From positions 64,001 to 128,000 of the forward strand of contig SCQK01000013.1 in the NCBI GenBank assembly GCA_004321885.1: a DNA stretch of 64,000 nucleotides, written 5' to 3'. This document shows, piece after piece, positions 1-64,000 of this stretch. How positions within the stretch are numbered: the stretch's first letter is position 1; every line of letters begins with the position of its first letter. The position numbers were made by a program, and so were the translations under genes. Below the pieces are notes generated by a model, which was not told the DNA's origin, did not search any database, and saw only the letters and a list, made by a program, of their open reading frames with translations. This stretch comes from Patescibacteria group bacterium. GTDB lineage: Bacteria; Patescibacteriota; Patescibacteriia; Magasanikbacterales; GWA2-37-8.

Positions 1-596
1 AAGTACCGCAAGCCGTAAAATTTTCTGCCGGCAACAGCCAGATAGGTAAAATTCAGCAAACTGGGAATGGCGTAGGCGATTATCAGCCACATCAGCGGCC
101 AATGCAGAAGCAGGGCGGCCGTGCCCACAATCAGCGTGATGAACTGCGCGGCCACGATGGCGATTGATTCAAAAATCAAATTCTGGCGCGCGCGGAAAAA
201 ACTGTTGAACACCGACTGTAAACTGTCAAAAAACATCGTCACGCCAGAAATGTAAACCAAAAGCCTGGTCTCGGCCGCATACCCCAAAATATTGATAAAA
301 AAAATCGCCAACAAATAAGCGGCGACGCCGAAAAGCGCCTTGGTCCACAATATCGTATTAACGTAATTTTGCGCGTTGCTCGTGTCGCGCGCGACCTCGC
401 GGGTAAGCACCGGTGAAAGCCCGAAATCCGCCACCACGGTAAAAATAGTGGTAAAAGTGAGCGCGAAAAAATATTGTCCGGTATTGGCCGCCCCTAAAAG
501 GCGGGCAACCAAAATAAAATAAAAAAAAGAAATTATTTTTTGAAGCACCGAAGCCGCCGTCAAAAACGTGGTATTTTGCGCGACCGTATAAGACAT
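1..596 (-). CDS. Polysaccharide biosynthesis / oligosaccharide flippase family membrane protein, N-terminal part; the gene runs off the window start
   Basis: Minus-strand translation from ATG (cat at 594-596) gives MSYTVAQNTTFLTAASVLQKIISFFYFILVARLLGAANTGQYFFALTF..., a multi-TM N-terminus typical of Wzx/MOP-type flippases. No stop before position 1. Not in the ORF track because it is unterminated. Confidence 0.5.
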   Translation of the reverse strand, partial: MSYTVAQNTTFLTAASVLQKIISFFYFILVARLLGAANTGQYFFALTFTTIFTVVADFGLSPVLTREVARDTSNAQNYVNTILWTKALFGVAAYLLAIFFINILGYAAETRLLVYISGVTMFFDSLQSVFNSFFRARQNLIFESIAIVAAQFITLIVGTAALLLHWPLMWLIIAYAIPSLLNFTYLAVAGRKFYGLRY

Positions 597-666
597 AGAA
601 CCACTAATCTATATTCACTAATCACACTAATTGATGGCCACTTGTTACAATTTTACAGGAATTTGG

Positions 667-698
667 ACAAAAAAACAACCCCGACTAAGTCGGGGTTG
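667..698 (-). terminator. Rho-independent terminator downstream of rpsI: hairpin CAACCCCGACTAAGTCGGGGTTG followed by a T-run on the minus strand
   Basis: Perfect GC-rich inverted repeat at 676-698 followed (minus strand) by TTTTTTTGT. Same CCCGACTNAGTCGGG palindrome family seen elsewhere in the window. Confidence 0.6.
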
Positions 699-705
699 TG
701 TCGGA

Positions 706-1152
706 TTATCGTTTCGCCCACTGCGGAGCGCGTCTGGCTTTTTTGAGGCCGAATTTCTTCCGTTCTTTCACGCGCGGGTCGCGCGTCAGATACCCATTGG
801 TTTTTAGGGTTTTGCGCAGCTGTTCATCCCATTTGAGCAGGGCCCGCGCGATTCCGAGCTGAACCGCAACCGCCTGCCCTCTTTTGCCGCCGCCCTTAAC
901 TTTTACCGAAACGTCAAAATTCTTTTCTTTGGCAACGGCGCCAAGCGGCGCGACAACTAATTCGCGCTGTTCATATTCGGGAAAATAAATCTCCAACGGC
1001 TTGCCATTGATTGCAACATCTCCTTTTCCCAAACTCAACCGCACGCGCGCCGCGGCTGATTTGCGGCGCCCCACCGCGACGGCGGTTTCGCTTGCGGCAG
1101 GAGCTTTCACTGAAACCGGCCGCGCGCTTTTTTTCGCGGAAACTTTTGGCAT
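706..1152 (-). CDS. rpsI: 30S ribosomal protein S9
   Basis: GRRKSAAARVRL...VKGGGKRGQAVAVQLGIARALL...YLTRDPRVKERKKFGLKKARRAPQWAKR; classic S9 C-terminus. ATG at 1152 chosen; a GTG at 1173 overlapping the rplM stop is an alternative. Confidence 0.9.
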   Translation of the reverse strand: MPKVSAKKSARPVSVKAPAASETAVAVGRRKSAAARVRLSLGKGDVAINGKPLEIYFPEYEQRELVVAPLGAVAKEKNFDVSVKVKGGGKRGQAVAVQLGIARALLKWDEQLRKTLKTNGYLTRDPRVKERKKFGLKKARRAPQWAKR

Positions 1153-1169
1153 AAAACTTTGTTCAACTT

Positions 1170-1529
1170 TCACTTAAAACTAATCCTTTGCAGTCTTAAT
1201 TCCCTCATTTTGTTTTTCGGCAGCATTTTTGACACGGCCAAAATAATCGCTTTTTCCGGCTCGGCGGCCATAACCTCTTTGGCCGGCTTTTCTTTCAAGC
1301 CGCCCGGGTGCATGCTGTGATGCCGGTAAACCTTCTGCTGAATTTTTTTGCCGGAAAAATAAACCTGCCCGGCGTGGAGCACCCTCACGCGGTTATTTTT
1401 ATCCACATGCGGAGCATAATCCGGTTCATTTTTGCCCATCAAAAAGACACTTATTTCGGTGGCCACCCGGCCCACGGCCTTGCCGGCCGCGTCAACCTGA
1501 AATTTTTTGCCCTTAATTTTATTGCTCAT
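1170..1529 (-). CDS. rplM: 50S ribosomal protein L13
   Basis: MSNKIKGKKFQVDAAGKAVGRVATEISVFLMGKNEPDYAPHVD...; L13 family. ATGA overlap with the rplQ stop. Confidence 0.9.
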   Translation of the reverse strand: MSNKIKGKKFQVDAAGKAVGRVATEISVFLMGKNEPDYAPHVDKNNRVRVLHAGQVYFSGKKIQQKVYRHHSMHPGGLKEKPAKEVMAAEPEKAIILAVSKMLPKNKMRELRLQRISFK

Positions 1530-1876
1530 ACAAGCTCAATAATGGCTGCCTGGGCCGCGTCCCCTTTGCGCTCGCCCAAAGCCGTAACGCGCGTGTATCC
1601 GCCGACGCGCTCTTTGTAGCGACTAGCCAGCTCGCTCATCAATTTGCGCGCCGCCCTTGAACCGTAAAGCGCGCCCTCAATTTCGCGGCGCGCGGCCAAA
1701 TTTTGCTTTTTGGACTCGGTAATCAATTTTTCCACCAGCGGCCGCACTGCCTTGGCTTTGGCTTTGGTAGTTTTCACCTTTTCATACAAAATAACGCTAA
1801 CGGCCAAATTGGCGAGCAGTGAACGTCTGGCGGCGGTCTTTCTGTCTAAGGTAACCTTCTTTTTTTGATGACGCAT
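1526..1876 (-). CDS. rplQ: 50S ribosomal protein L17
   Basis: MRHQKKKVTLDRKTAARRSLLANLAVSVILYEKVKTTKAKAKAVRPLVEKLIT... matches the L17 N-terminus (MRHRKSGR...). ATG at 1874-1876; the track's upstream extension uses a TTG. Confidence 0.9.
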   Translation of the reverse strand: MRHQKKKVTLDRKTAARRSLLANLAVSVILYEKVKTTKAKAKAVRPLVEKLITESKKQNLAARREIEGALYGSRAARKLMSELASRYKERVGGYTRVTALGERKGDAAQAAIIELV

Positions 1877-1877
1877 A

Positions 1878-2711
1878 TCATTTCTTGACTTTCTTCTTCT
1901 CAATTTTTTCCTTTTTCACCTTCGCCTTTTTTTCTTTCTTGGGGGTTTCTTTTTTCTCTTCTTTCGCAAGGGCGTCTTTTTCTGTTTTCACTTCGGGAAC
2001 GGCTTCTTCTTCTATCTTGGCGTCGCCGGCCGCAGCCAAAATTATGGAAAAATGGTCCATCACGATTTGCGCGGCCTGCCTGATGGCCTCGTGGGGCGTC
2101 AACGCGCCGTTTGTTTCTATATTCAAAATCAATCTTTCAAAATTGGTGATGTCGCCCACGCGCGTGTATTCCACGCTGTAGCCCACGTCTTTAACCGGGC
2201 TGTAAATGGAATCAATCACGATGGTGCCCAGGTCGTAATGTTTTTTGTCTTTTTCCTCCACCGGCTTGAAGCCGCGCCCGCGGCCCGCGATAATTTCCAT
2301 TTCAAAAACACGCGGGCTGGTGAGATTGGCAATAACCAGGTCCTTGTTCATTATTTCAACATTGGCGTTGGGCTCGATGTCGCCGGCGAGTAGCGGCCCG
2401 GGGCCTTTTTTGGAAAAGGTCAGCACGACCGGCTCTTCACTAAATACTTTCAGCGCCAGCTGTTTTAAGTTCAAAATAATCTGCACTACGTCTTCTTTTG
2501 CGCCTTCCACGGCGCTAAACTCGTGCGCCACGCCCTTGATTTTGAAGGCCTCCACCGCGGCGCCCGGCAGCGAAGACAGCAAAACGCGGCGCAGGGCGTT
2601 ACCCAAAGTGGTGCCATAGCCGAAATAACAAGGTGAAATCAAAAACGCGCCCTTGGTTTTGGTTTCGCCTTCCATAAATTCCACCTTTGACGGTAAAAGT
2701 AAATTTTCCAT
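1878..2711 (-). CDS. rpoA: DNA-directed RNA polymerase alpha subunit, N-terminal domain only; the C-terminal domain is replaced by a Lys/Glu-rich tail
   Basis: MENLLLPSKVEFMEGETKTKGAFLISPCYFGYGTTLGNALRRVLLSSLPGAAV... is the alphaNTD. After about residue 235 the sequence becomes KIEEEAVPEVKTEKDALAKEEKKETPKKEKKAKVKKEKIEKKKVKK with no alphaCTD. ATG at 2709-2711; the track's longer ORF is a spurious 5' extension. Confidence 0.85.
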   Translation of the reverse strand: MENLLLPSKVEFMEGETKTKGAFLISPCYFGYGTTLGNALRRVLLSSLPGAAVEAFKIKGVAHEFSAVEGAKEDVVQIILNLKQLALKVFSEEPVVLTFSKKGPGPLLAGDIEPNANVEIMNKDLVIANLTSPRVFEMEIIAGRGRGFKPVEEKDKKHYDLGTIVIDSIYSPVKDVGYSVEYTRVGDITNFERLILNIETNGALTPHEAIRQAAQIVMDHFSIILAAAGDAKIEEEAVPEVKTEKDALAKEEKKETPKKEKKAKVKKEKIEKKKVKK

Positions 2712-2734
2712 ACTGTTCAAAATTTTACCCCTCC

Positions 2735-2767
2735 TCAATCCTCCCCTTAAATAAGGGGGGGATAAGC
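2735..2767. repeat. Palindromic element, family D (CCCCTCCTCAATCCTCCCCTTAAATAAGGGGGGG), intergenic between rpoA and rpsD
   Basis: Near-identical copy at 34084-34117; nested inverted repeat CCCCTTAA/TTAAGGGG. Confidence 0.6.
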
Positions 2768-2772
2768 AGAGT

Positions 2773-3399
2773 TTATCGCGAATAAAACTCAATGATAGTT
2801 TTGGCGTCAAAACCCGGCTCGGCAATCGTCGGCGCATTCAAAATTTTCGCGCGCAACTGGGACGGTTCCAGCCCCAGCCATCCGGGCGCCTCCAGCTTGG
2901 CCAGTTTTTCTTCCATTTTATCGTAAAGCAGGCTTTTCTTTTTGGATTCTTTAAGCGCGACCATGTCGCCGACCTTCACGCGGTAAGACGGAATATTGAC
3001 CGGACGGCCGTTTACGGACAGATGGCTGTGGCTCACGATTTGCCTGGCCGCGGCCCGGGATTTGCCCAAACCCATTCTAAACGCCACATTATCCAGGCGC
3101 GACTCCAGATAGGAAATCAAAAACTTGCCGGTGTTGCCGGTTTTCTTTGCGGCTTCGGCCACATAATTGGCAAACTGCCTTTCGCGCAGGCCGTACAATC
3201 GCTTGGCTTTTTGCTTCTCAAACAATTGTTTGCCGTAAACCGAGCGCTTGGAGTGCTTTTTGCTCGGCCCGTGCGCGCCCGGCGGATAATTGCGCTTTAC
3301 CATGGTGCATTTCGGCCCAAAACATTTTTCGCCTTTCAGCATCAGTTTAACGCCGGCTCCGCGGCACTGGGCGCATTTTGAATCTAACATTAAAACCAT
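2773..3399 (-). CDS. rpsD: 30S ribosomal protein S4
   Basis: N-terminal zinc-ribbon-like DSKCAQCRGAGVKLMLKGEKCFGPKCTMVKRNYPPGAHG aligns with Thermus-type S4 ([26 protein letters not shown]...). S4 body follows. Start Met approximate. Confidence 0.85.
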   Translation of the reverse strand: MVLMLDSKCAQCRGAGVKLMLKGEKCFGPKCTMVKRNYPPGAHGPSKKHSKRSVYGKQLFEKQKAKRLYGLRERQFANYVAEAAKKTGNTGKFLISYLESRLDNVAFRMGLGKSRAAARQIVSHSHLSVNGRPVNIPSYRVKVGDMVALKESKKKSLLYDKMEEKLAKLEAPGWLGLEPSQLRAKILNAPTIAEPGFDAKTIIEFYSR

Positions 3400-3406
3400 A
3401 AATCGT

Positions 3407-3436
3407 GTCATTCCCCCGACTAAGTCGGGGGAATCC
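3407..3436. repeat. Palindromic element, family A (GTCATTCCCCCGACTAAGTCGGGGGAATCC), intergenic between rpsK and rpsD
   Basis: Outer arms ATTCC/GGAAT enclosing the inner hairpin CCCCCGAC-TAA-GTCGGGGG. Copies at 6030-6060 and 19311-19341 lie in frame in alaS and mnmA. Confidence 0.7.
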
Positions 3437-3450
3437 AATCATGAATAAGT

Positions 3451-3924
3451 TTAAACTCTCCTTCGACCGGGCGGACGGCAGCCGTTATGCGGCATCGGTG
3501 TCACGTCGTTCACGGAAACCACGTTGAACCCGTTGATATGCAAAGCGCGAATAGCGCCCTCGCGCCCGCCGCCGATGCCCTTGACAAAAACATGCAAATC
3601 TTTCACACCAAAATCAGCCACCTTCCCGGCCACGTCTTTCACCACCATGCCGGCCGCATAGGGGGTGGCTTTCTTGGGACCCTTAAAGCCCACTTTTCCG
3701 GCCGATGACCAGCTCAAAATATCCCCGTTCGGATCGGCAATGGAAACAATGGTATTGTTATAGGAAGCCTGAATATACGCGTTGCCGTGCGCCACCTGTC
3801 TGACTGCTTTTTTCTTCTTGGATTTCACGACTTTTTTTGCGCCCGGTTTTATTTCCGCCGCCGGAACAGCCGCAGGCGCGCTATCGGCCGCTTCAATTAT
3901 TTTTGTCGCTTGTTCATCGGTCAT
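3451..3924 (-). CDS. rpsK: 30S ribosomal protein S11
   Basis: ...AHGNAYIQASYNNTIVSIADPNGDILSWSSAGKVGFKGPKKATPYAAGMVVKDVAGKVADFGVKDLHVFVKGIGGGREGAIRAL...; S11 family. Confidence 0.9.
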   Translation of the reverse strand: MTDEQATKIIEAADSAPAAVPAAEIKPGAKKVVKSKKKKAVRQVAHGNAYIQASYNNTIVSIADPNGDILSWSSAGKVGFKGPKKATPYAAGMVVKDVAGKVADFGVKDLHVFVKGIGGGREGAIRALHINGFNVVSVNDVTPMPHNGCRPPGRRRV

Positions 3925-3935
3925 ATCTCAATATA

Positions 3936-4322
3936 TCAAGTCTTTAACCCGGCCGGCTTGCGGCCGCTGCCCATGGTTTTGCGCACGTTGCCGCGCACGG
4001 TGCGGCTGTTGGTTTTGGTGCGCTGTCCGCGAACCGGCAAATGCTTCATGTGCCTGATGCCGCGATAGGCCTTAATGTCTTTCATGCGCTTGATATTGGA
4101 CATCACTTCGCGGCGCAAATCGCCTTCGGTCTTGTATTCTTTTTCCACAATCAAACGAATCTTATCTTCCTGTTCGTTGGTCAAATCCTTGACGCGGATG
4201 TCTTCGCTGATTTTGGCCTTGGCCAAGATTTTTTTCGCGGCCACGGCGCCCACGCCGTAAATATAGGGCAAAGACGCCACGATTCGTTTTTCTTTAGGTA
4301 TATTTATACCGGCGATACGCAT
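3936..4322 (-). CDS. rpsM: 30S ribosomal protein S13
   Basis: [33 protein letters not shown]...[27 protein letters not shown]; ATG at 4320-4322. The track ORF carries an N-terminal extension made of a (TAATTGG)x3 repeat. Confidence 0.9.
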
Positions 4323-4340
4323 AAAATCGTCATTCGTTAT

Positions 4341-4362
4341 TGGTAATTGGTAATTGGTAATT
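4341..4362. repeat. Tandem repeat (TAATTGG)x3 in the rpmJ-rpsM spacer
   Basis: ttggtaattggtaattggtaattgg read directly in the sequence. Confidence 0.6.
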
Positions 4363-4375
4363 GGCCATTTCAACG

Positions 4376-4489
4376 CTATCCCTGTCTTTGTTTATGTTTG
4401 GGATTAAAACAAATAACGCGGATTCTGCCTTTTCGGCGCACTATTTTGCACTTAGCGCAAATTTTCTTTACCGACGTTCGCACTTTCAT
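4376..4489 (-). CDS. rpmJ: 50S ribosomal protein L36
   Basis: [37 protein letters not shown] (37 aa) is canonical L36. The track ORF has a spurious upstream extension. Confidence 0.9.
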
Positions 4490-4612
4490 ACGGAAAACCA
4501 GTGTAAGAAAAACTCCAACCACTGCCGCGATATCCACGCCCGACGGCCCGTGCGCCGGACATTTGGCCGGAAAGCGCACGTCGGTCAAGCTACACCGCAA
4601 TGATTGGAATGT

Positions 4613-4831
4613 TTAAAATCTGTAAGTTATCCTTCCTTTGGTCAAATCGTATGGGGTCATTTCCAGCTTTATCTTATCTCCTATTCCCAGACGAATTTTA
4701 TTGAGCCGCATCTTGCCCGACAGATGAGCTATAATCACCTGGCCGCTTTCCAGTCTGACCTTAAAAGTGGCCGCAGGCAAAAGCTCCTCTACCGTCCCTT
4801 TTACCTCAATTACGTTTTTTTCGTTCGCCAT
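4613..4831 (-). CDS. infA: Translation initiation factor IF-1
   Basis: [72 protein letters not shown]; S1-like IF-1. Confidence 0.9.
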
Positions 4832-4881
4832 TTCCTAAGTTAGTTTTAACGAGATTATCTTACCCCAAAAGACAAAATCCG

Positions 4882-5349
4882 TCAAGGGGCGGCTGGCAAA
4901 TTATCCCCATGATTTCCGCTGTCATTCCCGCCCGCGAGTGGAAATCCATTTGCGTACACCCAGTATTTATACAATAAAAAATTCCAGGCCACGGCCACGG
5001 CAATATTTGCCACGCGCGCCAGGCGATAATCCAGGCCGAATTTTTCGTTAAAAAACCACATCCAGCCAATGGCGATGATGTAATTCAAAAACATTACCAC
5101 CAAAAAACGGGCCGCCTGCGTGGCGGCGCATCCGCGGGCTCCAAAAGACCAGTATTTATTCAGCAAAAAAACATAAGCCACCATAAACACCTGGTTTATG
5201 GCCACGGCCGCAACCGGACGCAGACGGGCATATTCTTTGAGCAAATAAAGCGAGCCGACGTCCAAAAACAAGGCGCTAAGCCCCACCAAAAAATATTTGG
5301 CAAACTGCGCTCGGCTGGCCCACAGTTTTTTTATAATATCTTTTATCAT
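4882..5349 (-). CDS. GtrA-like family membrane protein (putative polysaccharide-synthesis flippase component)
   Basis: MIKDIIKKLWASRAQFAKYFLVGLSALFLDVGSLYLL...YKYWVY fits the GtrA/DPM pattern. ATG at 5347-5349 overlaps the alaS stop (ATGA). Confidence 0.55.
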   Translation of the reverse strand: MIKDIIKKLWASRAQFAKYFLVGLSALFLDVGSLYLLKEYARLRPVAAVAINQVFMVAYVFLLNKYWSFGARGCAATQAARFLVVMFLNYIIAIGWMWFFNEKFGLDYRLARVANIAVAVAWNFLLYKYWVYANGFPLAGGNDSGNHGDNLPAAP

Positions 5350-7202
5350 TCTAATATCGCCTTTATCCTCCGCACGCCGGCGCTCACTGCCTCTTCTTTG
5401 ATAATGCGGAATTTTCCCAGCACACCCGTGTGCTCCACGTGCGGTCCGCCGCATATTTCGCGGCTAAAACATTGCGAGTTCTCGTGGGCTTCAACTTTGG
5501 CTTGCGAGTCGCCCACGGAATAGACCTTGACTTTTTGCCCGTAACGTGCTTCAAACAATCCAATGGCCCCCAATTTTTTGGCCTGTTCCACGCTCATTTC
5601 TTCAAAAACCACCGTATAATCGCGCTTTATGGCATAGTTGACAAGTTCTTCAATTTGTGCTTTCTGATTTTCAGTCAGCTTCTCGGGATGGCTAAAATCA
5701 AAGCGCAAACGCTCGGCCGTAATATTGCTGCCGCGCTGTGTCACATGCTCGCCCAACACCTTGCGCAGGGCGGCGTGGAGCAAATGCGTGGCCGTGTGGT
5801 ATTTTATGGACATCTCGCCGGTATCAGCCAGCCCGCCCTTGAATTTTTGCTCGGCGCCGGCCCGAGAAAGCTCCTGATGCTTTTTCATTTCCTCGTTAAA
5901 TCCTTTGATATCAACACTTAATCCTTTTTCCTCCGCCAATTCTATCGTCAGTTCAATCGGGAAGCCATAACTTTGATACAGGTCAAAAGCATCTTTCGCG
6001 GAAATTATTTTTCCGCCGTCAGTCACATTGTCATTCCCCCGACTAAGTACGGGGGAATCCAGTAACTCCTCAAATTTCGCCATTCCTCGTTCAATCGTAT
6101 TCCTAAATTTACTCTCCTCTTTTGCCATTTCGTTTATCACAAACTCGCGGTTGCGTTCCACTTCCGGATAAACATCGCTAAAAATTTTGATTGTTTCCTC
6201 GGCCATGGCCGAGGAAAAATTTTCTTTTATTCCCAGCAGTCGTCCGTGGCGCACGGCGCGGCGAATCAAACGTCTCACCACATACCCCTGGTCCACGTTG
6301 CTTGGCGCTATCCCCTTGTCATCGCCCATGATCATGGTGGCGGTACGCAAATGGTCGGCGATAACGCGCATTGATTTGGTGACTTCCGCGTTTTCCACGT
6401 ATTCGCGCCCGGAAATCTCTTCAATTTTTTGTATCAAAGGCCAAAAAGTGTCCACCTGAAAAACATCGGCAAAGCCGTTTAAGGCGACCAGCGTGCGCTC
6501 CAGACCCATGCCAGTGTCCACGTTCTTTTGTTTGAGGGGCGCGTAACTACCATCAACCAGTTTATTGTACTCCATGAAAACGTCGTTCCAAATTTCCAGC
6601 CAATTGTCTTCGTCGTTTTCCGGGTTGCTCTTTTTGGGTGGAAGCTCAGACTCCCCCATCCAATAAAACATCTCCGTGTCCGGACCGCACGGCCCGGTGG
6701 CTCCGGCCGGCCCCCACCAATTATTTTCTTTCGGTAAAAAACAAATTTTGTGCTCTGGCACGCCCGCTTCTTTCCAAATTTCGGCCGATTCTTCGTCGCG
6801 CTCGGCTGTTTTGCCTCCCTTAAACACGGACACGGCCAATTTCTTCGGGTCCAGCCCCAGCCATTTTTGGTCCGTTAAAAATTCCCAACTCCACTGTATC
6901 GCTTCCTTTTTAAAATAGTCACCCAGCGACCAGTTGCCGAGCATTTCAAAAAAAGTATCGTGGCGGTTGTCCCCCACTTCGTCAATATCCTGCAAGCGCG
7001 CGCATTTTTGCGCGCTGGCCAAACGCTTGCCCTCGGGATGTTTTTCGCCCAGTAAATACGGCACCAGCGGGTGCATGCCGGCGGTGGTAAACAAAACCGT
7101 CGGATCGTTTTCCGGAACGAGCGAGGCCGACAAAATCACCTTGTGTCCTTTACTGACAAAAAAATCCAAATATTTCTGCCGCAGTTGTTTTGATATGAGC
7201 AT
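5346..7202 (-). CDS. alaS: Alanyl-tRNA synthetase, short form lacking the C-terminal C-Ala domain; contains one in-frame palindromic insert
   Basis: Class II catalytic core (FTTAGMHPLVPYLLG, FFEMLGNWSLGDYFK), editing-domain motifs HTATHLLHAALRKVLGEHVTQRGS and CGGPHVEHTG. 618 aa against about 870 typical. Insert LDSPVLSRGND is encoded by the family A element at 6030-6060. Confidence 0.85.
   Translation of the reverse strand: MLISKQLRQKYLDFFVSKGHKVILSASLVPENDPTVLFTTAGMHPLVPYLLGEKHPEGKRLASAQKCARLQDIDEVGDNRHDTFFEMLGNWSLGDYFKKEAIQWSWEFLTDQKWLGLDPKKLAVSVFKGGKTAERDEESAEIWKEAGVPEHKICFLPKENNWWGPAGATGPCGPDTEMFYWMGESELPPKKSNPENDEDNWLEIWNDVFMEYNKLVDGSYAPLKQKNVDTGMGLERTLVALNGFADVFQVDTFWPLIQKIEEISGREYVENAEVTKSMRVIADHLRTATMIMGDDKGIAPSNVDQGYVVRRLIRRAVRHGRLLGIKENFSSAMAEETIKIFSDVYPEVERNREFVINEMAKEESKFRNTIERGMAKFEELLDSPVLSRGNDNVTDGGKIISAKDAFDLYQSYGFPIELTIELAEEKGLSVDIKGFNEEMKKHQELSRAGAEQKFKGGLADTGEMSIKYHTATHLLHAALRKVLGEHVTQRGSNITAERLRFDFSHPEKLTENQKAQIEELVNYAIKRDYTVVFEEMSVEQAKKLGAIGLFEARYGQKVKVYSVGDSQAKVEAHENSQCFSREICGGPHVEHTGVLGKFRIIKEEAVSAGVRRIKAILE
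6030..6060. repeat. Palindromic element, family A, in frame within alaS
   Basis: gtcattcccccgactaagtacgggggaatcc; the reading frame continues through it. Confidence 0.7.
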
Positions 7203-7219
7203 AGCGATAAAAAAATCGC

Positions 7220-7582
7220 CTACTTTACCAAGCGATTTTTGCCCAACAAATTTAAAATTTTAACAATCTCTTTCTTTAATTTTGGTATATCGTTCTCAAC
7301 GATTTTCCAAACCAGATTAATATCAACTCCAAAATATTCGTGAATGAGGACGTCCCGCGTACCGGCAATTTTTTTCCATTCTACCTGAGGATGCTTCTTT
7401 TTAAAACCAGCTGGCAAGCTTTTGCATGCTTCACCGATTATTTCCAAGCGGCGAATGATCGCGTCTTGAATTGTGGTTGAATCAAAAAAAAATTTTGGCG
7501 TTAATTTCGCCGCATTTTTTTCTATTTCTTCAATACTGGTTAAAATATATTCAAGAAAAAATTCAGGCTGTCTTTTTGCCAT
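7220..7582 (-). CDS. hepT: HepT-like (DUF86) nucleotidyltransferase substrate-binding toxin
   Basis: Rx4HxY motif in RDVLIHEY; size and 20-nt overlap with the upstream MntA-like gene are typical of HepT/MntA pairs. Confidence 0.7.
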   Translation of the reverse strand: MAKRQPEFFLEYILTSIEEIEKNAAKLTPKFFFDSTTIQDAIIRRLEIIGEACKSLPAGFKKKHPQVEWKKIAGTRDVLIHEYFGVDINLVWKIVENDIPKLKKEIVKILNLLGKNRLVK

Positions 7583-7859
7583 AAATTACCTTTTGCCCGC
7601 TCAAAATCGTCTTTCGCAATAACGGGTTGATGCCGCCGTATGAAAGCACGTCTACTCGCAAACCGAGTTTGTCTTCCAGCTCTAATTTTAAACCAACCAA
7701 ATCTAATAATGATTTATTTTTTTGTAATTTTACAAGGAGATCCAAGTCGCTTTTTTTGGTCTGTTCGCCTCGGGCGAAAGACCCAAAAATCGCGGCCTTT
7801 GTCACCCCGTTTTTTTTAAGAATCGGAAAAATTTTTTTGTTTAACGTTTTTAAGGTCAT
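7563..7859 (-). CDS. mntA: MntA-like minimal nucleotidyltransferase antitoxin
   Basis: GSFARGEQTKKSDLDLLV = GSx9-13DxD nucleotidyltransferase motif; ATG at 7857-7859. Confidence 0.7.
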   Translation of the reverse strand: MTLKTLNKKIFPILKKNGVTKAAIFGSFARGEQTKKSDLDLLVKLQKNKSLLDLVGLKLELEDKLGLRVDVLSYGGINPLLRKTILSGQKVIYGKKTA

Positions 7860-7941
7860 AGTTGAAATTATTACCAATTAGACACCAACCCATTAGGAAA
7901 GCTAAATCCATTATTATTCTAACCCTTTTTTGCTTTTTTGT

Positions 7942-9000
7942 CTATTTTTTCTTCAACGTCGTTATCGGCCTACTTTGAGTAATGTATACTGTACCGCTTT
8001 CCATGGCCCATTCAATATCACAAGGGAAACCATAGTGTTGCTCAATTTTCTTGCACACCTTGGCCACTTCAATAATTTCTTTGCCGGTCAGCTTCTGCTT
8101 ACCCCCCTCTTTCTCACTCAACTCAATCCATTTGTTGGAGTCTCTCCCCTTTATAAGGGGAGAGTTAGTGAGGGGTAATTTCGCTTTCACCAACTTCTTC
8201 GTCTGTACTCCAACATTTATATCTACAATACTCATTTCGCTTTTGGAAACAATATAACTGTCGGGTGTAATCTGGCCGCTCACAATCGCTTCGCCCAATC
8301 CAAACCCGGCCTCAATAATCATCTGGTCGGGGTCTTCAGTAACCGGGTGCACAGTAAAGGCGATGCCCGAAATTTCCGACTGCACCATTTTCTGCACCAC
8401 TACCGCGACCGAAACATAATGGTCAATCAGTTTTTTTTCGTGACGATAAAAAATCGCGCGGGGGGTGAAAAGCGAAGACCAGCATTGCTTAACTTTTTCA
8501 ACAACGTTAACGCGCGTGGTGTTCAAATAGGTTTCCAGCTCCCCGGCCCAACTGGCCACGTCGCTGTCCTCGGCCGTAGCGCTGCTTCTCACCGCCACCA
8601 GGTTGTCATCCTGAACTTGTTTCAGGATCCCCGTTCGCCGTCTGTCATTCAGACCCCGCTTAGCGGGGGAGGAATCCCTCCCGCCCAACTCATCAAACGC
8701 CCCCAATATCTCATTCTCCAAATCTTTCGGCATGGGCGTGTCGTGTATCACATCGCGCAAAACATTACTCGCCTTGTCCACGCTGTTGGTGTCTTCGGGA
8801 TCCACGTCAGCCAATCGCGCCTCAATCTCTTCTTTCAATTTCGTTTCCTCAATAAATCTGTCAAACGCGCTCGCCAATACCACAAAACCCGGCGGCACAC
8901 GCAGTTTCGCTTTAGTCATCTCGCCAAGCGAAGCGCCCTTCCCGCCCGCGCTGGCCACATCTTTCTTGGAAATATCCTTAAAAAATTTTATGTGAGGCAT
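7942..9000 (-). CDS. Stand-alone PEP synthase / pyruvate phosphate dikinase N-terminal nucleotide-binding (PPDK_N, ATP-grasp) domain protein; carries three in-frame palindromic inserts
   Basis: VASAGGKGASLGEM, RSSATAEDSDVASWAGELETYLN, AVVVQKMVQSEISGIAFTVHPVT are PPDK_N hallmarks. No phosphohistidine or PEP-binding domain follows. Inserts [32 protein letters not shown] (elements at 8605-8630 and 8644-8680) and NSPLIKGRDSN (8143-8175). Confidence 0.8.
   Translation of the reverse strand: MPHIKFFKDISKKDVASAGGKGASLGEMTKAKLRVPPGFVVLASAFDRFIEETKLKEEIEARLADVDPEDTNSVDKASNVLRDVIHDTPMPKDLENEILGAFDELGGRDSSPAKRGLNDRRRTGILKQVQDDNLVAVRSSATAEDSDVASWAGELETYLNTTRVNVVEKVKQCWSSLFTPRAIFYRHEKKLIDHYVSVAVVVQKMVQSEISGIAFTVHPVTEDPDQMIIEAGFGLGEAIVSGQITPDSYIVSKSEMSIVDINVGVQTKKLVKAKLPLTNSPLIKGRDSNKWIELSEKEGGKQKLTGKEIIEVAKVCKKIEQHYGFPCDIEWAMESGTVYITQSRPITTLKKK
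8143..8175. repeat. Palindromic element, family D (CTCTCCCCTTTATAAGGGGAGAGTTAGTGAGGGG), in frame in the PPDK_N gene
   Basis: Reverse-complement copy at 22373-22405 in the PEP-synthase-like gene, where it encodes SPLYKGRVSEG. Confidence 0.7.
8605..8630. repeat. Palindromic element, family B (GTCATCCTGAACTTGTTTCAGGATCC), in frame in the PPDK_N gene
   Basis: Hairpin ATCCTGAA-CTTGT-TTCAGGAT; further copies at 30589, 31039, 44822, 54761 and inverted variants at 54820 and 55176. Confidence 0.7.
8644..8680. repeat. Palindromic element, family A variant (GTCATTCAGACCCCGCTTAGCGGGGGAGGAATCCCTC), in frame in the PPDK_N gene
   Basis: Similar copy at 43602-43640 in dnaX. Confidence 0.65.
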
Positions 9001-9036
9001 ATTTCAAAAGCAGTCGCTTTGGGCGACTGCCACGAA

Positions 9037-9453
9037 CTATTTAATATATTCACCGATGATCTTCATAAACTTTTTTATATCTCCACTTTCCGCTTTTAGC
9101 TCGGTCAAAAATCGTTTCATGTCAATGTCTTCGTACTTGTGCACTATCCTGTTGCGCAAACCGACTATCGGAGCCAGTTTTAGAGCAAACGCCATGGGCA
9201 AAATTTTATTCTGGCCAAGCGTGATAAATGTGCTTTGATAATCTTCGGGCGCCTGCAAATTTTTCTCGGCGATAATATGCGTGTTGATATCTACCATACA
9301 GTCCACAATGAGCTGAAACAAGCGCTCAATCGCGTGCAATTTCGTCTCATCCTGAATTAAATCAAAAACATCGTCTTCTAAAAGCGCGTCCAACTCTTTC
9401 TGATACCCGCCGATGTCGGTGAGTTTGTTGTAAATAAGCGTTTTGTTGGTCAT
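9037..9453 (-). CDS. hepT: HepT-like (DUF86) toxin, second pair
   Basis: Rx4HxY motif in RNRIVHKY; immediately downstream of a MntA-like gene. ATG at 9451-9453. Confidence 0.65.
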   Translation of the reverse strand: MTNKTLIYNKLTDIGGYQKELDALLEDDVFDLIQDETKLHAIERLFQLIVDCMVDINTHIIAEKNLQAPEDYQSTFITLGQNKILPMAFALKLAPIVGLRNRIVHKYEDIDMKRFLTELKAESGDIKKFMKIIGEYIK

Positions 9454-9462
9454 ACACACAAT

Positions 9463-9864
9463 TTAAGCCAAAAATTTTTGAAGTTGTTTATGCCTTAATT
9501 CATAAAGCGGTTTCGCCTCAACATATCTCTTAAACGCGTACATGCGAAATTTGGCAAACTCGCCGACTTTATCCTCGTATAGAGGAACTCCGTCTCGCCC
9601 TATTTGCAGCATAAGTAACGGCGACGCTCCGCGCGCGTTCACCACTTCCACGTCGCCGCGGCCAAATATATGGCAAAAATTTTCCCGCAACCCGGCTTCT
9701 TCATAATAAGAAATTGGCCCTTTTGTTTTGACGGCAATATCAATGTCGCTGTATTTATGCGTTTTTCCGCGCGCGGCCGAACCAAATAATACGACGAAAT
9801 CAAGACCAGCTTGTTTAGCCGCCTTTTTTATCGCTGTCTTTGTTGTTGAATTTATGACTTTCAT
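9463..9864 (-). CDS. mntA: MntA-like nucleotidyltransferase antitoxin, second pair
   Basis: GSAARGKTHKYSDIDIAV nucleotidyltransferase motif. Confidence 0.7.
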   Translation of the reverse strand: MKVINSTTKTAIKKAAKQAGLDFVVLFGSAARGKTHKYSDIDIAVKTKGPISYYEEAGLRENFCHIFGRGDVEVVNARGASPLLMLQIGRDGVPLYEDKVGEFAKFRMYAFKRYVEAKPLYELRHKQLQKFLA

Positions 9865-9908
9865 GATAAAAGTATAGCATTTTTGCAGTATTTTGCAAAT
9901 TTTTGTCT

Positions 9909-10229
9909 TTAATCAATTTTTCTCACAATTCCCTTCTCCGCGTCCACCTCCACCATATCGCCATTTTTAATCTTCCACAAAATTTCTTCCGAAAGACCGA
10001 CAATCGCCGGTTTGTTATTTTCGCGCGCCACAATAGCCGCGTGAGAAGTTACCCCGCCATGCACTGCCAAAATCGCCTTCACTTTTTTAGCCAGCGCCGC
10101 GTTTGGTTTGACTTGATTCAATAACACAATATTCTCTTCCGTGCAATGAGCAAATTGGTCAGTATGATTAATAATACAAACCAGCCCGCTCGCCTTGCCG
10201 GGACAAGCAGAAATTCCTTTGAATTGCAT
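9909..10229 (-). CDS. Stand-alone PEP-utilizing enzyme mobile (phosphohistidine swivel) domain protein
   Basis: HGGVTSHAAIVARENNKPAIVGL ... GDMVEVDAEKGIVRKI; 106 aa, only the PF00391-type swivel domain. Confidence 0.8.
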   Translation of the reverse strand: MQFKGISACPGKASGLVCIINHTDQFAHCTEENIVLLNQVKPNAALAKKVKAILAVHGGVTSHAAIVARENNKPAIVGLSEEILWKIKNGDMVEVDAEKGIVRKID

Positions 10230-10275
10230 AAATTATAAATAATGGCTTTGTTCTGCCATTATTTTACTCTTACTC

Positions 10276-10304
10276 TTGACAAAAGTCAAAAAATGTGCTA
10301 TATT
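10276..10304 (+). promoter_or_regulatory. Sigma70-type promoter TTGACA-N17-TATATT upstream of the high-GC histidine-phosphatase gene
   Basis: ttgaca (10276-10281), 17-nt spacer, tatatt (10299-10304). About 190-nt AT-rich leader, then RBS AGGAGAG and ATG at 10493. Confidence 0.55.
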
Positions 10305-10492
10305 GTTTTGTTGTGGTTTATTGGAAAATTGCGCTTTATTGCGCTATTTTCCGGCTATAACGTGAGTGTGTTGTTTTTTGAAAATTTGAGGTTTCTTTGG
10401 CCAGAAGTTGAATGCGTAATGCGAATATCTTTTGTTCGTAATGCGCAGTCAACTTCCACGCCCCACCGATGGGGCACACCAAGGAGAGGAAG

Positions 10493-11140
10493 ATGAAGAC
10501 CACGGTGCTGTTCACGAGGCACGAGGACCACAAAGACCAGGTCCTCCTGCCGGACGCGGTCGAGAGAGCGCGCATGCGCGGTCTGCGCCTGCGTGAGAAG
10601 GACTACAAGATCGACCGGGTCAAGGGCTCGCCCCTGCCCCGCGCCGATGCCACCGCCACCGAGATGATGACCGGCTACGGCCAGACCACGGACATCGAGC
10701 GCGAGGCGCGCCTCGGCGACTTCAAATCCGATCCAAGGACGCCGAAGGAGGCGGTGAAGGAGCTCAAGGCGAACGCGGTGGCCAAGCACGGGGATGACTC
10801 CGACTCCAACTTGGCCAAGGAGCTCATCAACACCCCCGCCCTGCACGACCTCCTCTTCGCCCGCGCGAAGGAAGGCGCCGAGGCCCTGCTGGAGATGGCC
10901 GCCGCCAACCCGGGCAAGACCATCCTGGCCGTGAGCCACGGCGTGGCCCGCATGGAGATCGTCCTGCGCTACCTGCGGGGCGTCCGCGACACCGCGCTCC
11001 TGGACATCGTCCCGGAGCTCATCGACCGCGGCGAGGTCATCAAGCTGACCTTCGAGGTCTCGGAAGAGTGGGACGACCTCGCCGAGACGCACCCGGCGCG
11101 GGCCGAGTTCGTCTCGGCCGAGCCCCTCCCGCTCCTCTAA
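10493..11140 (+). CDS. Histidine phosphatase superfamily (phosphoglycerate-mutase-like) protein encoded in a high-GC islet
   Basis: LFTRHEDH (RHG-type motif) near the N-terminus and ILAVSHGVARMEIVL (second catalytic His). RBS ccAAGGAGAGgaagATG. Local GC about 65% against about 40% background; the minus-strand 290-aa ORF is an antisense artefact. Confidence 0.65.
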   Translation: MKTTVLFTRHEDHKDQVLLPDAVERARMRGLRLREKDYKIDRVKGSPLPRADATATEMMTGYGQTTDIEREARLGDFKSDPRTPKEAVKELKANAVAKHGDDSDSNLAKELINTPALHDLLFARAKEGAEALLEMAAANPGKTILAVSHGVARMEIVLRYLRGVRDTALLDIVPELIDRGEVIKLTFEVSEEWDDLAETHPARAEFVSAEPLPLL

Positions 11141-11262
11141 CCCCCCATCTCGCCCGCGTTCCGCGGGCAACTCCAAACACAACTCACTGACACGGCGGTA
11201 CGCATCGCGCGACCGCCCAACTCTCAATGCTTTTCAACGAAAAACATTGAGCGTTACAAAAA

Positions 11263-11293
11263 ATCCTTCGCGTTTACGAAGGATTTTTTGTTT
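11263..11293 (+). terminator. Rho-independent terminator after the high-GC gene: ATCCTTCGCGTTTACGAAGGAT plus T-run
   Basis: Perfect stem TCCTTCG/CGAAGGA followed by TTTTTTGTTTCT. Confidence 0.7.
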
Positions 11294-11319
11294 CTCAATT
11301 TTAATACCAGCGCGCTATT

Positions 11320-12828
11320 TCAAATTCTCCTCACCACCCCTTTATACCCATCCACCTCCAACCAATCCCCATCTTTCACCACCTCGCGCACAAACCTGGT
11401 TTGTATTACTCCCGGAATTTTGGCTTCCCGCGCAAGCGTGGCCGGGTGCGTCGTAATACCATGCCCGCCATCGCAAACCAAACCTGCCGCTTTCATAATA
11501 GCTGTGGAGAAACTGGGTACCACTTGAATACTGACGATAATATCTCCCTTCTGCACTTTATCGCATTCATCGGGATGCAAAATTACACGCGCTGGCCCCT
11601 TGGCGACTCCGGGCGAAACCGGCATACCGGTAAACTCTTTAGCGTTCTTATCTACTTTACAGAAAAGATTAAACAATCTTTCGGCCTGACTTCTCTCAAC
11701 TATCTTCATTGGCTGTCCGCGCCGACAATACCACAACATCAGTTCTATCCTTTCGTTAATATCAAAAGATAATTCTTTTCCTTTGATCAAAGCCGTTCTT
11801 ATCTCTTCTATTTTTAAGTGCCTGACCTGATTCAGACTCAAATAGAATCTGCGGCCAATCTCTTTCAAAACGCTATCAAAATAATACAAAGATTCGGAAA
11901 CGTAGCGCTTGCGCAATTCTTTCAAGTAAGCCACATGGCGCATGGAATTGAAAGAATCTTGTTCTTGCTTGCTGAAGTTCAATCTGGCCAAATATCTCTT
12001 TCTTTCGCTTTCATTTTTAGCCAAGTTACCGACCAATTTCTCATATTCCTTCCTCACATTGAGTATGAGATAGCCGGTCAAACGTTGAACTATCGATCTA
12101 AAATCCAAAACGGAGTCTTCGTAATCACGCGTTACCCAAAAATAATTTCTTTCATGCTTCCTTATAAGATTACTAAGTTTAGAATCTTTTTTAATGGCGT
12201 CTATATCTTTGGTTGTGACCAGAGAAACCCAATGTTTATCGGCTAAAATCCTTAACGCCAATTCAAACAACGCCTTCAATTCAACAGTCGCCACCATGGC
12301 GCTGGGTTCGCGCGTTAAAATGTCCAAAACTACCGCGGCCTTCCTTTTGTCCGCCACTTTGCCTTCCACCATACGTAGCAGGTCGGCGATATAATGGTCT
12401 TCCGTAATCCAAATCCATCCGTACCGAGCGTACACCTCTTTGTATTTTTTTTCATAATCAGCGAAAAATTCGTACAATGTCTGATTGCTTATTCTTTCTA
12501 AATTAGAATTGCCTGCTTTCTTGGCAAAAGCCACTAAACGCGCACCGTAGATATGCTGTTCTTTAATGAACTTGCCGACCAATTTTGAATCATAATGAAT
12601 TTTATCGGACATGTCGCGAGCAACCTCTTCGTAACCCTTCCTACCAATAAACATGTAGTGTACGTTATGCGTGCAAAAATAAAGTACCTCTCCGAGGGCA
12701 AAGCCGACGGCACTTTTCATCTCATTGCAGACAGCCTCCATTGAAAAATAATTAGGAAACGGACTGACGCGTTGGCGTTGAGACTTAAATACCCAGTGGT
12801 CGATATCCGTTGAAAATTTAACTGGCAT
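11320..12828 (-). CDS. Paralog 1: unknown N-terminal domain (about 390 aa) fused to a C-terminal PEP-utilizing swivel domain (variant His loop)
   Basis: C-terminus MPVSPGVAKGPARVILHPDECDKVQKGDIIVSIQVVPSFSTAIMKAAGLVCDGGHGITTHPATLAREAKIPGVIQT...GDWLEVDGYKGVVRRI aligns with the other paralogs. N-terminus has no PPDK_N motifs. Confidence 0.7.
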   Translation of the reverse strand: MPVKFSTDIDHWVFKSQRQRVSPFPNYFSMEAVCNEMKSAVGFALGEVLYFCTHNVHYMFIGRKGYEEVARDMSDKIHYDSKLVGKFIKEQHIYGARLVAFAKKAGNSNLERISNQTLYEFFADYEKKYKEVYARYGWIWITEDHYIADLLRMVEGKVADKRKAAVVLDILTREPSAMVATVELKALFELALRILADKHWVSLVTTKDIDAIKKDSKLSNLIRKHERNYFWVTRDYEDSVLDFRSIVQRLTGYLILNVRKEYEKLVGNLAKNESERKRYLARLNFSKQEQDSFNSMRHVAYLKELRKRYVSESLYYFDSVLKEIGRRFYLSLNQVRHLKIEEIRTALIKGKELSFDINERIELMLWYCRRGQPMKIVERSQAERLFNLFCKVDKNAKEFTGMPVSPGVAKGPARVILHPDECDKVQKGDIIVSIQVVPSFSTAIMKAAGLVCDGGHGITTHPATLAREAKIPGVIQTRFVREVVKDGDWLEVDGYKGVVRRI

Positions 12829-12858
12829 AATTAACTGATAAAAATTTATTCAATTCTT

Positions 12859-14082
12859 TTAAATTTTTCTCACAATCCCTTTCTCCGCGTCCACCTCCAC
12901 CATATCGCCGTCTTTTAAAACCTTAGTCGCGATTTTCGTGCCGATAATACAAGGTATACCTAACTCACGGCTGACGATGGCAGCATGCGCGGTTAACCCT
13001 CCCTCGTCGGTCACGATAGCGGCCGCCTTTTTGACCGCCGTTATCAACGACGGCGTGGTCATGGATGAAACTAAAATATCACCCTTCTGCATCTTGACCT
13101 GATCTTCCCGCGTGATAACAATTTTGACCTTGCCGCGCACCTTTCCCTTGGATGCCACGAAGCCAATAATTTTATCCACCACCGCTGTTTTGTCTTCTTC
13201 AAAATAAAGCTTAAAATAATTCTGCGCCTTTTCGCCGCTTAAAATTTTTAATTTTCTCCGGCTGATCAGCAATATATAAAATTGTTGGCGGCGTTTCATT
13301 TCGCTTTCGGGCATTTTCTTGCCACCCAAATAATCGCGCAAGCTGACCGGATCGTACCAATCCAATTCAGCCAATTCTTTTTCGTTGTTGATGACCTTTC
13401 GCAAATGATCTAATAGCTGATCGTAAAGATAAGACGACACTCTTTCCCCCATTTCGTAAAAGTAAGTGAACCATGATAAAATTTCCGCAAGCTCTTTTTC
13501 TTTGGCGGTTAATTTTAGCCGTCGTGCAAGATCCTCTCTTTTTCTAATCAATCGCGGACTAGAACAATGCAATTGGTTTAATAGCCCGACAACCGCTTTC
13601 GGCACTGATAAAGTTGATAAGACATCGTCCAGCTCGCGCGCCGATACTTTCGCCGCCAGTAATTTTTTCAGCCGCTGTGCAACAGACTGCTCACCCCAGT
13701 AGCTATAGACAATAGCGCCACGCCCATAAGCGTGATATTTCATGAACAAACTGATGTAACTCCTCAAATCTTTGCGGGTCAAATTTTTATTCTCGTACTT
13801 TCTGCCCCAGTTATAACCTTGGATTAGCAACTTAACTATAATGTCACCCAAACGAGAAATATTTTTCCCTTTAAATTCTCGCAGAATAATTTTCTGCTGT
13901 CTTTTTTTGTCCGCGGGGTCAAAGTATAACGAGGTAACTCTGCCGCGGCCGACAATCGGACTTCTGGCTATTTTCGCCCGCCCAAATTTACCAATGCTCT
14001 GCGCATAAGCAATGGTGCGAAATCCGCGATCAAGCAAAGTATTTTCACGTGTTAATTGTTTGACGTATTTGACTTTGGACAT
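12859..14082 (-). CDS. Paralog 2: unknown N-terminal domain (about 300 aa) plus C-terminal PEP-utilizing swivel domain
   Basis: ...GKVKIVITREDQVKMQKGDILVSSMTTPSLITAVKKAAAIVTDEGGLTAHAAIVSRELGIPCIIGTKIATKVLKDGDMVEVDAEKGIVRKI. Confidence 0.75.
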   Translation of the reverse strand: MSKVKYVKQLTRENTLLDRGFRTIAYAQSIGKFGRAKIARSPIVGRGRVTSLYFDPADKKRQQKIILREFKGKNISRLGDIIVKLLIQGYNWGRKYENKNLTRKDLRSYISLFMKYHAYGRGAIVYSYWGEQSVAQRLKKLLAAKVSARELDDVLSTLSVPKAVVGLLNQLHCSSPRLIRKREDLARRLKLTAKEKELAEILSWFTYFYEMGERVSSYLYDQLLDHLRKVINNEKELAELDWYDPVSLRDYLGGKKMPESEMKRRQQFYILLISRRKLKILSGEKAQNYFKLYFEEDKTAVVDKIIGFVASKGKVRGKVKIVITREDQVKMQKGDILVSSMTTPSLITAVKKAAAIVTDEGGLTAHAAIVSRELGIPCIIGTKIATKVLKDGDMVEVDAEKGIVRKI

Positions 14083-14239
14083 AAATTAAAGCTTCCCCAT
14101 AACCCCCTTTAATATAGAACCCCGAAATTTGACAAATAACGTGCACATGTTATACTGATTATGGAATTGATACCGCTTCAAATAGTCCCGTTTATCGGGG
14201 CGTCCCGCAAGGGTAAGGAGCGGTATTTTTGTTTTACTC

Positions 14240-14869
14240 CTATTTCGGCCATCTTTGCACCCAAATCTCTTTGTCTGCCACGTATTTATAATAATTCGTC
14301 CAATCCTTTTTATTTTGAACTTTTCTGCTGACAACGCCGGTGATGTAATCAGCTACCTGCAGCAAATTATTTGATTTTGAACGCTGTTGTTTTAATTTTT
14401 TTATAACTTTCTTCCCGTTCGTATTTAACCGAACGCGCAAATATTTGGCAAGACGGCTGCGAAAATCCGGCGAACCTGACTTATCAAGTATTACTGTGGC
14501 GTTATTCAAATGCGGAAGCGCGTTGTTAAAAACCATCTGGCAGGCGTATTTGTAAAACGATTCTTTGGTGATAAAACCTGGCCCCCACAATTTATTTGGG
14601 TCTTTGTCTATCACGACTGCGAAGTATATAAAGCGATACGGCTGGATGGCCGATAAAAATCTTTCTTTTATCTTATCCGAATTAAAAGAAAAATGAAATT
14701 CAAAATCGGACGGCAAATCAAGCTCTTTTCGCAATAAATTAATCCGTTGGTCGCAAGATAGGGCGTCTTCATTGTCATCAAAAATAACCAAAGAAATTAT
14801 AAAATATCTGCTGGAACCGGATTCTGTTTTACGGCCGGTATCGCCGGCTTCATCTATAAAGACGAGCAT
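14240..14869 (-). CDS. DUF3800 family protein
   Basis: MLVFIDEAGDTG... start and LLQVADYITGVV motif are characteristic of DUF3800; it sits inside the paralog array. Confidence 0.6.
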   Translation of the reverse strand: MLVFIDEAGDTGRKTESGSSRYFIISLVIFDDNEDALSCDQRINLLRKELDLPSDFEFHFSFNSDKIKERFLSAIQPYRFIYFAVVIDKDPNKLWGPGFITKESFYKYACQMVFNNALPHLNNATVILDKSGSPDFRSRLAKYLRVRLNTNGKKVIKKLKQQRSKSNNLLQVADYITGVVSRKVQNKKDWTNYYKYVADKEIWVQRWPK

Positions 14870-14879
14870 AACTGTTAAT

Positions 14880-16361
14880 TCAAATTTTCTTCACAATCCC
14901 CTTTGTCGCATCCACTTCCACCATGTCGCCGTCTCTGAAAACCTTAGTGGCGATTTTCGTGCCAATCACGCAGGGAATACCGAGTTCGCGCGAGACGATA
15001 GCCGCATGGCAGACAATGCCGCCCATATCAGTAACTATCGCCGACGCCTTTTTCATGGCCGCCACGATTTCCGGTATGGTCATTTCCGAAACCAACACAT
15101 TTCCACTTACCATTTTTTTCATATCCTCTATGGTATTTACAATCGTTACTTTCCCTTTGGCCGCGCCCGGAACCGCGGTTTGCCCCCGCAGTTCTTGAAC
15201 TGATAAATCCACTTCTTCCTCACGAGCCATATTCATTTTTGACATTACGTATCTCGCTTCTTCGCCAACAATAAACTTGGATCCATTGGCGTCCACATAT
15301 AGTAAACTATATTTCCAACGTTCATTTAATTCATCCGCGTCGCACTGCCCGCTTCTAATCGCAGAAGGAACTTCTTGTGGCAAAAAATATCGCGCTTGAC
15401 GAATTGAAATAAGCAATCTTTTTGCTACTTCCCGCAGTATTTTATCAAGCGCATAAAATCCTAAAAATTGGTGCTCTTTGCTCCATGCCTTTTGATAAAC
15501 AAGGTCTTTGGTAACGCGAAATAAATGCTTGTGTTTTTCATCAATTTTTAAATTATCAAACCAGGCGTTTTGTTTTTTTTCAGCTTCAAAAAACTGATTT
15601 TTCTGACGCAAAATTTCTTGCTCAATATCGGTCCCAGCTTCTATAATCTCCTGAATATGCTTTACCACATCCTTCTCTGTCCAAGTCGGCCCTTCACAGG
15701 CAAAGGGCAAAAAACAATACTTCCGCGCATGCGCCGCAATTTTTTCCTCCCCAACGGATAATTGAATTTTGCCTTCCACAACTTCCTTCGCCAGCTCATA
15801 AAGTTCCAAATGTTCCTGTGTACCCAAAGCCGGCTTTGTCAGCGTGAGTAAATCAGCCAAAACAAGAACGGCATCTATATCAGGATTAAACTTTTTTAAA
15901 TAGTTCAATAAATATATTCCTAATTGTTCAAACGGAATTTCCAAAAGCCAACTCGGAACACGATATAAGTGTAATTCCGTCTGTAACGGCAACAGTTGTT
16001 CGTAAATTCGCGCGAGTTCTTCGTTGGATAACTTTGATAAATCACTCTCAATAATTTTCCAGGCATAATTTCTAAGCTGCGGTAAAATTTTATCTGATTT
16101 TACATGCATATCATCAATGAGCCGGGGATTTTCCACAATTGCTTCTAAAGTTTTTTTACCGGCCACTATCCATTCATTGCGAATATAGAATAACTTTGTC
16201 GCGCCGTTTTCATACAAAGGAAGGCTGTGTGCCACATCGGCAAGCCCCAGCTTGCTCAATTCGCTTGTCATGGCGCGAAAAGGCGGCTCCAATGTAATGG
16301 GAGGATACTGATACAACTTCTCAATCATTATCCATTCTTTTCTTAACAATTCTTCATTCAT
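14880..16361 (-). CDS. Paralog 3: unknown N-terminal domain (about 390 aa) plus C-terminal PEP-utilizing swivel domain
   Basis: ...GAAKGKVTIVNTIEDMKKMVSGNVLVSEMTIPEIVAAMKKASAIVTDMGGIVCHAAIVSRELGIPCVIGTKIATKVFRDGDMVEVDATKGIVKKI; 4-nt overlap with paralog 4. Confidence 0.75.
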   Translation of the reverse strand: MNEELLRKEWIMIEKLYQYPPITLEPPFRAMTSELSKLGLADVAHSLPLYENGATKLFYIRNEWIVAGKKTLEAIVENPRLIDDMHVKSDKILPQLRNYAWKIIESDLSKLSNEELARIYEQLLPLQTELHLYRVPSWLLEIPFEQLGIYLLNYLKKFNPDIDAVLVLADLLTLTKPALGTQEHLELYELAKEVVEGKIQLSVGEEKIAAHARKYCFLPFACEGPTWTEKDVVKHIQEIIEAGTDIEQEILRQKNQFFEAEKKQNAWFDNLKIDEKHKHLFRVTKDLVYQKAWSKEHQFLGFYALDKILREVAKRLLISIRQARYFLPQEVPSAIRSGQCDADELNERWKYSLLYVDANGSKFIVGEEARYVMSKMNMAREEEVDLSVQELRGQTAVPGAAKGKVTIVNTIEDMKKMVSGNVLVSEMTIPEIVAAMKKASAIVTDMGGIVCHAAIVSRELGIPCVIGTKIATKVFRDGDMVEVDATKGIVKKI

Positions 16362-17836
16362 ATTTTTCTCACAACCCCACTTGTCGCGTCAACCTTCACC
16401 ATATCGCCGTCTTTGAGTACGGAAGTGATTTTTTTCACGCCCACCACGCAGGGAATTTTAAATTCGCGCGCCACAATGGCCGCATGGCAAGTGATGCCGC
16501 CGTCCTCCGTCACGATAGCCGAGGCGCGTTTCATAGCCGGCAACATCGCCGGATAAGTCGTGAGCGCCAACATAATATCTCCTTTTTCCACCTTATCCGC
16601 GTCTGTTAACGATAGAACAACTTTTACTTTGCCTGAAACAAAACCCGGATACGCGGTGGCGCCCTTAAATCCGTCTTCAACATTTAATTTTATTTCTTCA
16701 ATATCCAAGCCGGCTATAATCGCGTCGGCCTCTTTGCCGTAATAATACTTTGTTCCGCTTTCAGTCGCTTCAATCACGCAATGCTTAATTCTCTCATTTA
16801 TTAAATCAATGTCCAATTTGTCACGCAATAGAGCGTTTTCCATTTCGTCCGTCAAAAAATGATTCGCTTGTTTATGCGATATATTCAATCGCTTGGCAAT
16901 TTCTTTGGTGAGCATGTCCAAAACATAGTGCCCATGCCAAATACAATATTTTCTGAGATCCTTAAGCCAAATAATCTCGCGGGCGATGGCGAACAATCGC
17001 GCGAGCTGCGGGGGCAAGTTGATTTCGGAAATTACTTTATTTTGTTCCGCGATGAGTTTCTCGTAGCGTTCTTTTTCTTCTTTGAGCATTTGGTCCGGGT
17101 CAGTTACGCGAGGCAGGGCTTCCTTAACCTGCTCTTCATAATATTTCAAATCATAAGCCGGCCCGATATAGCCGTATGGCGTCCAGCGCCATTTTTGCCA
17201 ATGCTTTGTTATTAATTCTTTGTACTGGATTCCCGCTTTCGCGGGAATGACAACGGCCTTAAGCAACTCCAAAAAATCCAATTGCTCCAACTGGACAAAA
17301 TTCTGTTTAGCCGGAGTGGTAAGCAGAACAAAATATTCTATTGTTTTTACCGGATCATCTATGCCTAAACTTTTTAAATGTTCTCCTAATTTTTGCTTTA
17401 AATACTCCGAAAAAATCATGCCGTCGCTGTCCACAAACCAAGTGGTGGCGATTGATGGAAGATGACCTTGCTCGGTAAGCCATAAAAGCGTTTTGTAGTA
17501 ATCAAAAAGCTCGGCATTGTTTAGCGCGCCAAAATCTTTTCCCACCAAACTTTGAGCGTAATTAAAATAATCCCAATTTAATTTTTCGGTTCGCGCATGC
17601 AATTCCTCTGCCCACTGCGGCTCGGTAATAATTTTTTCCGCAATCCATTTCACCGTCGTTTCTATTACTTCAACCGGCACATACGCCGTATCCCTGTCGT
17701 TTCTATAATCTTGATACCAAACAGTAAATAATTGTTTGCCATTCTTTTTTGGAATATGCGCAAAAATCCCTTGGGGGTAATAGCCCAGCATGTTAAAATT
17801 CACGTCGCGGATATCAAAATTTATTCGCCATTTCAT
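16358..17836 (-). CDS. Paralog 4: unknown N-terminal domain (about 390 aa) plus C-terminal PEP-utilizing swivel domain
   Basis: ...ATAYPGFVSGKVKVVLSLTDADKVEKGDIMLALTTYPAMLPAMKRASAIVTEDGGITCHAAIVAREFKIPCVVGVKKITSVLKDGDMVKVDATSGVVRKI. Confidence 0.75.
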   Translation of the reverse strand: MKWRINFDIRDVNFNMLGYYPQGIFAHIPKKNGKQLFTVWYQDYRNDRDTAYVPVEVIETTVKWIAEKIITEPQWAEELHARTEKLNWDYFNYAQSLVGKDFGALNNAELFDYYKTLLWLTEQGHLPSIATTWFVDSDGMIFSEYLKQKLGEHLKSLGIDDPVKTIEYFVLLTTPAKQNFVQLEQLDFLELLKAVVIPAKAGIQYKELITKHWQKWRWTPYGYIGPAYDLKYYEEQVKEALPRVTDPDQMLKEEKERYEKLIAEQNKVISEINLPPQLARLFAIAREIIWLKDLRKYCIWHGHYVLDMLTKEIAKRLNISHKQANHFLTDEMENALLRDKLDIDLINERIKHCVIEATESGTKYYYGKEADAIIAGLDIEEIKLNVEDGFKGATAYPGFVSGKVKVVLSLTDADKVEKGDIMLALTTYPAMLPAMKRASAIVTEDGGITCHAAIVAREFKIPCVVGVKKITSVLKDGDMVKVDATSGVVRKI

Positions 17837-17838
17837 AT

Positions 17839-18882
17839 TTATCCGAAGTAGTTTTTCACCGCGAATTCAAATTGCTGGACAAATAATTCCTTAAAGTAGC
17901 GCAAACTATTTTGTTCGTAAAATAAAAGCAACGCCTTCTTGTATTCGGCGCTATCAACGCTTCTAAACGACAAAGGACACCAGTCATGCGCCAAGAGAAT
18001 CGCATTGCCCAAAATTCTGCCTGTTCTTTTATTTCCATCCACGAACGGCTGAATATATGAAATCATCGCCGCCGCGATTATGGCCTTGATTATCGGTTGC
18101 TCCTCTGTATTTACCGCGGAAATCATTTTTTCCATCGCTTCTTTTATTTGGAATTGGTTGTCTATCGGCTTATAATTTGTGCCGACAATACCCACTACAA
18201 TCTTCCTGTAATCATCCGTCACGCCCAAATCTTTTATCAACAAAGAATGCAGGGCGCGTATCAGCGCGGCGGTCGGTTTCTTGAATTTATTTTTATTTTT
18301 CAAAACAAAATCAAGCGCGTATTTATGATTCAATATCATCGTCGCCTCCGCTTTAGTGTGCCCTTTCGCCTCTTTCATTTCCTTTAACAATACTTCCGTA
18401 TCCAATAACGAATAAGTATTACCTTCAAGTTCAGATGATTTCCAGCTCAATTCAATCAAAAGTCGCTCTAATTCTTTTTGAGCGACATCGACCGCCATTT
18501 TGTCTGTTTTTTGTTGATACGCCTTGTTGCGCTTTTCTAAATCTTTTAATTCTTCCTTGTTAAACAAGCCGGATAAATGGTCAAAAATTTCCCAGTCAAA
18601 TCTGTATTTTATTTTTCTTTCATCCACCGGAACCGCAAAATAATCCGCGGCATTAACATAACGCAGAAGCGGAGTTTTAATTTTTGACGAATATGTGACA
18701 CTGCGAGCCTTGCCTCTCTTTTCTATCTGTCCGATCGAGAGTAAAATTTCCAATTCACGCAGGATTGTCGGTTTTGACAATCTGTCAAATTTACCCGCTA
18801 ATCCTTTAATAAGTTCGGCCGCTGTTACCTGTTCATTAGCCTGTACAAATTCCAAAATCGCTTTTTGACGTTTTGTAAGCAT
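17839..18882 (-). CDS. Fic/DOC family protein with N-terminal winged-HTH; the core motif is degenerate (QPFVDGNKRTGR instead of HPFxDGNGRxxR)
   Basis: MLTKRQKAILEFVQANEQVTAAELIKGL... (wHTH); ...AAAMISYIQPFVDGNKRTGRILGNAILLAH carries Gln where the catalytic His belongs and Lys in place of the second Gly. Confidence 0.7.
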   Translation of the reverse strand: MLTKRQKAILEFVQANEQVTAAELIKGLAGKFDRLSKPTILRELEILLSIGQIEKRGKARSVTYSSKIKTPLLRYVNAADYFAVPVDERKIKYRFDWEIFDHLSGLFNKEELKDLEKRNKAYQQKTDKMAVDVAQKELERLLIELSWKSSELEGNTYSLLDTEVLLKEMKEAKGHTKAEATMILNHKYALDFVLKNKNKFKKPTAALIRALHSLLIKDLGVTDDYRKIVVGIVGTNYKPIDNQFQIKEAMEKMISAVNTEEQPIIKAIIAAAMISYIQPFVDGNKRTGRILGNAILLAHDWCPLSFRSVDSAEYKKALLLFYEQNSLRYFKELFVQQFEFAVKNYFG

Positions 18883-18984
18883 ATATTATAGGCAGAGCAT
18901 ATAATTTTATCGGCCTCGCAAACCCGAATAGAATCGGGTTTGTCTCGGCCTTAATAAAATTATTGTCTCATTTTTATAGTTTAA

Positions 18985-19003
18985 TTGTATCATAATGATA
19001 CAA
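18985..19003. promoter_or_regulatory. Perfect 19-bp palindrome TTGTATCATAATGATACAA upstream of the Fic gene (candidate operator)
   Basis: Read directly. It lies in the Fic promoter region about 100 nt upstream of its ATG and just downstream of mnmA. Confidence 0.35.
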
Positions 19004-19004
19004 T

Positions 19005-20186
19005 TCAAGCAATCACTCCCCCGCCCAAACATTCACCTTTAAGATAAAATACCGCGAACTGACCCGGGGTGACGGCGCGTTGGGGGTGAGTGAAAGTAAC
19101 TAAAGGGAGGGAAACAGTGCATCTCTGCAAAGGTTGACGGTGACGCAGGCGCACCTGGCATTTTAGCGGGAAATTGGGTGTGTTTCCACTTATCCAATTT
19201 ACGTCTTTGACCCTTGCTTCCATACTGTACAGCATATCGCTTTTCTCGTCGCCGACAATCAGTTCGTTCTTTTTTATATTCTTACCGACAACAAAGAGAG
19301 GCAACGCGCTGGATTCCCCCGTACTTAGTCGGGGGAATGACAAACTGATACGTTGGCCGATGGTGTAAAACGCCAGGCCATCGTGCTGGCCCACGACTTT
19401 ACCCCTCTCTCGCCACCGCCGCGAGGCGGGGCCCCGCCGTGGCGGTGGCTCTCCCCTTGTAAAGGGGAGAGAGAGCACTATGTTCCCGGGTTTGAATTTT
19501 ATCTTTTTCATCAAAAATTCTTTCATCGGCACTTCGCCGATGAAACAAATGCCCATGCTTTCTTCTTTTTCCGCCGTGGGCAAGCCGAATTTTTTTGCCA
19601 GGGCGCGCACCTGTGGTTTGGCATACTCACCGATGGGAAACAAAACGTGGCGCAGTTGTGCTTGAGATAATTGATTCAAAAAATATGTTTGGTCTTTATT
19701 GAGATCTTTTGACTGCAAGAGGTGCAGAACCCCACCCCCCTTTCGTTCCCCCTTTATTAAGGGAGGAAGAAACGCGTAGTGTCCAGTCGCTAATTTATCA
19801 AACCCTAACGCACGGGCTTTATCCAGCCAGGCGCCAAACTTGATGAATTTATTGCACAAAACATCCGGATTGGGCGTGCGGCCGGCCTTGTACTCGCTAT
19901 ACATGTAATCCAAAACATCGCGCTTGTATTTGCGCGTAAAATCCAGCTTCAAAAGTTTAATGCCCAGTTTGGCGGCCACGCGCAAGGCGTCGCGATAATC
20001 GCCGGTCCAACAGCGCGATCCCACCCCCCCTTCGCCCCCCCCTCTGGCATGAGGGGATATTTTCTCATCATAGTTCACCATGAACGCGCCGCTTACGTTA
20101 TATCCTTGCTTAACCAAAAGAGCGGCGGCAACGGACGAATCCACGCCGCCGGACATGGCGACTAAAATTTTTTGCTTTTTTTTCAT
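19005..20186 (-). CDS. mnmA: tRNA-specific 2-thiouridylase MnmA, carrying four in-frame palindromic-element inserts
   Basis: ILVAMSGGVDSSVAAALLVKQGYNV (PP-loop), GRTPNPDVLCN, NKDQTYFL, GLPTAEKEESMGICFIG. Non-homologous inserts ISPHARGGGEGGVGSR, PPLIKGERKGGGV, LPFTRGEPPPRRGPASRRWRERGKVVG and SLSFPRLSTGESSA map onto elements at 20022-20057, 19736-19776, 19395-19475 and 19311-19341. Confidence 0.85.
   Translation of the reverse strand: MKKKQKILVAMSGGVDSSVAAALLVKQGYNVSGAFMVNYDEKISPHARGGGEGGVGSRCWTGDYRDALRVAAKLGIKLLKLDFTRKYKRDVLDYMYSEYKAGRTPNPDVLCNKFIKFGAWLDKARALGFDKLATGHYAFLPPLIKGERKGGGVLHLLQSKDLNKDQTYFLNQLSQAQLRHVLFPIGEYAKPQVRALAKKFGLPTAEKEESMGICFIGEVPMKEFLMKKIKFKPGNIVLSLPFTRGEPPPRRGPASRRWRERGKVVGQHDGLAFYTIGQRISLSFPRLSTGESSALPLFVVGKNIKKNELIVGDEKSDMLYSMEARVKDVNWISGNTPNFPLKCQVRLRHRQPLQRCTVSLPLVTFTHPQRAVTPGQFAVFYLKGECLGGGVIA
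19311..19341. repeat. Palindromic element, family A (reverse orientation), in frame in mnmA
   Basis: ggattcccccgtacttagtcgggggaatgac is the reverse complement of the alaS copy. Confidence 0.7.
19395..19475. repeat. Compound palindromic element, family D type (…CTCTCCCCTTGTAAAGGGGAGAGAG), in frame in mnmA
   Basis: cccctctctcgccaccgccgcgaggcggggccccgccgtggcggtggctctccccttgtaaaggggagagagag; nested inverted repeats. Confidence 0.6.
19736..19776. repeat. Palindromic element, family D type (CCCCCTTTATTAAGGGAGG), in frame in mnmA
   Basis: ccacccccctttcgttccccctttattaagggaggaag. Confidence 0.55.
20022..20057. repeat. Poly-C/poly-G palindromic element in frame in mnmA
   Basis: cccaccccccccttcgccccccccctctggcatgagggg. 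Confidence 0.5.
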
Positions 20187-20200
20187 AACAATATAATACC

Positions 20201-20236
20201 ACACAAAACAAAAACTGCCAGCCTTGCGGCCGGCAG
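20201..20236 (-). terminator. Terminator hairpin CTGCCAGCCTTGCGGCCGGCAG with a minus-strand T-run, downstream of the zinc-ribbon gene
   Basis: Inverted repeat 20215-20236; RC of 20201-20214 is TTTTTGTTTTGTGT. Confidence 0.55.
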
Positions 20237-20253
20237 TTTCTTGTTTGCAGTAA

Positions 20254-20565
20254 TTACCTATCGCGCCTGGCCCGCAGACATTCTCTGCAGTAAACCGGCT
20301 TGTCGCCGGTGGGCTGGAAGGGCAACTCGGTGATCTTGCCTCCGCACTGGGCGCAGGTCAAGTCCACCTGGTACATCTGGCGCGGAGCGCCAAACGAGCG
20401 TCCGCCGCCGCTCGGGCGGGTCTGGCGGTACGCGCGATTGCATTCATTGCAATACACGGGTCTGTCGCCGGACGGCTGGAAGGGCAGCTGTGAAATATGG
20501 GTCCCGCATTTGCCGCAGGAAAGGTCCACATCGTACATCTGCCTAGTGCTGTTGTCAAAAGCCAT
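20254..20565 (-). CDS. Small tandem zinc-ribbon protein (two CxxC-x17-CxxC repeats) in a high-GC islet
   Basis: QMYDVDLSCGKCGTHISQLPFQPSGDRPVYCNECNR and QMYQVDLTCAQCGGKITELPFQPTGDKPVYCRECLR form an internal duplication. Local GC far above background. Confidence 0.55.
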   Translation of the reverse strand: MAFDNSTRQMYDVDLSCGKCGTHISQLPFQPSGDRPVYCNECNRAYRQTRPSGGGRSFGAPRQMYQVDLTCAQCGGKITELPFQPTGDKPVYCRECLRARRDR

Positions 20566-20881
20566 AACTTTGCTGTTTTTGTTCCCAAAATGTGTTTTGA
20601 GATTGTTTTAGTCGACCTATTTTGGGAACTTTGGCCGAAAACCGGCCTTTTTTAACGTTTCCAAAATTTGTTAAATTATATCACAAAAGCCTGATTTTGT
20701 CAATATCCCCCTAATTTTATCCACAACTATTCCACCAGGCGGCTATTGACAAAAAAACTTATTTGTGATACATATCTGGTATCTTACAATCAAGCCCGGA
20801 GAATGTTTGGCATAAGGAGAAGCGTCCCCTCCTTCGCTTCTTTCCTTTTGTCAAACATCTTCCGGGTTTTTTGTTTGCAGA

Positions 20882-20910
20882 TTGACATTTGGATAAAAAT
20901 TTTATACAAT
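20882..20910 (+). promoter_or_regulatory. Sigma70-type promoter TTGACA-N17-TACAAT upstream of the tRNA-Asp locus
   Basis: ttgaca (20882-20887), 17-nt spacer, tacaat (20905-20910); first tRNA-like sequence begins at 20930. Confidence 0.6.
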
Positions 20911-20929
20911 GAAGCCAACAATTTAACTT

Positions 20930-20984
20930 GGGTCGGTAGTTCAACTGGTTAGAGCATCCCGACTGAGTCGGGAAAGTTGCGGGT
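20930..20984 (+). pseudogene. tRNA-Asp-like 5' fragment with the anticodon arm replaced by the palindrome TCCCGACTGAGTCGGGA, truncated in the T-stem by the GIY-YIG ORF
   Basis: GGGTCGGTAGTTCAACTGGTTAGAGCA is identical to positions 1-26 of the intact tRNA-Asp at 21251. Then the 17-nt palindrome, AAGTTGCGGGT, and the sequence diverges into ATGGAGG (start of the GIY-YIG ORF). Confidence 0.6.
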
Positions 20985-21245
20985 ATGGAGGTAATTTTAT
21001 ATTATATTTACAGTAAAAAACTGAATAAATACTACTTAGGAAAAACCAATGATTTGGAGCGACGTTTTATAGAGCATAATAACGGTGAAGAAATTTTTAC
21101 CAGAACTGGTATTCCATGGAAATTAGTTGGATTTATTAAAGCCAGCGCGAAGATAATTAGTAAATTAGAGTATAAACTAAAAAAAGCAAAAAATCCAAAA
21201 TACGTTTATTGGTATTTCAATCAACACGGAACTGTATTGGAATAA
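20985..21245 (+). CDS. Small GIY-YIG nuclease (COG2827/YhbQ-Slx1-like) nested in the tRNA-Asp locus
   Basis: MEVILYYIYSKKLNKYYLGKTNDLERRFIEHNNGEE... matches GIY-x10-YLG-x-T-NDLERR-x3-H-N of the GIY-YIG (URI) domain; 86 aa. Confidence 0.7.
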   Translation: MEVILYYIYSKKLNKYYLGKTNDLERRFIEHNNGEEIFTRTGIPWKLVGFIKASAKIISKLEYKLKKAKNPKYVYWYFNQHGTVLE

Positions 21246-21250
21246 TGAGC

Positions 21251-21324
21251 GGGTCGGTAGTTCAACTGGTTAGAGCACTGCCCTGTCACGGCAGAAGTTG
21301 CGGGTTCGAGTCCCGTCCGACCCG
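21251..21324 (+). tRNA. tRNA-Asp (anticodon GTC)
   Basis: GGGTCGG-TA-GTTC-AACTGGTTA-GAGC-A-CTGCC-CTGTCAC-GGCAG-AAGTT-GCGGG-TTCGAGT-CCCGT-CCGACCC-G. Cloverleaf with U33, A37, anticodon GUC. Confidence 0.85.
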
Positions 21325-21345
21325 CTTATTATTCCATCAAAGCAA

Positions 21346-21406
21346 GCTGGTTAGAGCATCCCGACTGAGTCGGGAAAGTTGCGGGTTCGAGTCCCGTCCG
21401 ACCCGC
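21346..21406 (+). pseudogene. tRNA-Asp-like 3' fragment (D-loop to 3' end) with a palindrome replacing the anticodon arm
   Basis: AGCTGGTTAGAGCA-TCCCGACTGAGTCGGGA-AAGTT-GCGGGTTCGAGTCCCGTCCGACCCGC; lacks acceptor and D-stem 5' strands. Together with the 20930 fragment it reconstructs one variant tRNA. Confidence 0.6.
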
Positions 21407-21412
21407 ATAAAA

Positions 21413-24379
21413 CTATTTAACCGAGAACAAAGTAAACCAGCCGAGCATCTCGTCAAAGGTTTTTTTGTCGCCAGAAATTTCTATGATGTTTTTGGATTTT
21501 TTGAAACCTTGGGGATAAAGCTCCATTAATTTTGTGCCGTCGGCGCGAGTATAAATTTTGGCCGGAATATTTTGCCATACAGTTGTGGTAGACGAACCGG
21601 ACAGAGAACCCCCGGTCGCCTCAGGCGACCTCGGGATGACAGCTGAGGCTATTATAAACCGGCTTAACTTATCGGCCGACTGAAAACGCACCACCTTGTC
21701 CCCGTGCTCCACTGTCCAGGCCGCCGGATATTGCAAAGTAAACCGCGCGAAAGAATCCTCGCTGTACAAACTCTTGGGCTGTTCGCTTTCCCGCTTGCGA
21801 ATCTCGGCCGCCAGCTGTTCCAGCTGCGTTTTCAATTTTCCGGTTTCTTCCACGATGGCTTTTTTCACGTTTTCGTTCACAATCTGATTATTGGGCTGGC
21901 AGGCGTAGCCGCCCAGCGTGGAAAGCAAACCCACCACGCCAAAAATCAACAACAATTTCGTAGCCGCCGCTATTTTTATAATGGCGCCTTTTTTGGCCGA
22001 AACTTTTTTCTCCAGCCCGGCCACCCGCTCGCGCGCCTTTAGCACCGTGTCCGGATTAAGCGAAATGCTGTCTATCCCCTCTTGCACCAAAAAATCGGCG
22101 AACTCGGGATAGTCAGAGGGCGCCTGACCGCAGATGCCCACCTTGCGTCCATACTTGTGCGCCGTGGAAATCACCTGTCGTATCAAAGTTTTTACGGCCT
22201 CGTTTCTTTCATCATACACATGGCTCACCAAAGCGCTGTCGCGATCAACACCTAGGGTCAACTGGGTTAAATCGTTGGAGCCGATGCTAAAGCCGTCAAA
22301 AATCTGGCTGTACTCTTTGGCCAAAATCACGTTGGAAGGAATCTCGCACATCACGTAAACTTTCAAGCCAGACCCCTCACTAACTCTCCCCTTATAAAGG
22401 GGGGAGGAGCTTCCTCGCTCCAATCCGAATTCTTTCATCACAGCCAGCACCTTTTTTCCCTCGGCCACGGTGCGGCAAAACGGCACCATCACGATTATAT
22501 TTTTCAGCCCCCACTCTTCACGCGCCATTTTCAATGCCGCGCATTCCAGCCTAAAACCGGGCTTGTAGGCCGGGTCATAATAGCGCGAAGCCCCGCGCCA
22601 GCCCAGCATGGGGTTTTCTTCTTTGGGCTCGTACAAATGCCCGCCGATAAGCGTGGCGTATTCATTGGTTTTGAAATCAGACAAGCGCACAATAACATCG
22701 CGCGGATAATACGCGGCCGCGATAAAAGCGATGCCCTCGGCCAGCTTGTCCACGCAGTACCGGGCCTTGTCTTTGTAGCCGATGGTCAGCTCGTCAATTT
22801 TGGCTTTCAATTCCCGGTCCGCCAATTTTTTGTAATTTACCAAAGCGAGCGGATGGATTTTTATAAAATTGGTGAAAATAAATTCCTCGCGCGCCAGGCC
22901 CACGCCGTCACTGGGGATATGCGACAAAGCAAAAGCGCTGCCCGGGTCGCCCACGTTCATCATTATTTTGGTGCGGGTTTTGGCAATGGCTTTTATTTCC
23001 TGTTTTTCTATTTCAAAAGGCAGGCGCCCTTTGTACACATAACCGGCCTCGCCCTCGGCGCAGGAAACAGTCACTTCCTGCCCGGGCTTCACAATCTGAC
23101 GCGCCCTGGCCGCGCCCACCAGGCACGGCGTGCCCAGCTCGCGGCTGACAATAGCCGCGTGCGAGGTCTTTCCCCCCTGCTCCGTGACAATGGCCGAGGC
23201 AATGCGCATTATCGGCTCCCAATCCGGGTCCGTAATGCGCGTAATCAAAACTTCGCCTGGCCGAAAGCTCTTCATCTGCCTGGGCGAGTTTATTACCCGC
23301 GCTTTGCCCTGACCGATTTTTTGCCCGATGCTGATTCCCTCCACCAAAACTTTGCCTTTTTGTTTCAAATGGTACTGCTCTATTACATTTATATTGTCGC
23401 GCGAACGCACTGTTTCGCTGCGCGCCTGCACGATATAGAGTTTTCCGCTCCGTCCGTCTTTGGCCCACTCTATATCCATGGGCCGCTGGTAATGCTCTTC
23501 TATTTGCATGCCCCACTTGGCCAGTTGCAAGACTTCGTCCGGGGAAACGCAGAACCGGTGCTGGTCCGGCATTTTTACTGTTTCCTGCCTGGTGCCTGTT
23601 TTTCCGTAAACAAGTTTTACTTCTTTGCTCCCCAGCCGCTTGCTGATGATTGATTTCAATCCGCGCCGAACCCCATCTTTGAAAACAAAAAACTGGTCCG
23701 GTATCACCCGGCCCTTGACCACATATTCGCCCAAGCCATAAGCCGCGTTTATAAGCACCACGCCCTTAAAACCCGACTCGGTGTCCAGAGTGAACATCAC
23801 GCCGCTGGCGCCCAAATCCGAACGCACCATTTCCTGCACGCAAACCGAAAGCGCCACAGCCGCGTGGTCAAAGCCCTTGTCCACGCGATAGGAAATGGCG
23901 CGGTCCGTAAAAAGAGAAGCAATACATTTCTGGCAGGCTAAAATAAGTTCATCGGCGCCGACGACATTCAAATAGGTTTCCTGCTGGCCGGCAAAACTGG
24001 CGTCGGGCAAATCCTCGGCCGTGGCCGACGAACGCACGGCCACTGAACTCTTGCCCAATTCTTTATACGCCGCTTTCAATTCATCTGCTATTATTCCTGG
24101 AAACTCGGCGCTTAAAACCATCTGGCGAATCTTGGCGCCGGCCGCGGCCAGCGATTTCACGTTTTTGCCGTCGGTCTTGTTTAGAATTTCTTTTATTTTT
24201 TTATCCAATTTGTCCTCACGCAAAAAAAGCCGGTAGGCGTCGGCAGTAAGAGCGAACCCGTTTGGCACGGCCACTCCATTGGCAGTCAAATTATTATACA
24301 TCTCGCCCAGCGACGCGGTCTTGCCGCCCACGCTGGGAATGTCTTTGATGCCGAGTTCCTTAAACCAGCGGATATACAT
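21413..24379 (-). CDS. PEP synthase / pyruvate-phosphate-dikinase-like enzyme (PPDK_N + swivel His domain + PEP-utilizing TIM-barrel) with an about 200-aa C-terminal extension containing a TM helix; one in-frame palindromic insert
   Basis: VGGKTASLGEM, VRSSATAEDLPDASFAGQQETYLN, GGKTSHAAIVSRELGTPCLVG, MCEIPSNVILAKEYSQIFDGFSIGSNDLTQLTLGVDRDS, RKVGICGQAPSDYPEFADFLVQEGIDSISL. Then IIKIAAATKLLLIFGVVGLLSTLGGYA (TM) and a further 190 aa. Insert SPLYKGRVSEG comes from the element at 22373-22405. Confidence 0.8.
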   Translation of the reverse strand: MYIRWFKELGIKDIPSVGGKTASLGEMYNNLTANGVAVPNGFALTADAYRLFLREDKLDKKIKEILNKTDGKNVKSLAAAGAKIRQMVLSAEFPGIIADELKAAYKELGKSSVAVRSSATAEDLPDASFAGQQETYLNVVGADELILACQKCIASLFTDRAISYRVDKGFDHAAVALSVCVQEMVRSDLGASGVMFTLDTESGFKGVVLINAAYGLGEYVVKGRVIPDQFFVFKDGVRRGLKSIISKRLGSKEVKLVYGKTGTRQETVKMPDQHRFCVSPDEVLQLAKWGMQIEEHYQRPMDIEWAKDGRSGKLYIVQARSETVRSRDNINVIEQYHLKQKGKVLVEGISIGQKIGQGKARVINSPRQMKSFRPGEVLITRITDPDWEPIMRIASAIVTEQGGKTSHAAIVSRELGTPCLVGAARARQIVKPGQEVTVSCAEGEAGYVYKGRLPFEIEKQEIKAIAKTRTKIMMNVGDPGSAFALSHIPSDGVGLAREEFIFTNFIKIHPLALVNYKKLADRELKAKIDELTIGYKDKARYCVDKLAEGIAFIAAAYYPRDVIVRLSDFKTNEYATLIGGHLYEPKEENPMLGWRGASRYYDPAYKPGFRLECAALKMAREEWGLKNIIVMVPFCRTVAEGKKVLAVMKEFGLERGSSSPLYKGRVSEGSGLKVYVMCEIPSNVILAKEYSQIFDGFSIGSNDLTQLTLGVDRDSALVSHVYDERNEAVKTLIRQVISTAHKYGRKVGICGQAPSDYPEFADFLVQEGIDSISLNPDTVLKARERVAGLEKKVSAKKGAIIKIAAATKLLLIFGVVGLLSTLGGYACQPNNQIVNENVKKAIVEETGKLKTQLEQLAAEIRKRESEQPKSLYSEDSFARFTLQYPAAWTVEHGDKVVRFQSADKLSRFIIASAVIPRSPEATGGSLSGSSTTTVWQNIPAKIYTRADGTKLMELYPQGFKKSKNIIEISGDKKTFDEMLGWFTLFSVK
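22373..22405. repeat. Palindromic element, family D (reverse complement of 8143-8175), in frame in the PEP-synthase-like gene
   Basis: cccctcactaactctccccttataaagggggg. Confidence 0.7.
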
Positions 24380-24419
24380 AATTGAAGTTCAAAGCGTGCG
24401 GTATTATACCACACTTTGA

Positions 24420-27279
<2,860 letters not shown>

Positions 27280-27389
27280 AACTGTTATTTTAACATAAAA
27301 CGGCTGACTTATGCAACTGCCGGCTGACAAAAAAGCCCCCCGACAAGCTCGGGAGGCTTTTGACTAATATTATGGGGTACCCAATAATA

Positions 27390-27827
27390 CTAATCAGCAA
27401 TGCCTGACTGCGATAATGTTACTGTGCCGCTCATGCCGTTCATATTGCCTTCCAGAGTGGCAACCACGCTGTAACTGCTTGAGGCCGTGCTGGTGTAAAC
27501 ATAGTTCTGCCCGGCTTTCGGATCTTTTGGCACAACCGCCATGTATGGGTCGGCACAGCCAGTGGCGGCGAATCCGGCGGAAGATAAACAGACATAGCTG
27601 CCTCCGGTAACGCCCAGGTTCTGGCCAGTGGCCGCGGCCGGATAACCGCTGTTATCGGTGTAGTACAACTCCAGCGCGGTTTGAATCTGTTTAAGGTCGG
27701 ACAAGCGCTTGGAATCGCGCGCTTTTGTTCTGGCGTTTCCCAAAGCGACCACTGCCAAAGTGGACAACAAACCGATGATGGCTACCACGACCAATAACTC
27801 AATCAAAGTAAAACCTTTCTTATTCAT
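27390..27827 (-). CDS. Type IV pilin-like protein (class III signal peptide)
   Basis: MNKKGFTLIELLVVVAIIGLLSTLAVVAL: prepilin cleavage motif G/FTLIE. Confidence 0.8.
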   Translation of the reverse strand: MNKKGFTLIELLVVVAIIGLLSTLAVVALGNARTKARDSKRLSDLKQIQTALELYYTDNSGYPAAATGQNLGVTGGSYVCLSSAGFAATGCADPYMAVVPKDPKAGQNYVYTSTASSSYSVVATLEGNMNGMSGTVTLSQSGIAD

Positions 27828-27871
27828 AAATTCACCCCCTCTCTATGCGTAAAGTTTCTTGACATATCGTA

Positions 27872-28306
27872 TTAATCTTGTATGCCCCCGGGAACCAAAG
27901 TTATCCCGCCGCTTAATCCTTCCATGGTCCCTTCCAAATTGGCGGTGACGGAATAAGTGCTCGAGGCCGCGTTGTAAGTATAAACATAAACCCCGGAATT
28001 TTTGGGGTCTGTGGGCACCCGGCCCATCAGCGCGTTGGCGCATCCAACAGCCGCAAAGCCGGAAGCGTTCAAACAGGCGTAATTGGTTCCTCCGAGAGCA
28101 GCGCTCGCGCCGGCCGGATAGCTATTGTTCTCGTCCTGGTAAAGCTCCAGCGCGGTTTGAATCTGTTTAAGGTCAGACAGACGTTTGCCATCGCGCGCTT
28201 TTATGCGCGCGCCGTTTAGGGCCACCACCGCCAAAGTCGCAAGCAGGCCGATAATGGCGACAACGACCAATAACTCAATCAGTGAAAAACCCTTGCTCTG
28301 TTTCAT
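27872..28306 (-). CDS. Type IV pilin-like protein, tandem paralog
   Basis: MKQSKGFSLIELLVVVAIIGLLATLAVVAL; 53% identical in architecture to the upstream pilin. Confidence 0.8.
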   Translation of the reverse strand: MKQSKGFSLIELLVVVAIIGLLATLAVVALNGARIKARDGKRLSDLKQIQTALELYQDENNSYPAGASAALGGTNYACLNASGFAAVGCANALMGRVPTDPKNSGVYVYTYNAASSTYSVTANLEGTMEGLSGGITLVPGGIQD

Positions 28307-28310
28307 ACCA

Positions 28311-28703
28311 TTATTTTTTAAGTTTCAAAACGCTTCTCACTTTATCCACCACCTCGGACGGCTTAAAATGGATTTTAATCAAGTAGTCAGCCGCGCCCTG
28401 CTCTATACCGCGTTCCACGTCGTCTTTTTGGCCTAAATTCGTGAGTAAAATTACCGGAATATTTTTGACTTCCGGGTCTTTTTTTAGAGCCTCCAAAACC
28501 GCGAAGCCGTCCATTTTTGGAAGCAAAATATCCAGCAAAATAATGTCGGGCTTTTTTTTCTTCGCGTCGGCCAGGCCTTTTTCCCCGTTGTTTGAAACAA
28601 AAATCTTAAAACCCTCCATTTCAAATTTTTTCTGGTAAATGCCCGCTAAAAATACGTCATCCTCCACGAGCAGAACCACTGTCTCCTTTGGATTTTTTAG
28701 CAT
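28311..28703 (-). CDS. Stand-alone response-regulator receiver (CheY-like) domain protein
   Basis: VLLVEDDVFLAGIY...PDIILLDILLPKMDGFAVLEALKKD...IPVILLTNLGQ...ADYLIK; Asp phospho-acceptor pocket. Confidence 0.8.
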   Translation of the reverse strand: MLKNPKETVVLLVEDDVFLAGIYQKKFEMEGFKIFVSNNGEKGLADAKKKKPDIILLDILLPKMDGFAVLEALKKDPEVKNIPVILLTNLGQKDDVERGIEQGAADYLIKIHFKPSEVVDKVRSVLKLKK

Positions 28704-28745
28704 ATTTTTAATTATACGATTTGAAATTTGCGACTAACGCGTTCA

Positions 28746-29906
28746 TTATACCATATTTCTCAACGCGAGGCCAATAGCCACGGACATGCGCGGCCCGATG
28801 TCTTGCAAAATCGGCCGCAAGCTGTCTTGGTGCACCACTCGCGCCCACGGGTCCCCCACATAGCATTTTGTCTTGAACTTGTCCGCGATGATTTTAGCCA
28901 GATAGGGCAAACCAGCCATGCCGCCCGTCAGAATAATTTTTTCCGGACGCTTGTTTTCATTGCCGGTCTGGCGCAAATATAATTCAAAGCTCACTTCTAC
29001 TTCTTTTATTATCGGTTCAATGACCGCGCCGAACATTTCCAAAAGTTTGGCTGATAAATTCACGCCGCTGCGCGGCTGGGAAACAAAATCAAACAAGTCG
29101 CGCTTAATCTGCTCGGTACCGCCCTCGTCTATCCCCAGCGCGTTGCGCAAAATTTTGTCTATTTTCACTCCGCCCGCGTCTATGGTCTGGTGCGTTACCG
29201 GATAAGCCGAGTCAACGATAAAAAAATTGGTGCGCTCGGCCCCGATGTCTATCAGCATGCAAACGGCCTGGTCCCGCCAAACCAGCGAACGGGTGAGCGC
29301 GGCCGACTCGGGTTCCAGCGCCGATAGCGCGATGCCCGCCTTTTGAAAAACTCTGGTGTAAAAGCTGATAAGCTGGTGCGGCACCGCGTTGATGAGCACG
29401 CGCTGAATTTTCTGCTCTTCGTCCGCGGAGATTATTTCGTGCTCAATAGCCACTTCTTCCAGCGGAATGGGCACGAATTTTTTTATCTCGGCGCGTAAAA
29501 TGCGGTCCAGCTCTTCTTTTTTCACCAAAGGCAAAGTGACCACCGCGTGAAAGACCGATGAAACCGGCAGGCTGACCACCGCGCTTTTGGAAACCACGCG
29601 GCTGGCCCGGCACACGGCCGCGATTTTGGCCGCGTATTCTTTTATTTTTTCTTCGCTGAAATTTTCGGCCTTGGCCGCCGTGGCTTCGGCGGAAGCCACA
29701 CCCGCCTCGGCTCCGATTTTCTTTTTCAGCAATTCACTCACCGCGTCTTCTTTGGCCGTGCTTATCTGGTGCACGTCTTGCGACTGCGAAGTCAGGCCAT
29801 AGGTAAAAAGCACCGGCCTTTTTTTCTCCTGGCGCAATTCCGCTAACTTAATGCCGCCCGCTCCGATGTCTATGCCTAAAAACGATTTCGGCTTGAAGAA
29901 AAACAT
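28746..29906 (-). CDS. pilM: Type IV pilus assembly ATPase-like protein PilM (actin-like fold)
   Basis: FLGIDIGAGGIKLAELRQ... start and overall length; ATG at 29904-29906 (the track start is GTG). Confidence 0.7.
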   Translation of the reverse strand: MFFFKPKSFLGIDIGAGGIKLAELRQEKKRPVLFTYGLTSQSQDVHQISTAKEDAVSELLKKKIGAEAGVASAEATAAKAENFSEEKIKEYAAKIAAVCRASRVVSKSAVVSLPVSSVFHAVVTLPLVKKEELDRILRAEIKKFVPIPLEEVAIEHEIISADEEQKIQRVLINAVPHQLISFYTRVFQKAGIALSALEPESAALTRSLVWRDQAVCMLIDIGAERTNFFIVDSAYPVTHQTIDAGGVKIDKILRNALGIDEGGTEQIKRDLFDFVSQPRSGVNLSAKLLEMFGAVIEPIIKEVEVSFELYLRQTGNENKRPEKIILTGGMAGLPYLAKIIADKFKTKCYVGDPWARVVHQDSLRPILQDIGPRMSVAIGLALRNMV

Positions 29907-29990
29907 ACGGTAATAGTATAGCACATTTTTCCGCTGTTCGTAAGAAGGCCTGTTGATAAGTGGGCGCGAATAGAGTAAAATAAAAGCACT

Positions 29991-31385
29991 ATGCTACAAC
30001 TTTTCAATACCCTGATCAGAAAAACAGAAGAATTCGTCCCGCTCAAAAAAGGCCGCGCAGGCCTCTACACCTGCGGCCCCACTGTCTACAACTACGCGCA
30101 CATCGGCAATTTGCGCGCTTATGTTTTTGAAGATGTGCTCAAGCGAGTTTTGCTCTACGACAAATACAAGGTGAAGCACGTGATGAATATCACCGACGTT
30201 GGGCATTTGACCGATGACGGCGACGCGGGCGAAGACAAGATGGAAAAAGGGGCGCGACGCGAGGGCAAGACCGCCTGGGAAATCGCGAAATTTTACGAAA
30301 ATGCTTTTAAGAACGACTTGAAAAATTTGAACATTTTGCCGGCCGACAAATATCCGCGCGCCACCGAGCACATCAAAAACCAAATCGCTTTGATAAAAAA
30401 ATTAGAGGCGAAAGGATTTACTTACCGCACGAGCGATGGCGTGTATTTTGACACTTCAAAGTTGTCGGATTACGGCAAGCTGGCGCTTTTGGGCAAACAG
30501 GAATTGATGGCCGGAGCGCGGGTGGAGATGGGAGAAAAAAAACACGCGACTGATTTCGCGCTGTGGAAGTTGAGCGCCTCGCAGGGCGGTCATCCTGAAC
30601 TTGTTTCAGGATCCCCAAAACGCCAAATGGAATGGCCTTCGCCCTGGGGCATCGGTTTTCCTGGCTGGCATATAGAGTGCTCGGCCATGTCAGTAAAATA
30701 TTTGGGCCAGCCGTTTGATATCCACTGCGGCGGAGTTGACCATATTCCGGTGCATCACACCAACGAAATAGCGCAAAGCGAAGCGGCCGGCGGCAAACCC
30801 CTGGCGAATTATTGGTTGCACGGAGAGTTTTTGATAACCGGTACGGAAAAAATGGCCAAATCGGAAAACAACTTTTTGACTTTGGCGAAATTGAAAGAAA
30901 AAGGCATCTCTCCCCTGGCCTATCGTTATTTCCTGTTGCAGACGCATTACCGCAAACAACTGAACTTTTCCTGGGAGGCGCTCTCCGCCGCGCAAAAGGG
31001 CTTGGAGCATTTGTATGACTTAATCCCTGTGTCCAATAGTCATCCTGAACTTGTTTCAGGATCTCCGCTCGCTCAACGATTCCAAGAAGCCATCAACAAC
31101 GACCTGGACACTCCGGCCGCTCTGGCTCTGGTCTGGGATGCCCTGCGCGCCAAAACAATTTCCAAAAAACAACTTTTGGATTTTGACAAGGTTCTCGGTC
31201 TTGGTCTGAACAAAGTGAAAAAAGAAAAAATCAAAATCCCGGCCGAAGTTCAGAAGCTGATCAAGGAGCGCGAAACCGCCCGCACGGCCAAGAACTGGGC
31301 CGAATCCGACCGTTTGCGCCGTGAAATAGAGGCCGCCGGTTTTACGGTTGAAGACACGCCGGATGGGCAGAAGGTGAGGAAATAA
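29991..31385 (+). CDS. cysS: Cysteinyl-tRNA synthetase with two in-frame family B palindromic inserts
   Basis: [21 protein letters not shown] (HIGH), KMAKSENN (KMSKS), anticodon-binding C-terminus; duplicated insert HPELVSGSP at 30589-30614 and 31039-31063. Confidence 0.9.
30589..30614. repeat. Palindromic element, family B, in frame in cysS
   Basis: gtcatcctgaacttgtttcaggatcc. Confidence 0.7.
31039..31063. repeat. Palindromic element, family B, in frame in cysS (second copy)
   Basis: gtcatcctgaacttgtttcaggatc. Confidence 0.7.
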
Positions 31386-31388
31386 AAT

Positions 31389-31631
31389 ATGTCTAAATAT
31401 TTGACTGAATTAGATATTACAAGACCTGAGTATTTAGGTAACACAAATTGGCAATTAAAAGATCTTAACGAAATTACAATACTTTTTGGTAAAAATGGTT
31501 CTGGAAAAAGTAAACTGCTACGTACTCTACGCGATAGCAACAAAACTGTCTTTCATTATACATCACCAGAAAGAGCTGGTGACATAACTCACAATGTTGG
31601 TATCATGCAAGAGGAGCTAAACGGAGAATAG
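31389..31631 (+). pseudogene. N-terminal fragment (80 aa) of a P-loop AAA ATPase (AAA_15/21, OLD/abortive-infection-like); truncated
   Basis: ...ITILFGKNGSGKSKLLRTL... Walker A; stop after 80 aa and no continuation in frame. Confidence 0.5.
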
Positions 31632-31768
31632 CCACTCATAGCACCACCTTACTTTCCGCACTCGGTTATCACGACGAAGATAAAACTAGTATTATTTACA
31701 TCAACAATTCCGTAGCAGAACAACCAGCAAAAAAATTTGATAAAGAACACACTCAAATTAGTTACCTG

Positions 31769-32197
31769 ATGCTGGTTGTTACGCTGGCCGTGCTGGCGCT
31801 TTTCGCCTGTGCTTATATTTCGGCTCGGGCAGAACCCCCCTCGTACTACTCCGGCACAAATTTTGCCGCCACCGCCATGATGACATTAATCGTACTTATT
31901 CTTGCTTCCTTGGTGTCGCTCCAAGTAATTATTGATGAAAAATATTTACGAATTAAATTTGGCTACGGTATTTATAAAAAAAGGTTTTTACTTGATGATA
32001 TTGTGTCCGCTAAAACCGTAAAGAATCATTGGTATTATGGCTGGGGAATCAAGGTGTGGTTTTGGCCCAAGATGTGGATTTACAATGTTTCCGGTTTTGA
32101 CGCGATTGAAATAAAACTGAAAAATGGTAAAACGTACAGAATAGGCACGGATGAACCTGAAAAATTGGAGCAGACAATTTTTAATTCGATTAAATAA
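31769..32197 (+). CDS. Small membrane protein with bacterial PH-like C-terminal domain
   Basis: Two predicted TM helices (LVVTLAVLALFACAYI, MMTLIVLILASLVSLQVII), then ...AIEIKLKNGKTYRIGTDEPEKLEQTI. Confidence 0.45.
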   Translation: MLVVTLAVLALFACAYISARAEPPSYYSGTNFAATAMMTLIVLILASLVSLQVIIDEKYLRIKFGYGIYKKRFLLDDIVSAKTVKNHWYYGWGIKVWFWPKMWIYNVSGFDAIEIKLKNGKTYRIGTDEPEKLEQTIFNSIK

Positions 32198-32285
32198 CGA
32201 GGAACGGCAAAATTCTGAACTCAAGCGCCGCCACGCTCTCACTCCACAATACTTAGTTTCTATCTCTTGACAACATATAAACTAG

Positions 32286-32678
32286 AATGGGGGATAGTTT
32301 ACATCTTCTTATCAACAATAACTCTATGGACGACATCGCCTTCTCTGCAATGACGGAAGAAAATGAGATTGACTTTTTGCGCGATAAATCATCTCACAAA
32401 TACGTATACGACAAAACTACGATTGATTCGCTTAAAAAACGTTTCGCGTTAGAGGATAGTTAGAGAAATTCTTGTTGATCTGAATTTCCAAAAACAAGGT
32501 TTCGGAAAGCAACTGATGAGTATGTGCGTAGAACACGCGAGGGATAAAGGGGCCGTGGGCGTGGTGACTGAAACGGCTTTTGACAATATTCCCATGCAAA
32601 AACTGTGTGAAAAACTGGGTTTTAAAAAATGGGAAAATCCGCAATGGAAAAAAGGCATAACTTACAAATTAGTATTCA
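32286..32678 (+). pseudogene. GNAT acetyltransferase remnant, frameshifted and without a start codon
   Basis: Frame at 32440-32678 encodes ...VDLNFQKQGFGKQLMSMCVEHARDKGAVGVVTETAFDNIPMQKLCEKLGFKK (GNAT motif A/B) but opens after a stop. A separate 59-aa ORF at 32286-32465 may be the N-terminal piece. Confidence 0.45.
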
Positions 32679-32987
32679 ATTAGATATGCGTGAGTATGTT
32701 TTCAGAAAATACATCCCTGAATATCGGGCTTTTTACGCTTCAGAAAAGAAAAAAATAATAAAAGCTCTTGGCCCAACAACAAAAATTGAACACGTAGGTT
32801 CAACGGCTGTTCCCGATCTTGGGGGTAAAGGTATTCTTGATATTGTCGTGGGTATCCCAAAATCAAAAAAGAGGCGGTAAAAAAAGCCCTTGGCGATGGT
32901 GAAAAATACAGAAAATATAAAGAGGAATTTATTCAAAATATTTTGAGGATGAAGCCAATCAACATATTCAACGGGAGTTCGAAATAA
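32629..32987 (+). pseudogene. GrpB (UPF0157) family remnant, frameshifted
   Basis: IEHVGSTAVPDLGGKGILDIVVGIP is the GrpB signature. ORF stops at 83 aa; a C-terminal-like segment continues in another frame. Confidence 0.45.
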
Positions 32988-32990
32988 ATT

Positions 32991-33683
32991 ATGCCCGACC
33001 CATCCCAATTCACCGGCGACAAAAAAGTGGGGCAAAACTCACTGTTTAGCGCTCCGGAAAAAAAGTTCATAAACTGGGCCGCGCCAAAAGTGCCGGCTCG
33101 GATCAAAAGCCATCACCTCACCTACTCCACCATTGTTTGGAGTTTGGGTATAATTTTATTCGGCTATTTGGCGCAAGACGACCTCAACTGGCTGTGGGGA
33201 GCAAGCGCCATGATTTTATTGCAATGGCTCACGGATGTGCTGGACGGGGCGGTTGGCAGACGCAGAAACAAGGGGTTGGTCAAGTGGGGCTATTACATGG
33301 ACCATTTTCTGGACTATATTTTTCTCTGCTCGGTGCTTATCGGCTATTCGTTTTTCCTAAACGACTACTTGGACAATTCGCTGTTCTTTATTTTGGCGGT
33401 TTTCGGCGGCTTCATGGTCAATTCCTACTTGTCGTTCGCGGCCACAGGCGAATTCCGCATTACCTACCTCAAAATCGGCCCCACCGAGATGCGACTGGTG
33501 TTTATTATCGTCAACACCCTGCTTGTGATTTTCGGAAAAACTTACATGGCGCGCGCTCTTCCCTACGTGCTCGCTTTTTCCGCGGCCGGATTGTGGCTGG
33601 TGGTGTACAGAACCCAGAAAATGATTTGGAAAAAGGACATGGAAGCCAAAAATCCTAACGCAATTGAATCGTCTGGGCGGTGA
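32991..33683 (+). CDS. CDP-alcohol phosphatidyltransferase family protein
   Basis: DVLDGAVGRRRNKGLVKWGYYMDHFLDYI = D-x2-DG-x2-AR...G-x3-D-x3-D signature; multi-TM. Confidence 0.75.
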   Translation: MPDPSQFTGDKKVGQNSLFSAPEKKFINWAAPKVPARIKSHHLTYSTIVWSLGIILFGYLAQDDLNWLWGASAMILLQWLTDVLDGAVGRRRNKGLVKWGYYMDHFLDYIFLCSVLIGYSFFLNDYLDNSLFFILAVFGGFMVNSYLSFAATGEFRITYLKIGPTEMRLVFIIVNTLLVIFGKTYMARALPYVLAFSAAGLWLVVYRTQKMIWKKDMEAKNPNAIESSGR

Positions 33684-34071
33684 TACTGCCGTCCGAATTA
33701 GCCGCGCCGCCGGCCACGACATTCTCCCCCACCTTCAAATCATCAGCCGATCCGTCGGCTGATTTTGTTATTTGCGTGGAAGTGGAAAAAAATACTATTT
33801 TTGAACCGCCGTCGCGTAATTTAAGAGTAAGACTTTTGTCGTCTTTGGAGATAACTTCACCGGTCACGAAACCGGCGCCGCCGTCAAAACCCTGCCCTTG
33901 TCCGTTTCTTCTTGCCGCGCCTCCCTGGCCTTGCCCGCCTTGGACAAATCTCTGAAAATTATTTTGCCTGTTGGCGGCGACTTGGCTTTGGTTGAATTTC
34001 ATTCCGCCATAAAACGAACCGCCTCCGACCGCTATTAAAACGATGATAAATACCGGCAACATTTTTTTCAT
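33655..34071 (-). CDS. Membrane-anchored Gly/Gln-rich secreted protein upstream of the ABC permease
   Basis: MKKMLPVFIIVLIAVGGGSFYGG signal/anchor, then low-complexity GGQGQGG region. Confidence 0.45.
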   Translation of the reverse strand: MKKMLPVFIIVLIAVGGGSFYGGMKFNQSQVAANRQNNFQRFVQGGQGQGGAARRNGQGQGFDGGAGFVTGEVISKDDKSLTLKLRDGGSKIVFFSTSTQITKSADGSADDLKVGENVVAGGAANSDGSITAQTIQLR

Positions 34072-34083
34072 ATAAATTAATTA

Positions 34084-34117
34084 CCCCTCCTTAATCCTCC
34101 CCTTAATAAGGGGGGGG
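34084..34117. repeat. Palindromic element, family D (copy of 2735-2767)
   Basis: cccctccttaatcctccccttaataagggggggg. Confidence 0.6.
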
Positions 34118-34123
34118 AAATTG

Positions 34124-35347
34124 TTATTCGTAACGCAAAGCGTCTATCGGGTTAAGGGCCGCCGCACGCCTGGCCGGATAATAGCCAAAGATTATGCCGA
34201 TGGCGGCGGAAACGCCGAAAGCCAACAAGATCGAAAACAGCGAAACTTTAGTCTGCAAAATACCCAGCCGGGTGACGCCGAATGAGATCAGCCAACCCAA
34301 AATTACGCCGATCAGACCGCCCAAAAAAGTAAGCGCCACGGCCTCGGTTAAAAACTGAAAATTTATCTCATTGCGCTTGGCGCCGATGGCTTTGCGCAAA
34401 CCGATTTCCCTGGTTCTTTCCGTTACCGTGGTTAACATCATATTCATAATGCCGATGCCTCCCACCACCAGCGAGATGCCGGCCACGGCGGCCAAAAGGA
34501 TCGTAAACGTCTGGGTAACGCTGGAAGCGGCGGCTACGATGTCGGCCTGGTTTAGGGTGTTGAAATCTGCCAATTGCGGATCGGAAATATTATGTCTGTT
34601 CAGCAACAAGCCGGTAATCTCTTGCTGTATTTCGGCCATTGATTGTGAATCTTTGGCTTGCACGCTGATGGTGGTAACGTAAGAATCACCGGCCAAAAAT
34701 TTTTGCGCCGTGCTGATGGGAATAAAAATCATGTCATCCTGACTGCCAAAACCGCCTCCGCCTTTTGTCCTGGTGATGCCGATAATCTTAAACTCTATGC
34801 CCCTGACGCGTATTACCTGTCCCACGGCCTGCACGCCCTCGCCAAACAAGTCATCGCGCGCCGTGGGCCCGAGCACCGCCACTTTGGACAGCCCGCGCAA
34901 GTGCTGTTCGGATATAAAATCTCCCTGGTCTATCTGTATATTTCGCACAGCCGGATAAGCGGGCACGGTGCCAACTACCGAGGTGTTGGTGTTCTTGCCT
35001 TTGGCCGTTACCTGATAACGGCCGGATATCTCGGGAGCGACCGCCTGGGCCAGGGTGATTTCTTTGATGATGGCGTCGGCATCGGCCTGGGTGAGAGTGC
35101 GGGCCGAGCCGCGCCCGGCGCTAACCTGAAAACCCGGCCCTCTCTGCGCCCCGGGCATTACCAAAATCAAATTGGAGCCGATTGATTGAATACTGTTTTG
35201 AATAGTGCCTTTGGCTCCTTCACCGATGGCGATCATGGCTATCACCGAGCTGATACCGATGACAATGCCCAGAATGGTCAAAAACGACCGCGCTTTGTTG
35301 GCGGAAAGGGCCATATATGTTTCCTGCATCATGTCGCTTGTTTTCAT
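34124..35347 (-). CDS. ABC transporter permease, FtsX/MacB family
   Basis: N-terminal TM, large periplasmic domain, C-terminal FtsX-like 3-TM bundle (...LTFLGGLIGVILGWLISFGV...). Confidence 0.8.
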   Translation of the reverse strand: MKTSDMMQETYMALSANKARSFLTILGIVIGISSVIAMIAIGEGAKGTIQNSIQSIGSNLILVMPGAQRGPGFQVSAGRGSARTLTQADADAIIKEITLAQAVAPEISGRYQVTAKGKNTNTSVVGTVPAYPAVRNIQIDQGDFISEQHLRGLSKVAVLGPTARDDLFGEGVQAVGQVIRVRGIEFKIIGITRTKGGGGFGSQDDMIFIPISTAQKFLAGDSYVTTISVQAKDSQSMAEIQQEITGLLLNRHNISDPQLADFNTLNQADIVAAASSVTQTFTILLAAVAGISLVVGGIGIMNMMLTTVTERTREIGLRKAIGAKRNEINFQFLTEAVALTFLGGLIGVILGWLISFGVTRLGILQTKVSLFSILLAFGVSAAIGIIFGYYPARRAAALNPIDALRYE

Positions 35348-36039
35348 ACTCGTGTTTTAGCGTCGTTCACCAATTCGCCGTCTCTGATGGAAATAACCCT
35401 GCCGGCGTGCTGCGCCACTTCTCGTTCATGGGTGATCAAAACGATAGTCCGACCCTGTTCTTGATTCAATTTTTGAAATGTTTCCAGAACGATTTTTCCG
35501 GTTTTGGTATCCAAATTGCCGGTGGGCTCATCGGCTAAAATCAAAACCGGATTGTTGACCAGGGCCCGGGCAATGGCCACGCGCTGTACCTGCCCGCCCG
35601 ACAATTGATTGGGGCGGTGTTCAAAACGGCTTTCTTCCAAACCGGCCGCTTTCAGAGCCAAAGTGGCGCGCTCCTCCCTTTCCTTCTCTTCCACTTCGGC
35701 GTAGACGAGCGGCAACATTACGTTTCTTATCACCGTGGCCCTGGGCAAAAGATTAAATTGCTGGAAGACAAAACCGATTTTATTTTTGCGCAAATCAGCC
35801 AGTTCATCCTCGGAAAAATCAGCCACGTTTTTGTCGTTAAAAAAATACGCGCCGGAAGTGGGGTTGTCCAAGGCCCCCAAAATATGCATAAGCGTGGACT
35901 TGCCCGAACCGGAAGGGCCCATAATAGCGACAAACTCGCCGTCTTCTATCTTGAAACTAACGCCTTTTAGAGCCTGAAATTGACCGCCATCGCCGCTAAT
36001 GTAGGTTTTTACGACATTCTTAACCTCTAACATAATCAA
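35344..36039 (-). CDS. ABC transporter ATP-binding protein (MacB/LolD-like)
   Basis: [15 protein letters not shown] (Walker A), [15 protein letters not shown] (signature), [11 protein letters not shown] (Walker B). Confidence 0.9.
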
Positions 36040-37856
36040 CGGGTTTGCATCCGGAAAGTGCCGCCGCCCGCCCCTCCCGCGCCCCGATTGCCGCCTCCAC
36101 CAAACAAACTGGGGGCCTGCTGGCTTGGCGCGGCGGCCGTCTGGGTGATGGTTCTTGAAACCACCAAATCACCTTCCTTCAGTCCGCTTATAATTTCAAT
36201 GGAAGTATCGTTGGAAATGCCTGTCTCCACGTTTTGCCGGCGCGGCGGCGCAGCCGATATAACGCCCTGATTGCCGCCCGCCTGCGACACGCCGTCTAAA
36301 ATTTCCACGTAACTGGCATCGCCTTGCGTTTTTACGGCGGCCGAGGGAATTAGCAAAACATCTTGTTTCACGTCGGTGATTATGGAAGCCGAAACGCTCA
36401 TGCCCGGCTTGACTTGTTTGTCCTGCGTATCAAAAACGATTTTCACGTTATAGGTGACCACTCCCTGCGTTACCGTTCCAAGCGCATCAATTTCCGCAAC
36501 CTTGCCCGTCATATTCAAACCCTCTATGGCGTCAAACGTCAAAGTGGTTTTTTGACTCGGCTTGACTTTGGCCGCGTCAACCTCGTTTAAAGAAATCTCG
36601 GCCAGCTTCTGTTTGGTAATCAACGTGGCGGCCGCGACTCCGGCTGAAAGAGAATCGCCTTTTTTTACGGTCACCGAAGCCACCACCCCGTCAAACGGGG
36701 CGCGCACCGCGTAATCGGCCAGCTTTTCCCGGGCATCAGTCAAGGCATTCACGCGCTGGGCCACTGCCAGCTCCTGGGATTTTATATCCAACGGATCCGC
36801 CCCCCCCTTTAAGTCGGCCAGCGACAATGTCTTTTCCGTGATGGCGCGGTCGGCGCTGACAATACTATTTTTGGCGCTGTCTATGGCCTGCTTCGCCGAT
36901 AACAAATTCGCCAGCTGGTTGTTGACCTTGGCGGTGAAAGAATCAAGCGATGTCTGGTGGGTGGACACGGCCGCCGGAATCGTGATTCTAATCTGTGATT
37001 GGGCCTGTATCATGGCGTTTTGCGCCGCGTCCACAAAATCATTCATATTTTTCACCGCGTCGGCTATCAGCTTGGCTGTTTCATAAGTTTCAAAAATAAT
37101 ATTTTCCAAAGTGGAAGTGGAAGAGACGCGCGAAGACAATTTGTAGGCGTCAAAGGTAGTATTAAAATCAATGCGCGCCTTGTCATAAGAATTCACCGCG
37201 TCATTTTTATAGCTAACGTATTTGGGATAATTGGCATAATCGTATTGCGCCGACTGCTCCAGATACCAGTTTATGTTTGACTTGGTCGCGTCAAAAGTTT
37301 TGCCGTAAATCATGTCCTCCAATCCCGTCATTGTGGCGGGCAAATCCAAAAAAGCGGCGGCCACGTCATTGTAGCCGTCATCGTAAGACTTGTCTAAATC
37401 GCTTTGGGCCGTGACTTTCGCTTCCCTGGATTGTTCCAAGTCATTTTCCGCCTGCAAAACAGACAGCGGATCAGCCGCCTTTTTCAATTTATTCAAAGAC
37501 AATTTGGCCGAAGTTAGATTTGACTGGGCGTCACGCACGGCTTTCAAGGCGTCCTTGGCGTTAAGCGAAACCAAAATCGCGCCGGCCTTCACTTCTTGCC
37601 CCTGTTTTACCGCCACGTAAAGAACATCGCCCGATGCTTTTGCTTTGGCATCGGCCTGGTTGGACGCCGCTATCTGCCCGCTGCCGGTAATGGAATTTAT
37701 CAACGTTCCTCTTTCCGCGGCCGCCAAAACATATCTAATTTCCGTTTTACCGCCGGCCGCGGCTTTAATGATATAGTAACCTCCGAACGCGAGCGCGATT
37801 ATTATCAGCCCGAAAATTATTTTATGATTTTTCACGAATTGTAAAATTTTTCGCAT
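36036..37856 (-). CDS. Periplasmic adaptor (HlyD/MacA-like membrane fusion protein) with long coiled-coil and Gly-rich C-terminal tail
   Basis: N-terminal TM, extensive coiled-coil, beta-barrel/lipoyl-like motifs, C-terminus GGGGNRGAGGAGGG; translationally coupled to the ABC ATPase. Confidence 0.7.
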   Translation of the reverse strand: MRKILQFVKNHKIIFGLIIIALAFGGYYIIKAAAGGKTEIRYVLAAAERGTLINSITGSGQIAASNQADAKAKASGDVLYVAVKQGQEVKAGAILVSLNAKDALKAVRDAQSNLTSAKLSLNKLKKAADPLSVLQAENDLEQSREAKVTAQSDLDKSYDDGYNDVAAAFLDLPATMTGLEDMIYGKTFDATKSNINWYLEQSAQYDYANYPKYVSYKNDAVNSYDKARIDFNTTFDAYKLSSRVSSTSTLENIIFETYETAKLIADAVKNMNDFVDAAQNAMIQAQSQIRITIPAAVSTHQTSLDSFTAKVNNQLANLLSAKQAIDSAKNSIVSADRAITEKTLSLADLKGGADPLDIKSQELAVAQRVNALTDAREKLADYAVRAPFDGVVASVTVKKGDSLSAGVAAATLITKQKLAEISLNEVDAAKVKPSQKTTLTFDAIEGLNMTGKVAEIDALGTVTQGVVTYNVKIVFDTQDKQVKPGMSVSASIITDVKQDVLLIPSAAVKTQGDASYVEILDGVSQAGGNQGVISAAPPRRQNVETGISNDTSIEIISGLKEGDLVVSRTITQTAAAPSQQAPSLFGGGGNRGAGGAGGGTFRMQTR

Positions 37857-37857
37857 A

Positions 37858-38328
37858 CTAAGGCATAACCCTGATAAATTTCGCTTCTATCTGGCCAACG
37901 TCATTGGGCGAGCCGATGACCACGATATAACTGTCAACTTTCAAATCCCCGGGCTTGACCAAATCGCGAAAAAAACGGATGGCGGTGTTGTCTTTAAGCA
38001 AAACTATCTTTTCCATGCCTTCGCGACTTTTAATCACCAACTGCTTATCTTCAATTTTAATGATTTGCCCGAAAACGCCGTTGGCATTCATAAAATCTCG
38101 GCTTCCTATGACGTTCATCATGCCCATAAAGCCCGTTCTCGGACCGCCGAAATTGCGATGGTAATTATCGCTCCAGCGGTAAGAAAAGCCGGCTTTTCTG
38201 GCGCCGACAAACACGCCAGCTTGAAAAACAAAAAGCAGTAAAAGCAGGCAGCCGACGGACAAGACGGCGATGATAAACGATTTTGACGCCAAAAAGCTAC
38301 TTTTGATATTGATATTTTTGTTCTCCAT
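37858..38328 (-). CDS. Hypothetical membrane-anchored protein
   Basis: TM segment FIIAVLSVGCLLLLLFVF, then soluble domain; no recognisable motif. Confidence 0.4.
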   Translation of the reverse strand: MENKNINIKSSFLASKSFIIAVLSVGCLLLLLFVFQAGVFVGARKAGFSYRWSDNYHRNFGGPRTGFMGMMNVIGSRDFMNANGVFGQIIKIEDKQLVIKSREGMEKIVLLKDNTAIRFFRDLVKPGDLKVDSYIVVIGSPNDVGQIEAKFIRVMP

Positions 38329-38716
38329 AAATTATGATGCCGCGCACGAACAGCCTTAGCGATATTAAAAGCGCCAAAACCGCGGCGAGCAAAATTATTA
38401 AACCCATCACCGGCAATGATTCAAGCAAAGACCAGGCAAAATCCTGCCAATAGGCGTAGACCGAGCCAAAATCGGAAAATAACAGGGAAAAAAACTTAAA
38501 AAATCCGGATTCGGCAAAACCGCGCCCGGCCAGACGCAGGGCGCCCACCAGCGCGACCGCCGAACACAACGTACTGGCGAAAAAAATTACCAGTTTCCGC
38601 CTTAAAGCCAAAAATACCCGCTCTTTTTGAATGCGGTTCATTACTTTATCCAAAAGTTCCTCAGCCGGCCGGGGCGAACTTATATTGGTAAACAATTTTT
38701 CAAAATCTTGGCGCAT
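38297..38716 (-). CDS. Hypothetical membrane protein downstream of the ECF sigma factor (possible anti-sigma factor)
   Basis: Position immediately 3' of the sigma-70 ECF gene, single central TM; the function call is inference only. Confidence 0.35.
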   Translation of the reverse strand: MRQDFEKLFTNISSPRPAEELLDKVMNRIQKERVFLALRRKLVIFFASTLCSAVALVGALRLAGRGFAESGFFKFFSLLFSDFGSVYAYWQDFAWSLLESLPVMGLIILLAAVLALLISLRLFVRGIIIYGEQKYQYQK

Positions 38717-38778
38717 ATTATTCGCCTTAAAAAAAGACCTCTGCTAACTAATACGCACGGGGTCCTTGTTTTGGTGCG

Positions 38779-39345
38779 CTAATCCGCCCGCAAAAGCTTT
38801 TTTAGGGCTACCAGCGCGCGCAAATGGCGGCTTTTTACGGTGTTAAGCGGTTCGTCCAAAGTTTCGGCGATTTCTTGAAAAGTAAGATGGTCGTTGTAAT
38901 GAAGAAACAGCACATCGCGGTAAGCCGGGGCCAATGAAGCCACGGCCCGGGCCAATTCCTCCGCTAAATTTTTCCGCTCGTACAGCTCCGCGGGCAATGG
39001 CGACGGATCGGCTAATGTCTCTTCAAACCTCTCCGCTTCTTCAGCGCCCGAGTCCAATTGAGAAAAAACCGGCATCTTTTTTTTGCGTAAAAAATCAACG
39101 GCCGTATTATGGGCGATTCTGAAAATCCACGGTTTGAAACTTTTTGTTTGGTCAAATTTCTTCAAATTGCGCCAACATTTGACAAAAGTTTCTTGGGCCG
39201 CGTCTTCGGCATCGGGCGCGTTGCCAAGCCGCCTGTATAAAAAAGCGTAAATCGGCCCCAGCCAGCGGGAAAACAAAAACTCCAGCGCCTTTTGGTCGCC
39301 GCTTAAATATTCGGCCACGAGTTGTGGGTCGGACAATTCTTGCAC
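38779..39345 (-). CDS. RNA polymerase sigma-70 family (ECF-type) sigma factor
   Basis: Region 2 (AAQETFVKCWRNLKKFDQTKSFKPWIFRIAHNTAVDFLRKKK) and region 4 (HLTFQEIAETLDEPLNTVKSRHLRAL). Start placed at GTG 39345 (…LVQELSDPQLVAEY…). The track ORF extends over the divergent promoter and is too long. Confidence 0.7.
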   Translation of the reverse strand: MQELSDPQLVAEYLSGDQKALEFLFSRWLGPIYAFLYRRLGNAPDAEDAAQETFVKCWRNLKKFDQTKSFKPWIFRIAHNTAVDFLRKKKMPVFSQLDSGAEEAERFEETLADPSPLPAELYERKNLAEELARAVASLAPAYRDVLFLHYNDHLTFQEIAETLDEPLNTVKSRHLRALVALKKLLRAD

Positions 39346-39394
39346 AAGATAAAGTATATCATTATTTTTGAAAATGTGGTATAATATTGTCGCT

Positions 39395-39898
39395 ATGCCA
39401 GACATAAGCGAGGAGAAACCGTTAGCGGCAGTTGAAGAGAAACCAGCCACTGAAAACGAAACCGAAACGCCCCAGGCGGACCCGGCCGTTGTTGAAGTTG
39501 AGCAAGCGCCGGAAACGGACGAAAAGAAGCCTGAAGCAGAGCCGGCAAGAACCGAGGCTGTCTCCAAGCCGCGTTTTTCGCCTTTCAAAAAACCCGCTCT
39601 GCATTTGCCTCAAAGCCGAGACGAGGTCACGATGAAGATTGAAAAAATTTTAGAGGACGGCTTGAATGAACCATACCAACGCCTGTCGCCCATCGCGCGC
39701 AAGGAATTCAAACTCAAAGGCGAGCAGACCGCGGCCAAAATCCGCGAGCTGATGAGAAGCGCGCGCGTGAAAGCGAAAAAAATCTTGCGCCTGATTTTGG
39801 AGTGGCTAAAAATGCTGCCCGGCATAAACAAATTTTTTCTGGAACAGGAAGCGAAGATAAAAACGGATAAGATAATGGCGCTCAAGAGGGTTTCTTAA
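39395..39898 (+). CDS. Hypothetical acidic/Pro-rich protein upstream of the VirB4-like ATPase
   Basis: MPDISEEKPLAAVEEKPATENETETPQADP... then helical C-terminal half. Extended -10 (TGgTATAAT) 9 nt upstream gives a near-leaderless transcript. Confidence 0.45.
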   Translation: MPDISEEKPLAAVEEKPATENETETPQADPAVVEVEQAPETDEKKPEAEPARTEAVSKPRFSPFKKPALHLPQSRDEVTMKIEKILEDGLNEPYQRLSPIARKEFKLKGEQTAAKIRELMRSARVKAKKILRLILEWLKMLPGINKFFLEQEAKIKTDKIMALKRVS

Positions 39899-39900
39899 CT

Positions 39901-42447
39901 ATGTTTGAAGAACTCCGCCCCATTCTTGATTTCCTCTCCCAAAATAAAGCATTCATGCTTGTACTCCCCTACCTCGGCGGAGCGTTCGCGCTTTGGATTT
40001 TTTTGAAAATCCTACGTTCGGCATTTCACGCCGGCGGACAAAACAGCCGCGCCTATCACAAAGCCGTCCTTGTCATCAAAGTGCCCAAAGAAAAAAAACA
40101 CGAGGGCCAGCAAAACACCACGGCCGCCGAAGACAACATCACTCAAATCCGCGAGCAAATCGCCATTGCCGAAACACTCTTCTCGGCCATCGCCGGCCTG
40201 CGCCGCGAAAAAAGTTTTTTCCGCTGGCTAATCGGGCGCAACGACCACCTATCGTTTGAAATCGCGGTCATTGACAGCAAAATAAATTTCTACGTGGCCG
40301 TGCCCGAAAAATTAAAAAACTTCGCCGAACAGCAAATCCACGCCCAATACCCACACGCCGAAATATTGGAAGAGCCCGATTACAACATCTTTAAGCCGCA
40401 AAGCCATATTTTGGGCGCCAGCTTGTGGTTCAAATACCGCTCGGCTTTTCCGTTCAAGACCTACAAAAAAATTGACAGCGACCCCCTGCTTGCTTTGCTG
40501 AATCCGCTAAGTAAAATTTTGGACAACGAGGGCGCGCTTATCCAATACATCGTGCGGCCGGCCTCGCCCAAATGGCGACGCCAGGGCGTGCACATGATTC
40601 GCGACATTAAAGAGGGACAGAAATTTGAATACGTGGCCCGGCGCGGAAAAATTTTACGCTCCCTGATGCGTTGGAAAAAAGCGATTTTCCCCAAACGGCC
40701 AGACCCTTCCAAACAAACCAGCGTAGCCGAACCTTATCACTTGACTCAAATGGAAGAAGAGATGGTGAAGTCAATGGAAGAAAAGCTCTCCCACGGCGGG
40801 CTGGAGATTACGATTCGCGTCGTCAGCTCGGCCGACAATAAAGAAAAGGCCCAGCTCAATTTGGAAAATATCTTGAACGCGTACAGCCAATACAATATAT
40901 ATAGGTATGGCAACTCGTTTGGCGCGGCCGTGCCCCGCCGGCCCGGCGCCCTGATACGCGATTCCATTTTCCGCAACTTTGACGACAAGCGCTATATGGT
41001 GGCGGCCACTGATGAAATGGCCAGCTTTTGGCACTTGCCCAACCCGCACACCGAGACCCCGCACATCAACTGGCTGGGGGCGCGCAAGGCTCCGCCGCCG
41101 GTCAACATGCCGAAAGAAGGCGTAATACTGGGCCGGGCTGTTTACCGAACCGAGGAAACCATTGTGCGCAGCCAGCGAACCGACCGCCGCCGTCATCTGT
41201 ACACCATCGGCAAATCCGGCGTAGGCAAATCCAACCTGATACAAAATATGGCCGTTCAAGACGTGCAAAACGGGGAAGGTATCTGCATCATAGACCCGCA
41301 CGGGGATTTCGTGGAATACGTTTTACAACACGTACCCAAAGAACGCGCCGACGACGTGATATATTTTAATCCGGCAGATATTGAGCGTCCGATCGGTTTG
41401 AACATGCTGGAAGTGCGCACCGAAGAGCAAAAGGATTTCGCCACCCAGGAAATGATTTCTATTTTTTACAAATTAGTCACGGACCCGGCCATGATCGGCC
41501 CCATGTTTGAACATAACATGCGCAATGTGATGCTGACCCTGATGTCGGACCTGGAAAACCCGGGCACCATCGCCGAAATTCCGCGCATGTTCACCGACGA
41601 TGAATTCGTGAAGGGCTGGAAGAAAAAATTGACCGACCCCATGGTCTTGGCTTTTTGGGAAAAAGAAATGGCCAAGACCTCGGACTTTCACAAATCCGAA
41701 ATGCTCGGGTATTTAATTTCCAAAGTCGGCCGCTTTGTGGAAAATGCCATGATACGCAATATCATCGGCCAGTCGCATTCGGGTTTTAATTTCCGCGAAG
41801 TGATGGACAGTAAAAAAATTCTGCTGGTGAATTTATCCAAAGGTTTAGTGGGAGAAATAAACTCAAACCTTTTAGGTCTGATTATCGTATCCAAACTGCA
41901 AATGGCCGCTCTGGAGCGCGCCTCCATGCCCGAAGAACAGCGCCATGATTTTTACTTATATATGGACGAGTTTCAAAATTTTATTACCGATTCCATCGCC
42001 ACGATTTTGTCCGAAGCGCGAAAATACCGCCTGTGCCTGGTGATGGCGCACCAATATTTGAAACAGCTGGAAGACAACAAGGGCAAGACCGCGGTGCGCG
42101 ACGCGGTGCTGGGCAACGCCGGCACCATCGCCGCTTTCCGCATGGGCGTGGAAGATGCCGAGGTGCTGGTGAAAGAATTCACGCCGGTCTTTAACGCGTA
42201 CGACTTGGTAAATATAGAACAATACACGGCCTATGTAAAATTGCTTATTGACAACACGGCCGCGAAACCGTTTAATATGATGACCTACCCCCCCACCCCG
42301 GGCAACAAGGAACTGGCCGCGGCCATCAAAGAGCTGTCGCGCCTGAAATACGGCCGGCCGCGCGAAATAGTGGAAGCCGAGATAATTGAACGGGCACAAC
42401 TGTCCGCGATAGGGGGGAAAGCCGAGTTAAGCGAAGCGTCGCTCTAG
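39901..42447 (+). CDS. VirB4/TrbE/TraC-superfamily (DUF87-type) P-loop ATPase with N-terminal TM and membrane-proximal domain
   Basis: N-terminal TM (FMLVLPYLGGAFALWIFLKIL); Walker A TIGKSGVGKSNLIQNM at about residue 430; Walker B-like FYLYMDEFQNFIT about 250 aa later; 848 aa. The N-terminal 400 aa are homologous to the separate ORF at 48700-50118. Confidence 0.6.
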   Translation: MFEELRPILDFLSQNKAFMLVLPYLGGAFALWIFLKILRSAFHAGGQNSRAYHKAVLVIKVPKEKKHEGQQNTTAAEDNITQIREQIAIAETLFSAIAGLRREKSFFRWLIGRNDHLSFEIAVIDSKINFYVAVPEKLKNFAEQQIHAQYPHAEILEEPDYNIFKPQSHILGASLWFKYRSAFPFKTYKKIDSDPLLALLNPLSKILDNEGALIQYIVRPASPKWRRQGVHMIRDIKEGQKFEYVARRGKILRSLMRWKKAIFPKRPDPSKQTSVAEPYHLTQMEEEMVKSMEEKLSHGGLEITIRVVSSADNKEKAQLNLENILNAYSQYNIYRYGNSFGAAVPRRPGALIRDSIFRNFDDKRYMVAATDEMASFWHLPNPHTETPHINWLGARKAPPPVNMPKEGVILGRAVYRTEETIVRSQRTDRRRHLYTIGKSGVGKSNLIQNMAVQDVQNGEGICIIDPHGDFVEYVLQHVPKERADDVIYFNPADIERPIGLNMLEVRTEEQKDFATQEMISIFYKLVTDPAMIGPMFEHNMRNVMLTLMSDLENPGTIAEIPRMFTDDEFVKGWKKKLTDPMVLAFWEKEMAKTSDFHKSEMLGYLISKVGRFVENAMIRNIIGQSHSGFNFREVMDSKKILLVNLSKGLVGEINSNLLGLIIVSKLQMAALERASMPEEQRHDFYLYMDEFQNFITDSIATILSEARKYRLCLVMAHQYLKQLEDNKGKTAVRDAVLGNAGTIAAFRMGVEDAEVLVKEFTPVFNAYDLVNIEQYTAYVKLLIDNTAAKPFNMMTYPPTPGNKELAAAIKELSRLKYGRPREIVEAEIIERAQLSAIGGKAELSEASL

Positions 42448-42448
42448 T

Positions 42449-42475
42449 GTCATTCCGGCCCCCGAGCCGGAATCC
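42449..42475. repeat. Palindromic element, family A variant (GTCATTCCGGCCCCCGAGCCGGAATCC), intergenic before dnaX
   Basis: Read directly; inner hairpin CCGGC-CCCCGA-GCCGG. Confidence 0.6.
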
Positions 42476-42481
42476 AGTAAC

Positions 42482-43987
42482 ATGTCCACCCTCTACCGCC
42501 TCTACCGCCCGCAGAAGTTCGCCGACGTGACGGGCCAAGAGCACATCATCCAAACCATAACCAACGAGATATGCGCCGCTAAAACGGCGCATGCTTATCT
42601 ATTCTCGGGCCCGCGCGGCACCGGCAAGACCACCCTGGCCCGTCTGCTGGCTAAGGCCGTGAACTGCCAAAACCGCAAAGATGGGGAATCTGAACCGTGC
42701 AATGAGTGCCCATCTTGCGCGGAAATTTCCGCCAGCCGCAATATAGACGTAATGGAAATAGACGCGGCCTCGCATACGGGCGTGGAAAATGTGCGCGAAA
42801 ATATCATAGACAGCGCGCAATTTCAGCCCACCAAATCCAAATACAAAATTTTCATCATAGACGAGGTGCACATGCTTTCCACTCCGGCTTTCAACGCCCT
42901 GCTCAAAACCCTGGAAGAGCCGCCGGCGCACGTGATTTTCGTGCTGGCCACCACCGAACTGCAAAAACTGCCGGCTACCATTGTATCGCGCTGTCAACGT
43001 TTTACCTTCAAAAAAATCGGCTTTGACCAGATGATGAGCAAACTTTTGAAAATCTGCAAAGACCAGGACGTAAAGGTGGACAAAAAAGTGCTGGAGCGGG
43101 TGATAAACAAAAGCGACGGCTGTATGCGCGACGCTGAATCCCTGCTTGGTCAAATTTTAACGTTGAATCAAAAAAATATCGGGCCCGAAGACGCGGAAAT
43201 GATTTTGCCCACGTCCAATGCGCGACAGATTTTGAATTTCGTGGATGCAATTTTGAACCGCGACGTTAAAAGCGCCGTGGCTCTGATAAACGAACTGGTT
43301 TCCGACGGCGTGAATCTGGAGCAATTCGCCTATGACGCGCTGGAAATTTTGCGCCTGCTGATGATTTTGCAATACGACCCAACCAAGGAAATTTTGGATT
43401 ACAGCGACGAAGACGCCAAACTGATTAAAAAAATGACCAAACAGGCGCCGGCCGAGCAGATTATAAAATTAACGGACGCGCTGATGGCGCGCCGAGCGCA
43501 AATTAAATCCGCGCCTATTCCCCAGCTGCCCCTGGAGCTCTTCGCCGTGGAATTCTCAAACTGTCATTCCGGACTTGATACGGAATCCATCGCCGCCAAC
43601 TGTCATTCTGAGGCCCCGCTTAGCGGGGACGGAGAATCCCTCTCGCCATCTATCACGCAAAAAATCAAAACCACTCTGGACGAAATTAAAAACAAGTGGC
43701 ACGATATAACTGCCGGCCTCACCGAACAAAATCACTCACTCGGCTTTATCCTGAAAATGGGCGAACCGGCCAGAATGGAAGGAAATGAACTGTATTTGCG
43801 CGTGCCATTTTCCCTGCACAAAGAAAAAATTGAAGAGCAAAAAACCAAAAAATTGATAGAGGGCGCGATGACAGACGCCTTTGGGGAAAAAATTTGCCTG
43901 ATTTGCGAGGTGACGCAGGCGCAAAATGATGATGGCGAAATCACCCAGCTCGCGAGTGAATTTGGGGGTGAAGTTGTCTCACTCTAA
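42482..43987 (+). CDS. dnaX: DNA polymerase III subunit gamma/tau with two in-frame palindromic inserts near the C-terminus
   Basis: GPRGTGKTTLARLLAKAVNC (Walker A), zinc module CNECPSCAEISASRNIDVMEIDAAS, Walker B KIFIIDEVHMLS, sensor SRCQRF; inserts CHSGLDTESIAANCHSEAPLSGDGESLS from elements at 43563-43588 and 43602-43640. Confidence 0.9.
   Translation: MSTLYRLYRPQKFADVTGQEHIIQTITNEICAAKTAHAYLFSGPRGTGKTTLARLLAKAVNCQNRKDGESEPCNECPSCAEISASRNIDVMEIDAASHTGVENVRENIIDSAQFQPTKSKYKIFIIDEVHMLSTPAFNALLKTLEEPPAHVIFVLATTELQKLPATIVSRCQRFTFKKIGFDQMMSKLLKICKDQDVKVDKKVLERVINKSDGCMRDAESLLGQILTLNQKNIGPEDAEMILPTSNARQILNFVDAILNRDVKSAVALINELVSDGVNLEQFAYDALEILRLLMILQYDPTKEILDYSDEDAKLIKKMTKQAPAEQIIKLTDALMARRAQIKSAPIPQLPLELFAVEFSNCHSGLDTESIAANCHSEAPLSGDGESLSPSITQKIKTTLDEIKNKWHDITAGLTEQNHSLGFILKMGEPARMEGNELYLRVPFSLHKEKIEEQKTKKLIEGAMTDAFGEKICLICEVTQAQNDDGEITQLASEFGGEVVSL
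43563..43640. repeat. Two adjacent family A palindromic elements (GTCATTCCGGACTTGATACGGAATCC and GTCATTCTGAGGCCCCGCTTAGCGGGGACGGAGAATCCC) in frame in dnaX
   Basis: Read directly; the ORF remains open through both. Confidence 0.65.
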
Positions 43988-43997
43988 CCATCCCCAC

Positions 43998-44831
43998 ATG
44001 AAAATAATTATAATATCTTTATTACTAATCCTTGCTCCGGTCGCAGTTTCGTCAAAAACTCTAGTCAACCTTAACGTGCCCTTTACTCCGGAAACACCGG
44101 ACAATGTTTGGACAGCGCCCTGGAAAGACGCCTGCGAAGAGGCCAGTATCGTGATGGTCAGCCAATATTATTTAGGCAAACAAAACGCGCTCATACCAAA
44201 AGCGGCCGCCAAGGCGCTGATGCAAAAATATTTTACGATAGAAAACAAAATTTTTGGCTGGAACGCCAACACCGACGCGGCGCATACGGCTAAACTCATA
44301 AACGAGCACTCAAAAATTTTTGCCGCGGAAATAAAAAACAATCCGACGTTGGCAGAAATTAAAGCCGAGGTACAGGCCGGCCGGCCGGTAATTGCCGCCT
44401 TAAACGCTCTTGCGTTGACAAAAATCAACGACCATTTGCGCTTCCGCCGCAACGGCTCGTATTATCACATGCTGGTCATAGTGGGCTATGACGATGAAAC
44501 GAACGAGTTTATCGTGAACGATAACGGCGATTACAGCGGACTTGACCATCGCTACAGTTATGATATTATAATGGACTCTTTGCGCGATTACAGCTACAAA
44601 ACGCACAAGGCGAACGGCCCGGCGCGGGCGTTATTTACTTATCGCAAAATGCTGGCCAAAACCGCGACCAGCAACCGAATTTATTGGATAGAAAAAAATG
44701 TGAAACAATACGTCACCCACCCGGCCGTATTCAAACAACGCGGTTGGAGATGGGCCAACGTGCAGGTGGTGGAAAAAAGTGTGTTGGATGGGTTGACCAG
44801 CGGCACGCCAATCGCGCCATTGTCATCCTGA
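43998..44831 (+). CDS. Secreted peptidase C39-like (papain-fold cysteine peptidase, BtrH-like) protein; the stop codon is supplied by a family B palindromic element
   Basis: Signal peptide MKIIIISLLLILAPVAVSS; CEEASIVMVSQYY (catalytic Cys) and YYHMLVIVGYDDE...VNDNG (His). The ORF ends ...PLSS* where TGA lies inside gtcatccTGA of the element at 44822-44846. Confidence 0.6.
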   Translation: MKIIIISLLLILAPVAVSSKTLVNLNVPFTPETPDNVWTAPWKDACEEASIVMVSQYYLGKQNALIPKAAAKALMQKYFTIENKIFGWNANTDAAHTAKLINEHSKIFAAEIKNNPTLAEIKAEVQAGRPVIAALNALALTKINDHLRFRRNGSYYHMLVIVGYDDETNEFIVNDNGDYSGLDHRYSYDIIMDSLRDYSYKTHKANGPARALFTYRKMLAKTATSNRIYWIEKNVKQYVTHPAVFKQRGWRWANVQVVEKSVLDGLTSGTPIAPLSS

Positions 44832-44846
44832 ATTTATTTCAGGATC
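44822..44846. repeat. Palindromic element, family B variant (GTCATCCTGAATTTATTTCAGGATC)
   Basis: Read directly; provides the peptidase stop codon. Confidence 0.65.
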
Positions 44847-44860
44847 TCCAACCCGTAACC

Positions 44861-44931
44861 TCCGAGGTCGTCTAATGGCAGGACTCGAGACTCTGAATCT
44901 CGATATCTAGGTTCGAATCCTAGCCTCGGAA
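44861..44931 (+). tRNA. tRNA-Gln (anticodon CTG)
   Basis: TCCGAGG-TC-GTC-TAATGGCAG-GAC-T-CGAGA-CTCTGAA-TCTCG-ATAT-CTAGG-TTCGAAT-CCTAG-CCTCGGA-A; anticodon loop CUCUGAA. Confidence 0.75.
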
Positions 44932-44933
44932 CA

Positions 44934-45644
44934 ATGAAGATCGTCATTGTAATTCCCACATACAACGAAAGGAAGAACATCTCCAAACTAACCGAGAAAA
45001 TTTTTGCTTTGCGAATTGACGGGCTGGAAATGATCGTAGTGGACGACGGCTCGCCCGACGGAACCGGCGACAAGGTAAAAAAATTGGGCGAACGATTTCC
45101 GGTGACCCTGCTGGCGCGCGAAAAAAAACGCGGACTCGGTTCGGCTTACCTCGCCGGATTCAAGAAAGCCCTGGAAATGGGGGCTGATTTTATTTTTGAA
45201 ATGGACGCGGATTTGTCGCACGACCCCGACGACGTGCCAAGATTACTGGAGCCGTGCCTGGACGGCGCCGATTTGGCCATCGGCTCGCGCCGGGTGGCCG
45301 GCGGAAAGATTATCGGATGGGGCTGGGCGCGCAAATTCATGAGCGCCGGAGCCATGCGGCTGTCGCGCCTGATACTTCAATTAAAAAACAAAGACGTTAC
45401 CTCCGGCTTCAGATGTTGGCGCCGCGAAGCGCTTTTAAGAATTGACTTGGACAAAATCAAAAGCAACGGCTACGCTTTTCAGGAAGAAATACTCTGGCGC
45501 GCCCAGCAGGCGGGCCTGAAAATTGCCGAGGTACCGGTAATTTTTGTTGACCGCGAAGAAGGCAAATCCAAACTGGGCTGGAGAGAGGTATTGGAATTTT
45601 TTAAAGTAATGCTGTCATTGCGAGCGAAGCGAAGCAATCCCTAA
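44934..45644 (+). CDS. GT2 family glycosyltransferase (polyprenol-phosphate / dolichyl-phosphate mannosyltransferase-like)
   Basis: IVIPTYNERKNI, MIVVDDGSPDGT, FEMDADLSHDP (DxD). The last 9 codons and the stop come from the family C element at 45614-45692. Confidence 0.8.
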   Translation: MKIVIVIPTYNERKNISKLTEKIFALRIDGLEMIVVDDGSPDGTGDKVKKLGERFPVTLLAREKKRGLGSAYLAGFKKALEMGADFIFEMDADLSHDPDDVPRLLEPCLDGADLAIGSRRVAGGKIIGWGWARKFMSAGAMRLSRLILQLKNKDVTSGFRCWRREALLRIDLDKIKSNGYAFQEEILWRAQQAGLKIAEVPVIFVDREEGKSKLGWREVLEFFKVMLSLRAKRSNP

Positions 45645-45692
45645 CACAAATGATTGGGATTGCTTCGGCGCTATGCGCCGCCTCGCAATGAC
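45614..45692. repeat. Palindromic element, family C (GTCATTGCGAGCGAAGCGAAGCAATCCC…GGGATTGCTTCGGCG…CGCCTCGCAATGAC), between and overlapping the 3' ends of the GT2 and dus genes
   Basis: 79-bp nested palindrome with perfect outer arms GTCATTGCGAG/CTCGCAATGAC. Related copies at 45860-45939, 51238-51287 and 53855-53936. Confidence 0.7.
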
Positions 45693-46648
45693 AATAACAA
45701 CTCGTCAAAGGTTTTCACCCTCATTAATTTCATTTTTAATTCCTTCACTCCGGGAACGCCTTTGAAATAATAGGCGAGGTGTTTGCGAAAAGTTACCATA
45801 CTTCCTTCGCCGTAGCGCTCTAAATGCAGTTGCGCATGGCGGAGAATGACGTTTAAAATGTCATCGCGAGGAGACTGCAGGCCGACGAAGCAATCCCCTG
45901 CTTTATCAGATGGGGTTGCTTCGCTACGCTCGCAATGACAACGGAAAATCCACGGGTTGCCAAGCGCCCCGCGGCCTATCATCACGCCGTCCGCGCCAGT
46001 AATTTCCAAACACCGGCGGATGTCTTCGGACGAATTTATATCACCATTGGCCAGCGCCGGAATCTTTAACAACTTTTTCACGCGGCCAATCATTTCCCAG
46101 TTCGCTTTGCCGCTGTAGCCCTGCGTCTTGGTGCGGCCGTGAATCGTGAGTAAATCAGCGCCGGCCGCTTCCAATTTAGGCGCGAACTCCAAAATTTCTT
46201 CCTCTCTCCCCCACCCCAGCCGCGTCTTCACGGAAATCGGCGCGCCCAAATCCGCTTTTTTTAATTCTGCCACGATTTTTACCGCTCGCTCGTGGTCTTT
46301 CATCAAAGCCGCGCCCGAATTGACTTTGCCGGTTAATTTCGGCACCGGACAGCCCATATTAATGTCAATCCCGTCGGGTTTAAATTTTTCAACTAAAATC
46401 TCCGCGGCCTGACGCACTTGTTTGGGCTCGGCGCCGAACAATTGCAAAACAATCGGCCTTTCAATCGCGTCAAACTCGCACATTTTCAAGGTCTTGGCGT
46501 TGCCGCGGCAAATCGCCTCGGCGCTCACCATTTCCCGAAAAATCACGAAATCCGGGCCTGAAACCTCGCGGCAAACGCGACAAAACGGCCCGTCGGTCAT
46601 ATCGGCCATGGGCGCGAGCGCGACAATAGATCGTTCATCCATCCACAT
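45671..46648 (-). CDS. dus: tRNA-dihydrouridine synthase (Dus family) with an in-frame family C insert
   Basis: LAPMADMTDGPFCRV, QLFGAEPKQ, DINMGCP, TIHGRTK, GVMIGRGALGNPWIF; insert RCHCERSEATPSDKAGDCFVGLQSPRDD from the element at 45860-45939. Start at ATG 46646-46648; the upstream track extension is a high-GC antisense artefact. Confidence 0.8.
   Translation of the reverse strand: MWMDERSIVALAPMADMTDGPFCRVCREVSGPDFVIFREMVSAEAICRGNAKTLKMCEFDAIERPIVLQLFGAEPKQVRQAAEILVEKFKPDGIDINMGCPVPKLTGKVNSGAALMKDHERAVKIVAELKKADLGAPISVKTRLGWGREEEILEFAPKLEAAGADLLTIHGRTKTQGYSGKANWEMIGRVKKLLKIPALANGDINSSEDIRRCLEITGADGVMIGRGALGNPWIFRCHCERSEATPSDKAGDCFVGLQSPRDDILNVILRHAQLHLERYGEGSMVTFRKHLAYYFKGVPGVKELKMKLMRVKTFDELLLSLRGGA
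45860..45939. repeat. Palindromic element, family C, in frame in dus
   Basis: gtcatcgcgaggagactgcaggccgacgaagcaatcccctgctttatcagatggggttgcttcgctacgctcgcaatgac. Confidence 0.7.
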
Positions 46649-46650
46649 AG

Positions 46651-46688
46651 TAAAAATTAAGGGCCTCCGCGAAGACGCGAGGAGGCCC
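46651..46688 (-). terminator. Terminator hairpin GGGCCTCCGCGAAGACGCGAGGAGGCCC plus T-run, downstream of the high-GC islet gene and 3 nt from the dus start codon
   Basis: Perfect 8-bp GC stem. The minus-strand continuation is TTAATTTTTAC. Confidence 0.6.
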
Positions 46689-46709
46689 ATCTTGCGTCGA
46701 CGCGCCTCC

Positions 46710-47312
46710 TCATCGCGCCGACGAGAACTGATAAACCAAACCCGGATTCTGATACTTCCCCGACGGGTCGCGGTAGCCGAGCTCGCTCCGGCCAGCCTTG
46801 GCGAGCGTCTCGGCAAAGAGATCGACGACAACCTCCTCGCCGCCCTCACCGGCAACCACCACCCAGGTGTAGCCAAATCCGAGGCCCGGCAGCATCTTGC
46901 CGCACGCCCTGGCCTGCAACCCCGCCTCCATCAGCAAGACAAACAGATAGGCGTGATAGTACCGGCAGCACGCTATGGCATGGCTGAGCGCGAATGACAG
47001 TTTGGCCTGCTCCGGCGAGGGCGAGAACACGAATCTGTGATACGTCTGGCGCGCATCCTCGTCCAGCTTCGTGTCGTTAGCCAGAACCACCGCGTTATGC
47101 GGCAACGCGGCGAGCACGAGGGTCTTTACCGCCGCAAGTCGCGCGCCGATGCCCTGCGGAGAGCTGGCTTGTTCCCGCGCCAGCCGCAGATGACATCCTA
47201 TGAAGCGGTACTCGTCATCCATCTGCACGTCGAAGATGTTCTCTCCCACCCACTGTCGCCTCGCCTCAACGACCTGGGGCTTCCCGTTGTCTGCCTGCCC
47301 GTTGTCTGACAT
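46710..47312 (-). CDS. Hypothetical 200-aa protein encoded in a high-GC islet
   Basis: RBS aacAGGAGAGAGAGaacATG on the minus strand; GC about 65%; no recognisable family (MSDNGQADNGKPQVVEARRQWVGENIFDVQMDDEYRF...). Confidence 0.5.
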   Translation of the reverse strand: MSDNGQADNGKPQVVEARRQWVGENIFDVQMDDEYRFIGCHLRLAREQASSPQGIGARLAAVKTLVLAALPHNAVVLANDTKLDEDARQTYHRFVFSPSPEQAKLSFALSHAIACCRYYHAYLFVLLMEAGLQARACGKMLPGLGFGYTWVVVAGEGGEEVVVDLFAETLAKAGRSELGYRDPSGKYQNPGLVYQFSSAR

Positions 47313-47454
47313 GTTCTCTCTCTCCTGTTTTTGCTAACAAAATAATGCCCAAAAAATCGTTTTCTGTCAACAATTGCGTAATTTCATTTCTCGGGTTATA
47401 ATATCCGAAAGATTTGACATAAGCAAGCTATCCGCCTTGCGCCATTAAACCAAT

Positions 47455-48030
47455 ATGAAAAAAATCATCGCCGTAGCCGCAGTCATCATAGTCGCCGCCG
47501 GCCTCTGGTACGGTTTTACACTTAACAGTAAGAAGCAAACCAACAGTTCCAACGACTATCAAAAATACGAAAACACCGCTTACGGTTTTAGTTTGGAATA
47601 CCCGAAAACCTGGCACGCGACCGGAGCAAGCGCCACTTCCACGGTTATCAGTTTCAACGACACGGCGCCCAGCGAACCTGTGGAGGGCGCAGAGACGACC
47701 TCATCAGCCGTGATAGACATCATGATAATAGAAAACTACGACAACATCAGCTTGGGGGAATGGACTGACTTGTCTTTGGGGCTGGGGCCGGAACTGAACA
47801 TTTTGAGCGAAGAAACAATTGAAGCAAACAATACAAAATTTTTGGTGAAAACTTTTACGCCCCTGAAATTGCCCGAGGCCGCGCCGACCGCGGCGGCTTT
47901 TACCGCCTTGAATGATGAAAAATATTTCGCGCAAATTAACTACATGGGCGAAGAGCCGAATTTTACCGCCGGCATGAAACATTTCAAGCATTTACTGTCC
48001 AGTTTTCAGTTGACTTCGGCCGCGCCGTAG
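47455..48030 (+). CDS. Secreted hypothetical protein (signal/anchor plus about 165-aa domain)
   Basis: MKKIIAVAAVIIVAAGLWYGF signal-anchor; FSLEYPKTW-type beta-rich domain common in small secreted proteins; no specific family assignable. Confidence 0.45.
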   Translation: MKKIIAVAAVIIVAAGLWYGFTLNSKKQTNSSNDYQKYENTAYGFSLEYPKTWHATGASATSTVISFNDTAPSEPVEGAETTSSAVIDIMIIENYDNISLGEWTDLSLGLGPELNILSEETIEANNTKFLVKTFTPLKLPEAAPTAAAFTALNDEKYFAQINYMGEEPNFTAGMKHFKHLLSSFQLTSAAP

Positions 48031-48061
48031 GATATAATGCAATAACTAAAAAATTTCAGAT

Positions 48062-48697
48062 ATGCGAACTTCCCTTCCATTTACCCATCGCCAGCTCTCC
48101 CCTTCGCCGCCTTCGCGGCATGAGAAAGGGGAGAGGGGGACGACTGCAATATTGCCAGCTATATTGCTCATCGCGTTTGGCATTGCGGCGAGATTTTTGC
48201 CCCATCCGGCGAACTTTACTCCCATCGGCGCCATTGCTATTTTTGGCGGACTGTATCTGCCCAAAAAACTTTCTGTTTGGCTGCCTCTCTCGGCCATGCT
48301 TATCAGCGATATTTTTATCGGCTTTTATTCATTGCCGATTATGGCCAGCGTGTACGTCGGCTTTATGTTCGCCAATCTGCTATCCTTGACAGCGCGGGGC
48401 AAACTCGCATATACAAAAACCGCCTTTGGGCGGTTTGGGACTATTGCCGGCGCCACGGCGCTAAGTTCAGCCATTTTTTACCTCTTGACAAACGCGGCGG
48501 TTTGGGCATTCGGCTCTATGTATCCGCACAATTTCACCGGCCTTTTGGAATCATACTACCTGGCTCTCCCCTTCTTCCGAAACAGCCTGGCGGGCGACGT
48601 TTTCTTCACTTTCGTTTTAGTAGGCGGGATGGAGTTGCTAAAACATACGTTAAGGGATTCCTCCGCTCTCCGCCGGCTGGCGAATCGATCGGAATGA
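48062..48697 (+). CDS. Integral membrane protein (possible ECF-transporter S-component-like); the N-terminal region contains an in-frame family D palindromic element
   Basis: Five or six hydrophobic segments (ILPAILLIAFGIAARF, FTPIGAIAIFGGLYL, ...). The element at 48104-48138 encodes LSPSPPSRHEKGERG. The true start may lie downstream. Confidence 0.4.
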   Translation: MRTSLPFTHRQLSPSPPSRHEKGERGTTAILPAILLIAFGIAARFLPHPANFTPIGAIAIFGGLYLPKKLSVWLPLSAMLISDIFIGFYSLPIMASVYVGFMFANLLSLTARGKLAYTKTAFGRFGTIAGATALSSAIFYLLTNAAVWAFGSMYPHNFTGLLESYYLALPFFRNSLAGDVFFTFVLVGGMELLKHTLRDSSALRRLANRSE

Positions 48698-48699
48698 CA

Positions 48700-50118
48700 T
48701 TATCCATACGGTAACTCCTCTGGCTCTGGCGGTTCTTCTTTTCTCTCTTCTTCCACAGCAGGCCCGACAGGCAAATCCAAATCAATGGGCAAGCCAAACG
48801 GCGGCTCCGAGCGCTTGGTGGCGGATTTCTGCAACAACGGGGTCTTCACACTCGGCAACGGGAAGTGCCACAAAGTGGCCAGCTCTTCTATGTTCAAAAT
48901 ATAGGGCGTGCCGTACACTTTAATCTTGCGCTTCTTAAACGCGTTCACGAATTTGCGTTTTTTCCAAACCACTATAAGCTTCTTAAACGCGTAGTAGGCC
49001 TTGGTCACCACGTAGGGCGTGAGCTGGTTGCGGTTGACCATGCTAAATTGCTTTAGCGAGCCGACATAGCCGTCCAAGCACCGCGAGGGATTGAAAACTT
49101 CCTTGCGCGCCACATACAGGGCGCGTATTTTTGTCTTAAAGCCGACCTTGGCGATTTTGTCTTCCACGGCCTGCACCGTATTTTTCAGGCCCGGCGGCAA
49201 TTCGCTCACTTTGCCGGCCACGACCTCTTCCCTTTTGACTTCTTTTTCCTTTGGTTCAAAGTTCCAATTCCACACGTCCATGAGCATCTCAAACAGCTTG
49301 GCCGGCAAACCCAAAATGCCGCCCAGAATGCCGGCCTTGGCCGGGGCTTTTTTTTGCGCGATGATTTCCTTTACCAGACTGATGCCGGCGGCCTGCCAGG
49401 TATCGGCCACTGGCTCAATCACGATTTGCGTGAAAAAATTCTCGCCCGCCCCGAGTCGCGTGAAATTTTCCAGCACCGCGGCCATAGGGTCGTTGAACAT
49501 GGCGTCTTTGGTCACGCTGTGCTCAAACTCGGGATAGGTGCGGATGGGGTAGGCATTGTGGCCGGCTAAAGTGAATTCCACGCCGAAGACGTCTTCCGCG
49601 TCATTGGGAAATTTTGTCGGAATGACGCCGACATAATCCTCTATTTCCGTGATTTCGGCCGTCGGGTATTGGGCGTAAATGGCCGCTTCCACCACGTCGC
49701 GAAATTCTTGCTCGGTATAAATTAAAAATTGAATATAGCCGGCCATGGAAATAATCTCAAAGCTGAACCACTTTTGTTTTTTGCCCAGCCAAAATTTTTC
49801 GCCGACATTGGGCCCGACCAGCGCGCCCGACAGGTGCGAAAAAAGCTGTTCCACGGCCTTGGGGCTTTGAATCACCTCTTGCGGAATCTCAATGGCCAGC
49901 ACGAGCCATTTCCATTTGCTTGTGTAAAGCCCCTGCCGATACCACAGCCACAGCTCCTGCCCCATGTAGAAAAAAATTAAGAGCAAAATAGCCCAGCCGA
50001 TGATGCCAAACAGGGCCAAAATTATTTTTCCGCTGGACCACGTAAGCAATTGGTCCCAAAACGAAAAATTTAGATTGAATGAGACTCCGCCAAAAGGCGA
50101 CTCCATGCCAGTGGGCAT
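48700..50118 (-). CDS. Membrane protein paralogous to the N-terminal (non-ATPase) domain of the VirB4-like ATPase at 39901-42447
   Basis: AIYAQYPTAEITEIEDY vs QIHAQYPHAEILEEPDY; ATLWHFPLPSVKTPLLQKSATKRSEPPFGLP vs ASFWHLPNPHTETPHINWLGARKAPPPVNMP; no Walker motifs; 472 aa. Confidence 0.55.
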   Translation of the reverse strand: MPTGMESPFGGVSFNLNFSFWDQLLTWSSGKIILALFGIIGWAILLLIFFYMGQELWLWYRQGLYTSKWKWLVLAIEIPQEVIQSPKAVEQLFSHLSGALVGPNVGEKFWLGKKQKWFSFEIISMAGYIQFLIYTEQEFRDVVEAAIYAQYPTAEITEIEDYVGVIPTKFPNDAEDVFGVEFTLAGHNAYPIRTYPEFEHSVTKDAMFNDPMAAVLENFTRLGAGENFFTQIVIEPVADTWQAAGISLVKEIIAQKKAPAKAGILGGILGLPAKLFEMLMDVWNWNFEPKEKEVKREEVVAGKVSELPPGLKNTVQAVEDKIAKVGFKTKIRALYVARKEVFNPSRCLDGYVGSLKQFSMVNRNQLTPYVVTKAYYAFKKLIVVWKKRKFVNAFKKRKIKVYGTPYILNIEELATLWHFPLPSVKTPLLQKSATKRSEPPFGLPIDLDLPVGPAVEEERKEEPPEPEELPYG

Positions 50119-50119
50119 A

Positions 50120-50281
50120 TCATTTATTTATAAACCGGTACACGCCGCCATAGATAATCAAAACCCCTAACACTGTCCACCACCAGCCAAACAAACCCGA
50201 AACATAGCCGGCGTAATAGGCAATAACGCAAATGATGGTGGCAATAGCCGCCACCATGTGACGCACGAGATTATCGGTCAT
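50120..50281 (-). CDS. Small two-TM protein (53 aa) immediately upstream of 48700-50118 (VirB3-like position)
   Basis: MTDNLVRHMVAAIATIICVIAYYAGYVSGLFGWWWTVLGVLIIYGGVYRFINK. The stop is 1 nt from the downstream ATG. Below the ORF-track length cut-off. Confidence 0.35.
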   Translation of the reverse strand: MTDNLVRHMVAAIATIICVIAYYAGYVSGLFGWWWTVLGVLIIYGGVYRFINK

Positions 50282-50306
50282 AGATAATAATTACCACGTT
50301 AGTATA

Positions 50307-51221
50307 TCACACAACCGCCCGCCTTTGCCATTTTTCCGCCAGCACCAGCAGAGGGGCGGCGATAAAAATGGAAGAATACGCCCCGCTGGCAAAACCAATA
50401 AGCAGGGCCAGGGCGAAGTAATGGATAGAAGCGCCGCCAAAGAGATAAAGGGCGATAAGGGCGAACAAAGTGGTAACGGTCGTGTTGATAGAGCGCATTA
50501 AAGTCTGGTTCAGACCGTTGTTAACCACCTCGGCAAAGTCTTCGTTGCGCCGGCGCAATAAATTTTCCCTGATGCGGTCGTAGACCACGATGGTGTCGTG
50601 CACGGAAAAACCCAGCACGGTTAAGAGAGCCACCACGAAAGCAATATCCACCTCCACGCCCCAGCCATGCCCCAAAACCGAAAAAATACCCATCACCAAA
50701 AAGACGTCATGCACCACCGCGATTATGGCCAACAGGCCGTATTTCCAGCTGGCCACGGGCCGCGACACCTTGCGAAAGGCATAGGCGATATACAATATAA
50801 TGCCCAGGTTGACGAAGATAATGGCCCACACCGCCCGCGTGCGCAATTGCTTGCTTACGGCCGAGCCGATTGTTTCAAAACTAATTTCCTTCACCGTGTT
50901 TTCTTTGGTCTGAAAATTTTGCGTCAAGCGCTTTAGCGCCTCCTGATGTTTTTCTTCGCTCAAAAATTCGGTGCGGATAATAATGCTGTCTTCGCCGACG
51001 TTTTGAACTTGAACATTTTTCAAATCCACTTCGGCAAAAACTTTTTGCACATCAGCGGCCGGCGGCCGGTTGCGGCTAAACGATATTTCCAACAGAGAAC
51101 CGCCGGTAAAGTCAATGCCCGGCTTTAGCCCCCACATAAATATCAAAACAAAGGCGGCCACAGTTACCAGTCCGCTGAAACTAAGCAGTACCTTGGAATA
51201 CTTTATGAATGGTATGGTCAT
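50307..51221 (-). CDS. secF: Protein translocase subunit SecF
   Basis: MTIPFIKYSKVLLSFSGLVTVAAFVLIFMWGLKPGIDFTGGS...; SecD/F family C-terminal 6-TM bundle. Confidence 0.85.
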   Translation of the reverse strand: MTIPFIKYSKVLLSFSGLVTVAAFVLIFMWGLKPGIDFTGGSLLEISFSRNRPPAADVQKVFAEVDLKNVQVQNVGEDSIIIRTEFLSEEKHQEALKRLTQNFQTKENTVKEISFETIGSAVSKQLRTRAVWAIIFVNLGIILYIAYAFRKVSRPVASWKYGLLAIIAVVHDVFLVMGIFSVLGHGWGVEVDIAFVVALLTVLGFSVHDTIVVYDRIRENLLRRRNEDFAEVVNNGLNQTLMRSINTTVTTLFALIALYLFGGASIHYFALALLIGFASGAYSSIFIAAPLLVLAEKWQRRAVV

Positions 51222-51230
51222 AGTGAAAAA

Positions 51231-53333
51231 TTATGTATGGGATTGCTTCCCGCCAGAGGCGGGCAGGCGCTCTTCGCTCGCAATGACATTTTTTTTATGC
51301 CCCAAAAACATCCAATTGCCATACTCATTGAACCAGCGGAAAACAATGCGGATATTGATGCGGGTAACGGTAATGGCCGTAAACATGGAGACCAACGTGC
51401 CGATGGCCAACGTGACGGCAAAGCCCTGCACAAACCCGGTGCCAAACCATATAAGGAATCCGCAACTGATAAGGGTGGTGATATTGCTGTCGCGAATGGA
51501 CGGCCAGGCGCGCGCGAACGACTCCTCGGCCGCCGACAGCAAACTGCGGCCATTGCGTAATTCTTCTTTCATGCGCTCAAACACCAGCACATTGGCGTCT
51601 ACGGCCATACCGATAGACAAAATAAAGCCGGCAATGCCCGACAAGGTTAAAGTTACTCCGATAATCTTAAAGATGGCCAAACTTAAAAGGGCGTAGACGA
51701 GCAGAGAAACATTGGCCAACAAGCCGGGAAAGCGATAATAGCCAATCATGAAAAGCAAAACTAAAATCAAACCAACAATGCCGGCGAAAAAACTTTTACG
51801 CAGATACTCGGAACCCAAAGTGGCGTCCACTTTCTGCTGGCTGATGAGGTCTACGGCCACGGGCAAAGCGCCGGCGTTGAGGCGCTGGGACAAAAGCCGC
51901 GCTTCGCCGAGCGTGAAACTGCCCGAGATGACGGCCGAGCCGCTGGTGATGGCTTCGTTCACGCGCGGAATGCTAATGGGCTCACCGTCCAAAAATATGG
52001 CCACGTTCTTGCCCACATTGCGCGTGGTGATATCGCCGAACAATTTTGTGCCTTCTTCGTTGAATTGCAGATTGACCTGCACTTGTCCGGACTGATTATC
52101 CTGGGTTACCTCGGCGCGCTTGAGCTGCTTGCCCGACAAGCCCGAGCTTTTCCATTCCTCGGCCGGCGGCACGACATCGGAAGCCTGTTTAGTCTTCACG
52201 TACACGCGGGCCACCTCATATTCCCTGGACGGCTTTTCATCTTTTTTGTAAATAATGTGAAAACCGAATTTTGTTTCCACCGCATTGGACACAGCGCCCT
52301 TGGGCATCGCGCCCGCCGCCTCTTCAAACTCCGGCACCATTTGGCCCTTCTTAAACCAGCCCAGCTCTTCGCCGCGCACTTCCAATTTTTTATCCGGAGA
52401 ATATTGCTGTACCAACTGGGCAAAATTGGCGGGCGACGCCTGGGCTTTTATTTCACCGGCTCTTTGGCGGGCCTGGTCTTTGTTCAATTTGCTTTCACAC
52501 CCTTCGGCGCCGGCATAACAAACCAACAAGTGCGACGCGTTTATCATTTTTTCGCCGTCGCGGCCGGAGAGCCGTTTTACCACGTTCAAGCCGTCAAAAC
52601 TTTTCACCAGGGTTTTGCCCGCCTGGCCGTCTTTGGCTTTCTCGGCCCAAGCAAAAATTTCCGGATAAATTTCTTTGGTAATAAATCCCAGATTGCCGCC
52701 CTTGTCTTTGCTGGCCTGGTCTTCGGAATATTGGGCCGCGATTTTGCCGAAATCGGCCCCGGGTTTTAGGGCCGCGGTTAGAGCTGTTTTGGCTTTTTTA
52801 TCGGCCGCGCTGTTAAAAACGTCCAGGTCTTTTTTTTCTTGGGGTGTCAAATCGCGGGCCGGGTCGTGATTTTCTTCCTTAAATTCCAGTATCGGAGTTT
52901 CGCCAATCATTTTGATGGCCTGATTGACATCGGTAACGCCGGGCAATTCCACAATCACGCGATAATCGCCGCCGACCTTGGTGGTTTGCACCAATGGCTC
53001 GGCCACGCCCAGGCCCCCGCGCACGCGCCGCTCTATCACGTCGCGCACGCCTTCCACGGCGTCGCCGCGGTCGCCTTCGGGAATGGTTTCTGTTTTGGCC
53101 TGATAAACCAAATGCGCGCCGCCCTGCAAATCCAGGCCCAGATTAAAGCCCTTATCCGGCAAGCGGGGCAAACCGATGTTGGCCGCGTTGTTGAGCCAGT
53201 CTATGCCGCGGTTGGCGAACGCCGGCAAAACAATAAGCAGGGTGGCAATGGCCAAAGCGACCACGCCGGCCGCGTGCCATTTTAATTTTTTCGCCGACGA
53301 AACCTTGTTGGAAATTTTTACTGCCATAAACAC
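51231..53333 (-). CDS. secD: Protein translocase subunit SecD with an inserted parvulin-type (PpiC-like) peptidyl-prolyl isomerase domain; C-terminal tail and stop supplied by a family C element
   Basis: SecD N-terminus and DLQGGAHLVYQ, C-terminal TM bundle. Middle segment ...INASHLLVCYAGAEG...GEELGWFKKGQMVPEFEEAAGAMPKGAVSNAVETKFGFHIIYK resembles the parvulin rotamase fold. Last residues …ASEERLPASGGKQSHT* are read from 51238-51287. Confidence 0.8.
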   Translation of the reverse strand: MFMAVKISNKVSSAKKLKWHAAGVVALAIATLLIVLPAFANRGIDWLNNAANIGLPRLPDKGFNLGLDLQGGAHLVYQAKTETIPEGDRGDAVEGVRDVIERRVRGGLGVAEPLVQTTKVGGDYRVIVELPGVTDVNQAIKMIGETPILEFKEENHDPARDLTPQEKKDLDVFNSAADKKAKTALTAALKPGADFGKIAAQYSEDQASKDKGGNLGFITKEIYPEIFAWAEKAKDGQAGKTLVKSFDGLNVVKRLSGRDGEKMINASHLLVCYAGAEGCESKLNKDQARQRAGEIKAQASPANFAQLVQQYSPDKKLEVRGEELGWFKKGQMVPEFEEAAGAMPKGAVSNAVETKFGFHIIYKKDEKPSREYEVARVYVKTKQASDVVPPAEEWKSSGLSGKQLKRAEVTQDNQSGQVQVNLQFNEEGTKLFGDITTRNVGKNVAIFLDGEPISIPRVNEAITSGSAVISGSFTLGEARLLSQRLNAGALPVAVDLISQQKVDATLGSEYLRKSFFAGIVGLILVLLFMIGYYRFPGLLANVSLLVYALLSLAIFKIIGVTLTLSGIAGFILSIGMAVDANVLVFERMKEELRNGRSLLSAAEESFARAWPSIRDSNITTLISCGFLIWFGTGFVQGFAVTLAIGTLVSMFTAITVTRINIRIVFRWFNEYGNWMFLGHKKNVIASEERLPASGGKQSHT
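51238..51287. repeat. Palindromic element, family C (half-copy: GGGATTGCTTCCCGCCAGAGGCGGGCAGGCGCTCTTCGCTCGCAATGAC)
   Basis: Shares GATTGCTTCG and CGCTCGCAATGAC with the 45614 and 53855 copies. Confidence 0.6.
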
Positions 53334-53342
53334 AATTATTAT

Positions 53343-53367
53343 GTCATTCCGGGCTTGACCCGGAATC
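53343..53367. repeat. Palindromic element, family A variant (GTCATTCCGGGCTTGACCCGGAATC), downstream of tRNA-Val
   Basis: Read directly. Confidence 0.6.
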
Positions 53368-53387
53368 TATTTCCGTGTGGACGGTGC

Positions 53388-53460
53388 AGGACTCGGACCT
53401 GCGGCCCTTGCGATGTAAACGCAATGCTCTACCAACTGAGCTAACCGTCCGTCCGCATCT
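53388..53460 (-). tRNA. tRNA-Val (anticodon TAC)
   Basis: RC: GGACGGT-TA-GCTC-AGTTGGTA-GAGC-A-TTGCG-TTTACAT-CGCAA-GGGCC-GCAGG-TCCGAGT-CCTGC-ACCGTCC-A. Confidence 0.8.
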
Positions 53461-53505
53461 CGGCTATGATTTTACCCCTTTTTGCCTTTTTTGGCAAGAA
53501 CCATT

Positions 53506-53530
53506 GTCATTCCTGCGCAAGTAGGAATCC
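53506..53530. repeat. Palindromic element, family A variant (GTCATTCCTGCGCAAGTAGGAATCC), upstream of tRNA-Val
   Basis: Read directly. Confidence 0.6.
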
Positions 53531-53537
53531 ACAATCA

Positions 53538-53840
53538 TTACGATTCGTCCAAAATTATCTTTTCTTTGAATCCTCCCCTGTCTTCGGCCTTGGTGGCGCG
53601 TATTTTTTCCAGCTCAACGGCGTCATAACCCTTGAAATCGCGCATGGAATTGAGAACTTCGTAAAGGTCGCCCAAATCATGTGGCGATTCCGAGGAAAAA
53701 AACTCTCCCAGCTCCTCCAGCAGTTTTTCCTTCAACTTTTTCCAGTATTCCTCACTGCCGGCGATATGGTACACCGCCTGTCCGCCTTTGGCTTTGATGA
53801 TTTCGGGAATCTTGTCCCGCACGAGTTTATTGTATTTCAT
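53538..53840 (-). CDS. MazG-like / HisE-like nucleoside-triphosphate pyrophosphohydrolase domain protein
   Basis: MKYNKLVRDKIPEII...EEYWKKLKEKLLEELGEF...DLGDLYEVL pattern of MazG-like all-alpha NTP-PPases (PF12643-like). Confidence 0.55.
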   Translation of the reverse strand: MKYNKLVRDKIPEIIKAKGGQAVYHIAGSEEYWKKLKEKLLEELGEFFSSESPHDLGDLYEVLNSMRDFKGYDAVELEKIRATKAEDRGGFKEKIILDES

Positions 53841-53854
53841 ATAATCTAATCGCT

Positions 53855-53936
53855 GTCATTGCGAGCGAGCCACAAGCGAGCGCGGCAATCCCTTCCGTGT
53901 TTGGGATTGCTTCGCCCCTTCGGGGCTCGCAATGAC
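53855..53936. repeat. Palindromic element, family C (GTCATTGCGAGCGAGCCACAAGCGAGCGCGGCAATCCC…GGGATTGCTTCGCCCCTTCGGGGCTCGCAATGAC)
   Basis: 82-bp nested palindrome between the MazG-like gene and the NUDIX fragment. Confidence 0.7.
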
Positions 53937-53967
53937 ATTTAAGTTTCAAAATAATTTTTACCTGTTT

Positions 53968-54195
53968 TTATCGCTTCCAACATGAAACGAACTTCAAATT
54001 TCCTATTTCAACGCCCAGTTCCTCCGTCGCTTCTCGTTTCACCGTTTCCATGGGGCTTTCTCCAAACTCCACGTGTCCGCCGATGGAACCATAACAACCG
54101 TCCGCGTGCGCGCCCTTGCGTTTGGCGAGCAAGGTCTTGCCATCTTTTATTATCACCGCCCCGGCGCCCACTTTGATTATTTTATCTTCCGACAT
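53968..54195 (-). pseudogene. NUDIX hydrolase, truncated to 76 aa just after the Nudix box
   Basis: MSEDKIIKVGAGAVIIKDGKTLLAKRKGAHADGCYGSIGGHVEFGESPMETVKREATEELGVEIGNLKF... (Nudix box GGHVEFGESPMETVKREATEELGV). The ORF stops about 55 aa short of a normal NUDIX fold, directly abutting the family C element. Confidence 0.55.
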
Positions 54196-54261
54196 AATTG
54201 AAACTTCGAACTTCTGATTATTTGACTTAAAAATATGATTATGGTAGGGTGTTTTTGCCGT

Positions 54262-54512
54262 CAGAGAGTGCTCGAAGGCCCTACTCCGGAAGACGTCCCG
54301 GAGCCAGGAGGAGAAGCCGTCCCACCATTCCATGCCGCCGGCCACAGTCCGGCCGCGAGGTGCGCGCGCTCCGCTTCCAAAGGGGCATCTCGAAAACTGT
54401 GCCGGGGTGGTTTGGCGTCTTTGCGCCAGATTGCACCCCACATGGACAGCGTCCTCCTACGGGGAGGACTATGGTTGCTTAGCGCCATCAACCCTCTCTG
54501 ACGGCGCTTTTT
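54262..54512 (+). ncRNA. Candidate structured non-coding RNA of unknown class: about 250 nt, about 65% GC, closed by 12-bp inverted repeat GCCGUCAGAGAG…CUCUCUGACGGC, ending in a T9 run
   Basis: GC spike with no coherent ORF (all six frames give short Arg-rich ORFs). Multiple local hairpins (CUCCGGAAGACGUCCCGGAG; GGCGUCUUUGCGCC; CCUCCUACGGGGAGG). GCGCCAUCAACCCUCUCUGACGGCGC plus U9 on the + strand resembles an intrinsic terminator. The CAGUCCGG…GUGCCGGGG segment is reminiscent of SRP-RNA/RNase-P P4-like strands but no family signature is complete. Confidence 0.35.
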
Positions 54513-54514
54513 TT

Positions 54515-54733
54515 TTATTTGTATTTCTTCAACAACTCATCTAATTTTTTCATGATTGGCGCGCGCCAGTCGTCAATCATTTGCGTCCTGATAAATTTTA
54601 CCATTTTTTTGTCTTCCGCCGTCATCTTTTTACTCTCAAGTTCGTAAATTTTTCCCAAAATAAAATAATCTCTATCTTCCTTCAAAACATAACGTTTTTT
54701 GTCAATCGGACGAATTTTTGGTAATTTGTTCAT
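54515..54733 (-). CDS. Small hypothetical protein (72 aa)
   Basis: MNKLPKIRPIDKKRYVLKEDRDYFILGKIYELESKKMTAEDKKMVKFIRTQMIDDWRAPIMKKLDELLKKYK. The track's upstream extension is read through family B elements and is probably not coding. Confidence 0.4.
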   Translation of the reverse strand: MNKLPKIRPIDKKRYVLKEDRDYFILGKIYELESKKMTAEDKKMVKFIRTQMIDDWRAPIMKKLDELLKKYK

Positions 54734-54760
54734 ACTACACAATTCGTTGTGGCAACAATC

Positions 54761-54786
54761 GTCATCCTGAACTTGTTTCAGGATCC
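54761..54786. repeat. Palindromic element, family B (GTCATCCTGAACTTGTTTCAGGATCC)
   Basis: Read directly; 30 nt from the inverted-orientation copy at 54820. Confidence 0.7.
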
Positions 54787-54819
54787 CCACTGTCCAATTC
54801 GCCGACTCGCTCGATCGGA

Positions 54820-54844
54820 GATGCCGAAACAAGTTCGGCATGAC
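54820..54844. repeat. Palindromic element, family B, inverted orientation (GATGCCGAAACAAGTTCGGCATGAC); left flank of the GIY-YIG gene
   Basis: Loop ACAAG is the RC of family B CTTGT; stem ATGCCGAA/TTCGGCAT. Confidence 0.65.
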
Positions 54845-54865
54845 AGTGACGCGGCTGGAAACTTA

Positions 54866-55159
54866 TCACTCCCATTCGTCGCTCAAGTCTTTCAAAGTGG
54901 GATTAAGTCCTTTTACTAAATTTATTTTCCACTGACGATGCCAATTTTTGATTTGTTTCTCTCTGTTAATTGCGTCACGTGGATCCAAAAAAACTTCGTA
55001 ATAAACTAACTTTTTCAGATTATACTGTTTTGTAAATCCCTCATTGATTCCATTTTTATGTTCTTCAAGCCGACGTTCTAGATTGTTCGTTATACCTACA
55101 TATAAAACCGTGTTGATGATGTTTGTTAAAATATACACATAAAATGTTTTCCCCTCCAT
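54866..55159 (-). CDS. Small GIY-YIG nuclease (COG2827/YhbQ-Slx1-like), second copy, flanked by family B elements
   Basis: MEGKTFYVYILTNIINTVLYVGITNNLERRLEEHKNG...; GIY-YIG (URI) core; 97 aa. Confidence 0.7.
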   Translation of the reverse strand: MEGKTFYVYILTNIINTVLYVGITNNLERRLEEHKNGINEGFTKQYNLKKLVYYEVFLDPRDAINREKQIKNWHRQWKINLVKGLNPTLKDLSDEWE

Positions 55160-55175
55160 ACGATTTGCGATTGGA

Positions 55176-55200
55176 GATGCTGAAATAAATTCAGCATGAC
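55176..55200. repeat. Palindromic element, family B, inverted orientation (GATGCTGAAATAAATTCAGCATGAC); right flank of the GIY-YIG gene
   Basis: Same orientation as the 54820 copy, so the two form direct repeats around the nuclease ORF. Confidence 0.65.
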
Positions 55201-55201
55201 A

Positions 55202-58045
55202 TTACTGGCCGTGACAGCGCTTGTATTTCTTCCCGCTGCCGCAAGGGCAAGGGTCGTTGCGGCCCACCACTTTGCCGGCCTCGTCGCGCACTTTTTTCCC
55301 GGCCGGCGCGGCGCCGTTGTCGCTGGTCTTGCTGGCCCCGCTAAACATCAGATTCCCCGCCTGCATCACCGACGGCGCTATCTGTATTCCCAAATTTACT
55401 TTATAAACCAAATACACCACTTCTTTTTGAATGTAATTAAGCAGTTCGTTGAACATCCGGTAGGTTTCTTTTTTGTATTCCACCAGCGGGTCGTGCTGGG
55501 CATAGCCGCGCAGGCCAATGCCGGTGCGCAAATAATCCACGGCCACCAAATGTTCCACCCACAGATTGTCTATGGCGCGCAGCAATACTTGTTTTTCTAT
55601 CTCGGCCATCATCTCGGGCGGGGCTTGTTTGACCAGCAGTTCCTCGTATTTATACTTGGCCGTTTCTATCAAAAATTCTATGAGTTGCGTCCTAATCGTA
55701 ACATCATCAACCCGCCCGCCCACCGGCGGGGCGCCAAATTCTCCGATTTTTTTCTTTTCATCGTCAGACAGCGGGAAAATGGTCGTCATTGTTTCGGCAA
55801 TTTCTTTCACATTCCAGTCACTGCGGTCTTCGGCGTTGGTATGGAACGAAACCACCTCTTCAATTTCCTGTTCTATCATTTCCAAAATCATGACGCGCAA
55901 ATTTTTTACCCCCTCTTTCGTCTCCCCCTTATCAAGGGGGAGAGAAGCGGTGGACGTCTCCGCCATATCACGAGAGAGAGAAGCGGTTGATTCAAAAGCG
56001 CGCAATACCTCGCGCCGTTTGCCGTAAATCACCTCGCGGTGCTTGTTGAGCACGTCATCGTACTCCAGCAAATGTTTGCGCGTGTCAAAATGCAAACCCT
56101 CCACTTTGCGCTGGGCGCTTTCTATAATGCGCGTAATCATCCCCTGCTCTATGGGCATGTCATCTGGCACTTTAAGGGCGTTCATTACCCCGCGTATTCT
56201 GTCGCCGGCAAAAATACGCATCAGGTCGTCTTCGGTGGAAAGGAAAAATTGCGACTGCCCCGGGTCGCCCTGGCGCCCGCTGCGGCCGCGCAACTGGTTG
56301 TCTATACGCCGGCTCTCGTGGCGCTCGGTGCCCAGCACAAACAAACCGCCGGCCGCGCGCACGCGCCCGGCTTCTTCGGGTACAGGCGGATTACCGCCCA
56401 AAATTATATCCACTCCCCTGCCGGCCATGTTGGTGGCCAGGGTCACGCGCCCGGGCTGGCCGGCCTGCGCGATTATCTCGCCCTCGCGCTCATGATTCTT
56501 GGCGTTTAGAATTTCATGCGCTATTCCCTCTCTTTGCAAATGCAAACTCAAGGCCTCGTTTTTCTCCACTGATACCGTGCCTATCAAAACCGGCTGGCCC
56601 TTGGCCTGTAATTCTTTTACCATCTGGGCGATGGCCTTGTGCTTGGCCTCTTCGGTTTTATAAATCCTGTCCGGAAAATTCGTGCGCTGGCTGGGTTTGT
56701 TCGGCGGAATTACCACCACTTCCAGTTTGTAAATTTTGCCGAACTCTTCGGCCTCGGTGACGGCCGTGCCGGTCATGCCCGACAGCTTTTCGTACAAACG
56801 GAAATAATTTTGAAAAGTAACCGTGGCCATGGTCTGACTTTCATGTTGAATGACCACGTTTTCTTTGGCTTCTATGGCCTGATGCAAGCCCTCGCTATAG
56901 CGGCGGCCCGGCATTTTGCGGCCGGTAAATTCGTCCACTATGAGCACCTCGCTGTTTTCCACGATATAGTCGCGGTCGCGCAAGAAAAGCGTCTGCGCCC
57001 GCAAAGCCTGCTCCACGTGGTGCACGGTACGCACCCCGCCCTCGGCGTAAATATTGTCCACGCCCAGCCATTTTTCCATTTTAGCGATGCCGGCTTCGGA
57101 AAGCGTGGCCGAGCGCATTTTTTCGTCTATGTTAAAGTCCTCGTTTTCTTTCAAGCGGCGCACCAGCTCGGCGAATTTGTAATACATGTCGGCCGCTTTT
57201 TCGGCCGGCGCGGAAATAATCAAGGGGGTGCGGGCTTCGTCTATTAAAATGGAGTCAACCTCGTCCACGATGGCGTAAAAAAACGGCCGCTGTACCATCT
57301 CGCTCAAATTTTGCACCATGTTGTCGCGCAAATAATCAAAGCCATATTCGTTGTTGGTGCCATAAGTGACGTCGCAGCCGTAGGCCTCTTGGCGCGAGCA
57401 GGGTTCCAAAAATTCCGTTTCCACTTTGTACATTCCTTTGGCGTCGCGTTCTTTGTCTGCTTCACTGCCCTCCTGTAACCCCACCCCCTGCCACCACACC
57501 AAAGATTTTGGTGTGGTGGCCTGCCCATCCCCTAATAGGGGAGGGGTTTTTGCGTAGCGAAAAGAAACACCAAGCTGTTGAATCACGCCCACGCTCAATC
57601 CCAAAGCATCATATATCTGCCCCATCCACACAGCGTCGCGTTTGGCCAAATAATCATTCACAGTCACCACGTGCACTCCCCTGCCGGCCAAGCCGTTTAG
57701 ATACACAGGCAAGGTAGCCACCAGGGTTTTGCCCTCGCCAGTGCCCATCTCAGCGATAGCGCCGCTATGCAAAGCCATGCCGCCCTTTAGCTGGACGTCA
57801 AAATGGCGCATACCAGTCAAACGTTTTGATGTTTCGCGCACCACGGCAAACGCCTCGGGCAAAATATCGTCCAGGGTGGCGCCGTCGGCCAAACGCTTTT
57901 TGAACTCATCGGTTTTGCCCCGCAACTGTTCCAAACTCAAAGACGCCATCCCGCTTTCCAGGGCATTGATTCTTTCCACGAGCGGCTTGTATCCGGCAAT
58001 CACTTTCGCATTCGGGTCGCCAAAAATTCTGCTAAAAAAAGACAT
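55202..58045 (-). CDS. secA: Preprotein translocase ATPase SecA with in-frame palindromic inserts
   Basis: MSFFSRIFGDPNAKVIAGYKPLVERINALE, GEGKTLVATLPVYLNGLAGRGVHVVTVNDYLAKRD, HQAIEAKE, TNMAGRGVDIILGG, C-terminal zinc motif CPCGSGKKYKRCHG; inserts PPLLGDGQATTPKSLVWWQGVG (57481-57546) and ASLPLDKGETKE (55921-55944). ATG at 58043-58045. Confidence 0.9.
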   Translation of the reverse strand: MSFFSRIFGDPNAKVIAGYKPLVERINALESGMASLSLEQLRGKTDEFKKRLADGATLDDILPEAFAVVRETSKRLTGMRHFDVQLKGGMALHSGAIAEMGTGEGKTLVATLPVYLNGLAGRGVHVVTVNDYLAKRDAVWMGQIYDALGLSVGVIQQLGVSFRYAKTPPLLGDGQATTPKSLVWWQGVGLQEGSEADKERDAKGMYKVETEFLEPCSRQEAYGCDVTYGTNNEYGFDYLRDNMVQNLSEMVQRPFFYAIVDEVDSILIDEARTPLIISAPAEKAADMYYKFAELVRRLKENEDFNIDEKMRSATLSEAGIAKMEKWLGVDNIYAEGGVRTVHHVEQALRAQTLFLRDRDYIVENSEVLIVDEFTGRKMPGRRYSEGLHQAIEAKENVVIQHESQTMATVTFQNYFRLYEKLSGMTGTAVTEAEEFGKIYKLEVVVIPPNKPSQRTNFPDRIYKTEEAKHKAIAQMVKELQAKGQPVLIGTVSVEKNEALSLHLQREGIAHEILNAKNHEREGEIIAQAGQPGRVTLATNMAGRGVDIILGGNPPVPEEAGRVRAAGGLFVLGTERHESRRIDNQLRGRSGRQGDPGQSQFFLSTEDDLMRIFAGDRIRGVMNALKVPDDMPIEQGMITRIIESAQRKVEGLHFDTRKHLLEYDDVLNKHREVIYGKRREVLRAFESTASLSRDMAETSTASLPLDKGETKEGVKNLRVMILEMIEQEIEEVVSFHTNAEDRSDWNVKEIAETMTTIFPLSDDEKKKIGEFGAPPVGGRVDDVTIRTQLIEFLIETAKYKYEELLVKQAPPEMMAEIEKQVLLRAIDNLWVEHLVAVDYLRTGIGLRGYAQHDPLVEYKKETYRMFNELLNYIQKEVVYLVYKVNLGIQIAPSVMQAGNLMFSGASKTSDNGAAPAGKKVRDEAGKVVGRNDPCPCGSGKKYKRCHGQ
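57481..57546. repeat. Two adjacent palindromes in frame in secA: GCCACCACACCAAAGATTTTGGTGTGGTGGC and CCATCCCCTAATAGGGGAGGGG
   Basis: Read directly; 11-bp and 7-bp perfect stems. Confidence 0.6.
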
Positions 58046-58176
58046 AGAACCACTAATCTTTTTCGCTAATCTCACTAATCGCGAACGCCGTAATTCTATC
58101 ATATTTACGCGGAAAAGCAAGGGGTCGCGCGGTACACTGGCTCGCGCGATGAACAAATTTATGCTATAATATCCCC

Positions 58177-59898
58177 ATGGCCGAAAACATCTTTTTGCAA
58201 ATAAGCCTGCTGTTGGCCCTCACGGTGGGCGCGGCTTTCATTCTGCGCCTCCTGCGCCAGCCCCTGATTATCGCTTACCTGGCCGTGGGCGTGCTGGCCG
58301 GCCCCATGTTTTTCAATCTGCTCAAAGGCGGGGCAAATGTTTACGACGCGTTCGCCAAAATCGGCGTGGTGCTTTTGCTGTTTGTCGTGGGCCTCAATCT
58401 CAATCTCGGCTATCTCAAAAAAATCGGCAAAGTGGCCATCATCACCGGCCTGGCCCAGGTTACGCTCACCGCTCTCATCGGCATGGCCATCTTGCAGGCG
58501 CTCAAATTTTCCCTGCTCTCTTCCATCTATCTGGCCGTCGCCATCACCTTTTCTTCCACCATCATCATCACCAAGCTGCTCAATGAAAAAAAACACACTG
58601 AAAGCATGTACGGCCGCTATGTCATCGGCCTGATGCTGATGCAGGATTTTGTCGCCATTATTATAATGATGATTCTGGGCATCACCCGCCAGCAGGCCGA
58701 ATTTTCCGCCGGCGCGCCCCTGGCCCTGAAAATTATTTTTCTGGCTGGCTTTATTCTGGCTCTAACAAAATACATTGCCCCCGCCATCTTAAAACGCGTG
58801 GCCGACTCCGGGGAATTTTTGTTTGTCTTTACCCTGGCCTGGTGCCTGGGCATCGCCAGCATCACCTATTGGCTGGGCTTTCCGGTGGAAGTCGGGGCCA
58901 TCATCGCCGGCCTCACCCTGGGCTCAACGCCCTATCAGCCAGAAATTTCCAGCCGCGTCAAACCATTGCGCGATTTTTTCATTGTTTTGTTTTTCATCAT
59001 TCTGGGCGGCAGTTTGGAGCTAAACAATTTGCGCGCTTCCCTCGCGCCCGGCCTCATTCTTTCGCTTTATATCCTCATTGGCAACCCGCTCATTCTTTAC
59101 ATCCTTTATCGCCTGCACAAATTCAACCGTCGCAACAGCTTTTTATCGGCCCTTACCGCGGCCCAGGTGAGCGAGTTCGGCTTTATATTGCTTTACACCG
59201 GCGCCGGCATCGGCCACCTGGGGAAAAACGAGATTCCTGTTTTTACTCTGGTTGCCTTAATCACAATCTTCATTTCTTCCTACCTTATTACTTACAATGA
59301 AAGAATTTATCATTTTTTGAAGCCGTTTTTTGCCCTGTTCGGCAAAGACAACCGAACGCAAAAAGAAGACGATGCCGCCTCTTATGATGTCTGGGTCTTC
59401 GGCTATCATCGCATCGGCTGGAAGGTTTGCGAAGCATTGATTGAAAAAAAGATTAAATTCGCGGTGGTGGATTACAATCCGGAAATTATTTCCAAATTAA
59501 AAAAACGCGGGGTGCCCAGTTATTTCGGCGATGCCTCGGATATAGAATTTTTAGACGCCTTGCCTCTGGGCGAGGCTAAACTTATTATTTCCACTTTGCC
59601 CACGGTAGAAGACCAGCGCGCCCTGATAGCGCATGTAAAGCACAACGGCAAAATTAGACGCGGGCGGGCGCGCCAGGCCCCGTTTTTCATCGCCAGCTTG
59701 TACGACGACGCCTACCTACAGGAGCTGTATGAAATGGGCGCGGATTATGTGATGATGCCGCATCTGCTGGGCGGCCAGCGCATTTACGATGTTTTGAAAC
59801 GCGGGCATTGGGCCAAAGAAGGCTTGAAAAAATTAAGGCAGTACCAAAAAGACGAGCATAATTCGCGCTTTGAGGCGCTGGGCGCCCGCCATTGTTAA
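58177..59898 (+). CDS. Monovalent cation:proton antiporter-2 (Kef/CPA2-type) with C-terminal RCK/TrkA-N domain
   Basis: 12-13 TM helices (…GVLAGPMFFNLLKGGANVYDAFAKIGVVLLLFVVGL…), then VFGYHRIGWKVCEALIEKKIKFAVVDYNPE (Rossmann GxGxxG-like RCK). Extended -10 TGcTATAAT 6 nt before the ATG. Confidence 0.8.
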   Translation: MAENIFLQISLLLALTVGAAFILRLLRQPLIIAYLAVGVLAGPMFFNLLKGGANVYDAFAKIGVVLLLFVVGLNLNLGYLKKIGKVAIITGLAQVTLTALIGMAILQALKFSLLSSIYLAVAITFSSTIIITKLLNEKKHTESMYGRYVIGLMLMQDFVAIIIMMILGITRQQAEFSAGAPLALKIIFLAGFILALTKYIAPAILKRVADSGEFLFVFTLAWCLGIASITYWLGFPVEVGAIIAGLTLGSTPYQPEISSRVKPLRDFFIVLFFIILGGSLELNNLRASLAPGLILSLYILIGNPLILYILYRLHKFNRRNSFLSALTAAQVSEFGFILLYTGAGIGHLGKNEIPVFTLVALITIFISSYLITYNERIYHFLKPFFALFGKDNRTQKEDDAASYDVWVFGYHRIGWKVCEALIEKKIKFAVVDYNPEIISKLKKRGVPSYFGDASDIEFLDALPLGEAKLIISTLPTVEDQRALIAHVKHNGKIRRGRARQAPFFIASLYDDAYLQELYEMGADYVMMPHLLGGQRIYDVLKRGHWAKEGLKKLRQYQKDEHNSRFEALGARHC

Positions 59899-59958
59899 GT
59901 TTTGAATATTAAAAACTCGCACACGAAAACATAGAAAAAGATATCCACAGCCCCGCGC

Positions 59959-59987
59959 TTGACACTAAGCGGGGTGTAAAGTATCAT
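59959..59987 (+). promoter_or_regulatory. Sigma70-type promoter TTGACA-N17-TATCAT embedded in the palindrome CCCCGCGCTTGACACTAAGCGGGG, upstream of the high-GC islet gene
   Basis: ttgaca 59959-59964; tatcat 59982-59987; about 110-nt GC-rich leader with hairpins; RBS cAAGGAGAGacggATG. Confidence 0.55.
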
Positions 59988-60101
59988 ATACCGGCTTCGG
60001 AAAGTGGTAACGGGCCCATCCGTCGGTTGACGGAGAATTAGGGCTACGTGCCAATCCTCTAAAGCCCTCGCATGAGCGAGGCAACGAACAAGGAGAGACG
60101 G

Positions 60102-60485
60102 ATGGAAACCAAGACGCAGAAGGGGAACCTCGCCGTGCCCGTCATCGCCCCCGACACGGACCAGCTCCAAAAGGCAATCTTCACGCACGAGCCCACCCCG
60201 ATCGTCTACAAGAACGAGAAGGGCGAGCTGGTGCGCTGCTGGGCGGCCTTCAACGCCGTCCACGCCGAGACCGCCGACAAGAGCGTGTTCGTGCTGCGGG
60301 GCAAGATCGTGGCCGGCGACGCGAACTTCCTGCGCGCGCACGAGAACGCGGTGCGCCGGAACTACGAGGCGTCCCTCATCTACAAGCTCGGGCAGGACTA
60401 CGCCCAGCTGGAGATGTGGGACAAGTCCGGCAAGGACGAGATCCCGCCGGGCACGTTCTCGAGCGACGACCACCGCGCGCGATAG
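60102..60485 (+). CDS. Hypothetical 127-aa protein in a high-GC islet
   Basis: METKTQKGNLAVPVIAPDTDQLQKAIFTHEPTPIVYKNEKGELVRCWAAFNAVHAETADKSVFVLRGKIVAGDANFLRAHENAVRRNYEASLIYKLGQDYAQLEMWDK...; strong GC3 bias; AGGAGAG RBS. The minus-strand 265-aa ORF is an antisense artefact. Confidence 0.5.
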   Translation: METKTQKGNLAVPVIAPDTDQLQKAIFTHEPTPIVYKNEKGELVRCWAAFNAVHAETADKSVFVLRGKIVAGDANFLRAHENAVRRNYEASLIYKLGQDYAQLEMWDKSGKDEIPPGTFSSDDHRAR

Positions 60486-60639
60486 CGCCACCGACAGAAC
60501 CACGGCGCTAACCGCAACCGCACATTCCCACCAGTCGTCCCCTCCCCAATTCGGGACGCATCTCACAGTAGACTGTGAACCCCATCGCGACACGCGTCGC
60601 GGTAGCGCGGTTCCCTCTGCGAGACACAACACAAGAGGC

Positions 60640-60669
60640 CCGACCCAGCAACAGCAGGTCGGTCTTTTT
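60640..60669 (+). terminator. Terminator CCGACCCAGCAACAGCAGGTCGG plus TCTTTTT ending the high-GC islet
   Basis: 6-bp GC stem and T-run, read directly. Confidence 0.55.
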
Positions 60670-60675
60670 CGTTTA

Positions 60676-60699
60676 CAAAAAACCCCGCTCATTGCGGGG
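60676..60699 (-). terminator. Terminator hairpin CCCCGCAATGAGCGGGG plus T-run (minus strand) after the 60736-61377 gene
   Basis: RC reads ccccgcaatgagcggggttttttgtaaac. Confidence 0.55.
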
Positions 60700-60735
60700 T
60701 CTATAGCTTTATAACTTGATAACTTTCTACTTCAA

Positions 60736-61377
60736 TCACGGTTCCACCAAAATCTGCGCCGCGCCGCCGCCATCGCACGTGATGAAGAACTTGCCCACAT
60801 ACTTGGCCGTGGCAATGGCGAAACCGTATTTGGGCACATAGTACGACTGCTTGCCGAAAGCAACGGTGTGCGCCTTGGCATCGCGGTTGTCCAGCATAAA
60901 CTGCTTGCCTTTTTTCATGGTCAAAGACCCGGGCGTGCCTTTGCATTTATAAAACTGATAATAATACCCGGATTTGCGATAGATACTTAAAGCCTTAGTG
61001 TAACTTAATGTGGCCGAAGGGCTGACGCCTGTTTTAGCGCCAGTACCCGTAACACCACCTGTGCCTGGCACCGTGGATGCGGCGGTAGTGGCGGTAGTGG
61101 CGGTTTTATCCGTGGACGGCTGTTCCCCTGCCTCGGTAGTGGTCGCGGTCTGCTCTTCGCCCGGCGCCGGACTGACGGCCGGTTTCTTGCCCCATTTATT
61201 CCAGGCCAGCAAAGCCACCACAATCGCCACAATCACGATAATTGTGGGCAGATTGCCTTTTTTGTCCGCCGGCGGCGCTTCGGGCGCCGACTGCCCGCCT
61301 GTTGGCGGGTTTCCCGCTCCGCCAACTGGCGGATTGGTATTTTGGTTGTCCATAAAGTCAAAAATTACATTACTCAC
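60736..61377 (-). CDS. Hypothetical membrane-anchored protein with Pro/Thr/Gly-rich linker
   Basis: TM anchor LPTIIVIVAIVVALLAW, low-complexity TATTATTAASTVPGTGGVTGTGAKTG, C-terminal about 90-aa domain. Confidence 0.4.
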   Translation of the reverse strand: MSNVIFDFMDNQNTNPPVGGAGNPPTGGQSAPEAPPADKKGNLPTIIVIVAIVVALLAWNKWGKKPAVSPAPGEEQTATTTEAGEQPSTDKTATTATTAASTVPGTGGVTGTGAKTGVSPSATLSYTKALSIYRKSGYYYQFYKCKGTPGSLTMKKGKQFMLDNRDAKAHTVAFGKQSYYVPKYGFAIATAKYVGKFFITCDGGGAAQILVEP

Positions 61378-61451
61378 ACTTTCCCTCCGCTATCATCAAT
61401 ATACCCCAACCCGCTCAAAAAGTCAACGATTGCGGGATCCCCGCCGCGTTT

Positions 61452-61489
61452 ACAAAAAATCCCCGACTTAGCCGGGAATTTTTTACTTG
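61452..61489 (-). terminator. Hairpin AAATCCCCGACTTAGCCGGGAATTT with flanking A/T runs, downstream of tRNA-Trp
   Basis: Palindrome family E variant; T-run on the minus strand. Confidence 0.45.
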
Positions 61490-61560
61490 CAGGGGCTGAG
61501 GGAATCGGACCCCCAACTTCTCTTTTGGAGAGAGGTGTTATACCACTTAACTAAGCCCCC
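61490..61560 (-). tRNA. tRNA-Trp (anticodon CCA)
   Basis: RC: GGGGGCT-TA-GTTA-AGTGGTAT-AAC-A-CCTCT-CTCCAAA-AGAGA-AGTT-GGGGG-TCCGATT-CCCTC-AGCCCCT-G; anticodon loop CUCCAAA. Confidence 0.75.
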
Positions 61561-61577
61561 GAGAGGGGCGGCTCTTA

Positions 61578-61733
61578 TTATTTCGTCTCTTTGTGCATGG
61601 TATGTTTTTTGCAATGCCGGCAGAATTTTTTCATCTCCAAGCGGTTTTTGAGAGTTTTTTTGTTGCGGGTGCTGAAATAATTCGCGCGCTTGCATTGCGA
61701 GCATTCCAACTTGGCCAAATTATCTTGAGACAT
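61578..61733 (-). CDS. rpmG: 50S ribosomal protein L33
   Basis: [51 protein letters not shown] (51 aa) fits C-x2-C…NY-x2-T-x-NK…L-x2-KK-x-C-x2-C-x-KHT-x-H-KETK; below the ORF-track cut-off. Confidence 0.8.
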
Positions 61734-61797
61734 AATAAAATATTAGGCTTGGTGGAGTGTAGCACACTTCACGCGAATTGTCAAAATTATTTCCCTC

Positions 61798-61825
61798 TTG
61801 ACAACTCATACACAGGAGGTATGAT
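61798..61825 (+). promoter_or_regulatory. Sigma70-type promoter TTGACA-N16-TATGAT driving a + strand GC-rich non-coding region
   Basis: ttgaca 61798-61803; tatgat 61820-61825. A divergent minus-strand TTGACA-N17-TACACT (61756-61784) sits upstream of rpmG. Confidence 0.5.
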
Positions 61826-62046
61826 AAAAGTAGACGAACCTTTTATTTCATACTGTATGGGGACGCGAAAGTGCGGGCGCGCCTAGGCTAACCGAGGCGC
61901 CTCTTTACAAGGAACCGCTGGCTGAAAAACAACCGGTTCGGGGCAAGAGTCCCGAAACAAGCGCTTGGCGCACGGATTGTTTTTCAACCCCAGGTCGGCT
62001 GGGTCTGCCCGCAGTGTAGAGTTAAAAACAGTCCCGACTTAGTCGG
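61826..62046 (+). ncRNA. Candidate small RNA (about 220 nt, GC-rich) between a consensus promoter and a bidirectional terminator
   Basis: Hairpins GGCGCGCC…GGCGCC, GGAACCG…CGGUUC, GGGG…CCCC; ends at ACAGUCCCGACUUAGUCGGGACUGU plus UUUU (62018-62046). Only a 21-codon ORF is present. Class undetermined; the strand call rests on the promoter. Confidence 0.3.
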
Positions 62047-62051
62047 GACTG

Positions 62052-62323
62052 TTTTGGCGCGAGCCGATGAGCGGATTTGAACCGCTGACCACCTCCTTCG
62101 CTTATACTTTATATTGCTATAAAGACTAGACTGTATCTTTGGCTTATCCTTTACCGGACTTAGCCACCCTTGTCAGTCGTTCGCCCGCGATTAGCGGGAC
62201 GGTCTTGTCCCAATTTATTTAGGGATATTAACCGTTATTCGGGATTCACCACGATGTTTCCATCGTGATGGGCGAGGCTTGCGGCTCACCATGGAGGTGC
62301 TCTACCAACTGAGCTACATCGGC
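62052..62323 (-). tRNA. tRNA-Thr (anticodon GGT) interrupted by a 199-nt group I intron in the anticodon loop
   Basis: 5' exon GCCGATG-TA-GCTC-AGTTGGTA-GAGC-A-CCTCC-ATGGT (62288-62323). 3' exon AA-GGAGG-TGGTC-AGCGG-TTCAAAT-CCGCT-CATCGGC-T (62052-62088). Joined anticodon loop AUGGUAA gives GGU. Position equals E. coli thrT in thrU-tyrU-glyT-thrT. Confidence 0.6.
62089..62287 (-). ncRNA. Group I intron (199 nt) in tRNA-Thr(GGU), inserted after U36
   Basis: 5' exon ends in U that can pair with a G in the intron (P1); the intron ends in G. GNRA-capped hairpins (GAGCC-GCAA-GCCUC; CACGAUGG-AAA-CAUCGUG); core-like elements AAUUGGGACAAG (P-like), UAAUCGCGGGCG (Q-like), ACGACUGACA (R-like), AAGAUACAGUCUAGUC (S-like, compare AAGAUAUAGUCC) in canonical order. 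Confidence 0.5.
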
Positions 62324-62328
62324 ATTTT

Positions 62329-62988
62329 CTAATTTTTTTTATTTTCCAAAATCCTCATTAATTCATCTCTCATTTTTTTATTATGGTAATAAACTGTTAA
62401 AACTCCATGTCTACTTTTTTCGCGATAAGTACCTTTTCTAACAGACATTGTTATCGTGCTTTTGTAAAATTGATTTTTATTTACCTTTATTTGCCCCTTC
62501 CAAAACCTTAGCGCTTCAGTCACTGAAATGTCATTGAATAACTGAAGGCTAAACTTAAGGTCTTTTCTTCTAATGGAAAAAAATTTAACTAAAAAGTCAA
62601 TAAATTTCTTGACCAATCTTGGGTCAGTATTTCCCAACCTAACTGTGCATTTATCCGCTTTTGTTCCCTCCCCCCAGTATAACCCAAGTCCAAAACCATA
62701 TAAAATTCCCTCTTTTAATGTATGTGGATACTTTATGACAAATGGATCACCGTTTGGGTTATTTTTTTTGTAAATAGCTTCACTGATAGATCTACACGTA
62801 ATCGAATATTTTTCCATCCAATAACGTATTTTATTTACTGAACATTCGAAAATATTGGCAATTTCTTGTGCCGACTTTCCCTGATTTTGATATAATTTTT
62901 GCAAAACACCTTTGCTTATCATATCACAAATTATATCATAGCCGACTGAATAGTACAAGTAACCCCAAGTAGATAATATGGTTGTCAA
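62329..62988 (-). CDS. HTH plus LAGLIDADG-like protein (possible free-standing homing endonuclease) lying between the two intron-containing tRNA genes, in the position of glyT
   Basis: N-terminal HTH (QGKSAQEIANIFECSVNKIRYWMEKY); central ILYGFGLGLYWGEGTK resembles a single LAGLIDADG motif (LxGFxDGDG); 219 aa. Confidence 0.4.
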   Translation of the reverse strand: MTTILSTWGYLYYSVGYDIICDMISKGVLQKLYQNQGKSAQEIANIFECSVNKIRYWMEKYSITCRSISEAIYKKNNPNGDPFVIKYPHTLKEGILYGFGLGLYWGEGTKADKCTVRLGNTDPRLVKKFIDFLVKFFSIRRKDLKFSLQLFNDISVTEALRFWKGQIKVNKNQFYKSTITMSVRKGTYREKSRHGVLTVYYHNKKMRDELMRILENKKN

Positions 62989-62997
62989 TGAACCTTG

Positions 62998-63292
62998 TGG
63001 GTGGAGTAGGATTCGAACCTACGAAGGCAGAGCCAGCAGATTTCATTTATCCAAAAGTTTCCTTCTAGCATGGACTATATCTTTATCCTATCCGCCAATC
63101 TGGCCGATAGGATACTCTGGTATCTAGTCTCTACGGCGCCCCCGACTTTGCCGGGGTTCCCACGGTATTAGCATGCCCGCCAGTTGGCGGATTTAGCTTT
63201 CACCGTTATCCCAGAGAGTTCATCCTAAAGTTACCTTTAGGAGCTGCGTTTCAACACAGTCTGCTCCAGTTGACCACTTTGGTATCCACCCA
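62998..63292 (-). tRNA. tRNA-Tyr (anticodon GTA) interrupted by a 213-nt group I intron in the anticodon loop
   Basis: 5' exon GGGTGGA-TA-CCAA-AGTGGTCAA-CTGG-A-GCAGA-CTGT (63257-63292), closely matching E. coli tRNA-Tyr (…CCAAAGGGAGCAGACUGUAAAUCUGC…). 3' exon AAA-TCTGC-TGGCTCTGCCTTC (long variable arm)-GTAGG-TTCGAAT-CCTAC-TCCACCC-A (62998-63043). Joined loop CUGUAAA. Confidence 0.65.
63044..63256 (-). ncRNA. Group I intron (213 nt) in tRNA-Tyr(GUA), inserted between anticodon positions 35 and 36
   Basis: Exon CUGU pairs with intron GCAG (U·G at the splice site). The intron ends …AAAUG. Contains CGUAGAGACUAGAUA (R element, AGAGACUA) and AAAGAUAUAGUCCAUG (exact S element AAGAUAUAGUCC), plus AAAUCCGCCAACUGGCGGGC (P/Q-like). 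Confidence 0.6.
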
Positions 63293-63311
63293 TCTTCTTA
63301 AATTTTCTTGA

Positions 63312-63383
63312 GCCGCCTCAGGGATTCGGACCCTGGACCTACGGTTTACAAAACCGTTGCTCTACCGCTGAGCTAAGGCGGCA
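63312..63383 (-). tRNA. tRNA-Thr (anticodon TGT)
   Basis: RC: GCCGCCT-TA-GCTC-AGCGGTA-GAGC-A-ACGGT-TTTGTAA-ACCGT-AGGTC-CAGGG-TCCGAAT-CCCTG-AGGCGGC-T; equivalent of E. coli thrU. Confidence 0.8.
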
Positions 63384-63443
63384 ATTATACCGCTGCCTGC
63401 CCGCCTTTGGCGGGAGCTAAGGCGGTGTCTGCGCGCGTTTGAC

Positions 63444-64000
63444 TCAAGCGGCTACTGCCCTAGTCACCTCTGGCGACCGCACTTCCATTTTTTTTATTCT
63501 TTCCCTAAAACCATCCAATTTGTTGTTGTCGGGATTGACCATCCGCAAACCATTCATTCCCTTCTCAGCCAGCTCTTTGTCGCCGCATATTATAGCAATT
63601 TCCGTCATTAAGTCAAGGTACTTGGGGTTTTGCGGTTCCAATTCCGCGGCCGCCACTATGGCCTCGCGCGCGGTTTTGGGCTGATTCACTCGCAAGAGCA
63701 GTTCGGCGATGTGGTAATAGCGCGGGGAAAAAGAATCATTAAGCAAAACCGCCTGCTGATAATACCCAATCGCTTCTTCCAAATCACCCTGGCTCTCGGC
63801 GATTTCGGCCAGCTTCACCAAAACGCTGTCATCATCAGGCTCCAGTTGAAGCAAAAAGCGATATGTCTGCCGCGCCTCCTCCAAAGAATTCTTAGCCGCG
63901 TAAGTGTCGCCCAATCCTCGGTAAGCGGAGGCGGCTTTGGGGTCAACTTTAACCGCGGAAATAAACAAATTTTCCGCTTTTTCAAAATCTCCTAATTTTA
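63444..64000 (-). CDS. TPR-repeat protein, probably extending beyond the window end
   Basis: …AASAYRGLGDTYAAKNSLEEARQTYRFLLQLEPDDDSVLVKLAEIAESQGDLEEAIGYYQQAVLLND… shows 34-residue TPR periodicity. The track start at 63968 is a TTG and the frame stays open upstream. Confidence 0.5.
   Translation of the reverse strand, partial: KLGDFEKAENLFISAVKVDPKAASAYRGLGDTYAAKNSLEEARQTYRFLLQLEPDDDSVLVKLAEIAESQGDLEEAIGYYQQAVLLNDSFSPRYYHIAELLLRVNQPKTAREAIVAAAELEPQNPKYLDLMTEIAIICGDKELAEKGMNGLRMVNPDNNKLDGFRERIKKMEVRSPEVTRAVAA

What the first reader, a model, noticed from the sequence alone, without database searches (positions are those of the whole stretch)
667..57546. Genome-wide families of short nested palindromic elements, many inserted in frame into essential genes (RPE-like selfish DNA)
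Seen in sequence: at least five related families recur across the window, more than 40 copies. They are A (GTCATTCC-[hairpin]-GGAATCC), B (GTCATCCTGAACTTGTTTCAGGATCC and its inverse), C (GTCATTGCGAGCG…GGATTGCTTCG…CGCTCGCAATGAC, about 80 bp), D (CTCCCCTT(T)ATAAGGGGAG-type) and E (CCCGACTNAGTCGGG). Copies lie inside the open reading frames of alaS, mnmA (x4), cysS (x2), dnaX (x2), secA (x2), the PPDK_N gene (x3), the PEP-synthase-like gene, dus and a membrane protein. They add short peptides ([30 protein letters not shown]) without breaking the frame. Other copies provide the C-terminal residues and stop codon (GT2, SecD, C39 peptidase) or serve as terminator hairpins (after rpsI, after the tRNA-Thr gene). 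The same peptide segment appears in unrelated proteins (SPLYKGRVSEG in two different PEP-family enzymes). That argues for insertion, not ancestry. Established knowledge: Rickettsia palindromic elements (RPEs) insert in frame into protein-coding genes. Nothing comparable is generally annotated for CPR genomes as far as I can judge from the sequence alone.
Basis: partly seen in the sequence, partly recalled or inferred. Interest (0 to 1): 0.75.

Follow-up and report, generated by a model that had tools for sequence, protein, structure and literature searches.

The report
Hairpin repeats inserted in CPR genes
This small-genome (CPR) bacterium is peppered with short hairpin DNA repeats of a known kind (CGTC-tagged REP / Ssn-related motifs, relatives of Neisseria dRS3 and some Rickettsia palindromic elements), half of which sit in frame inside essential genes, and the window also encodes the small GIY-YIG nuclease that typically accompanies such repeats.

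Summary
About 29 units share one design, (T/C)GTC-AT[stem]-loop-[stem']AT-CC. A strict search finds 22, against 1.2 in shuffles. They have three clamp types: A (ATTCC), B (ATCCTGAA) and C (ATTGCGAG). Some units form inverted doublets.

D (9 hits vs 0.1) and E (5 vs 0) are also non-random. They lack the GTC tag and were not shown to be related to A-C.

Comparison with an element-free syntenic relative, 120 CysRS homologues and PDB homologues shows that the intragenic copies are true in-frame insertions of 8-20 aa in loops. They are polymorphic among relatives and recur at hotspot sites.

The units match the published CGTC-tagged REP definition. One equals the Neisseria NTS consensus apart from its first base.

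The first, 54866-55159(-), encodes 97 aa and has B units on both sides. In 80 metagenomic relatives, such units are 20-fold enriched within 250 nt of the gene, with tags pointing outward. This is the Ssn/SRM signature. The second, 20985-21245(+), has E hairpins on both sides, inside a split tRNA-like gene.

Verdict: a new CPR member of a known kind, with an unusually high in-frame load. The mobilisation mechanism is inferred, not shown.

The parts
3406..3436 (+). A unit with E-type interior (TGTCATTCC-CCCGACTAAGTCGGG-GGAATCC). It overlaps the 5' end / start region of rpsD.
   Evidence: The fold gives an 11-bp stem, -12.1 kcal/mol.
4920..4951 (+). Degenerate A unit encoding the C-terminal tail of a GtrA-like protein (4882-5454, - strand).
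6029..6062 (+). A unit inside alaS, read antisense as LDSPVLSRGNDN. It is identical over 34 nt to the mnmA copy.
   Evidence: It is an 8-aa insertion relative to A. aeolicus AlaRS.
8604..8632 (+). B unit inside the PPDK_N gene (peptide GILKQVQDD).
8643..8679 (+). A-long unit (ATTC clamp, interior hairpin CCCCGCTTAGCGGGG) inside the PPDK_N gene.
17225..17252 (-). A unit TGTCATTCCCGCGAAAGCGGGAATCCAG inside a PEP-utilizer protein (VIPAKAGIQ). It equals the Neisseria NTS consensus except for its first base.
19309..19342 (-). A unit inside mnmA (SFPRLSTGES). It is the same 34-mer as in alaS.
21604..21641 (-). Degenerate tagged unit in the C-terminal region of the PEP-synthase-like gene (AVIPRSPE).
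   Evidence: It is an 8-aa insertion relative to L004.
25935..25983 (-). Composite A unit (two heads) inside ligA ([17 protein letters not shown]).
   Evidence: It is an 11+3-aa insertion relative to L004.
30588..30616 (+). B unit in cysS, site 1 ([10 protein letters not shown]).
   Evidence: It is a 10-aa insertion relative to PDB CysRS and L004. It is absent from about 80% of 120 homologues. The loop has low pLDDT.
31038..31066 (+). B unit in cysS, site 2, a variable inter-helix linker.
42448..42477 (+). A unit, intergenic, between the TraG/TrwB-like gene and dnaX.
43562..43641 (+). Two A units (43562-43590 and 43601-43641) in the variable linker of dnaX.
44821..44849 (+). B unit supplying the last residues and the TGA stop of the C39 peptidase gene.
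45613..45694 (.). C doublet (inverted pair, tags outward). It is shared by the convergent GT2 and dus genes and encodes both C-termini.
   Evidence: Fold energy -32.1 kcal/mol, z = -9.
45859..45941 (.). C doublet inside dus (CHCERSEATPSDKAGDCFVG).
   Evidence: It is a 19-aa insertion relative to L004.
48655..48699 (-). A-long unit supplying the C-terminus and stop of the DUF6580 membrane protein.
51240..51288 (-). Single C unit supplying the C-terminus and stop of secD.
53342..53938 (.). Cluster of units around tRNA-Val and a MazG-like ORF: A at 53342-53369, A at 53505-53532, and a C doublet at 53854-53938.
54760..54845 (.). B doublet immediately downstream of GIY-YIG gene 1. The half next to the gene has the ATGCCGAA clamp and the same orientation as the gene.
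54866..55159 (-). GIY-YIG gene 1: a 97-aa single-domain nuclease and a candidate Ssn homologue.
   Evidence: Pfam PF01541, E = 1.2e-19. More than 8000 homologues of about 95-105 aa. Relatives are flanked by the same units.
55175..55201 (-). B unit (ATGCTGAA clamp) 15 nt upstream of the GIY-YIG gene 1 start, in the same orientation as the gene.
2725..2762 (+). D unit (TTACCCCTC-N5-CCTCCCCTT-AAAT-AAGGGGGG) just after rpsD.
8142..8180 (-). D unit inside the PPDK_N gene (SPLIKGRDS).
19449..19779 (.). Two D units in mnmA (19449-19471 and 19736-19779).
   Evidence: They are insertions of about 20 aa and 6 aa relative to PDB MnmA.
20036..20065 (-). D-like hairpin (CCCCTC-ATGCCA-GAGGGG) in the mnmA N-terminal region (ISPHARGGGEGG).
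22370..22407 (+). D unit in the PEP-synthase-like gene (SSSPLYKGRVSEG).
   Evidence: It is a 12-aa insertion relative to L004.
34081..34118 (+). D unit, intergenic.
48095..48135 (.). D-type clamp with a long interior, in the 5' region of the DUF6580 ORF. It probably lies upstream of the true start codon.
55906..55990 (+). D unit plus a 36-nt tandem duplicate inside secA.
   Evidence: It is an insertion of about 30 aa relative to B. subtilis SecA.
57470..57548 (-). Composite D-like palindrome containing a perfect 14-bp hairpin, inside secA.
   Evidence: It lies within an insertion of about 54 aa relative to PDB SecA.
675..699 (.). E hairpin followed by a T-run after rpsI. It looks like an intrinsic terminator.
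61455..62055 (.). Two E-type terminator-like hairpins: 61455-61484 after tRNA-Trp, and 62025-62055 with a 14-bp stem.
20931..21406 (+). Split tRNA-like gene. Its 'anticodon arm' is an E hairpin (20957-20973 and 21359-21375) inside 40-nt direct repeats. The repeats enclose GIY-YIG gene 2 (20985-21245, 86 aa) and an intact tRNA-Asp (21251-21325).
   Evidence: The arrangement is conserved in L024.

Best explanation
Families A, B and C are one class of oriented hairpin repeat. They are CGTC-tagged REPs, also called Ssn-related motifs (SRM/NTS).

Anatomy: each unit has an unpaired 5' tag (T/C)GTC, a stem whose first two pairs are A-T, a variable interior, and a short CC(A/C) tail. The three families differ only in the clamp at the base of the stem. 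Units occur singly or as inverted doublets with the tags pointing outward.

Partner gene: the window encodes a 97-aa single-domain GIY-YIG protein with the features of the Ssn ssDNA endonucleases. B units lie on both sides of this gene.

Inferred history:
1. The hairpins are recognised as single-stranded DNA by this nuclease. This step is inferred.
2. They have been copied around the genome. Copying is supported by the sequence; the mechanism is not known.
3. The genome is about 89% coding, so most landing sites are genes.
4. Only copies that keep the frame, lack stop codons and fall in surface loops, linkers or termini survive selection. These are read through as 8-27 extra residues.
5. Other copies end up supplying stop codons, or lie after genes.

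D is a separate oriented hairpin family that behaves the same way, and its partner protein is unknown. E is a hairpin module reused in three settings: as a terminator, as the interior of A units, and as the arms flanking a second GIY-YIG gene.
For: Shown:
- The common architecture is strongly non-random: 22 units against 1.16 in shuffles.
- The units fit the published CGTC-REP definition (tag often TGTC, AT-first stem of 8-9 bp, 4-5 nt loop, CCA tail). Of the 22 units, 19 carry TGTC. Stem and loop sizes are 8 bp/4 nt and 8 bp/5 nt.
- One copy equals the NTS consensus CGTCATTCCCGCGMAVGCGGGAATCYRG apart from base 1. The published SRM regex hits 3 copies, against 0.15 in shuffles.
- In-frame insertions are verified against an element-free relative and against PDB homologues.
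- Presence is polymorphic, and different element types recur at the same CysRS loop in other CPR lineages.
- The CysRS inserts lie in low-pLDDT loops: 53 and 66, against a mean of 87.6.
- Copying is supported by identical 34-mers in alaS and mnmA that share the same internal asymmetry.
- The GIY-YIG gene scores Pfam E = 1.2e-19 and has B units 15 nt upstream and 21 nt downstream.
- The Tyr9-Tyr20-Glu67 spacing (11 and 47 residues) equals that of the catalytic Y6-Y17-E64 mutated in SsnA.
- All 5 independent homologue contexts have flanking B-type units.
- In 80 metagenomic relatives, 44 have units within 250 nt and 29 have them on both sides. Density is 2.57 per kb near the gene and 0.13 per kb further away. 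Upstream units are mostly on the + strand and downstream units mostly on the - strand.
- No transposase domain was found in about 65 window ORFs.
- The exact B 25-mer occurs in at least 120 genome stretches across many phyla. This fits a widely shared protein-hairpin pair.
Against: - Membership of the GIY-YIG protein in cd10448 (the Ssn clade) could not be tested directly. PDB shows only weak similarity to UPF0213 proteins.
- No cleavage or mobility data exist for this organism. Even for Neisseria, the published work shows ssDNA cleavage and an effect on transformation, not transposition.
- The GIY-YIG genes looked at sit in conserved contexts across samples, so the gene itself is not obviously mobile now.
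- Only 4 of 120 loci carrying an exact B copy hold such a gene.
- Net insertion lengths are often shorter than the unit, and flanking codons also differ. Simple cut-and-paste of a fixed unit is therefore not demonstrated.
- Only B-type units flank the gene in this window. No partner was seen for A or C here. A-type clamps do flank some relatives.
- Translation through the inserts is inferred from intact frames only.
Confidence: 0.72

Rival explanations
1. The hairpins are host-maintained regulatory or structural elements, such as transcription terminators, mRNA stabilisers or gyrase/supercoiling sites like classical REPs. Their spread reflects selection for function, not mobility. The intragenic copies are incidental.
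For: - E copies after rpsI, after tRNA-Trp and at 62025-62055 look like canonical terminators: a GC stem followed by a T-run.
- 6 of 29 tagged units sit exactly at gene 3' ends, and a convergent gene pair shares one doublet.
- Intergenic DNA holds 31% of the units but makes up only about 11% of the sequence.
- Di Nocera 2013 reports the same 3'-end preference.
Against: - 14 units lie inside essential ORFs, where termination would be harmful.
- Units occur in both orientations relative to transcription.
- Identical copies occur in unrelated genes.
- The units are tightly and directionally associated with a nuclease gene.
- A related genome does without them across 21 kb of the same genes.
Confidence: 0.15
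2. They are REP/REPIN-type elements mobilised by a RAYT (IS200/IS605-like HUH tyrosine transposase), or MITEs mobilised by a DDE transposase encoded elsewhere in the genome. The GIY-YIG association is coincidental.
For: - The doublet organisation resembles REPINs.
- Only 64 kb of the genome was examined, so a transposase could lie outside the window.
Against: - The tag is (T/C)GTC, not GTAG, which marks RAYT-associated REPs.
- No Y1 or DDE transposase domain was found in about 65 window ORFs.
- Units are enriched 20-fold next to GIY-YIG genes in 80 independent loci.
- Di Nocera 2013 found no RAYT flanked by CGTC units.
Confidence: 0.06
3. The in-frame 'inserts' are ancestral, fast-evolving loops, or assembly artefacts, which happen to be palindromic.
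For: - In dnaX, CysS site 2 and the mnmA A copy, the element occupies a linker of about the same length as in relatives.
- A B-like insert at CysS site 1 is shared by several lineages with a conserved LS.P.G.HPE context. This could be old.
Against: - The same 25-34-nt sequences occur in unrelated genes and in intergenic DNA.
- About 80% of CysRS homologues, including the closest one (77% identity), lack the site-1 insert.
- Three close relatives carry three different units at site 2.
- An independent assembly reproduces the protein exactly.
Confidence: 0.03

Closest known systems
NTS / Ssn-related motifs with the GIY-YIG ssDNA endonuclease SsnA (Chenal et al. 2025, PMC11893778)
   Same: - Both are oriented hairpin repeats with a conserved unpaired 5' (C/T)GTC tag.
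- One window copy equals the NTS consensus apart from its first base.
- The published NTSvar (CGTCAT-ACTCGGG-N5-CCCGAGT-ATC) has the same layout as B.
- A single-domain GIY-YIG gene of about 95 aa is flanked on both sides by the repeats.
- The hairpin interior is free to vary.
   Different: - In N. meningitidis only 2% of NTS copies lie in genes. Here about two thirds touch coding sequence and about half are internal and in frame.
- The B and C clamps are not captured by the published SRM search pattern.
- The host is a CPR/Patescibacteria genome.
- Enzymatic activity and the cd10448 assignment are untested here.
CGTC-tagged REP superfamily, which includes Neisseria dRS3 and R. conorii RPE-4 and RPE-6 (Di Nocera, De Gregorio and Rocco 2013, PMC3733652)
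   Same: - The tag is CGTC or TGTC.
- The stem is 8-9 bp and begins with A-T pairs.
- The loop is 4-5 nt.
- The tail is CCA-like.
- Inverted dimers occur.
- Intragenic copies occur in tRNA synthetase, DNA ligase and replication genes.
   Different: - That survey covered 5 phyla and did not include CPR.
- It found no dedicated enzyme.
- Many units here have long nested interiors (the A-long and C types), beyond the 4-5 nt loop.
Rickettsia palindromic elements (RPE-1 and others; Ogata et al. 2000, as cited in PMC3733652)
   Same: - Palindromic repeats are inserted in frame into functional genes.
- They are tolerated in loops.
- The host is a reduced genome of a host-dependent bacterium.
   Different: - Classical RPE-1 is 100-150 bp. 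Units here are 25-48 nt and doublets about 82 nt.
- Sequence relatedness to individual RPE families was not tested.
REP/REPIN elements with RAYT transposases
   Same: - Short hairpin repeats occur as singletons and inverted doublets.
- They cluster around a small gene for a protein that acts on ssDNA hairpins.
   Different: - Those elements carry a GTAG tag and an HUH tyrosine transposase. Here the tag is GTC and the protein is a GIY-YIG nuclease.
- REPs are overwhelmingly extragenic.

Membership tests
CGTC-tagged REPs (Di Nocera 2013) | [quoted passage not shown] | tested here: met
   Of 22 strict units, 19 carry TGTC, 1 CGTC, 1 GGTC and 1 AGTC. Control heads give 0-2 hits.
CGTC-tagged REPs (Di Nocera 2013) | Stem of 8-9 bp with complementary A-T residues in the first and second positions. 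| tested here: met
   The perfect stem is 8 bp in 11 units and 9 bp in 2. The rest have a 5-6 bp clamp plus a further interior stem. The AT start was part of the search pattern, so it is not an independent test.
CGTC-tagged REPs (Di Nocera 2013) | Loop of 4-5 nt and a 3-nt tail, mostly CCA. | tested here: inconclusive
   The loop is 4 nt at 17225 and 5 nt in all B units. The A-long and C units have long nested interiors. The tail is CCA in 7 A units and CCC or CTC in B and C.
CGTC-tagged REPs (Di Nocera 2013) | Frequent inverted dimers. | tested here: met
   There are four doublets with tags outward: 45613-45694, 45859-45941, 53854-53938 and 54760-54845.
Ssn / SRM system (Chenal 2025) | Repeat matches the NTS or SRM consensus. 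| tested here: met
   One copy matches the NTS consensus apart from base 1. The SRM regex hits 3 copies against 0.15 expected. B and C fit the layout but not the published regex.
Ssn / SRM system (Chenal 2025) | A single-domain GIY-YIG protein of about 94 aa is encoded in the genome. | tested here: met
   54866-55159(-) encodes 97 aa with PF01541 only, E = 1.2e-19. The Y9/Y20/E67 spacing equals that of SsnA Y6/Y17/E64.
Ssn / SRM system (Chenal 2025) | The protein belongs to CDD family cd10448 (the Ssn clade). | not testable with these tools
   No CDD search and no SsnA reference sequence were available. NCBIfam and PADLOC gave nothing specific.
Ssn / SRM system (Chenal 2025) | The gene is flanked by its repeats on one or both sides. 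| tested here: met
   - Window: units lie 15 nt upstream and 21 nt downstream of the gene.
- All 5 homologue contexts have flanking units.
- Of 80 metagenomic loci, 44 have a unit on either side and 29 on both, a 20-fold enrichment near the gene.
Ssn / SRM system (Chenal 2025) | Sequence-specific cleavage of the repeat as ssDNA only. | not testable with these tools
   This needs a biochemical assay.
Rickettsia palindromic elements | In-frame insertion into functional protein-coding genes. | tested here: met
Rickettsia palindromic elements | Sequence membership in the RPE-1 to RPE-8 families of Rickettsia; length of 100-150 bp for RPE-1. | not tested
   No RPE reference sequences were compared. 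Unit length (25-48 nt) differs from RPE-1. The link to RPE-4 and RPE-6 rests on Di Nocera 2013.
REP/REPIN-RAYT | GTAG tag and an associated Y1 (HUH) transposase gene. | tested here: not met
   The tag is GTC. No Y1_Tnp domain was found among about 65 ORFs of the window. The rest of the genome was not seen.

The most novel reading that the evidence does not exclude
Two readings remain open.

1. Ssn-type GIY-YIG nucleases are the long-missing enzyme behind CGTC-tagged REPs and RPE-like elements. In CPR bacteria this system actively writes short hairpin cassettes into protein loops. That would make it a major and recurrent source of the lineage-specific insertions seen in CPR housekeeping proteins. 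The same CysRS loop has been hit independently by A-, B- and D-type units in different lineages.

2. The second GIY-YIG gene, nested with a functional tRNA-Asp between E-hairpin-bearing pseudo-tRNA repeats, would be a new kind of tRNA-gene-associated element that carries its own replacement tRNA.
Probability: 0.25. Interest if true: 0.75.

Novelty: new member of a known kind. Interest (0 to 1): 0.5.

Why it matters
- It joins three literatures that had been separate: Rickettsia in-frame palindromes, CGTC-tagged REPs 'without a transposase', and the 2025 Ssn ssDNA nucleases. All three features occur together in one compact genome.
- It extends them to the Candidate Phyla Radiation, where no description was found in the literature searches.
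- The density of one unit per 2.2 kb, with half in frame in essential genes, is a natural experiment on which protein loops tolerate 8-27 extra residues.
- 'Filled' and 'empty' alleles segregate among close relatives. This makes it directly testable, with metagenomic population data and a simple oligonucleotide cleavage assay, whether Ssn proteins mobilise their hairpins.
- For annotators, these units explain many odd N- and C-terminal extensions, spurious small ORFs and length variation in CPR proteins.

Tried and rejected
- A raw 10-mer census was swamped by A/T-rich low-complexity words, so I dropped it in favour of motif- and hairpin-based searches.
- The published SRM regex is too narrow for this genome, with only 3 hits. 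I replaced it with a tag + AT-clamp + tail search with shuffle controls.
- My first GIY-YIG regex missed both genes, because their motif is FYVY...LYVG rather than GIY...YIG. They were found by reading ORFs and then with an HMM built from homologues.
- The Ssn paper has no supplementary text in the library, so no SsnA reference sequence could be obtained. CDD membership stays untested.
- I looked for GIY-YIG genes near random B copies in 120 genome loci. Only 4 were found, so that direction of the association is weak. The reverse direction is strong.
- PADLOC gave no hit, and PHROGs gave only weak homing-endonuclease similarity. A defence-system or phage homing-endonuclease reading has no support.
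- Rfam and ARAGORN do not recognise the split tRNA-like gene, and found no group I intron there.
- The word-based homologue search for GIY-YIG gene 2 returned only one relative, so its family could not be surveyed.
- Exact B copies in other CPR loci are mostly intergenic (1 of 11 inside a long open frame, against 16 of 120 in other phyla). A high intragenic fraction is therefore not a general property of every CPR genome.
- No conserved target-site motif or target-site duplication was seen around the units.

Full report
**1. What is in the sequence**

Printing every GTCAT in context showed that A, B and C are variants of one design:

- an unpaired tag (T/C)GTC;
- a stem whose first two pairs are A-T;
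- a variable interior;
- the return stem ending in AT;
- a tail C(C/T)(A/C).

Family A has the clamp ATTCC...GGAAT. Family B has ATCCTGAA-CTTGT-TTCAGGAT, with ATGCTGAA and ATGCCGAA variants. Family C has ATTGCGAG...GCAAT. The 80-nt 'C element' and the segment 54760-54845 are inverted doublets of such units with the tags pointing outward.

A search for tag + AT-clamp of at least 5 bp + C tail finds 22 units. One hundred dinucleotide shuffles give 1.16 +/- 1.03, and seven control heads of the same composition give 0-2. Adding copies that the strict filter misses gives about 29 units, or one per 2.2 kb.

Perfect hairpins in general are enriched. Stems of at least 8 bp number 44 against 10-15, and stems of at least 10 bp number 12 against 0-2; the comparison sequences here are Markov-resampled (second-order chain), not dinucleotide shuffles. 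As single-stranded DNA the units fold as designed, with the tag and tail unpaired.

D is a separate oriented element, TTACCCCTC-N5-CTCTCCCCTT-ATA-AAGGGGAGAG, with 9 core hits against 0.11 expected.

E (CCCGAC-N3-GTCGGG) gives 5 hits against 0 expected. It occurs in three settings:
- as terminator-like hairpins with T-runs, after rpsI and at 62025-62055 (an imperfect E-like copy after tRNA-Trp at 61455-61484 is not among the five hits);
- as the interior of three A units;
- as two arms in a tRNA-like context.

**2. Are the intragenic copies insertions?**

Pfam confirms the host genes.

The organism is a Patescibacteria (CPR) bacterium near Candidatus Magasanikbacteria. The source contig is 175,928 bp.

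A relative with a 963-kb contig supplies a syntenic 21-kb locus (L004). That locus contains no unit. Pairwise alignments at 60-78% identity show gaps exactly at the elements:

| Protein | Gap in L004 at the element |
|---|---|
| PEP-synthase-like protein | 12 aa (D) and 8 aa (tagged unit) |
| LigA | 11+3 aa |
| CysS, site 1 | 10 aa |
| Dus | 19 aa (C doublet) |

PDB homologues agree:

| Protein | Insertion relative to PDB homologue |
|---|---|
| CysRS | 10 aa |
| MnmA | 6 aa and about 20 aa at the D copies |
| AlaRS | 8 aa |
| SecA | about 54 aa and about 30 aa at D-type composites |

In 120 CysRS homologues, about 80% read ...WKFSP(A/K)G.KRQMEW... at site 1. Scattered lineages carry, at this same site, B-like segments (HPELVSGS), A-type doublets (VIPTTKEESLS...GMTK) or D-like segments (SPPFQGG, PLSKGE). 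The closest homologue (77% identity) lacks the site-1 insert, while the next closest (73%) has it.

At site 2, three close relatives carry three different tagged units, and L004 carries none.

An AlphaFold model of the window's CysRS has a mean pLDDT of 87.6. Both inserts fall in non-regular, low-confidence segments: residues 201-210 average 53 and residues 351-360 average 66.

The exact protein was also assembled independently from run SRR8426592.

The copies in alaS and mnmA are the same 34-mer, including the same internal asymmetry, in opposite orientation relative to their genes. This indicates copying and not convergence.

Not every copy adds length. In dnaX, CysS site 2 and the mnmA A copy, the unit occupies a linker of similar length to that in relatives.

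Tally of the 29 tagged units:
- 14 are internal and in frame;
- 6 supply a C-terminus or stop codon (C39, GT2, Dus, DUF6580, SecD, GtrA);
- 9 are intergenic or lie at gene starts.

The window is about 89% ORF. Intergenic DNA is therefore still about three-fold over-represented, as expected if most genic insertions are removed by selection.

**3. What they are**

A literature search on the motif led to Chenal et al. 2025.

- That paper defines the Neisseria NTS as CGTCATTCCCGCGMAVGCGGGAATCYRG. It extends the older dRS3 repeat.
- It generalises the NTS to Ssn-related motifs.
- It shows that these hairpins flank, and are cut as ssDNA by, a 94-aa single-domain GIY-YIG nuclease called SsnA.

The window copy at 17225-17252 is that consensus apart from its first base. 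The published degenerate pattern hits 3 copies against 0.15 expected.

Di Nocera et al. 2013 defined the CGTC-tagged REP superfamily earlier. Its features are a tag that is often TGTC, a stem of 8-9 bp starting with A-T pairs, a loop of 4-5 nt, a CCA tail, inverted dimers and intragenic copies. They placed Neisseria dRS3 and R. conorii RPE-4 and RPE-6 in it. They also noted that no dedicated transposase was known. Units A-C fit this definition.

**4.

The ORF at 54866-55159(-) encodes a 97-aa protein that is only a GIY-YIG domain (Pfam E = 1.2e-19).

- Tyr9, Tyr20 and Glu67 have the same spacing as the catalytic Y6, Y17 and E64 of SsnA.
- A B unit (ATGCTGAA clamp) ends 15 nt upstream of the start codon.
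- Another B unit (ATGCCGAA clamp), which forms half of a doublet, begins 21 nt after the stop.
- The protein has more than 8000 homologues of about 95-105 aa in CPR, Nitrospirae and other phyla.
- All five independent genomic contexts examined have B-type units within about 150 nt of the gene.

In 80 metagenomic loci encoding relatives at 52-67% identity:
- 44 have a unit within 250 nt, and 29 have one on both sides;
- unit density is 2.57 per kb near the gene and 0.13 per kb further away;
- upstream units are mostly on the + strand (36 against 8) and downstream units mostly on the - strand (39 against 15), so the tags point outward;
- the clamps include ATCCTGAA (19), ATGCTGAA (13) and the NTS-like ATTCCCGC (7).

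This reproduces the genomic signature that defines the Ssn/SRM system.

No transposase domain occurs in about 65 window ORFs. PADLOC gives no hit.

The exact 25-mer of B is present in at least 120 genome stretches. They come from CPR lineages, Sphingomonadales, Bacteroidota, Treponema, Firmicutes, Melainabacteria, Dependentiae, Rickettsiaceae and others. The hairpin-protein pair is therefore shared across phyla. In those genomes most exact B copies are intergenic.

**5. Mechanism, and what is inferred**

Shown:
- the architecture of the units;
- that they are non-random;
- that the intragenic copies are insertions and that the frame is preserved;
- that they lie in loops;
- evidence of copying;
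- the nuclease-gene association.

Inferred:
- that the 97-aa protein recognises the tag and clamp in ssDNA, by analogy with SsnA, for which the loop is dispensable; this fits the free interiors seen here;
- that it takes part in spreading or maintaining the units;
- that the inserts are translated.

How a 25-50-nt hairpin is copied remains unknown. No target motif or target duplication was found, and the codons next to the inserts also differ. The GIY-YIG genes examined sit in stable contexts. Domestication is therefore as likely as current mobility, for example control of incoming ssDNA as in Neisseria. The window also encodes type IV pilus and TraG-like proteins.

**6. A second nuclease locus**

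The ORF at 20985-21245(+) encodes an 86-aa GIY-YIG protein (Pfam E = 1e-9).

- It lies inside a split tRNA-like gene. A perfect 40-nt direct repeat (20945-20984 = 21347-21386) encloses the ORF and an intact tRNA-Asp.
- Joining across the repeat gives a cloverleaf. It is identical to tRNA-Asp in the acceptor, D and T arms. In place of the anticodon arm it has an E hairpin with a 7-bp stem and a 3-nt loop.
- The same arrangement occurs around the only homologue found, from a Magasanikbacteria relative.
- E hairpins therefore flank this nuclease gene in the way B units flank the first one.
- I did not resolve what this element is.

**7. Verdict**

This is a CPR representative of the CGTC-tagged REP / Ssn-related-motif class. 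It has an unusually high in-frame load and its candidate nuclease lies in the same window. It is a new member of a known kind, of moderate interest. It gives a clean system for testing whether Ssn nucleases mobilise their hairpins.

Noticed in passing
window 20931-21406; L024 2880-3560: An 86-aa GIY-YIG gene and an intact tRNA-Asp(GTC) are nested between 40-nt perfect direct repeats. The repeats are pieces of a tRNA-Asp-like gene whose anticodon arm is replaced by an E hairpin. tRNA-Asp itself is flanked by a 13-bp extension of its acceptor stem (21238-21257 / 21317-21336). The arrangement is conserved in a Magasanikbacteria relative at 60% protein identity. ARAGORN and Rfam do not call the split gene.
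   Followed up: partly
The genomes span CPR lineages, Sphingomonadales, Bacteroidota, Treponema, Heliobacteriaceae, Melainabacteria, Dependentiae, Elusimicrobia, Rickettsiaceae and others. That is remarkable cross-phylum conservation for a non-coding hairpin.
   Followed up: partly
CysRS homologues P0015, P0022, P0027, P0048, P0061, P0097, P0107, P0114 (alignment): Other CPR CysRS proteins carry 30-60-aa inserts at the same loop (after WKFS). These read like A-type doublets (VIPTTKEESLS...SLGMTK) or D-like units (SPPFQGGVG, LPLSKGE). The site is an insertion hotspot across lineages.
   Followed up: partly
window 9909-17836: A low-GC stretch (0.42-0.43, against about 0.50 elsewhere) holds five paralogous genes ending in a PEP-utilizers mobile domain, with 72-93% identical 54-nt 3' ends. 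Interspersed are a DUF3800 gene and, nearby, a Fic gene and two HepT/MNT toxin-antitoxin pairs (7220-7877, 9037-9864).
   Followed up: no
window 55919-55990: Inside secA there is a tandem 36-nt duplication (83% identity) of a D unit with its flank. It encodes two 12-aa repeats (STASLSRDMAET / STASLPLDKGET).
   Followed up: no
window 3406-3438 and 54820-54845: The reverse complement of the tag (ATGAC), or the GTCATG variant, creates ATG codons. The unit at the rpsD 5' end may provide or overlap the true start codon. The unit at 54820-54845 creates a spurious N-terminal extension (MPNLFRHL...) of an 81-aa ORF.
   Followed up: no
window 51231-53333: SecD carries an inserted PPIC-type peptidyl-prolyl isomerase domain (residues about 253-374) between its N-terminal region and its P1 head domain.
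   Followed up: no
window 26482-29924 and 39901-42447: Type IV pilus genes (prepilin peptidase, pilins, PilM) and a TraG/TrwB-like ATPase lie among the element-rich genes. This is relevant if the nuclease acts on incoming ssDNA, as SsnA does in Neisseria.
   Followed up: no
window 53342-55201: There are 8 tagged units in 1.9 kb, around small accessory genes: tRNA-Val, a MazG-like ORF, a NUDIX ORF, an 81-aa ORF of unknown function, and GIY-YIG gene 1. The cluster resembles the repeat clusters described in Neisseria.
   Followed up: partly

Follow-up and report, generated by a model that had tools for sequence, protein, structure and literature searches.

[quoted passage not shown] The gene stands in a single-copy context and comes from a Magasanikbacteria-like bacterium within the Parcubacteria group (Patescibacteria/CPR). 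It is nearly certain that its product has lost the whole helix-hairpin-helix alphaCTD of ~70 aa, in place of which stands a tail of ~47 residues. The alphaCTD is part of the textbook bacterial transcription machinery, where it serves UP elements as well as class I and many class II activators. The central observation of the initial annotation, an alpha subunit without an alphaCTD that ends in a lysine-rich tail, is confirmed, and the interpretation offered there is partly supported.

The rpoA gene and its domain content

The coding sequence, including the stop codon, occupies positions 1878 to 2711 of the minus strand, with an ATG at 2711 and a TGA at 1880 to 1878. Translation of this ORF yields a protein of 277 aa (MENLLLPSKVEF...EEAVPEVKTEKDALAKEEKKETPKKEKKAKVKKEKIEKKKVKK) with matches in Pfam, to TIGR02027 and among PDB structures; its lysine-rich end, EEAVPEVKTEKDALAKEEKKETPKKEKKAKVKKEKIEKKKVKK, is exactly the one quoted in the initial annotation. 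The coordinates given there also stand, with two amendments: the gene is on the minus strand, and its start may lie slightly upstream. An alternative TTG start at 2720, which gives a product of 280 aa and is the one called in a 100%-identical database protein (P0001), may be the true start, and the CTD finding is unaffected by this choice. The genes for S13, S11, S4, alpha and L17 follow one another on the minus strand, in the canonical rpsM-rpsK-rpsD-rpoA-rplQ context seen in the ORF list and translations; rpsD (2773 to 3390, minus strand), rpsK, rpsM, rpmJ and infA are all found upstream of rpoA. On the other side, rplQ (1526 to 1876, minus strand) begins with an ATG at 1876 to 1874 (product MRHQKKK..., translation starting MRHQKKKVTLDRK). 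A single base separates this ATG from the rpoA stop codon, so that rplQ bounds rpoA and leaves no space for a downstream CTD in any frame. The gap between rpsD and rpoA (2712 to 2772, minus strand) contains a G/C-rich hairpin (UCCCCCCC...GGGGAGGA; -24.4 kcal/mol, z = -1.96 relative to shuffled sequences, a marginal value) that pairs a GGAGG-rich stretch immediately 5' of the rpoA start and could be a translational-control or processing element.

The N-terminal domain (alphaNTD; residues 1 to 230, positions 2022 to 2711, minus strand), the dimerization domain and platform for beta/beta' assembly, is intact. Pfam detects PF01193 (4.4e-23, residues 27 to 221), interrupted by the insert domain PF01000 (5.3e-31, residues 57 to 171). 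An AlphaFold2 model run on a 66-sequence alignment is confident throughout this domain (pLDDT 75 to 93), and its last helix comprises residues 206 to 230. Given the high conservation of the alphaNTD, the window RpoA would be expected to assemble as alpha2 with beta and beta'. The protein scores 266.7 bits against TIGR02027, above the equivalog cut-off of 227.8, and is borderline for NF003519 (277.3 versus a cut-off of 277); the remaining PRK05182 submodels score below their own cut-offs because the CTD part is missing. Alignments to the NCBIfam rpoA models stop at about model position 257 of 320, and those to solved alpha subunits in the PDB (E values of about 1e-50 to 1e-60) cover only residues ~3 to 253, that is, the NTD and linker. 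The C-terminal helix-hairpin-helix domain of RpoA (alphaCTD, PF03118) is absent from the window protein, even at E ≤ 1.

The missing domain was also sought outside the annotated gene. A profile was built from the 85 CTDs detected among database representatives. It matched strongly in each of the 53 control loci that bear a CTD and gave no hit in the window protein or in any of the six frames of the 64-kb window, where the best match (E = 0.55) falls within a 684-aa ORF at 24420 to 26474. The same profile found no alphaCTD in the ~3-kb flanks of 27 related loci that lack the domain, and a smaller profile, made from three CTD sequences, likewise had no six-frame match in the window. The claims that no CTD is hidden behind a frameshift and that no separate alphaCTD ORF accompanies the gene therefore hold for the window, where rplQ follows one base past the stop codon.

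Distribution of alpha subunits without a CTD

The truncated architecture is shared by a large set of homologs. The best 120 database proteins (63 to 100% identity, 253 to 307 aa) each contain PF01000 and PF01193 alone. Their named members are assigned to Candidatus Magasanikbacteria or Patescibacteria, the nearest named ones at 63 to 76% identity, and NCBI places Magasanikiibacteriota within the Parcubacteria group. With a retained alphaNTD, no alphaCTD and relatives in the Parcubacteria group, the window protein has the features of the known CTD-less class. After clustering at 50% identity, the ~10 closest representatives all lack the CTD. A search for related loci, seeded with an alignment of 13 closer alpha sequences, returned 80 species-level genome loci, 27 of which are from Patescibacteria without a CTD, including Magasanikbacteria, Uhrbacteria and Falkowbacteria; in all 27, rplQ starts between -17 and +74 nt from the rpoA stop. 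A further search, seeded by a CTD-less alpha placed elsewhere in the NTD tree, identified a second clade of another 120 proteins (238 to 284 aa), some of them named Candidatus Yanofskybacteria at NCBI, and again all without a CTD.

A normal CTD is kept in Moranbacteria, Azambacteria, one Saccharibacteria metagenome-assembled genome (MAG) and several unnamed Patescibacteria, as it is in all of the Firmicutes, Chloroflexota and Verrucomicrobia controls. Loss of the CTD as a universal trait of the CPR is accordingly rejected, and, since other Patescibacteria keep the domain, its loss is derived. CTD-less alphas occur in more than one place on a neighbor-joining tree, which is based on a single protein and has low resolution, so the loss is possibly recurrent. 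The comparison of these homologs demonstrates that the truncation, present in 120 plus 120 proteins and 27 loci and absent from the non-CPR controls, is not an error and has become fixed in two or more large clades of Parcubacteria.

Several records carry labels at odds with their sequences. A number of MAG records among L001, L005 to L007, L010, L013, L015, L016, L019 and L054 are labeled "uncultured Gammaproteobacteria bacterium," although their rpoA and rplQ are plainly Patescibacteria-like. Similarly, two Yanofskybacteria-like loci bear the unreliable label "uncultured Candidatus Saccharibacteria"; their relatives are named Yanofskybacteria or Patescibacteria, and no claim is made here of CTD loss in Saccharibacteria. 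A different architecture, a tandem double alphaNTD with one CTD, is found in three database proteins, P0121 (569 aa), P0123 (526 aa) and P0145 (664 aa). P0121 is an exact internal duplication of a Firmicute-like alpha and is therefore probably an assembly artifact.

These data bear on two ways in which the absence of the CTD might be only apparent. That an otherwise normal rpoA has been truncated by a frameshift from sequencing or assembly, or is a pseudogene, is an explanation practically without credit: the same architecture is found in 240 database clusters and in 27 independent species genomes, the NTD is strongly conserved and rplQ abuts the stop codon. The comparative data refute it. It is also highly improbable that the gene is split, with the alphaCTD encoded elsewhere, separately or as a fusion, and acting in trans. 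Such an arrangement has some room, as inspection covered a 64-kb stretch of the genome plus, in the 27 relatives, about 3 kb on each side of the gene; against it, the profile that recognizes all 53 controls picks up no CTD signal in the window or the flanks, whatever the frame. Furthermore, the CTD needs to be tethered to the polymerase for its known functions, and we know of no free-standing alphaCTD.

The charge-polarized tail and its possible role

Beyond residue 230, the window protein consists of an acidic spacer followed by a lysine patch. The spacer (residues 231 to 250, AKIEEEAVPEVKTEKDALAK; positions 1962 to 2021, minus strand) is modeled without secondary structure at pLDDT <50, and its E-rich composition is conserved in homologs. 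The terminal patch (residues 251 to 277, EEKKETPKKEKKAKVKKEKIEKKKVKK; positions 1881 to 1961, minus strand), read directly from the sequence, has 15 K and 6 E among its 27 residues. Over the tail as a whole (residues 231 to 277), AlphaFold2 assigns pLDDT values of 43 to 52; with no secondary structure past residue 230, a single alpha-helix or a folded domain was rejected, and the tail is predicted to be intrinsically disordered. Among 120 close homologs, tail length varies from 30 to 69 aa and mean pairwise identity is ~35%, compared with 76% for the NTD. The composition is 24% K, 21% E and 16% A. What remains constant is the polarity, an E-rich, acidic first part leading to a terminal basic patch (e.g., KPKKAKKAAKKKA). 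The last 15 residues hold a median of 8 K/R, the same median as in the second CTD-less clade. Every tail has its K/R C-terminal to its D/E, significantly so relative to shuffled sequences in 118 of 121.

Such an end is not a general habit of the proteome, a possibility rejected since rpoA alone, among ~70 ORFs in the window, has seven or more K/R in its last 15 residues. Low-complexity extensions that resemble the alpha tail, running from alanine-rich and acidic to lysine-rich, are present at the N termini of two ribosomal proteins, S11 (3451 to 3924, minus strand; e.g., MTDEQATKIIEAADSAPAAVPAAEIKPGAKKVVKSKKKK) and S9 (706 to 1173, minus strand), and part of the tail signal could therefore reflect a lineage-wide compositional habit. 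Elsewhere in the window, five minus-strand ORFs (9909 to 10229, 11320 to 12828, 12859 to 14082, 14880 to 16361 and 16358 to 17836) have nearly the same motif, DMVEVDAxKGIVRKI, at the C terminus, which points to a family of tandem paralogs.

Other CTD-less alphas end in variants of this design. The Yanofskybacteria-like tails are shorter (median, 28 aa), again with a basic end, often KPKKRGRKKK. The ending KKRGRPKK occurs at four loci (L010:3001-3819, L011:3001-3819, L019:2962-3870 and L025:3001-3873) and in three database proteins (P0128, P0129 and P0268). In all five of those tested (P0129, P0268, L010, L019 and L025), the AT_hook family (PF02178) matches the extreme C terminus, at scores of 8 to 13 bits that are below the threshold of 17.4. 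AT-hooks, like the alphaCTD, bind the minor groove of AT-rich DNA. Whereas KKRGRPKK in the relatives resembles an AT-hook, the window tail is a plain lysine patch, in which inspection of the sequence shows no RGRP core. A third type of ending is found in P0131 (332 aa, on a 2,964-bp Logan contig), a CTD-less alpha in which an acidic linker is followed by two HeH/SAP-like repeats (SSDWLKDDLIEYAEKENIPV... and SSWLKDELVEYAEQQDVEV...). These repeats give matches to SAP_new25, Ish1 and Rho_N in Pfam, all subthreshold, and may be an alternative DNA-binding module in place of the CTD. Finally, Uhrbacteria-like, Falkowbacteria-like and some other CTD-less relatives (L007, L008, L012, L013 and L015 to L018) have short, purely acidic or neutral tails and no basic patch, which indicates that the patch is not needed for life without a CTD.

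Some functional consequences of the loss can be derived from previous work, in which truncated alpha kept assembly and basal transcription and lost the responses to UP elements and activators (PMC8321222). It follows from this established knowledge that alphaCTD-dependent UP-element recognition and class I-type activation should not be able to work as they do in E. coli. The retained alphaNTD would nucleate alpha2-beta-beta' assembly, and the resulting polymerase would neither read UP elements through an alphaCTD nor be recruited by activators that dock on one. Initiation would then have to rest on contacts of sigma with the -35 and -10 elements, together with regulators whose target is sigma, the alphaNTD or beta/beta'. 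As for the tail, its acidic spacer might act as a flexible, DNA-repelled tether that emerges at the usual site of the CTD linker and places the lysine patch, with a charge of +9, near the DNA upstream of the -35 element, the usual location of the alphaCTD. There the patch might make a weak electrostatic contact, sequence independent or biased toward AT-rich DNA and the minor groove, that stabilizes promoter complexes. The tail would thereby be a minimal substitute for DNA contact, one of the two functions of the alphaCTD, and not for activator docking.

That the basic tail contacts DNA at all is roughly an even call. Such a role is favored by the conserved acidic-to-basic polarity and by the basic or DNA-motif endings that recur among separate lineages without the CTD; the existence of lineages with neither CTD nor basic patch and the poor conservation of the tail in sequence and length argue against it. 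An experimental precedent exists in archaea, where the K-rich C-terminal tail of Rpo13 is needed for nonspecific binding of double-stranded DNA (PMC3479171). The combined reading, in which the CTD has been lost and a tethered basic patch makes weak, nonspecific contact with upstream DNA, is the one toward which we lean.

Two other accounts of the tail have to be set against this reading. It is unlikely, in our estimate, that the tail is a functionless remnant, a former linker that drifted to low-complexity E/K-rich sequence after deletion of the CTD and whose 3' lysine codons (AAA/AAG) persist by compositional bias or as a purine-rich translation-initiation region of rplQ. The disorder, fast evolution and variable length of the tail would fit this history, as would the CTD-less lineages without a basic patch and the K-rich low-complexity extensions on other proteins of the operon; in addition, with 1 nt between the rpoA stop and the rplQ start, the last rpoA codons overlap the ribosome-binding region of rplQ. 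A ribosome-binding site takes only ~6 nt, however, compared with 10 to 15 lysine codons, and the patch persists in several loci where rplQ lies 30 to 74 nt downstream. Drift would also have to explain an acidic-then-basic order that 118 of 121 tails retain although their identity is only ~35%, the return of the basic end in a separate CTD-less clade and of AT-hook-like or HeH-like endings elsewhere, and the lack of any other C terminus in the window that resembles the rpoA tail.

The patch could instead be functional with a target other than upstream promoter DNA, to which only a small share of the probability is given. The patch might bind RNA, either nascent or ribosomal, or the nucleoid at large, which would concentrate the polymerase on DNA. 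It might also bind a partner protein that is acidic or, as an autoinhibitory switch, the acidic spacer of the same tail. Lysine patches are indeed promiscuous polyanion binders, the adjacent spacer could fold back onto the patch, and the model, with no predicted structure for the tail, leaves its position on the holoenzyme unfixed. Nevertheless, alignment with PDB alpha subunits indicates that the tail leaves the alphaNTD where the linker of the upstream-DNA-binding CTD does so in all solved holoenzymes, and the AT-hook-like and HeH/SAP-like endings of relatives are motifs for duplex DNA.

If contact with upstream DNA is nonetheless the function, a broader and rather doubtful generalization would be that several Parcubacterial lineages have swapped the folded 70-aa minor-groove reader for minimal tethered DNA-binding peptides, a "mini-CTD." Tentatively, these peptides would be the lysine patch in the window protein, KKRGRPKK or KPKKRGRKKK in others and the HeH/SAP-like repeats in one. 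If true, AT-rich upstream DNA would still be stimulatory with a "mini-CTD," and alphaCTD-mediated recruitment of activators would be abolished. A considerable portion of the candidate phyla radiation would then have a distinct, simplified way of recognizing bacterial promoters.

The initial annotation had associated the absence of the CTD with strong consensus promoters and short leaders. Near-consensus -35/-10 pairs were not enriched in positions 1 to 12000 (18 sites versus 13.5 ± 3.8). A stricter scan of the whole window (≥10 of 12 matching positions) returned 29 sites compared with 10.8 ± 3.5 in shuffled sequences, an enrichment of ~2.7-fold; 13 of the 29 are in noncoding DNA, which makes up ~10% of the window, and several are 3 to 42 nt from a start codon. 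For example, a perfect TTGACA-17-TGnTATAAT (20675 to 20703, minus strand) lies in an intergenic region, and the ORF at 20254 to 20565 follows about 110 nt downstream. Judging from these matches, canonical, fairly strong sigma-70-type promoters with short leaders seem to be in use. This is consistent with the promoter remark of the initial annotation and establishes no link between these promoters and the loss of the CTD. An Rfam scan of the window identified five tRNAs and no rRNA operon.

Relation to known alpha subunits and charge-polarized tails

Compared with canonical RpoA (329 aa in E. coli and 314 aa in B. subtilis), the window protein has the same orthologous alphaNTD, passes TIGR02027 and is encoded at the same position between rpsD and rplQ; it differs in having no PF03118 and ending in a disordered acidic/lysine tail. 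As the whole alphaCTD is missing, so are the 265, 261 and 287 determinants, which serve UP-element DNA, sigma region 4 and activators. In this respect the protein resembles the E. coli alpha mutants truncated to residues 1 to 235 or 1 to 256 (Igarashi and Ishihama 1991, Hayward et al. 1991, and Ross et al. 1993, as cited in PMC8321222), and core assembly and basal sigma-directed transcription would be expected of it as well. Unlike those mutants, it is natural and evolutionarily stable, and it has an added basic tail. The window protein also shares an alphaNTD-like fold without a CTD with archaeal Rpo3 (RpoD) and eukaryotic Rpb3/AC40, alpha homologs that naturally lack the domain. The archaeal RpoD models fail on it by a wide margin (NF001988, 28.4 bits versus a cut-off of 153; NF011548, 22.1 versus 194), while bacterial models give 250 to 277 bits, which points to secondary loss and not to an archaeal-type subunit.

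A disordered, charge-polarized segment on an RNA polymerase subunit also has a counterpart in Rpo13 of Sulfolobus, with its E-rich N-terminal end and K-rich C-terminal tail (PMC3479171). The alpha tail is of the same kind, with pLDDT below 52 and significant polarity in 118 of 121 tails. The two are not homologous in sequence, and the DNA binding demonstrated for Rpo13 is a proposal for the alpha tail. Their positions differ as well, with Rpo13 at the channel for downstream DNA and the alpha tail emerging on the upstream side.

The literature has little on these alphas. A 2025 comparative study calls the alphaCTD ubiquitous in Bacteria (PMC12531629). CTD-less alphas have been reported for Hodgkinia, Tremblaya and Euglena chloroplasts, with Parcubacteria covered in one sentence (PMC8321222), the only one on CPR alphaCTD loss that our literature search found. 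For Parcubacteria, that paper cites Nelson and Stegen 2015, the text of which has nothing on RNA polymerase and merely lists rpoA as a core gene. CTD loss itself has therefore been mentioned in passing. The conserved charge-polarized tail and its AT-hook-like and HeH-like variants, of which the search found no description, appear to be undescribed so far.

The recurrence of basic and AT-hook-like endings raises the hypothesis that a peptide can replace the DNA-contact function of the CTD. These findings are relevant to the inference of promoters and regulons in CPR genomes, to heterologous expression of CPR genes and to models of a minimal transcription apparatus. Like the CTD-less alphas reported previously, the window protein keeps the NTD and has lost the CTD, in a setting of small genomes with few regulators (PMC8321222). 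It departs from that account in its conserved charge-polarized tail, with a K patch, AT-hook-like or HeH-like ending, which is absent from that paper. It differs from the reduced-genome cases, too, in that the truncation is fixed across large clades of free-standing episymbionts or ultrasmall bacteria with ~1-Mb genomes. Because whole clades of Patescibacteria live without the alphaCTD, alphaCTD-dependent regulation is dispensable in nature beyond organelles and extreme endosymbionts.

Follow-up and report, generated by a model that had tools for sequence, protein, structure and literature searches.

Split RPH-type dikinases are already known (PMC12167813). HpeHI, CreHI and PpsAB, RPH homologues made up of two components, have been proven biochemically (PMC12167813, PMC9618137); in them the ATP-grasp subunit is separate from a subunit that carries the substrate-binding domain and the C-terminal swivel His (PMC12167813), and a swivel mechanism is inferred for them. 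Recognition of two-component dikinases of this type is recent and limited to strict 1:1 pairs of aromatic catabolism, in Actinobacteria and Proteobacteria. The HAD enzyme HpeD of the HpeHI pathway removes phosphate from a downstream product. RPH itself has ~865 aa in one chain (PDB 5hv1/5fbs; PMC4844700), in which the residues R666-E667...K670 are critical for the second transfer according to Stogios et al. (PMC4844700). The prodigiosin ligases PigC, RedH and HapC are full-length, single-chain RPH-like proteins found in pigment biosynthetic clusters, and illustrate that phosphoryl transfer in this family may activate a substrate instead of inactivating it. PEP synthase and PPDK have homologous ATP-grasp and swivel domains, with the swivel in a central position and a TIM-barrel domain that binds PEP/pyruvate (PF02896).

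We examined a stretch of 64,000 nucleotides (the window), which contains at 7942-18882 a largely minus-strand block in which every ORF lies at the coordinates that a preliminary description of this DNA had given. The features of the block and its surroundings are as follows.

7220-7877, minus strand: HepT/MntA pair 1, downstream of the ATP-grasp gene (PF01934, PF18765)
7942-9000, minus strand: ATP-grasp (PPDK_N) subunit, 352 aa (PF01326, E=3e-94 over 16-351)
9037-9864, minus strand: HepT/MntA pair 2, between the swivel-only and ATP-grasp genes (PF01934, PF18765)
9909-10229, minus strand: swivel-only protein, 106 aa (PF00391, E=2e-16, whole protein)
10232-10304, no strand assigned: promoter-like region, divergent, between the phosphatase and swivel-only genes (consensus matches)
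10469-11140, plus strand: His_Phos_1 protein, 223 aa, with an RHE catalytic motif, antisense and GC-rich (PF00300, E=7e-8)
11256-11291, no strand assigned: terminator-like hairpin between the convergent W_502 and phosphatase genes (MFE -20.2 kcal/mol)
11320-12828, minus strand: module W_502 (C-terminal PF00391, E=3e-12)
12859-14082, minus strand: module W_407, short type (C-terminal PF00391, E=1e-25)
14240-14869, minus strand: DUF3800 gene (PF12686, E=7e-14)
14880-16361, minus strand: module W_493 (C-terminal PF00391, E=1e-22)
16358-17836, minus strand: module W_492, 'MKWRINF' subfamily (C-terminal PF00391, E=2e-26)
17839-18882, minus strand: Fic-fold protein, first gene of the array operon (PF02661, E=3e-16; weak HTH matches)
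21413-24379: complete PEP synthase (NF005057, 1160 bits)

Pfam searches agreed with the gene content described earlier. Four long proteins, the modules, end in PF00391 and the fifth swivel protein consists of this domain alone; PF01326 stands by itself in the ORF at 7942-9000; and the Fic gene, the DUF3800 gene and the two HepT/MntA pairs are present as claimed, as is the complete PEP synthase outside the array. The 4-nt gene overlap is real between W_493 and W_492 (16358-16361). The plus-strand His_Phos_1 gene inside the block had gone unmentioned.

The presence of a lone PPDK_N gene together with four swivel-ended proteins and a swivel-only protein points to a split RPH-type dikinase, and we consider it probable that the block encodes a small-molecule dikinase of this kind with a 'hub-and-spoke' layout, in which one ATP-grasp gene would serve several modules. 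Of the features that Stogios et al. (2016) give for the RPH-like superfamily, three are found here, namely PPDK_N (on a separate polypeptide), a RIF-binding-type fold and a C-terminal swivel His. A split, diversified dikinase with one ATP-grasp subunit had been proposed in the preliminary description; sequence, structure and comparative genomics back this proposal, but splitting as such is not new. What is new is the ratio of one ATP-grasp gene to many modules, which recurs across Patescibacteria with up to 12 carriers: there are 4-5 modules per ATP-grasp gene in the window, in contrast to the 1:1 pairs of PpsAB, HpeHI and CreHI. In the literature searched, which covered few subscription-journal papers, we found no description of such a swivel/phosphohistidine layout in Patescibacteria/CPR.

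The present system departs from the known ones in other respects. Its modules (~490-510 aa) are ~100 aa shorter than the ~600-610 aa of the PpsAB/HpeHI/CreHI counterparts, and His_Phos_1 and Fic-like genes are linked to it, whereas carboxylase or catabolic genes are absent from its recurrent neighbours, among which we found no pathway enzyme that would indicate a substrate. An HAD-superfamily NagD-like phosphatase in the Hpe operon (PMC9618137) is a point of likeness. Against the PpsA-type models PRK08296.1-5 of NCBIfam the modules score 64-100 bits, in the swivel region only, with cut-offs of at least 578; relatives of ~600 aa, considered as PpsA/HpeH-type proteins, also missed the PRK08296 cut-offs and were rejected as such. 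Compared with RPH, the ATP-grasp domain is separate and common to several modules, identity is only 16-22%, and both the modules (62-75 bits) and the ATP-grasp protein (263 bits) fall below the equivalog cut-off of 999 (NF041857 / NF000283), and we see no reason to expect rifamycin as a substrate. The NCBIfam models of PigC, RedH and HapC can be aligned with the ATP-grasp protein and the C termini of the modules, with scores far under their cut-offs. By sequence the ATP-grasp and swivel domains are nearest to PEP synthase, and dikinase chemistry is likely here; unlike PEP synthase and PPDK, the modules have no PF02896 match in Pfam searches and carry the swivel at the C terminus. Only the separate gene at 21413-24379 has that domain together with a full-length PEP synthase match (TIGR01418 / NF005057).

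With PF01326 the ATP-grasp protein reaches 316 bits, and in the alignment its nucleotide-site motifs GGKGASLGEM and VAVRSSATAED are intact and conserved. It is the only stand-alone PPDK_N protein in the 64 kb, and its gene contains two in-frame repeat-element insertions. Against the stand-alone PPDK_N protein that 20 other loci each have once, identity is 47-72%, and only 34% against the N-domain of the resident PEP synthase. The stand-alone ATP-grasp proteins form one conserved orthologous group, and we propose the 7942-9000 protein as the shared 'charger' of the modules.

None of the five swivel proteins has a Pfam match to PPDK_N or PEP-utilizers_C. The four long paralogues share 38-67% identity in the swivel, and 34-45% with the 106-aa protein. 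Their N-terminal regions had been said to differ from one another, which holds for identity (21-27%), but they are homologous over their full length (phmmer E 1e-7 to 1e-31 among three long modules). The aromatic motif noted there as weak is real: in the W_492 subfamily, the most widespread module type, it forms the conserved block KWxWTPYGYxGPxY. As described before, the N-terminal regions hold no PPDK_N: confident structure models match the RIF-binding domain fold and not the ATP-grasp fold, and upstream of the module swivel there are alignments to the RPH/PRK06241 models of NCBIfam. In the structure models the long modules retain the whole RPH substrate-binding fold. Between short-type and long-type N-domains the link by hhalign is confined to the final ~55 residues (P=91%), and their kinship was settled by structure.

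None of the 115 swivel ORFs surveyed has lost the catalytic His, which is His451 in W_492. A family block, K-D-x-R-K, aligns with the R666-E667...K670 residues of RPH. W_492 (K292-D293-x-R295-K296) and W_502 (K-E-L-R-K; swivel motif GITTHPA) carry conservative variants of the RPH Arg-Glu...Lys block, and W_493, which like W_502 combines an RPH-type substrate-binding domain with a swivel, has K-A-W-S-K. In W_407, where the substrate-binding domain is trimmed, the K-[DE]-x-x-K block is replaced by Y-E-M-G-E. Given the loss of this block in W_407 and the K-A-x-x-K form in W_493, not all modules need use RPH-type catalysis. The swivel-only protein retains its catalytic His (GGVTSHAAIV) and is either a free phospho-carrier or a module remnant; swivel-only ORFs also occur in L032 (110 aa) and L012 (206 aa). 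The suggestion of a diversifying tandem family fared less well, as each paralogue is an intact ORF belonging to an ancient conserved subfamily, its orthologues from other genomes being 40-60% identical. Those of W_502 are found in L004, L007, L018 and L028 (E 1e-90 to 1e-113) and those of W_493 in L009 (E 3e-82) and L018 (8e-78). Clustered at 50% identity, the N-domain family counts over 3,000 representatives; 45 subfamilies were seen among 32 sampled loci.

We surveyed 37 distinct loci, the window and 36 related ones, all apparently from Patescibacteria. The markers of locus L042, for which DPANN archaea were considered, are mixed (an archaeal-type CMP kinase, a bacterial PgsA and no tRNAs in the locus). 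Loci contain 1-12 modules, with two or more in 29 and four or more in 17. Linkage to one stand-alone PPDK_N gene, as the preliminary description envisaged for other genomes, is borne out: a separate PPDK_N gene is present exactly once in 19 of the 37, is fused in 2 and never occurs more than once (0/37). PPDK_N is absent from 16, of which 12 end less than 1.5 kb past the array; the solo modules of L035 and L038 have none within 10 kb. Natural fusions, each a continuous ORF in code 11, join PPDK_N to one module (L034, 900 aa), PPDK_N to two modules with their own His each (L041/P0128, 1217 aa) and a module to an HAD domain (P0193, 721 aa, in 5 cluster members). Taken together, PPDK_N-linked homologues, natural fusions and the invariant His uphold the proposal on the two points at which sequence could speak against it. 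The arrays are surrounded by housekeeping genes with partial synteny (e.g. MnmA in the window and L001).

On this basis we propose that the 7942-9000 protein would bind ATP and pass its beta-phosphate in trans to the swivel His of W_492, W_493, W_407 and W_502, and perhaps charge the 106-aa swivel-only protein likewise. Each swivel would then swing to its own N-domain and hand the phosphate to a module-specific acceptor, most likely a small-molecule hydroxyl, so that each module would have one substrate. The linked phosphatases (here His_Phos_1; elsewhere an HAD protein also or instead) may dephosphorylate the downstream product or reset the phospho-histidine. Our guess is that the substrates are metabolites or xenobiotics from the host or the environment, which these metabolically minimal epibionts would need to trap, activate or detoxify.

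The modules might instead be charged by the PEP synthase at 21413-24379 or directly from PEP, in a PTS-like relay to which the small PPDK_N protein would be unrelated or regulatory. In sequence, the ATP-grasp protein and the module swivels resemble PEP synthase more than they do RPH or HpeI, which leaves room for this route; the swivels bear the PEP-synthase-type signature GGxT(C/S)HAAIV(A/S)RE, PEP synthase 8a8e is the PDB entry that they match best by sequence (E=9e-26, 2e-41), and the complete PEP synthase gene lies 2.5 kb from the array. However, we regard such charging as quite unlikely, given that among the 37 loci a PEP synthase gene is found near the array only in the window, whereas a dedicated small PPDK_N occurs in 21, fused in 2 of them; that the swivels are only 25-37% identical to that of the resident PEP synthase, below their identity to one another; and that the stand-alone ATP-grasp proteins are a conserved orthologous group. 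A role of the modules as phospho-histidine signalling or regulatory carriers, or as protein, glycan or lipid kinases, is unlikely as well. Here the helical N-domains would bind macromolecules and a SixA-like His_Phos_1 protein would reset the His, consistent with the recurrence of His_Phos_1 beside the array, its weak SixA match (TIGR00249, E=0.006), the existence of swivel-only proteins, the short-type modules that lack the RPH catalytic block and the Fic-like wHTH protein that heads the operon in four loci. Yet the long modules keep the RPH second-site block and, in the models, the whole substrate-binding fold, all characterised members of this fold family act on small molecules (PMC4844700, PMC12167813), and no partner proteins recur.

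Two HepT/MntA pairs, a DUF3800 gene and a Fic gene are interspersed in the window array, and from them the preliminary description took a hint of a defence island. PADLOC candidate models do match the MntA, DUF3800 and Fic genes (PDC-S09, PDC-M04A for DUF3800, SoFic/PDC-S04), but the ATP-grasp protein, the modules, the swivel-only protein and the phosphatase have no match in PADLOC-DB 2.0, and we found neither HepT/MntA nor DUF3800 genes in the arrays of the other 36 loci. Because these genes are confined to the window the defence-island idea is left without support; they are later insertions, interlopers in a conserved system. The Fic-fold protein has an N-terminal winged helix and a degenerate active-site motif, QPFVDGNKRTGR, with His changed to Gln, and its orthologues directly upstream of the arrays in L001, L012 and L032 all show the same H to Q change; it is possibly a regulator. 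With arrays that sit among housekeeping genes and Fic orthologues that lack the catalytic His, we consider a defence or toxin-antitoxin island, with swivel proteins as effectors or sensors, a very unlikely reading of the block. That the paralogues are decaying or pseudogenised RPH-like copies that do not function together and whose N-termini are degenerate PPDK_N domains might be suspected from the missing Pfam matches of the N-terminal regions and the low identity between paralogues, but intact ORFs, conserved orthologues, the RIF-binding domain fold and the invariant His effectively refute it.

Should the split-dikinase reading be correct, the 1:many layout and the fusions of ATP-grasp with two modules would be a new organisation of swivel-domain catalysis, and would offer a tractable way to study the recognition of many swivel partners by a single ATP-grasp domain. 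The module genes usually carry labels such as 'PEP synthase/pyruvate phosphate dikinase' or 'PEP-utilizing enzyme', and because the modules are not central-carbon enzymes, metabolic reconstructions of CPR genomes can be misled. That an ultrasmall epibiont would devote 6-20 kb to substrate-specific kinases suggests important unexplored small-molecule chemistry at the host interface, and the modules form a large natural library of potential catalysts for regiospecific small-molecule phosphorylation with one ATP-charging partner. More tentatively, Patescibacteria, and possibly other ultrasmall symbionts, may possess a general ATP-driven 'phosphorylation hub' of one charger, a genome-specific set of up to a dozen or more interchangeable, substrate-specific modules and dedicated phosphatases, an idea that we find doubtful but possible. 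It would amount to a PTS-like, ATP-powered, cytosolic system that traps, activates or neutralises the many host-derived small molecules on which such metabolically minimal cells rely, and takes up ~2% of a ~1-Mb genome. The relay from PTS Enzyme I through HPr to many Enzymes II is a conceptual analogue, although here ATP would replace PEP as the donor by way of ATP-grasp, specificity would lie in RPH-type helical domains, and HPr, EIIA/B/C and membrane components are all absent.

His_Phos_1 is a recurrent partner of the dikinase system. A gene of the same family occupies the same position in opposite orientation in L005, L012, L033, L040, L004 and L039, a gene with an RH motif is present in L001 and L041, and an HAD phosphatase gene is a recurrent partner in many related loci. 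Unless some step intervenes, a kinase beside phosphatases could resemble futile cycling. The His_Phos_1 gene of the window has a GC content of 0.677 and a GC3 of 0.946, compared with 0.39-0.49 for its neighbours, and the family is GC-enriched in 7 of 8 loci compared, and also in L041. Recent transfer from a high-GC host was considered and rejected, since the relatives fall into only 19 small clusters, none of which points to a high-GC donor; the two with a source name are Magasanikbacteria and a generic phosphatase label. Preservation of an overlapping antisense ORF was also rejected as the cause of the GC richness, the antisense frames being no longer than codon-shuffled controls; they are interrupted in L012, L033 and L039.

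As consensus matches only, the best sigma-70-like site of the region lies on the plus strand at 10276-10304 (TTGACA-17-TATATT with TG, 11/12 matches), and minus-strand sites lie at 10289-10261 and 10259-10232. The hairpin at 11256-11291, with an A-run, a 15-bp stem and a U-run (z = -6.9 vs shuffles), resembles a bidirectional intrinsic terminator for W_502 and the phosphatase gene.

We verified the gene set of the array block by ORF listing and Pfam/NCBIfam scans, which bore out the block of minus-strand genes in the preliminary description; all of the genes that it listed are present, and a plus-strand His_Phos_1 gene had been overlooked.

Genes of the window array in order of transcription, with the antisense gene last (ORF listing and Pfam/NCBIfam, unless another source is given)
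17839-18882, minus strand, Fic-fold protein
16358-17836, minus strand, W_492, module of 492 aa
14880-16361, minus strand, W_493, module of 493 aa
14240-14869, minus strand, DUF3800 protein
12859-14082, minus strand, W_407, module of 407 aa
11320-12828, minus strand, W_502, module of 502 aa
9909-10229, minus strand, swivel-only protein, 106 aa
9037-9864, minus strand, MntA/HepT pair
7942-9000, minus strand, PPDK_N-only protein, 352 aa (PF01326, E=3e-94)
7220-7877, minus strand, second MntA/HepT pair
10469-11140, plus strand, His_Phos_1 protein (Pfam)

All five swivel proteins end in PF00391 (E 3e-12 to 2e-26), and the same Pfam scan found neither PF01326 nor PF02896 in any of them. The ATP-grasp domain is encoded separately, as had been proposed, by a gene that carries PF01326 alone, and the complete PEP-synthase-like enzyme described elsewhere in the window is a bona fide PEP synthase (21413-24379; NF005057, 1160 bits). 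The genes for W_492 and W_493 overlap by 4 nt, and identical proteins are on record from a Patescibacteria MAG (EPN28_03325 and EPN28_03310). The contrast drawn between a conserved C-terminus and a variable N-terminus is also real: the four long paralogues are 38-67% identical to one another in their swivel domains, which share 34-45% with that of the 106-aa protein, and just 21-27% identical in their N-terminal regions.

These N-terminal regions had been left as unknown domains, with degenerate PPDK_N (ATP-grasp) domains as the reading that would overturn the proposal. Both assignments were rejected in favor of the substrate-binding domain of the rifampin phosphotransferase (RPH) type. Alignments to the NCBIfam RPH/PRK06241 models, and to the RPH sequence of Listeria, extend 100-200 residues upstream of the swivel, and in the family profile the invariant W_492 block L-K292-D293-F-R295-K296-Y matches Y-R666-E667-Y-P-K670-Y of RPH. 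Arg666 and Glu667 of RPH are critical to the second phosphotransfer, and the Arg-Glu...Lys pattern is retained even by distant clades (Stogios et al., PMC4844700). The equivalent block reads K-E-L-R-K in W_502 and K-A-W-S-K in W_493; W_407 has no K-D-x-R-K-type block in the alignment of the window modules.

The preliminary description had made its case depend on homologues being linked to a separate PPDK_N gene in other genomes, and on other contigs they are indeed found as tandem arrays beside one small PPDK_N gene. Searched with the W_492-type N-domain, 185,579 species-representative genomes gave 31 loci, and all of the named ones are from CPR bacteria (Magasanikbacteria, Parcubacteria, Doudnabacteria, Kerfeldbacteria, Falkowbacteria, Taylorbacteria and Saccharibacteria); further arrays were recovered from independent anchors in the W_407 subfamily. 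In the pooled survey of 37 distinct loci, 29 have at least two modules and 17 at least four, with a maximum of 12 in one locus. Exactly one separate PPDK_N gene is present in 19 of the 37, PPDK_N is fused to one or more modules in two, and no locus has more than one. PPDK_N was not found in the other 16. Of these, 12 break off within 1.5 kb of the array; the solo modules L035 and L038 are the only two that have no ATP-grasp gene despite ∼10 kb free on both sides. Because the stand-alone ATP-grasp proteins share 47-72% identity with one another, compared with 34% to the N-domain of the window's PEP synthase, we regard them as a dedicated orthologous group.

Natural fusions lend Rosetta-stone support to the partnership between ATP-grasp protein and module. 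A 900-aa ORF in L034 joins PPDK_N to a module, and a 1217-aa ORF in L041, free of internal stops in code 11, runs from PPDK_N into a pair of complete modules, both of which have a His of their own. L042 has a 1506-aa ORF (8001-12521), found on >20 contigs, that combines three modules, and in protein cluster P0193 a module is fused to a HAD phosphatase. The L042 array has PPDK_N, His_Phos_1 and HAD genes close by, and in this locus a CMP kinase of archaeal type (TIGR02173, scoring above cut-off) occurs together with a bacterial-type PgsA, so that it may come from CPR or from DPANN.

The idea of a family diversifying in tandem did not survive the N-domain tree and clustering, which show no recent lineage-specific expansion: every window paralogue is closer to orthologues from other genomes than to the other paralogues of the window, as W_492 is to L1_490, L4_509a and L5_513 and W_502 is to L4_501. 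A given subfamily almost always has one copy per locus, and each genome carries its own combination of subfamilies. At E<=1e-40, 109 N-domains fall into 45 clusters. An exhaustive profile search returned 3,113 representatives (50% identity) at E<=1e-3 and 414 at E<=1e-30, most of them ∼500 aa long; the family is thus an old and large branch of the RPH superfamily that has gone unannotated.

A recurrent, very divergent histidine-phosphatase family accounts for the antisense gene that lies between array and PPDK_N. His_Phos_1 reaches Pfam significance in the window and in L005, L012 and L033, a purpose-built family profile detects the family in L040, L004 and L039, and an RH-motif gene occupies the same position in L001 and L041.

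Genes at the phosphatase position
Window 10469-11140, plus strand
L005:13031-13654
L012:15604-16260
L033:7790-8398
L040:16876-17523
L004:12031-12834
L001:15208-15927
L041:7382-7855

Its GC content lies 13-25 points above that of its own locus (7 of the 8 loci compared; L041 too), and is 0.677 in the window (GC3 0.946) against ∼0.43 in the neighbors; the HAD genes linked to arrays show no such enrichment. The only relatives of the phosphatase are 19 small clusters, among which no high-GC donor is evident, and antisense ORFs within the gene are not longer than in codon-shuffled controls. Transcribed towards each other in the window, this gene and W_502 meet at a strong hairpin that resembles a bidirectional terminator; of the promoter-like sites in the region, the best is found upstream of the phosphatase gene.

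The other recurrent neighbors emerged when all flanking ORFs were clustered objectively. A ∼200-aa HAD hydrolase occurs in 11 loci by this clustering, a number that rose to 14 in the final count; the gene of a VirD4/TrwB-like coupling ATPase (TrwB_AAD_bind) lies upstream of the arrays in 10 (L001:5689-7755, L004:190-2079, L039:19610-21233 and others), and a Carb_kinase (YjeF_C-like) gene adjoins them in 7 (e.g. L004:2082-2879). The recurrence of the last two may come from lineage synteny or from functional linkage. Fic-fold proteins lie directly upstream of the array in four loci (window 17839-18882, minus strand; L001:7827-8927; L012:8334-9377; L032:4310-5395), and all four orthologues have QPF[EV]DGNKRT, with Gln for the catalytic His, and an N-terminal winged helix. 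They form a conserved, probably non-AMPylating subfamily, more likely a regulator than an AMPylase and possibly the regulator of the array operon. In the L040 array, the final module is followed directly by an acylphosphatase gene (L040:20344-20616), a possible hint that some modules perform acyl-phosphate chemistry. The toxin-antitoxin, Fic and DUF3800 genes had suggested a defense island; since neither HepT/MntA nor DUF3800 recurs among the flanking ORFs and no dikinase component is covered by a PADLOC model, this setting is not supported, and we consider it very improbable.

Of the models for the array, a split dikinase with a hub-and-spoke layout is the best supported. In this scheme the ATP-grasp protein would act in trans to phosphorylate every module on its swivel His, the swivel would hand the phosphate to a module-specific acceptor in the RPH-type domain, with one substrate for each module, and the phosphatases would work downstream or as a reset. 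Sequence, structure and comparative genomics support the core of the split, diversified dikinase first proposed, by showing its domains and folds, the catalytic residues, the gene linkage, the one-to-many ratio and the fusions; the defense context is dropped, and RPH-type domains take the place of unknown ones. A macromolecular or signaling relay is an unlikely alternative, and so is charging of the modules by PEP synthase or PEP rather than by the dedicated ATP-grasp protein. With the catalytic His kept in 115 of 115 surveyed swivel ORFs, decay of the paralogues appears extremely improbable.

The split dikinase is proposed to work like PpsAB, CreHI and HpeHI, the established two-component RPH homologues; in HpeHI the ATP-grasp subunit is HpeI, the RIF-binding-like and swivel domains are both on HpeH, and mutation of the His abolishes activity (PMC12167813); the Hpe operon also encodes a NagD-like phosphatase, HpeD (PMC9618137). 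The window modules nevertheless fall outside that subfamily, missing the PRK08296 cut-offs by a wide margin, and they are ∼100 aa shorter, with a 1:many gene ratio and a setting other than aromatic catabolism. Nor are they RPH proper (62-75 bits versus a cut-off of 999) or PEP synthase. We found no paper in the searchable literature linking CPR/Patescibacteria with swivel-domain arrays, and the architecture of one ATP-grasp protein with many modules, CPR-wide and with recurrent phosphatases, appears to be a new form of such a split system.

Two repeats touch the ATP-grasp gene and other parts of the window. A short palindromic element, CTCTCCCCTT-NNN-AAGGGGAGAG, has 6 matches compared with 0.17 expected by chance (8146-8160, 19453-19467, 22388-22402, 34099-34113, 55925-55939 and, with one mismatch, 54371-54385), and lies in-frame within the genes for the ATP-grasp protein (..SPLIKGR..), MnmA and PEP synthase (..SPLYKGRVSEG..), reminiscent of the Rickettsia palindromic elements. 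A second, 28-nt hairpin repeat with the core ATCCTGAA-ACAAG-TTCAGGAT occurs at 8605-8632, with copies at 30589-30616, 54761-54788, 31039-31072 and 44820-44846; at 8605-8632 it falls within an in-frame insertion of 25 aa that, among 12 aligned ATP-grasp orthologues, only the window's copy has. The PEP synthase (minus strand) has a ∼190-aa C-terminal extension past the full-length model (match 2-796 of 988 aa), with a hydrophobic, transmembrane-like stretch (..AAATKLLLIFGVVGLLSTLGGYA..). Between it and MnmA lie a GC-rich (0.61) gene for a small protein that carries two treble-clef zinc fingers (PF23477; 20254-20565, minus strand) and one for a stand-alone 86-aa GIY-YIG protein (20985-21245, plus strand).
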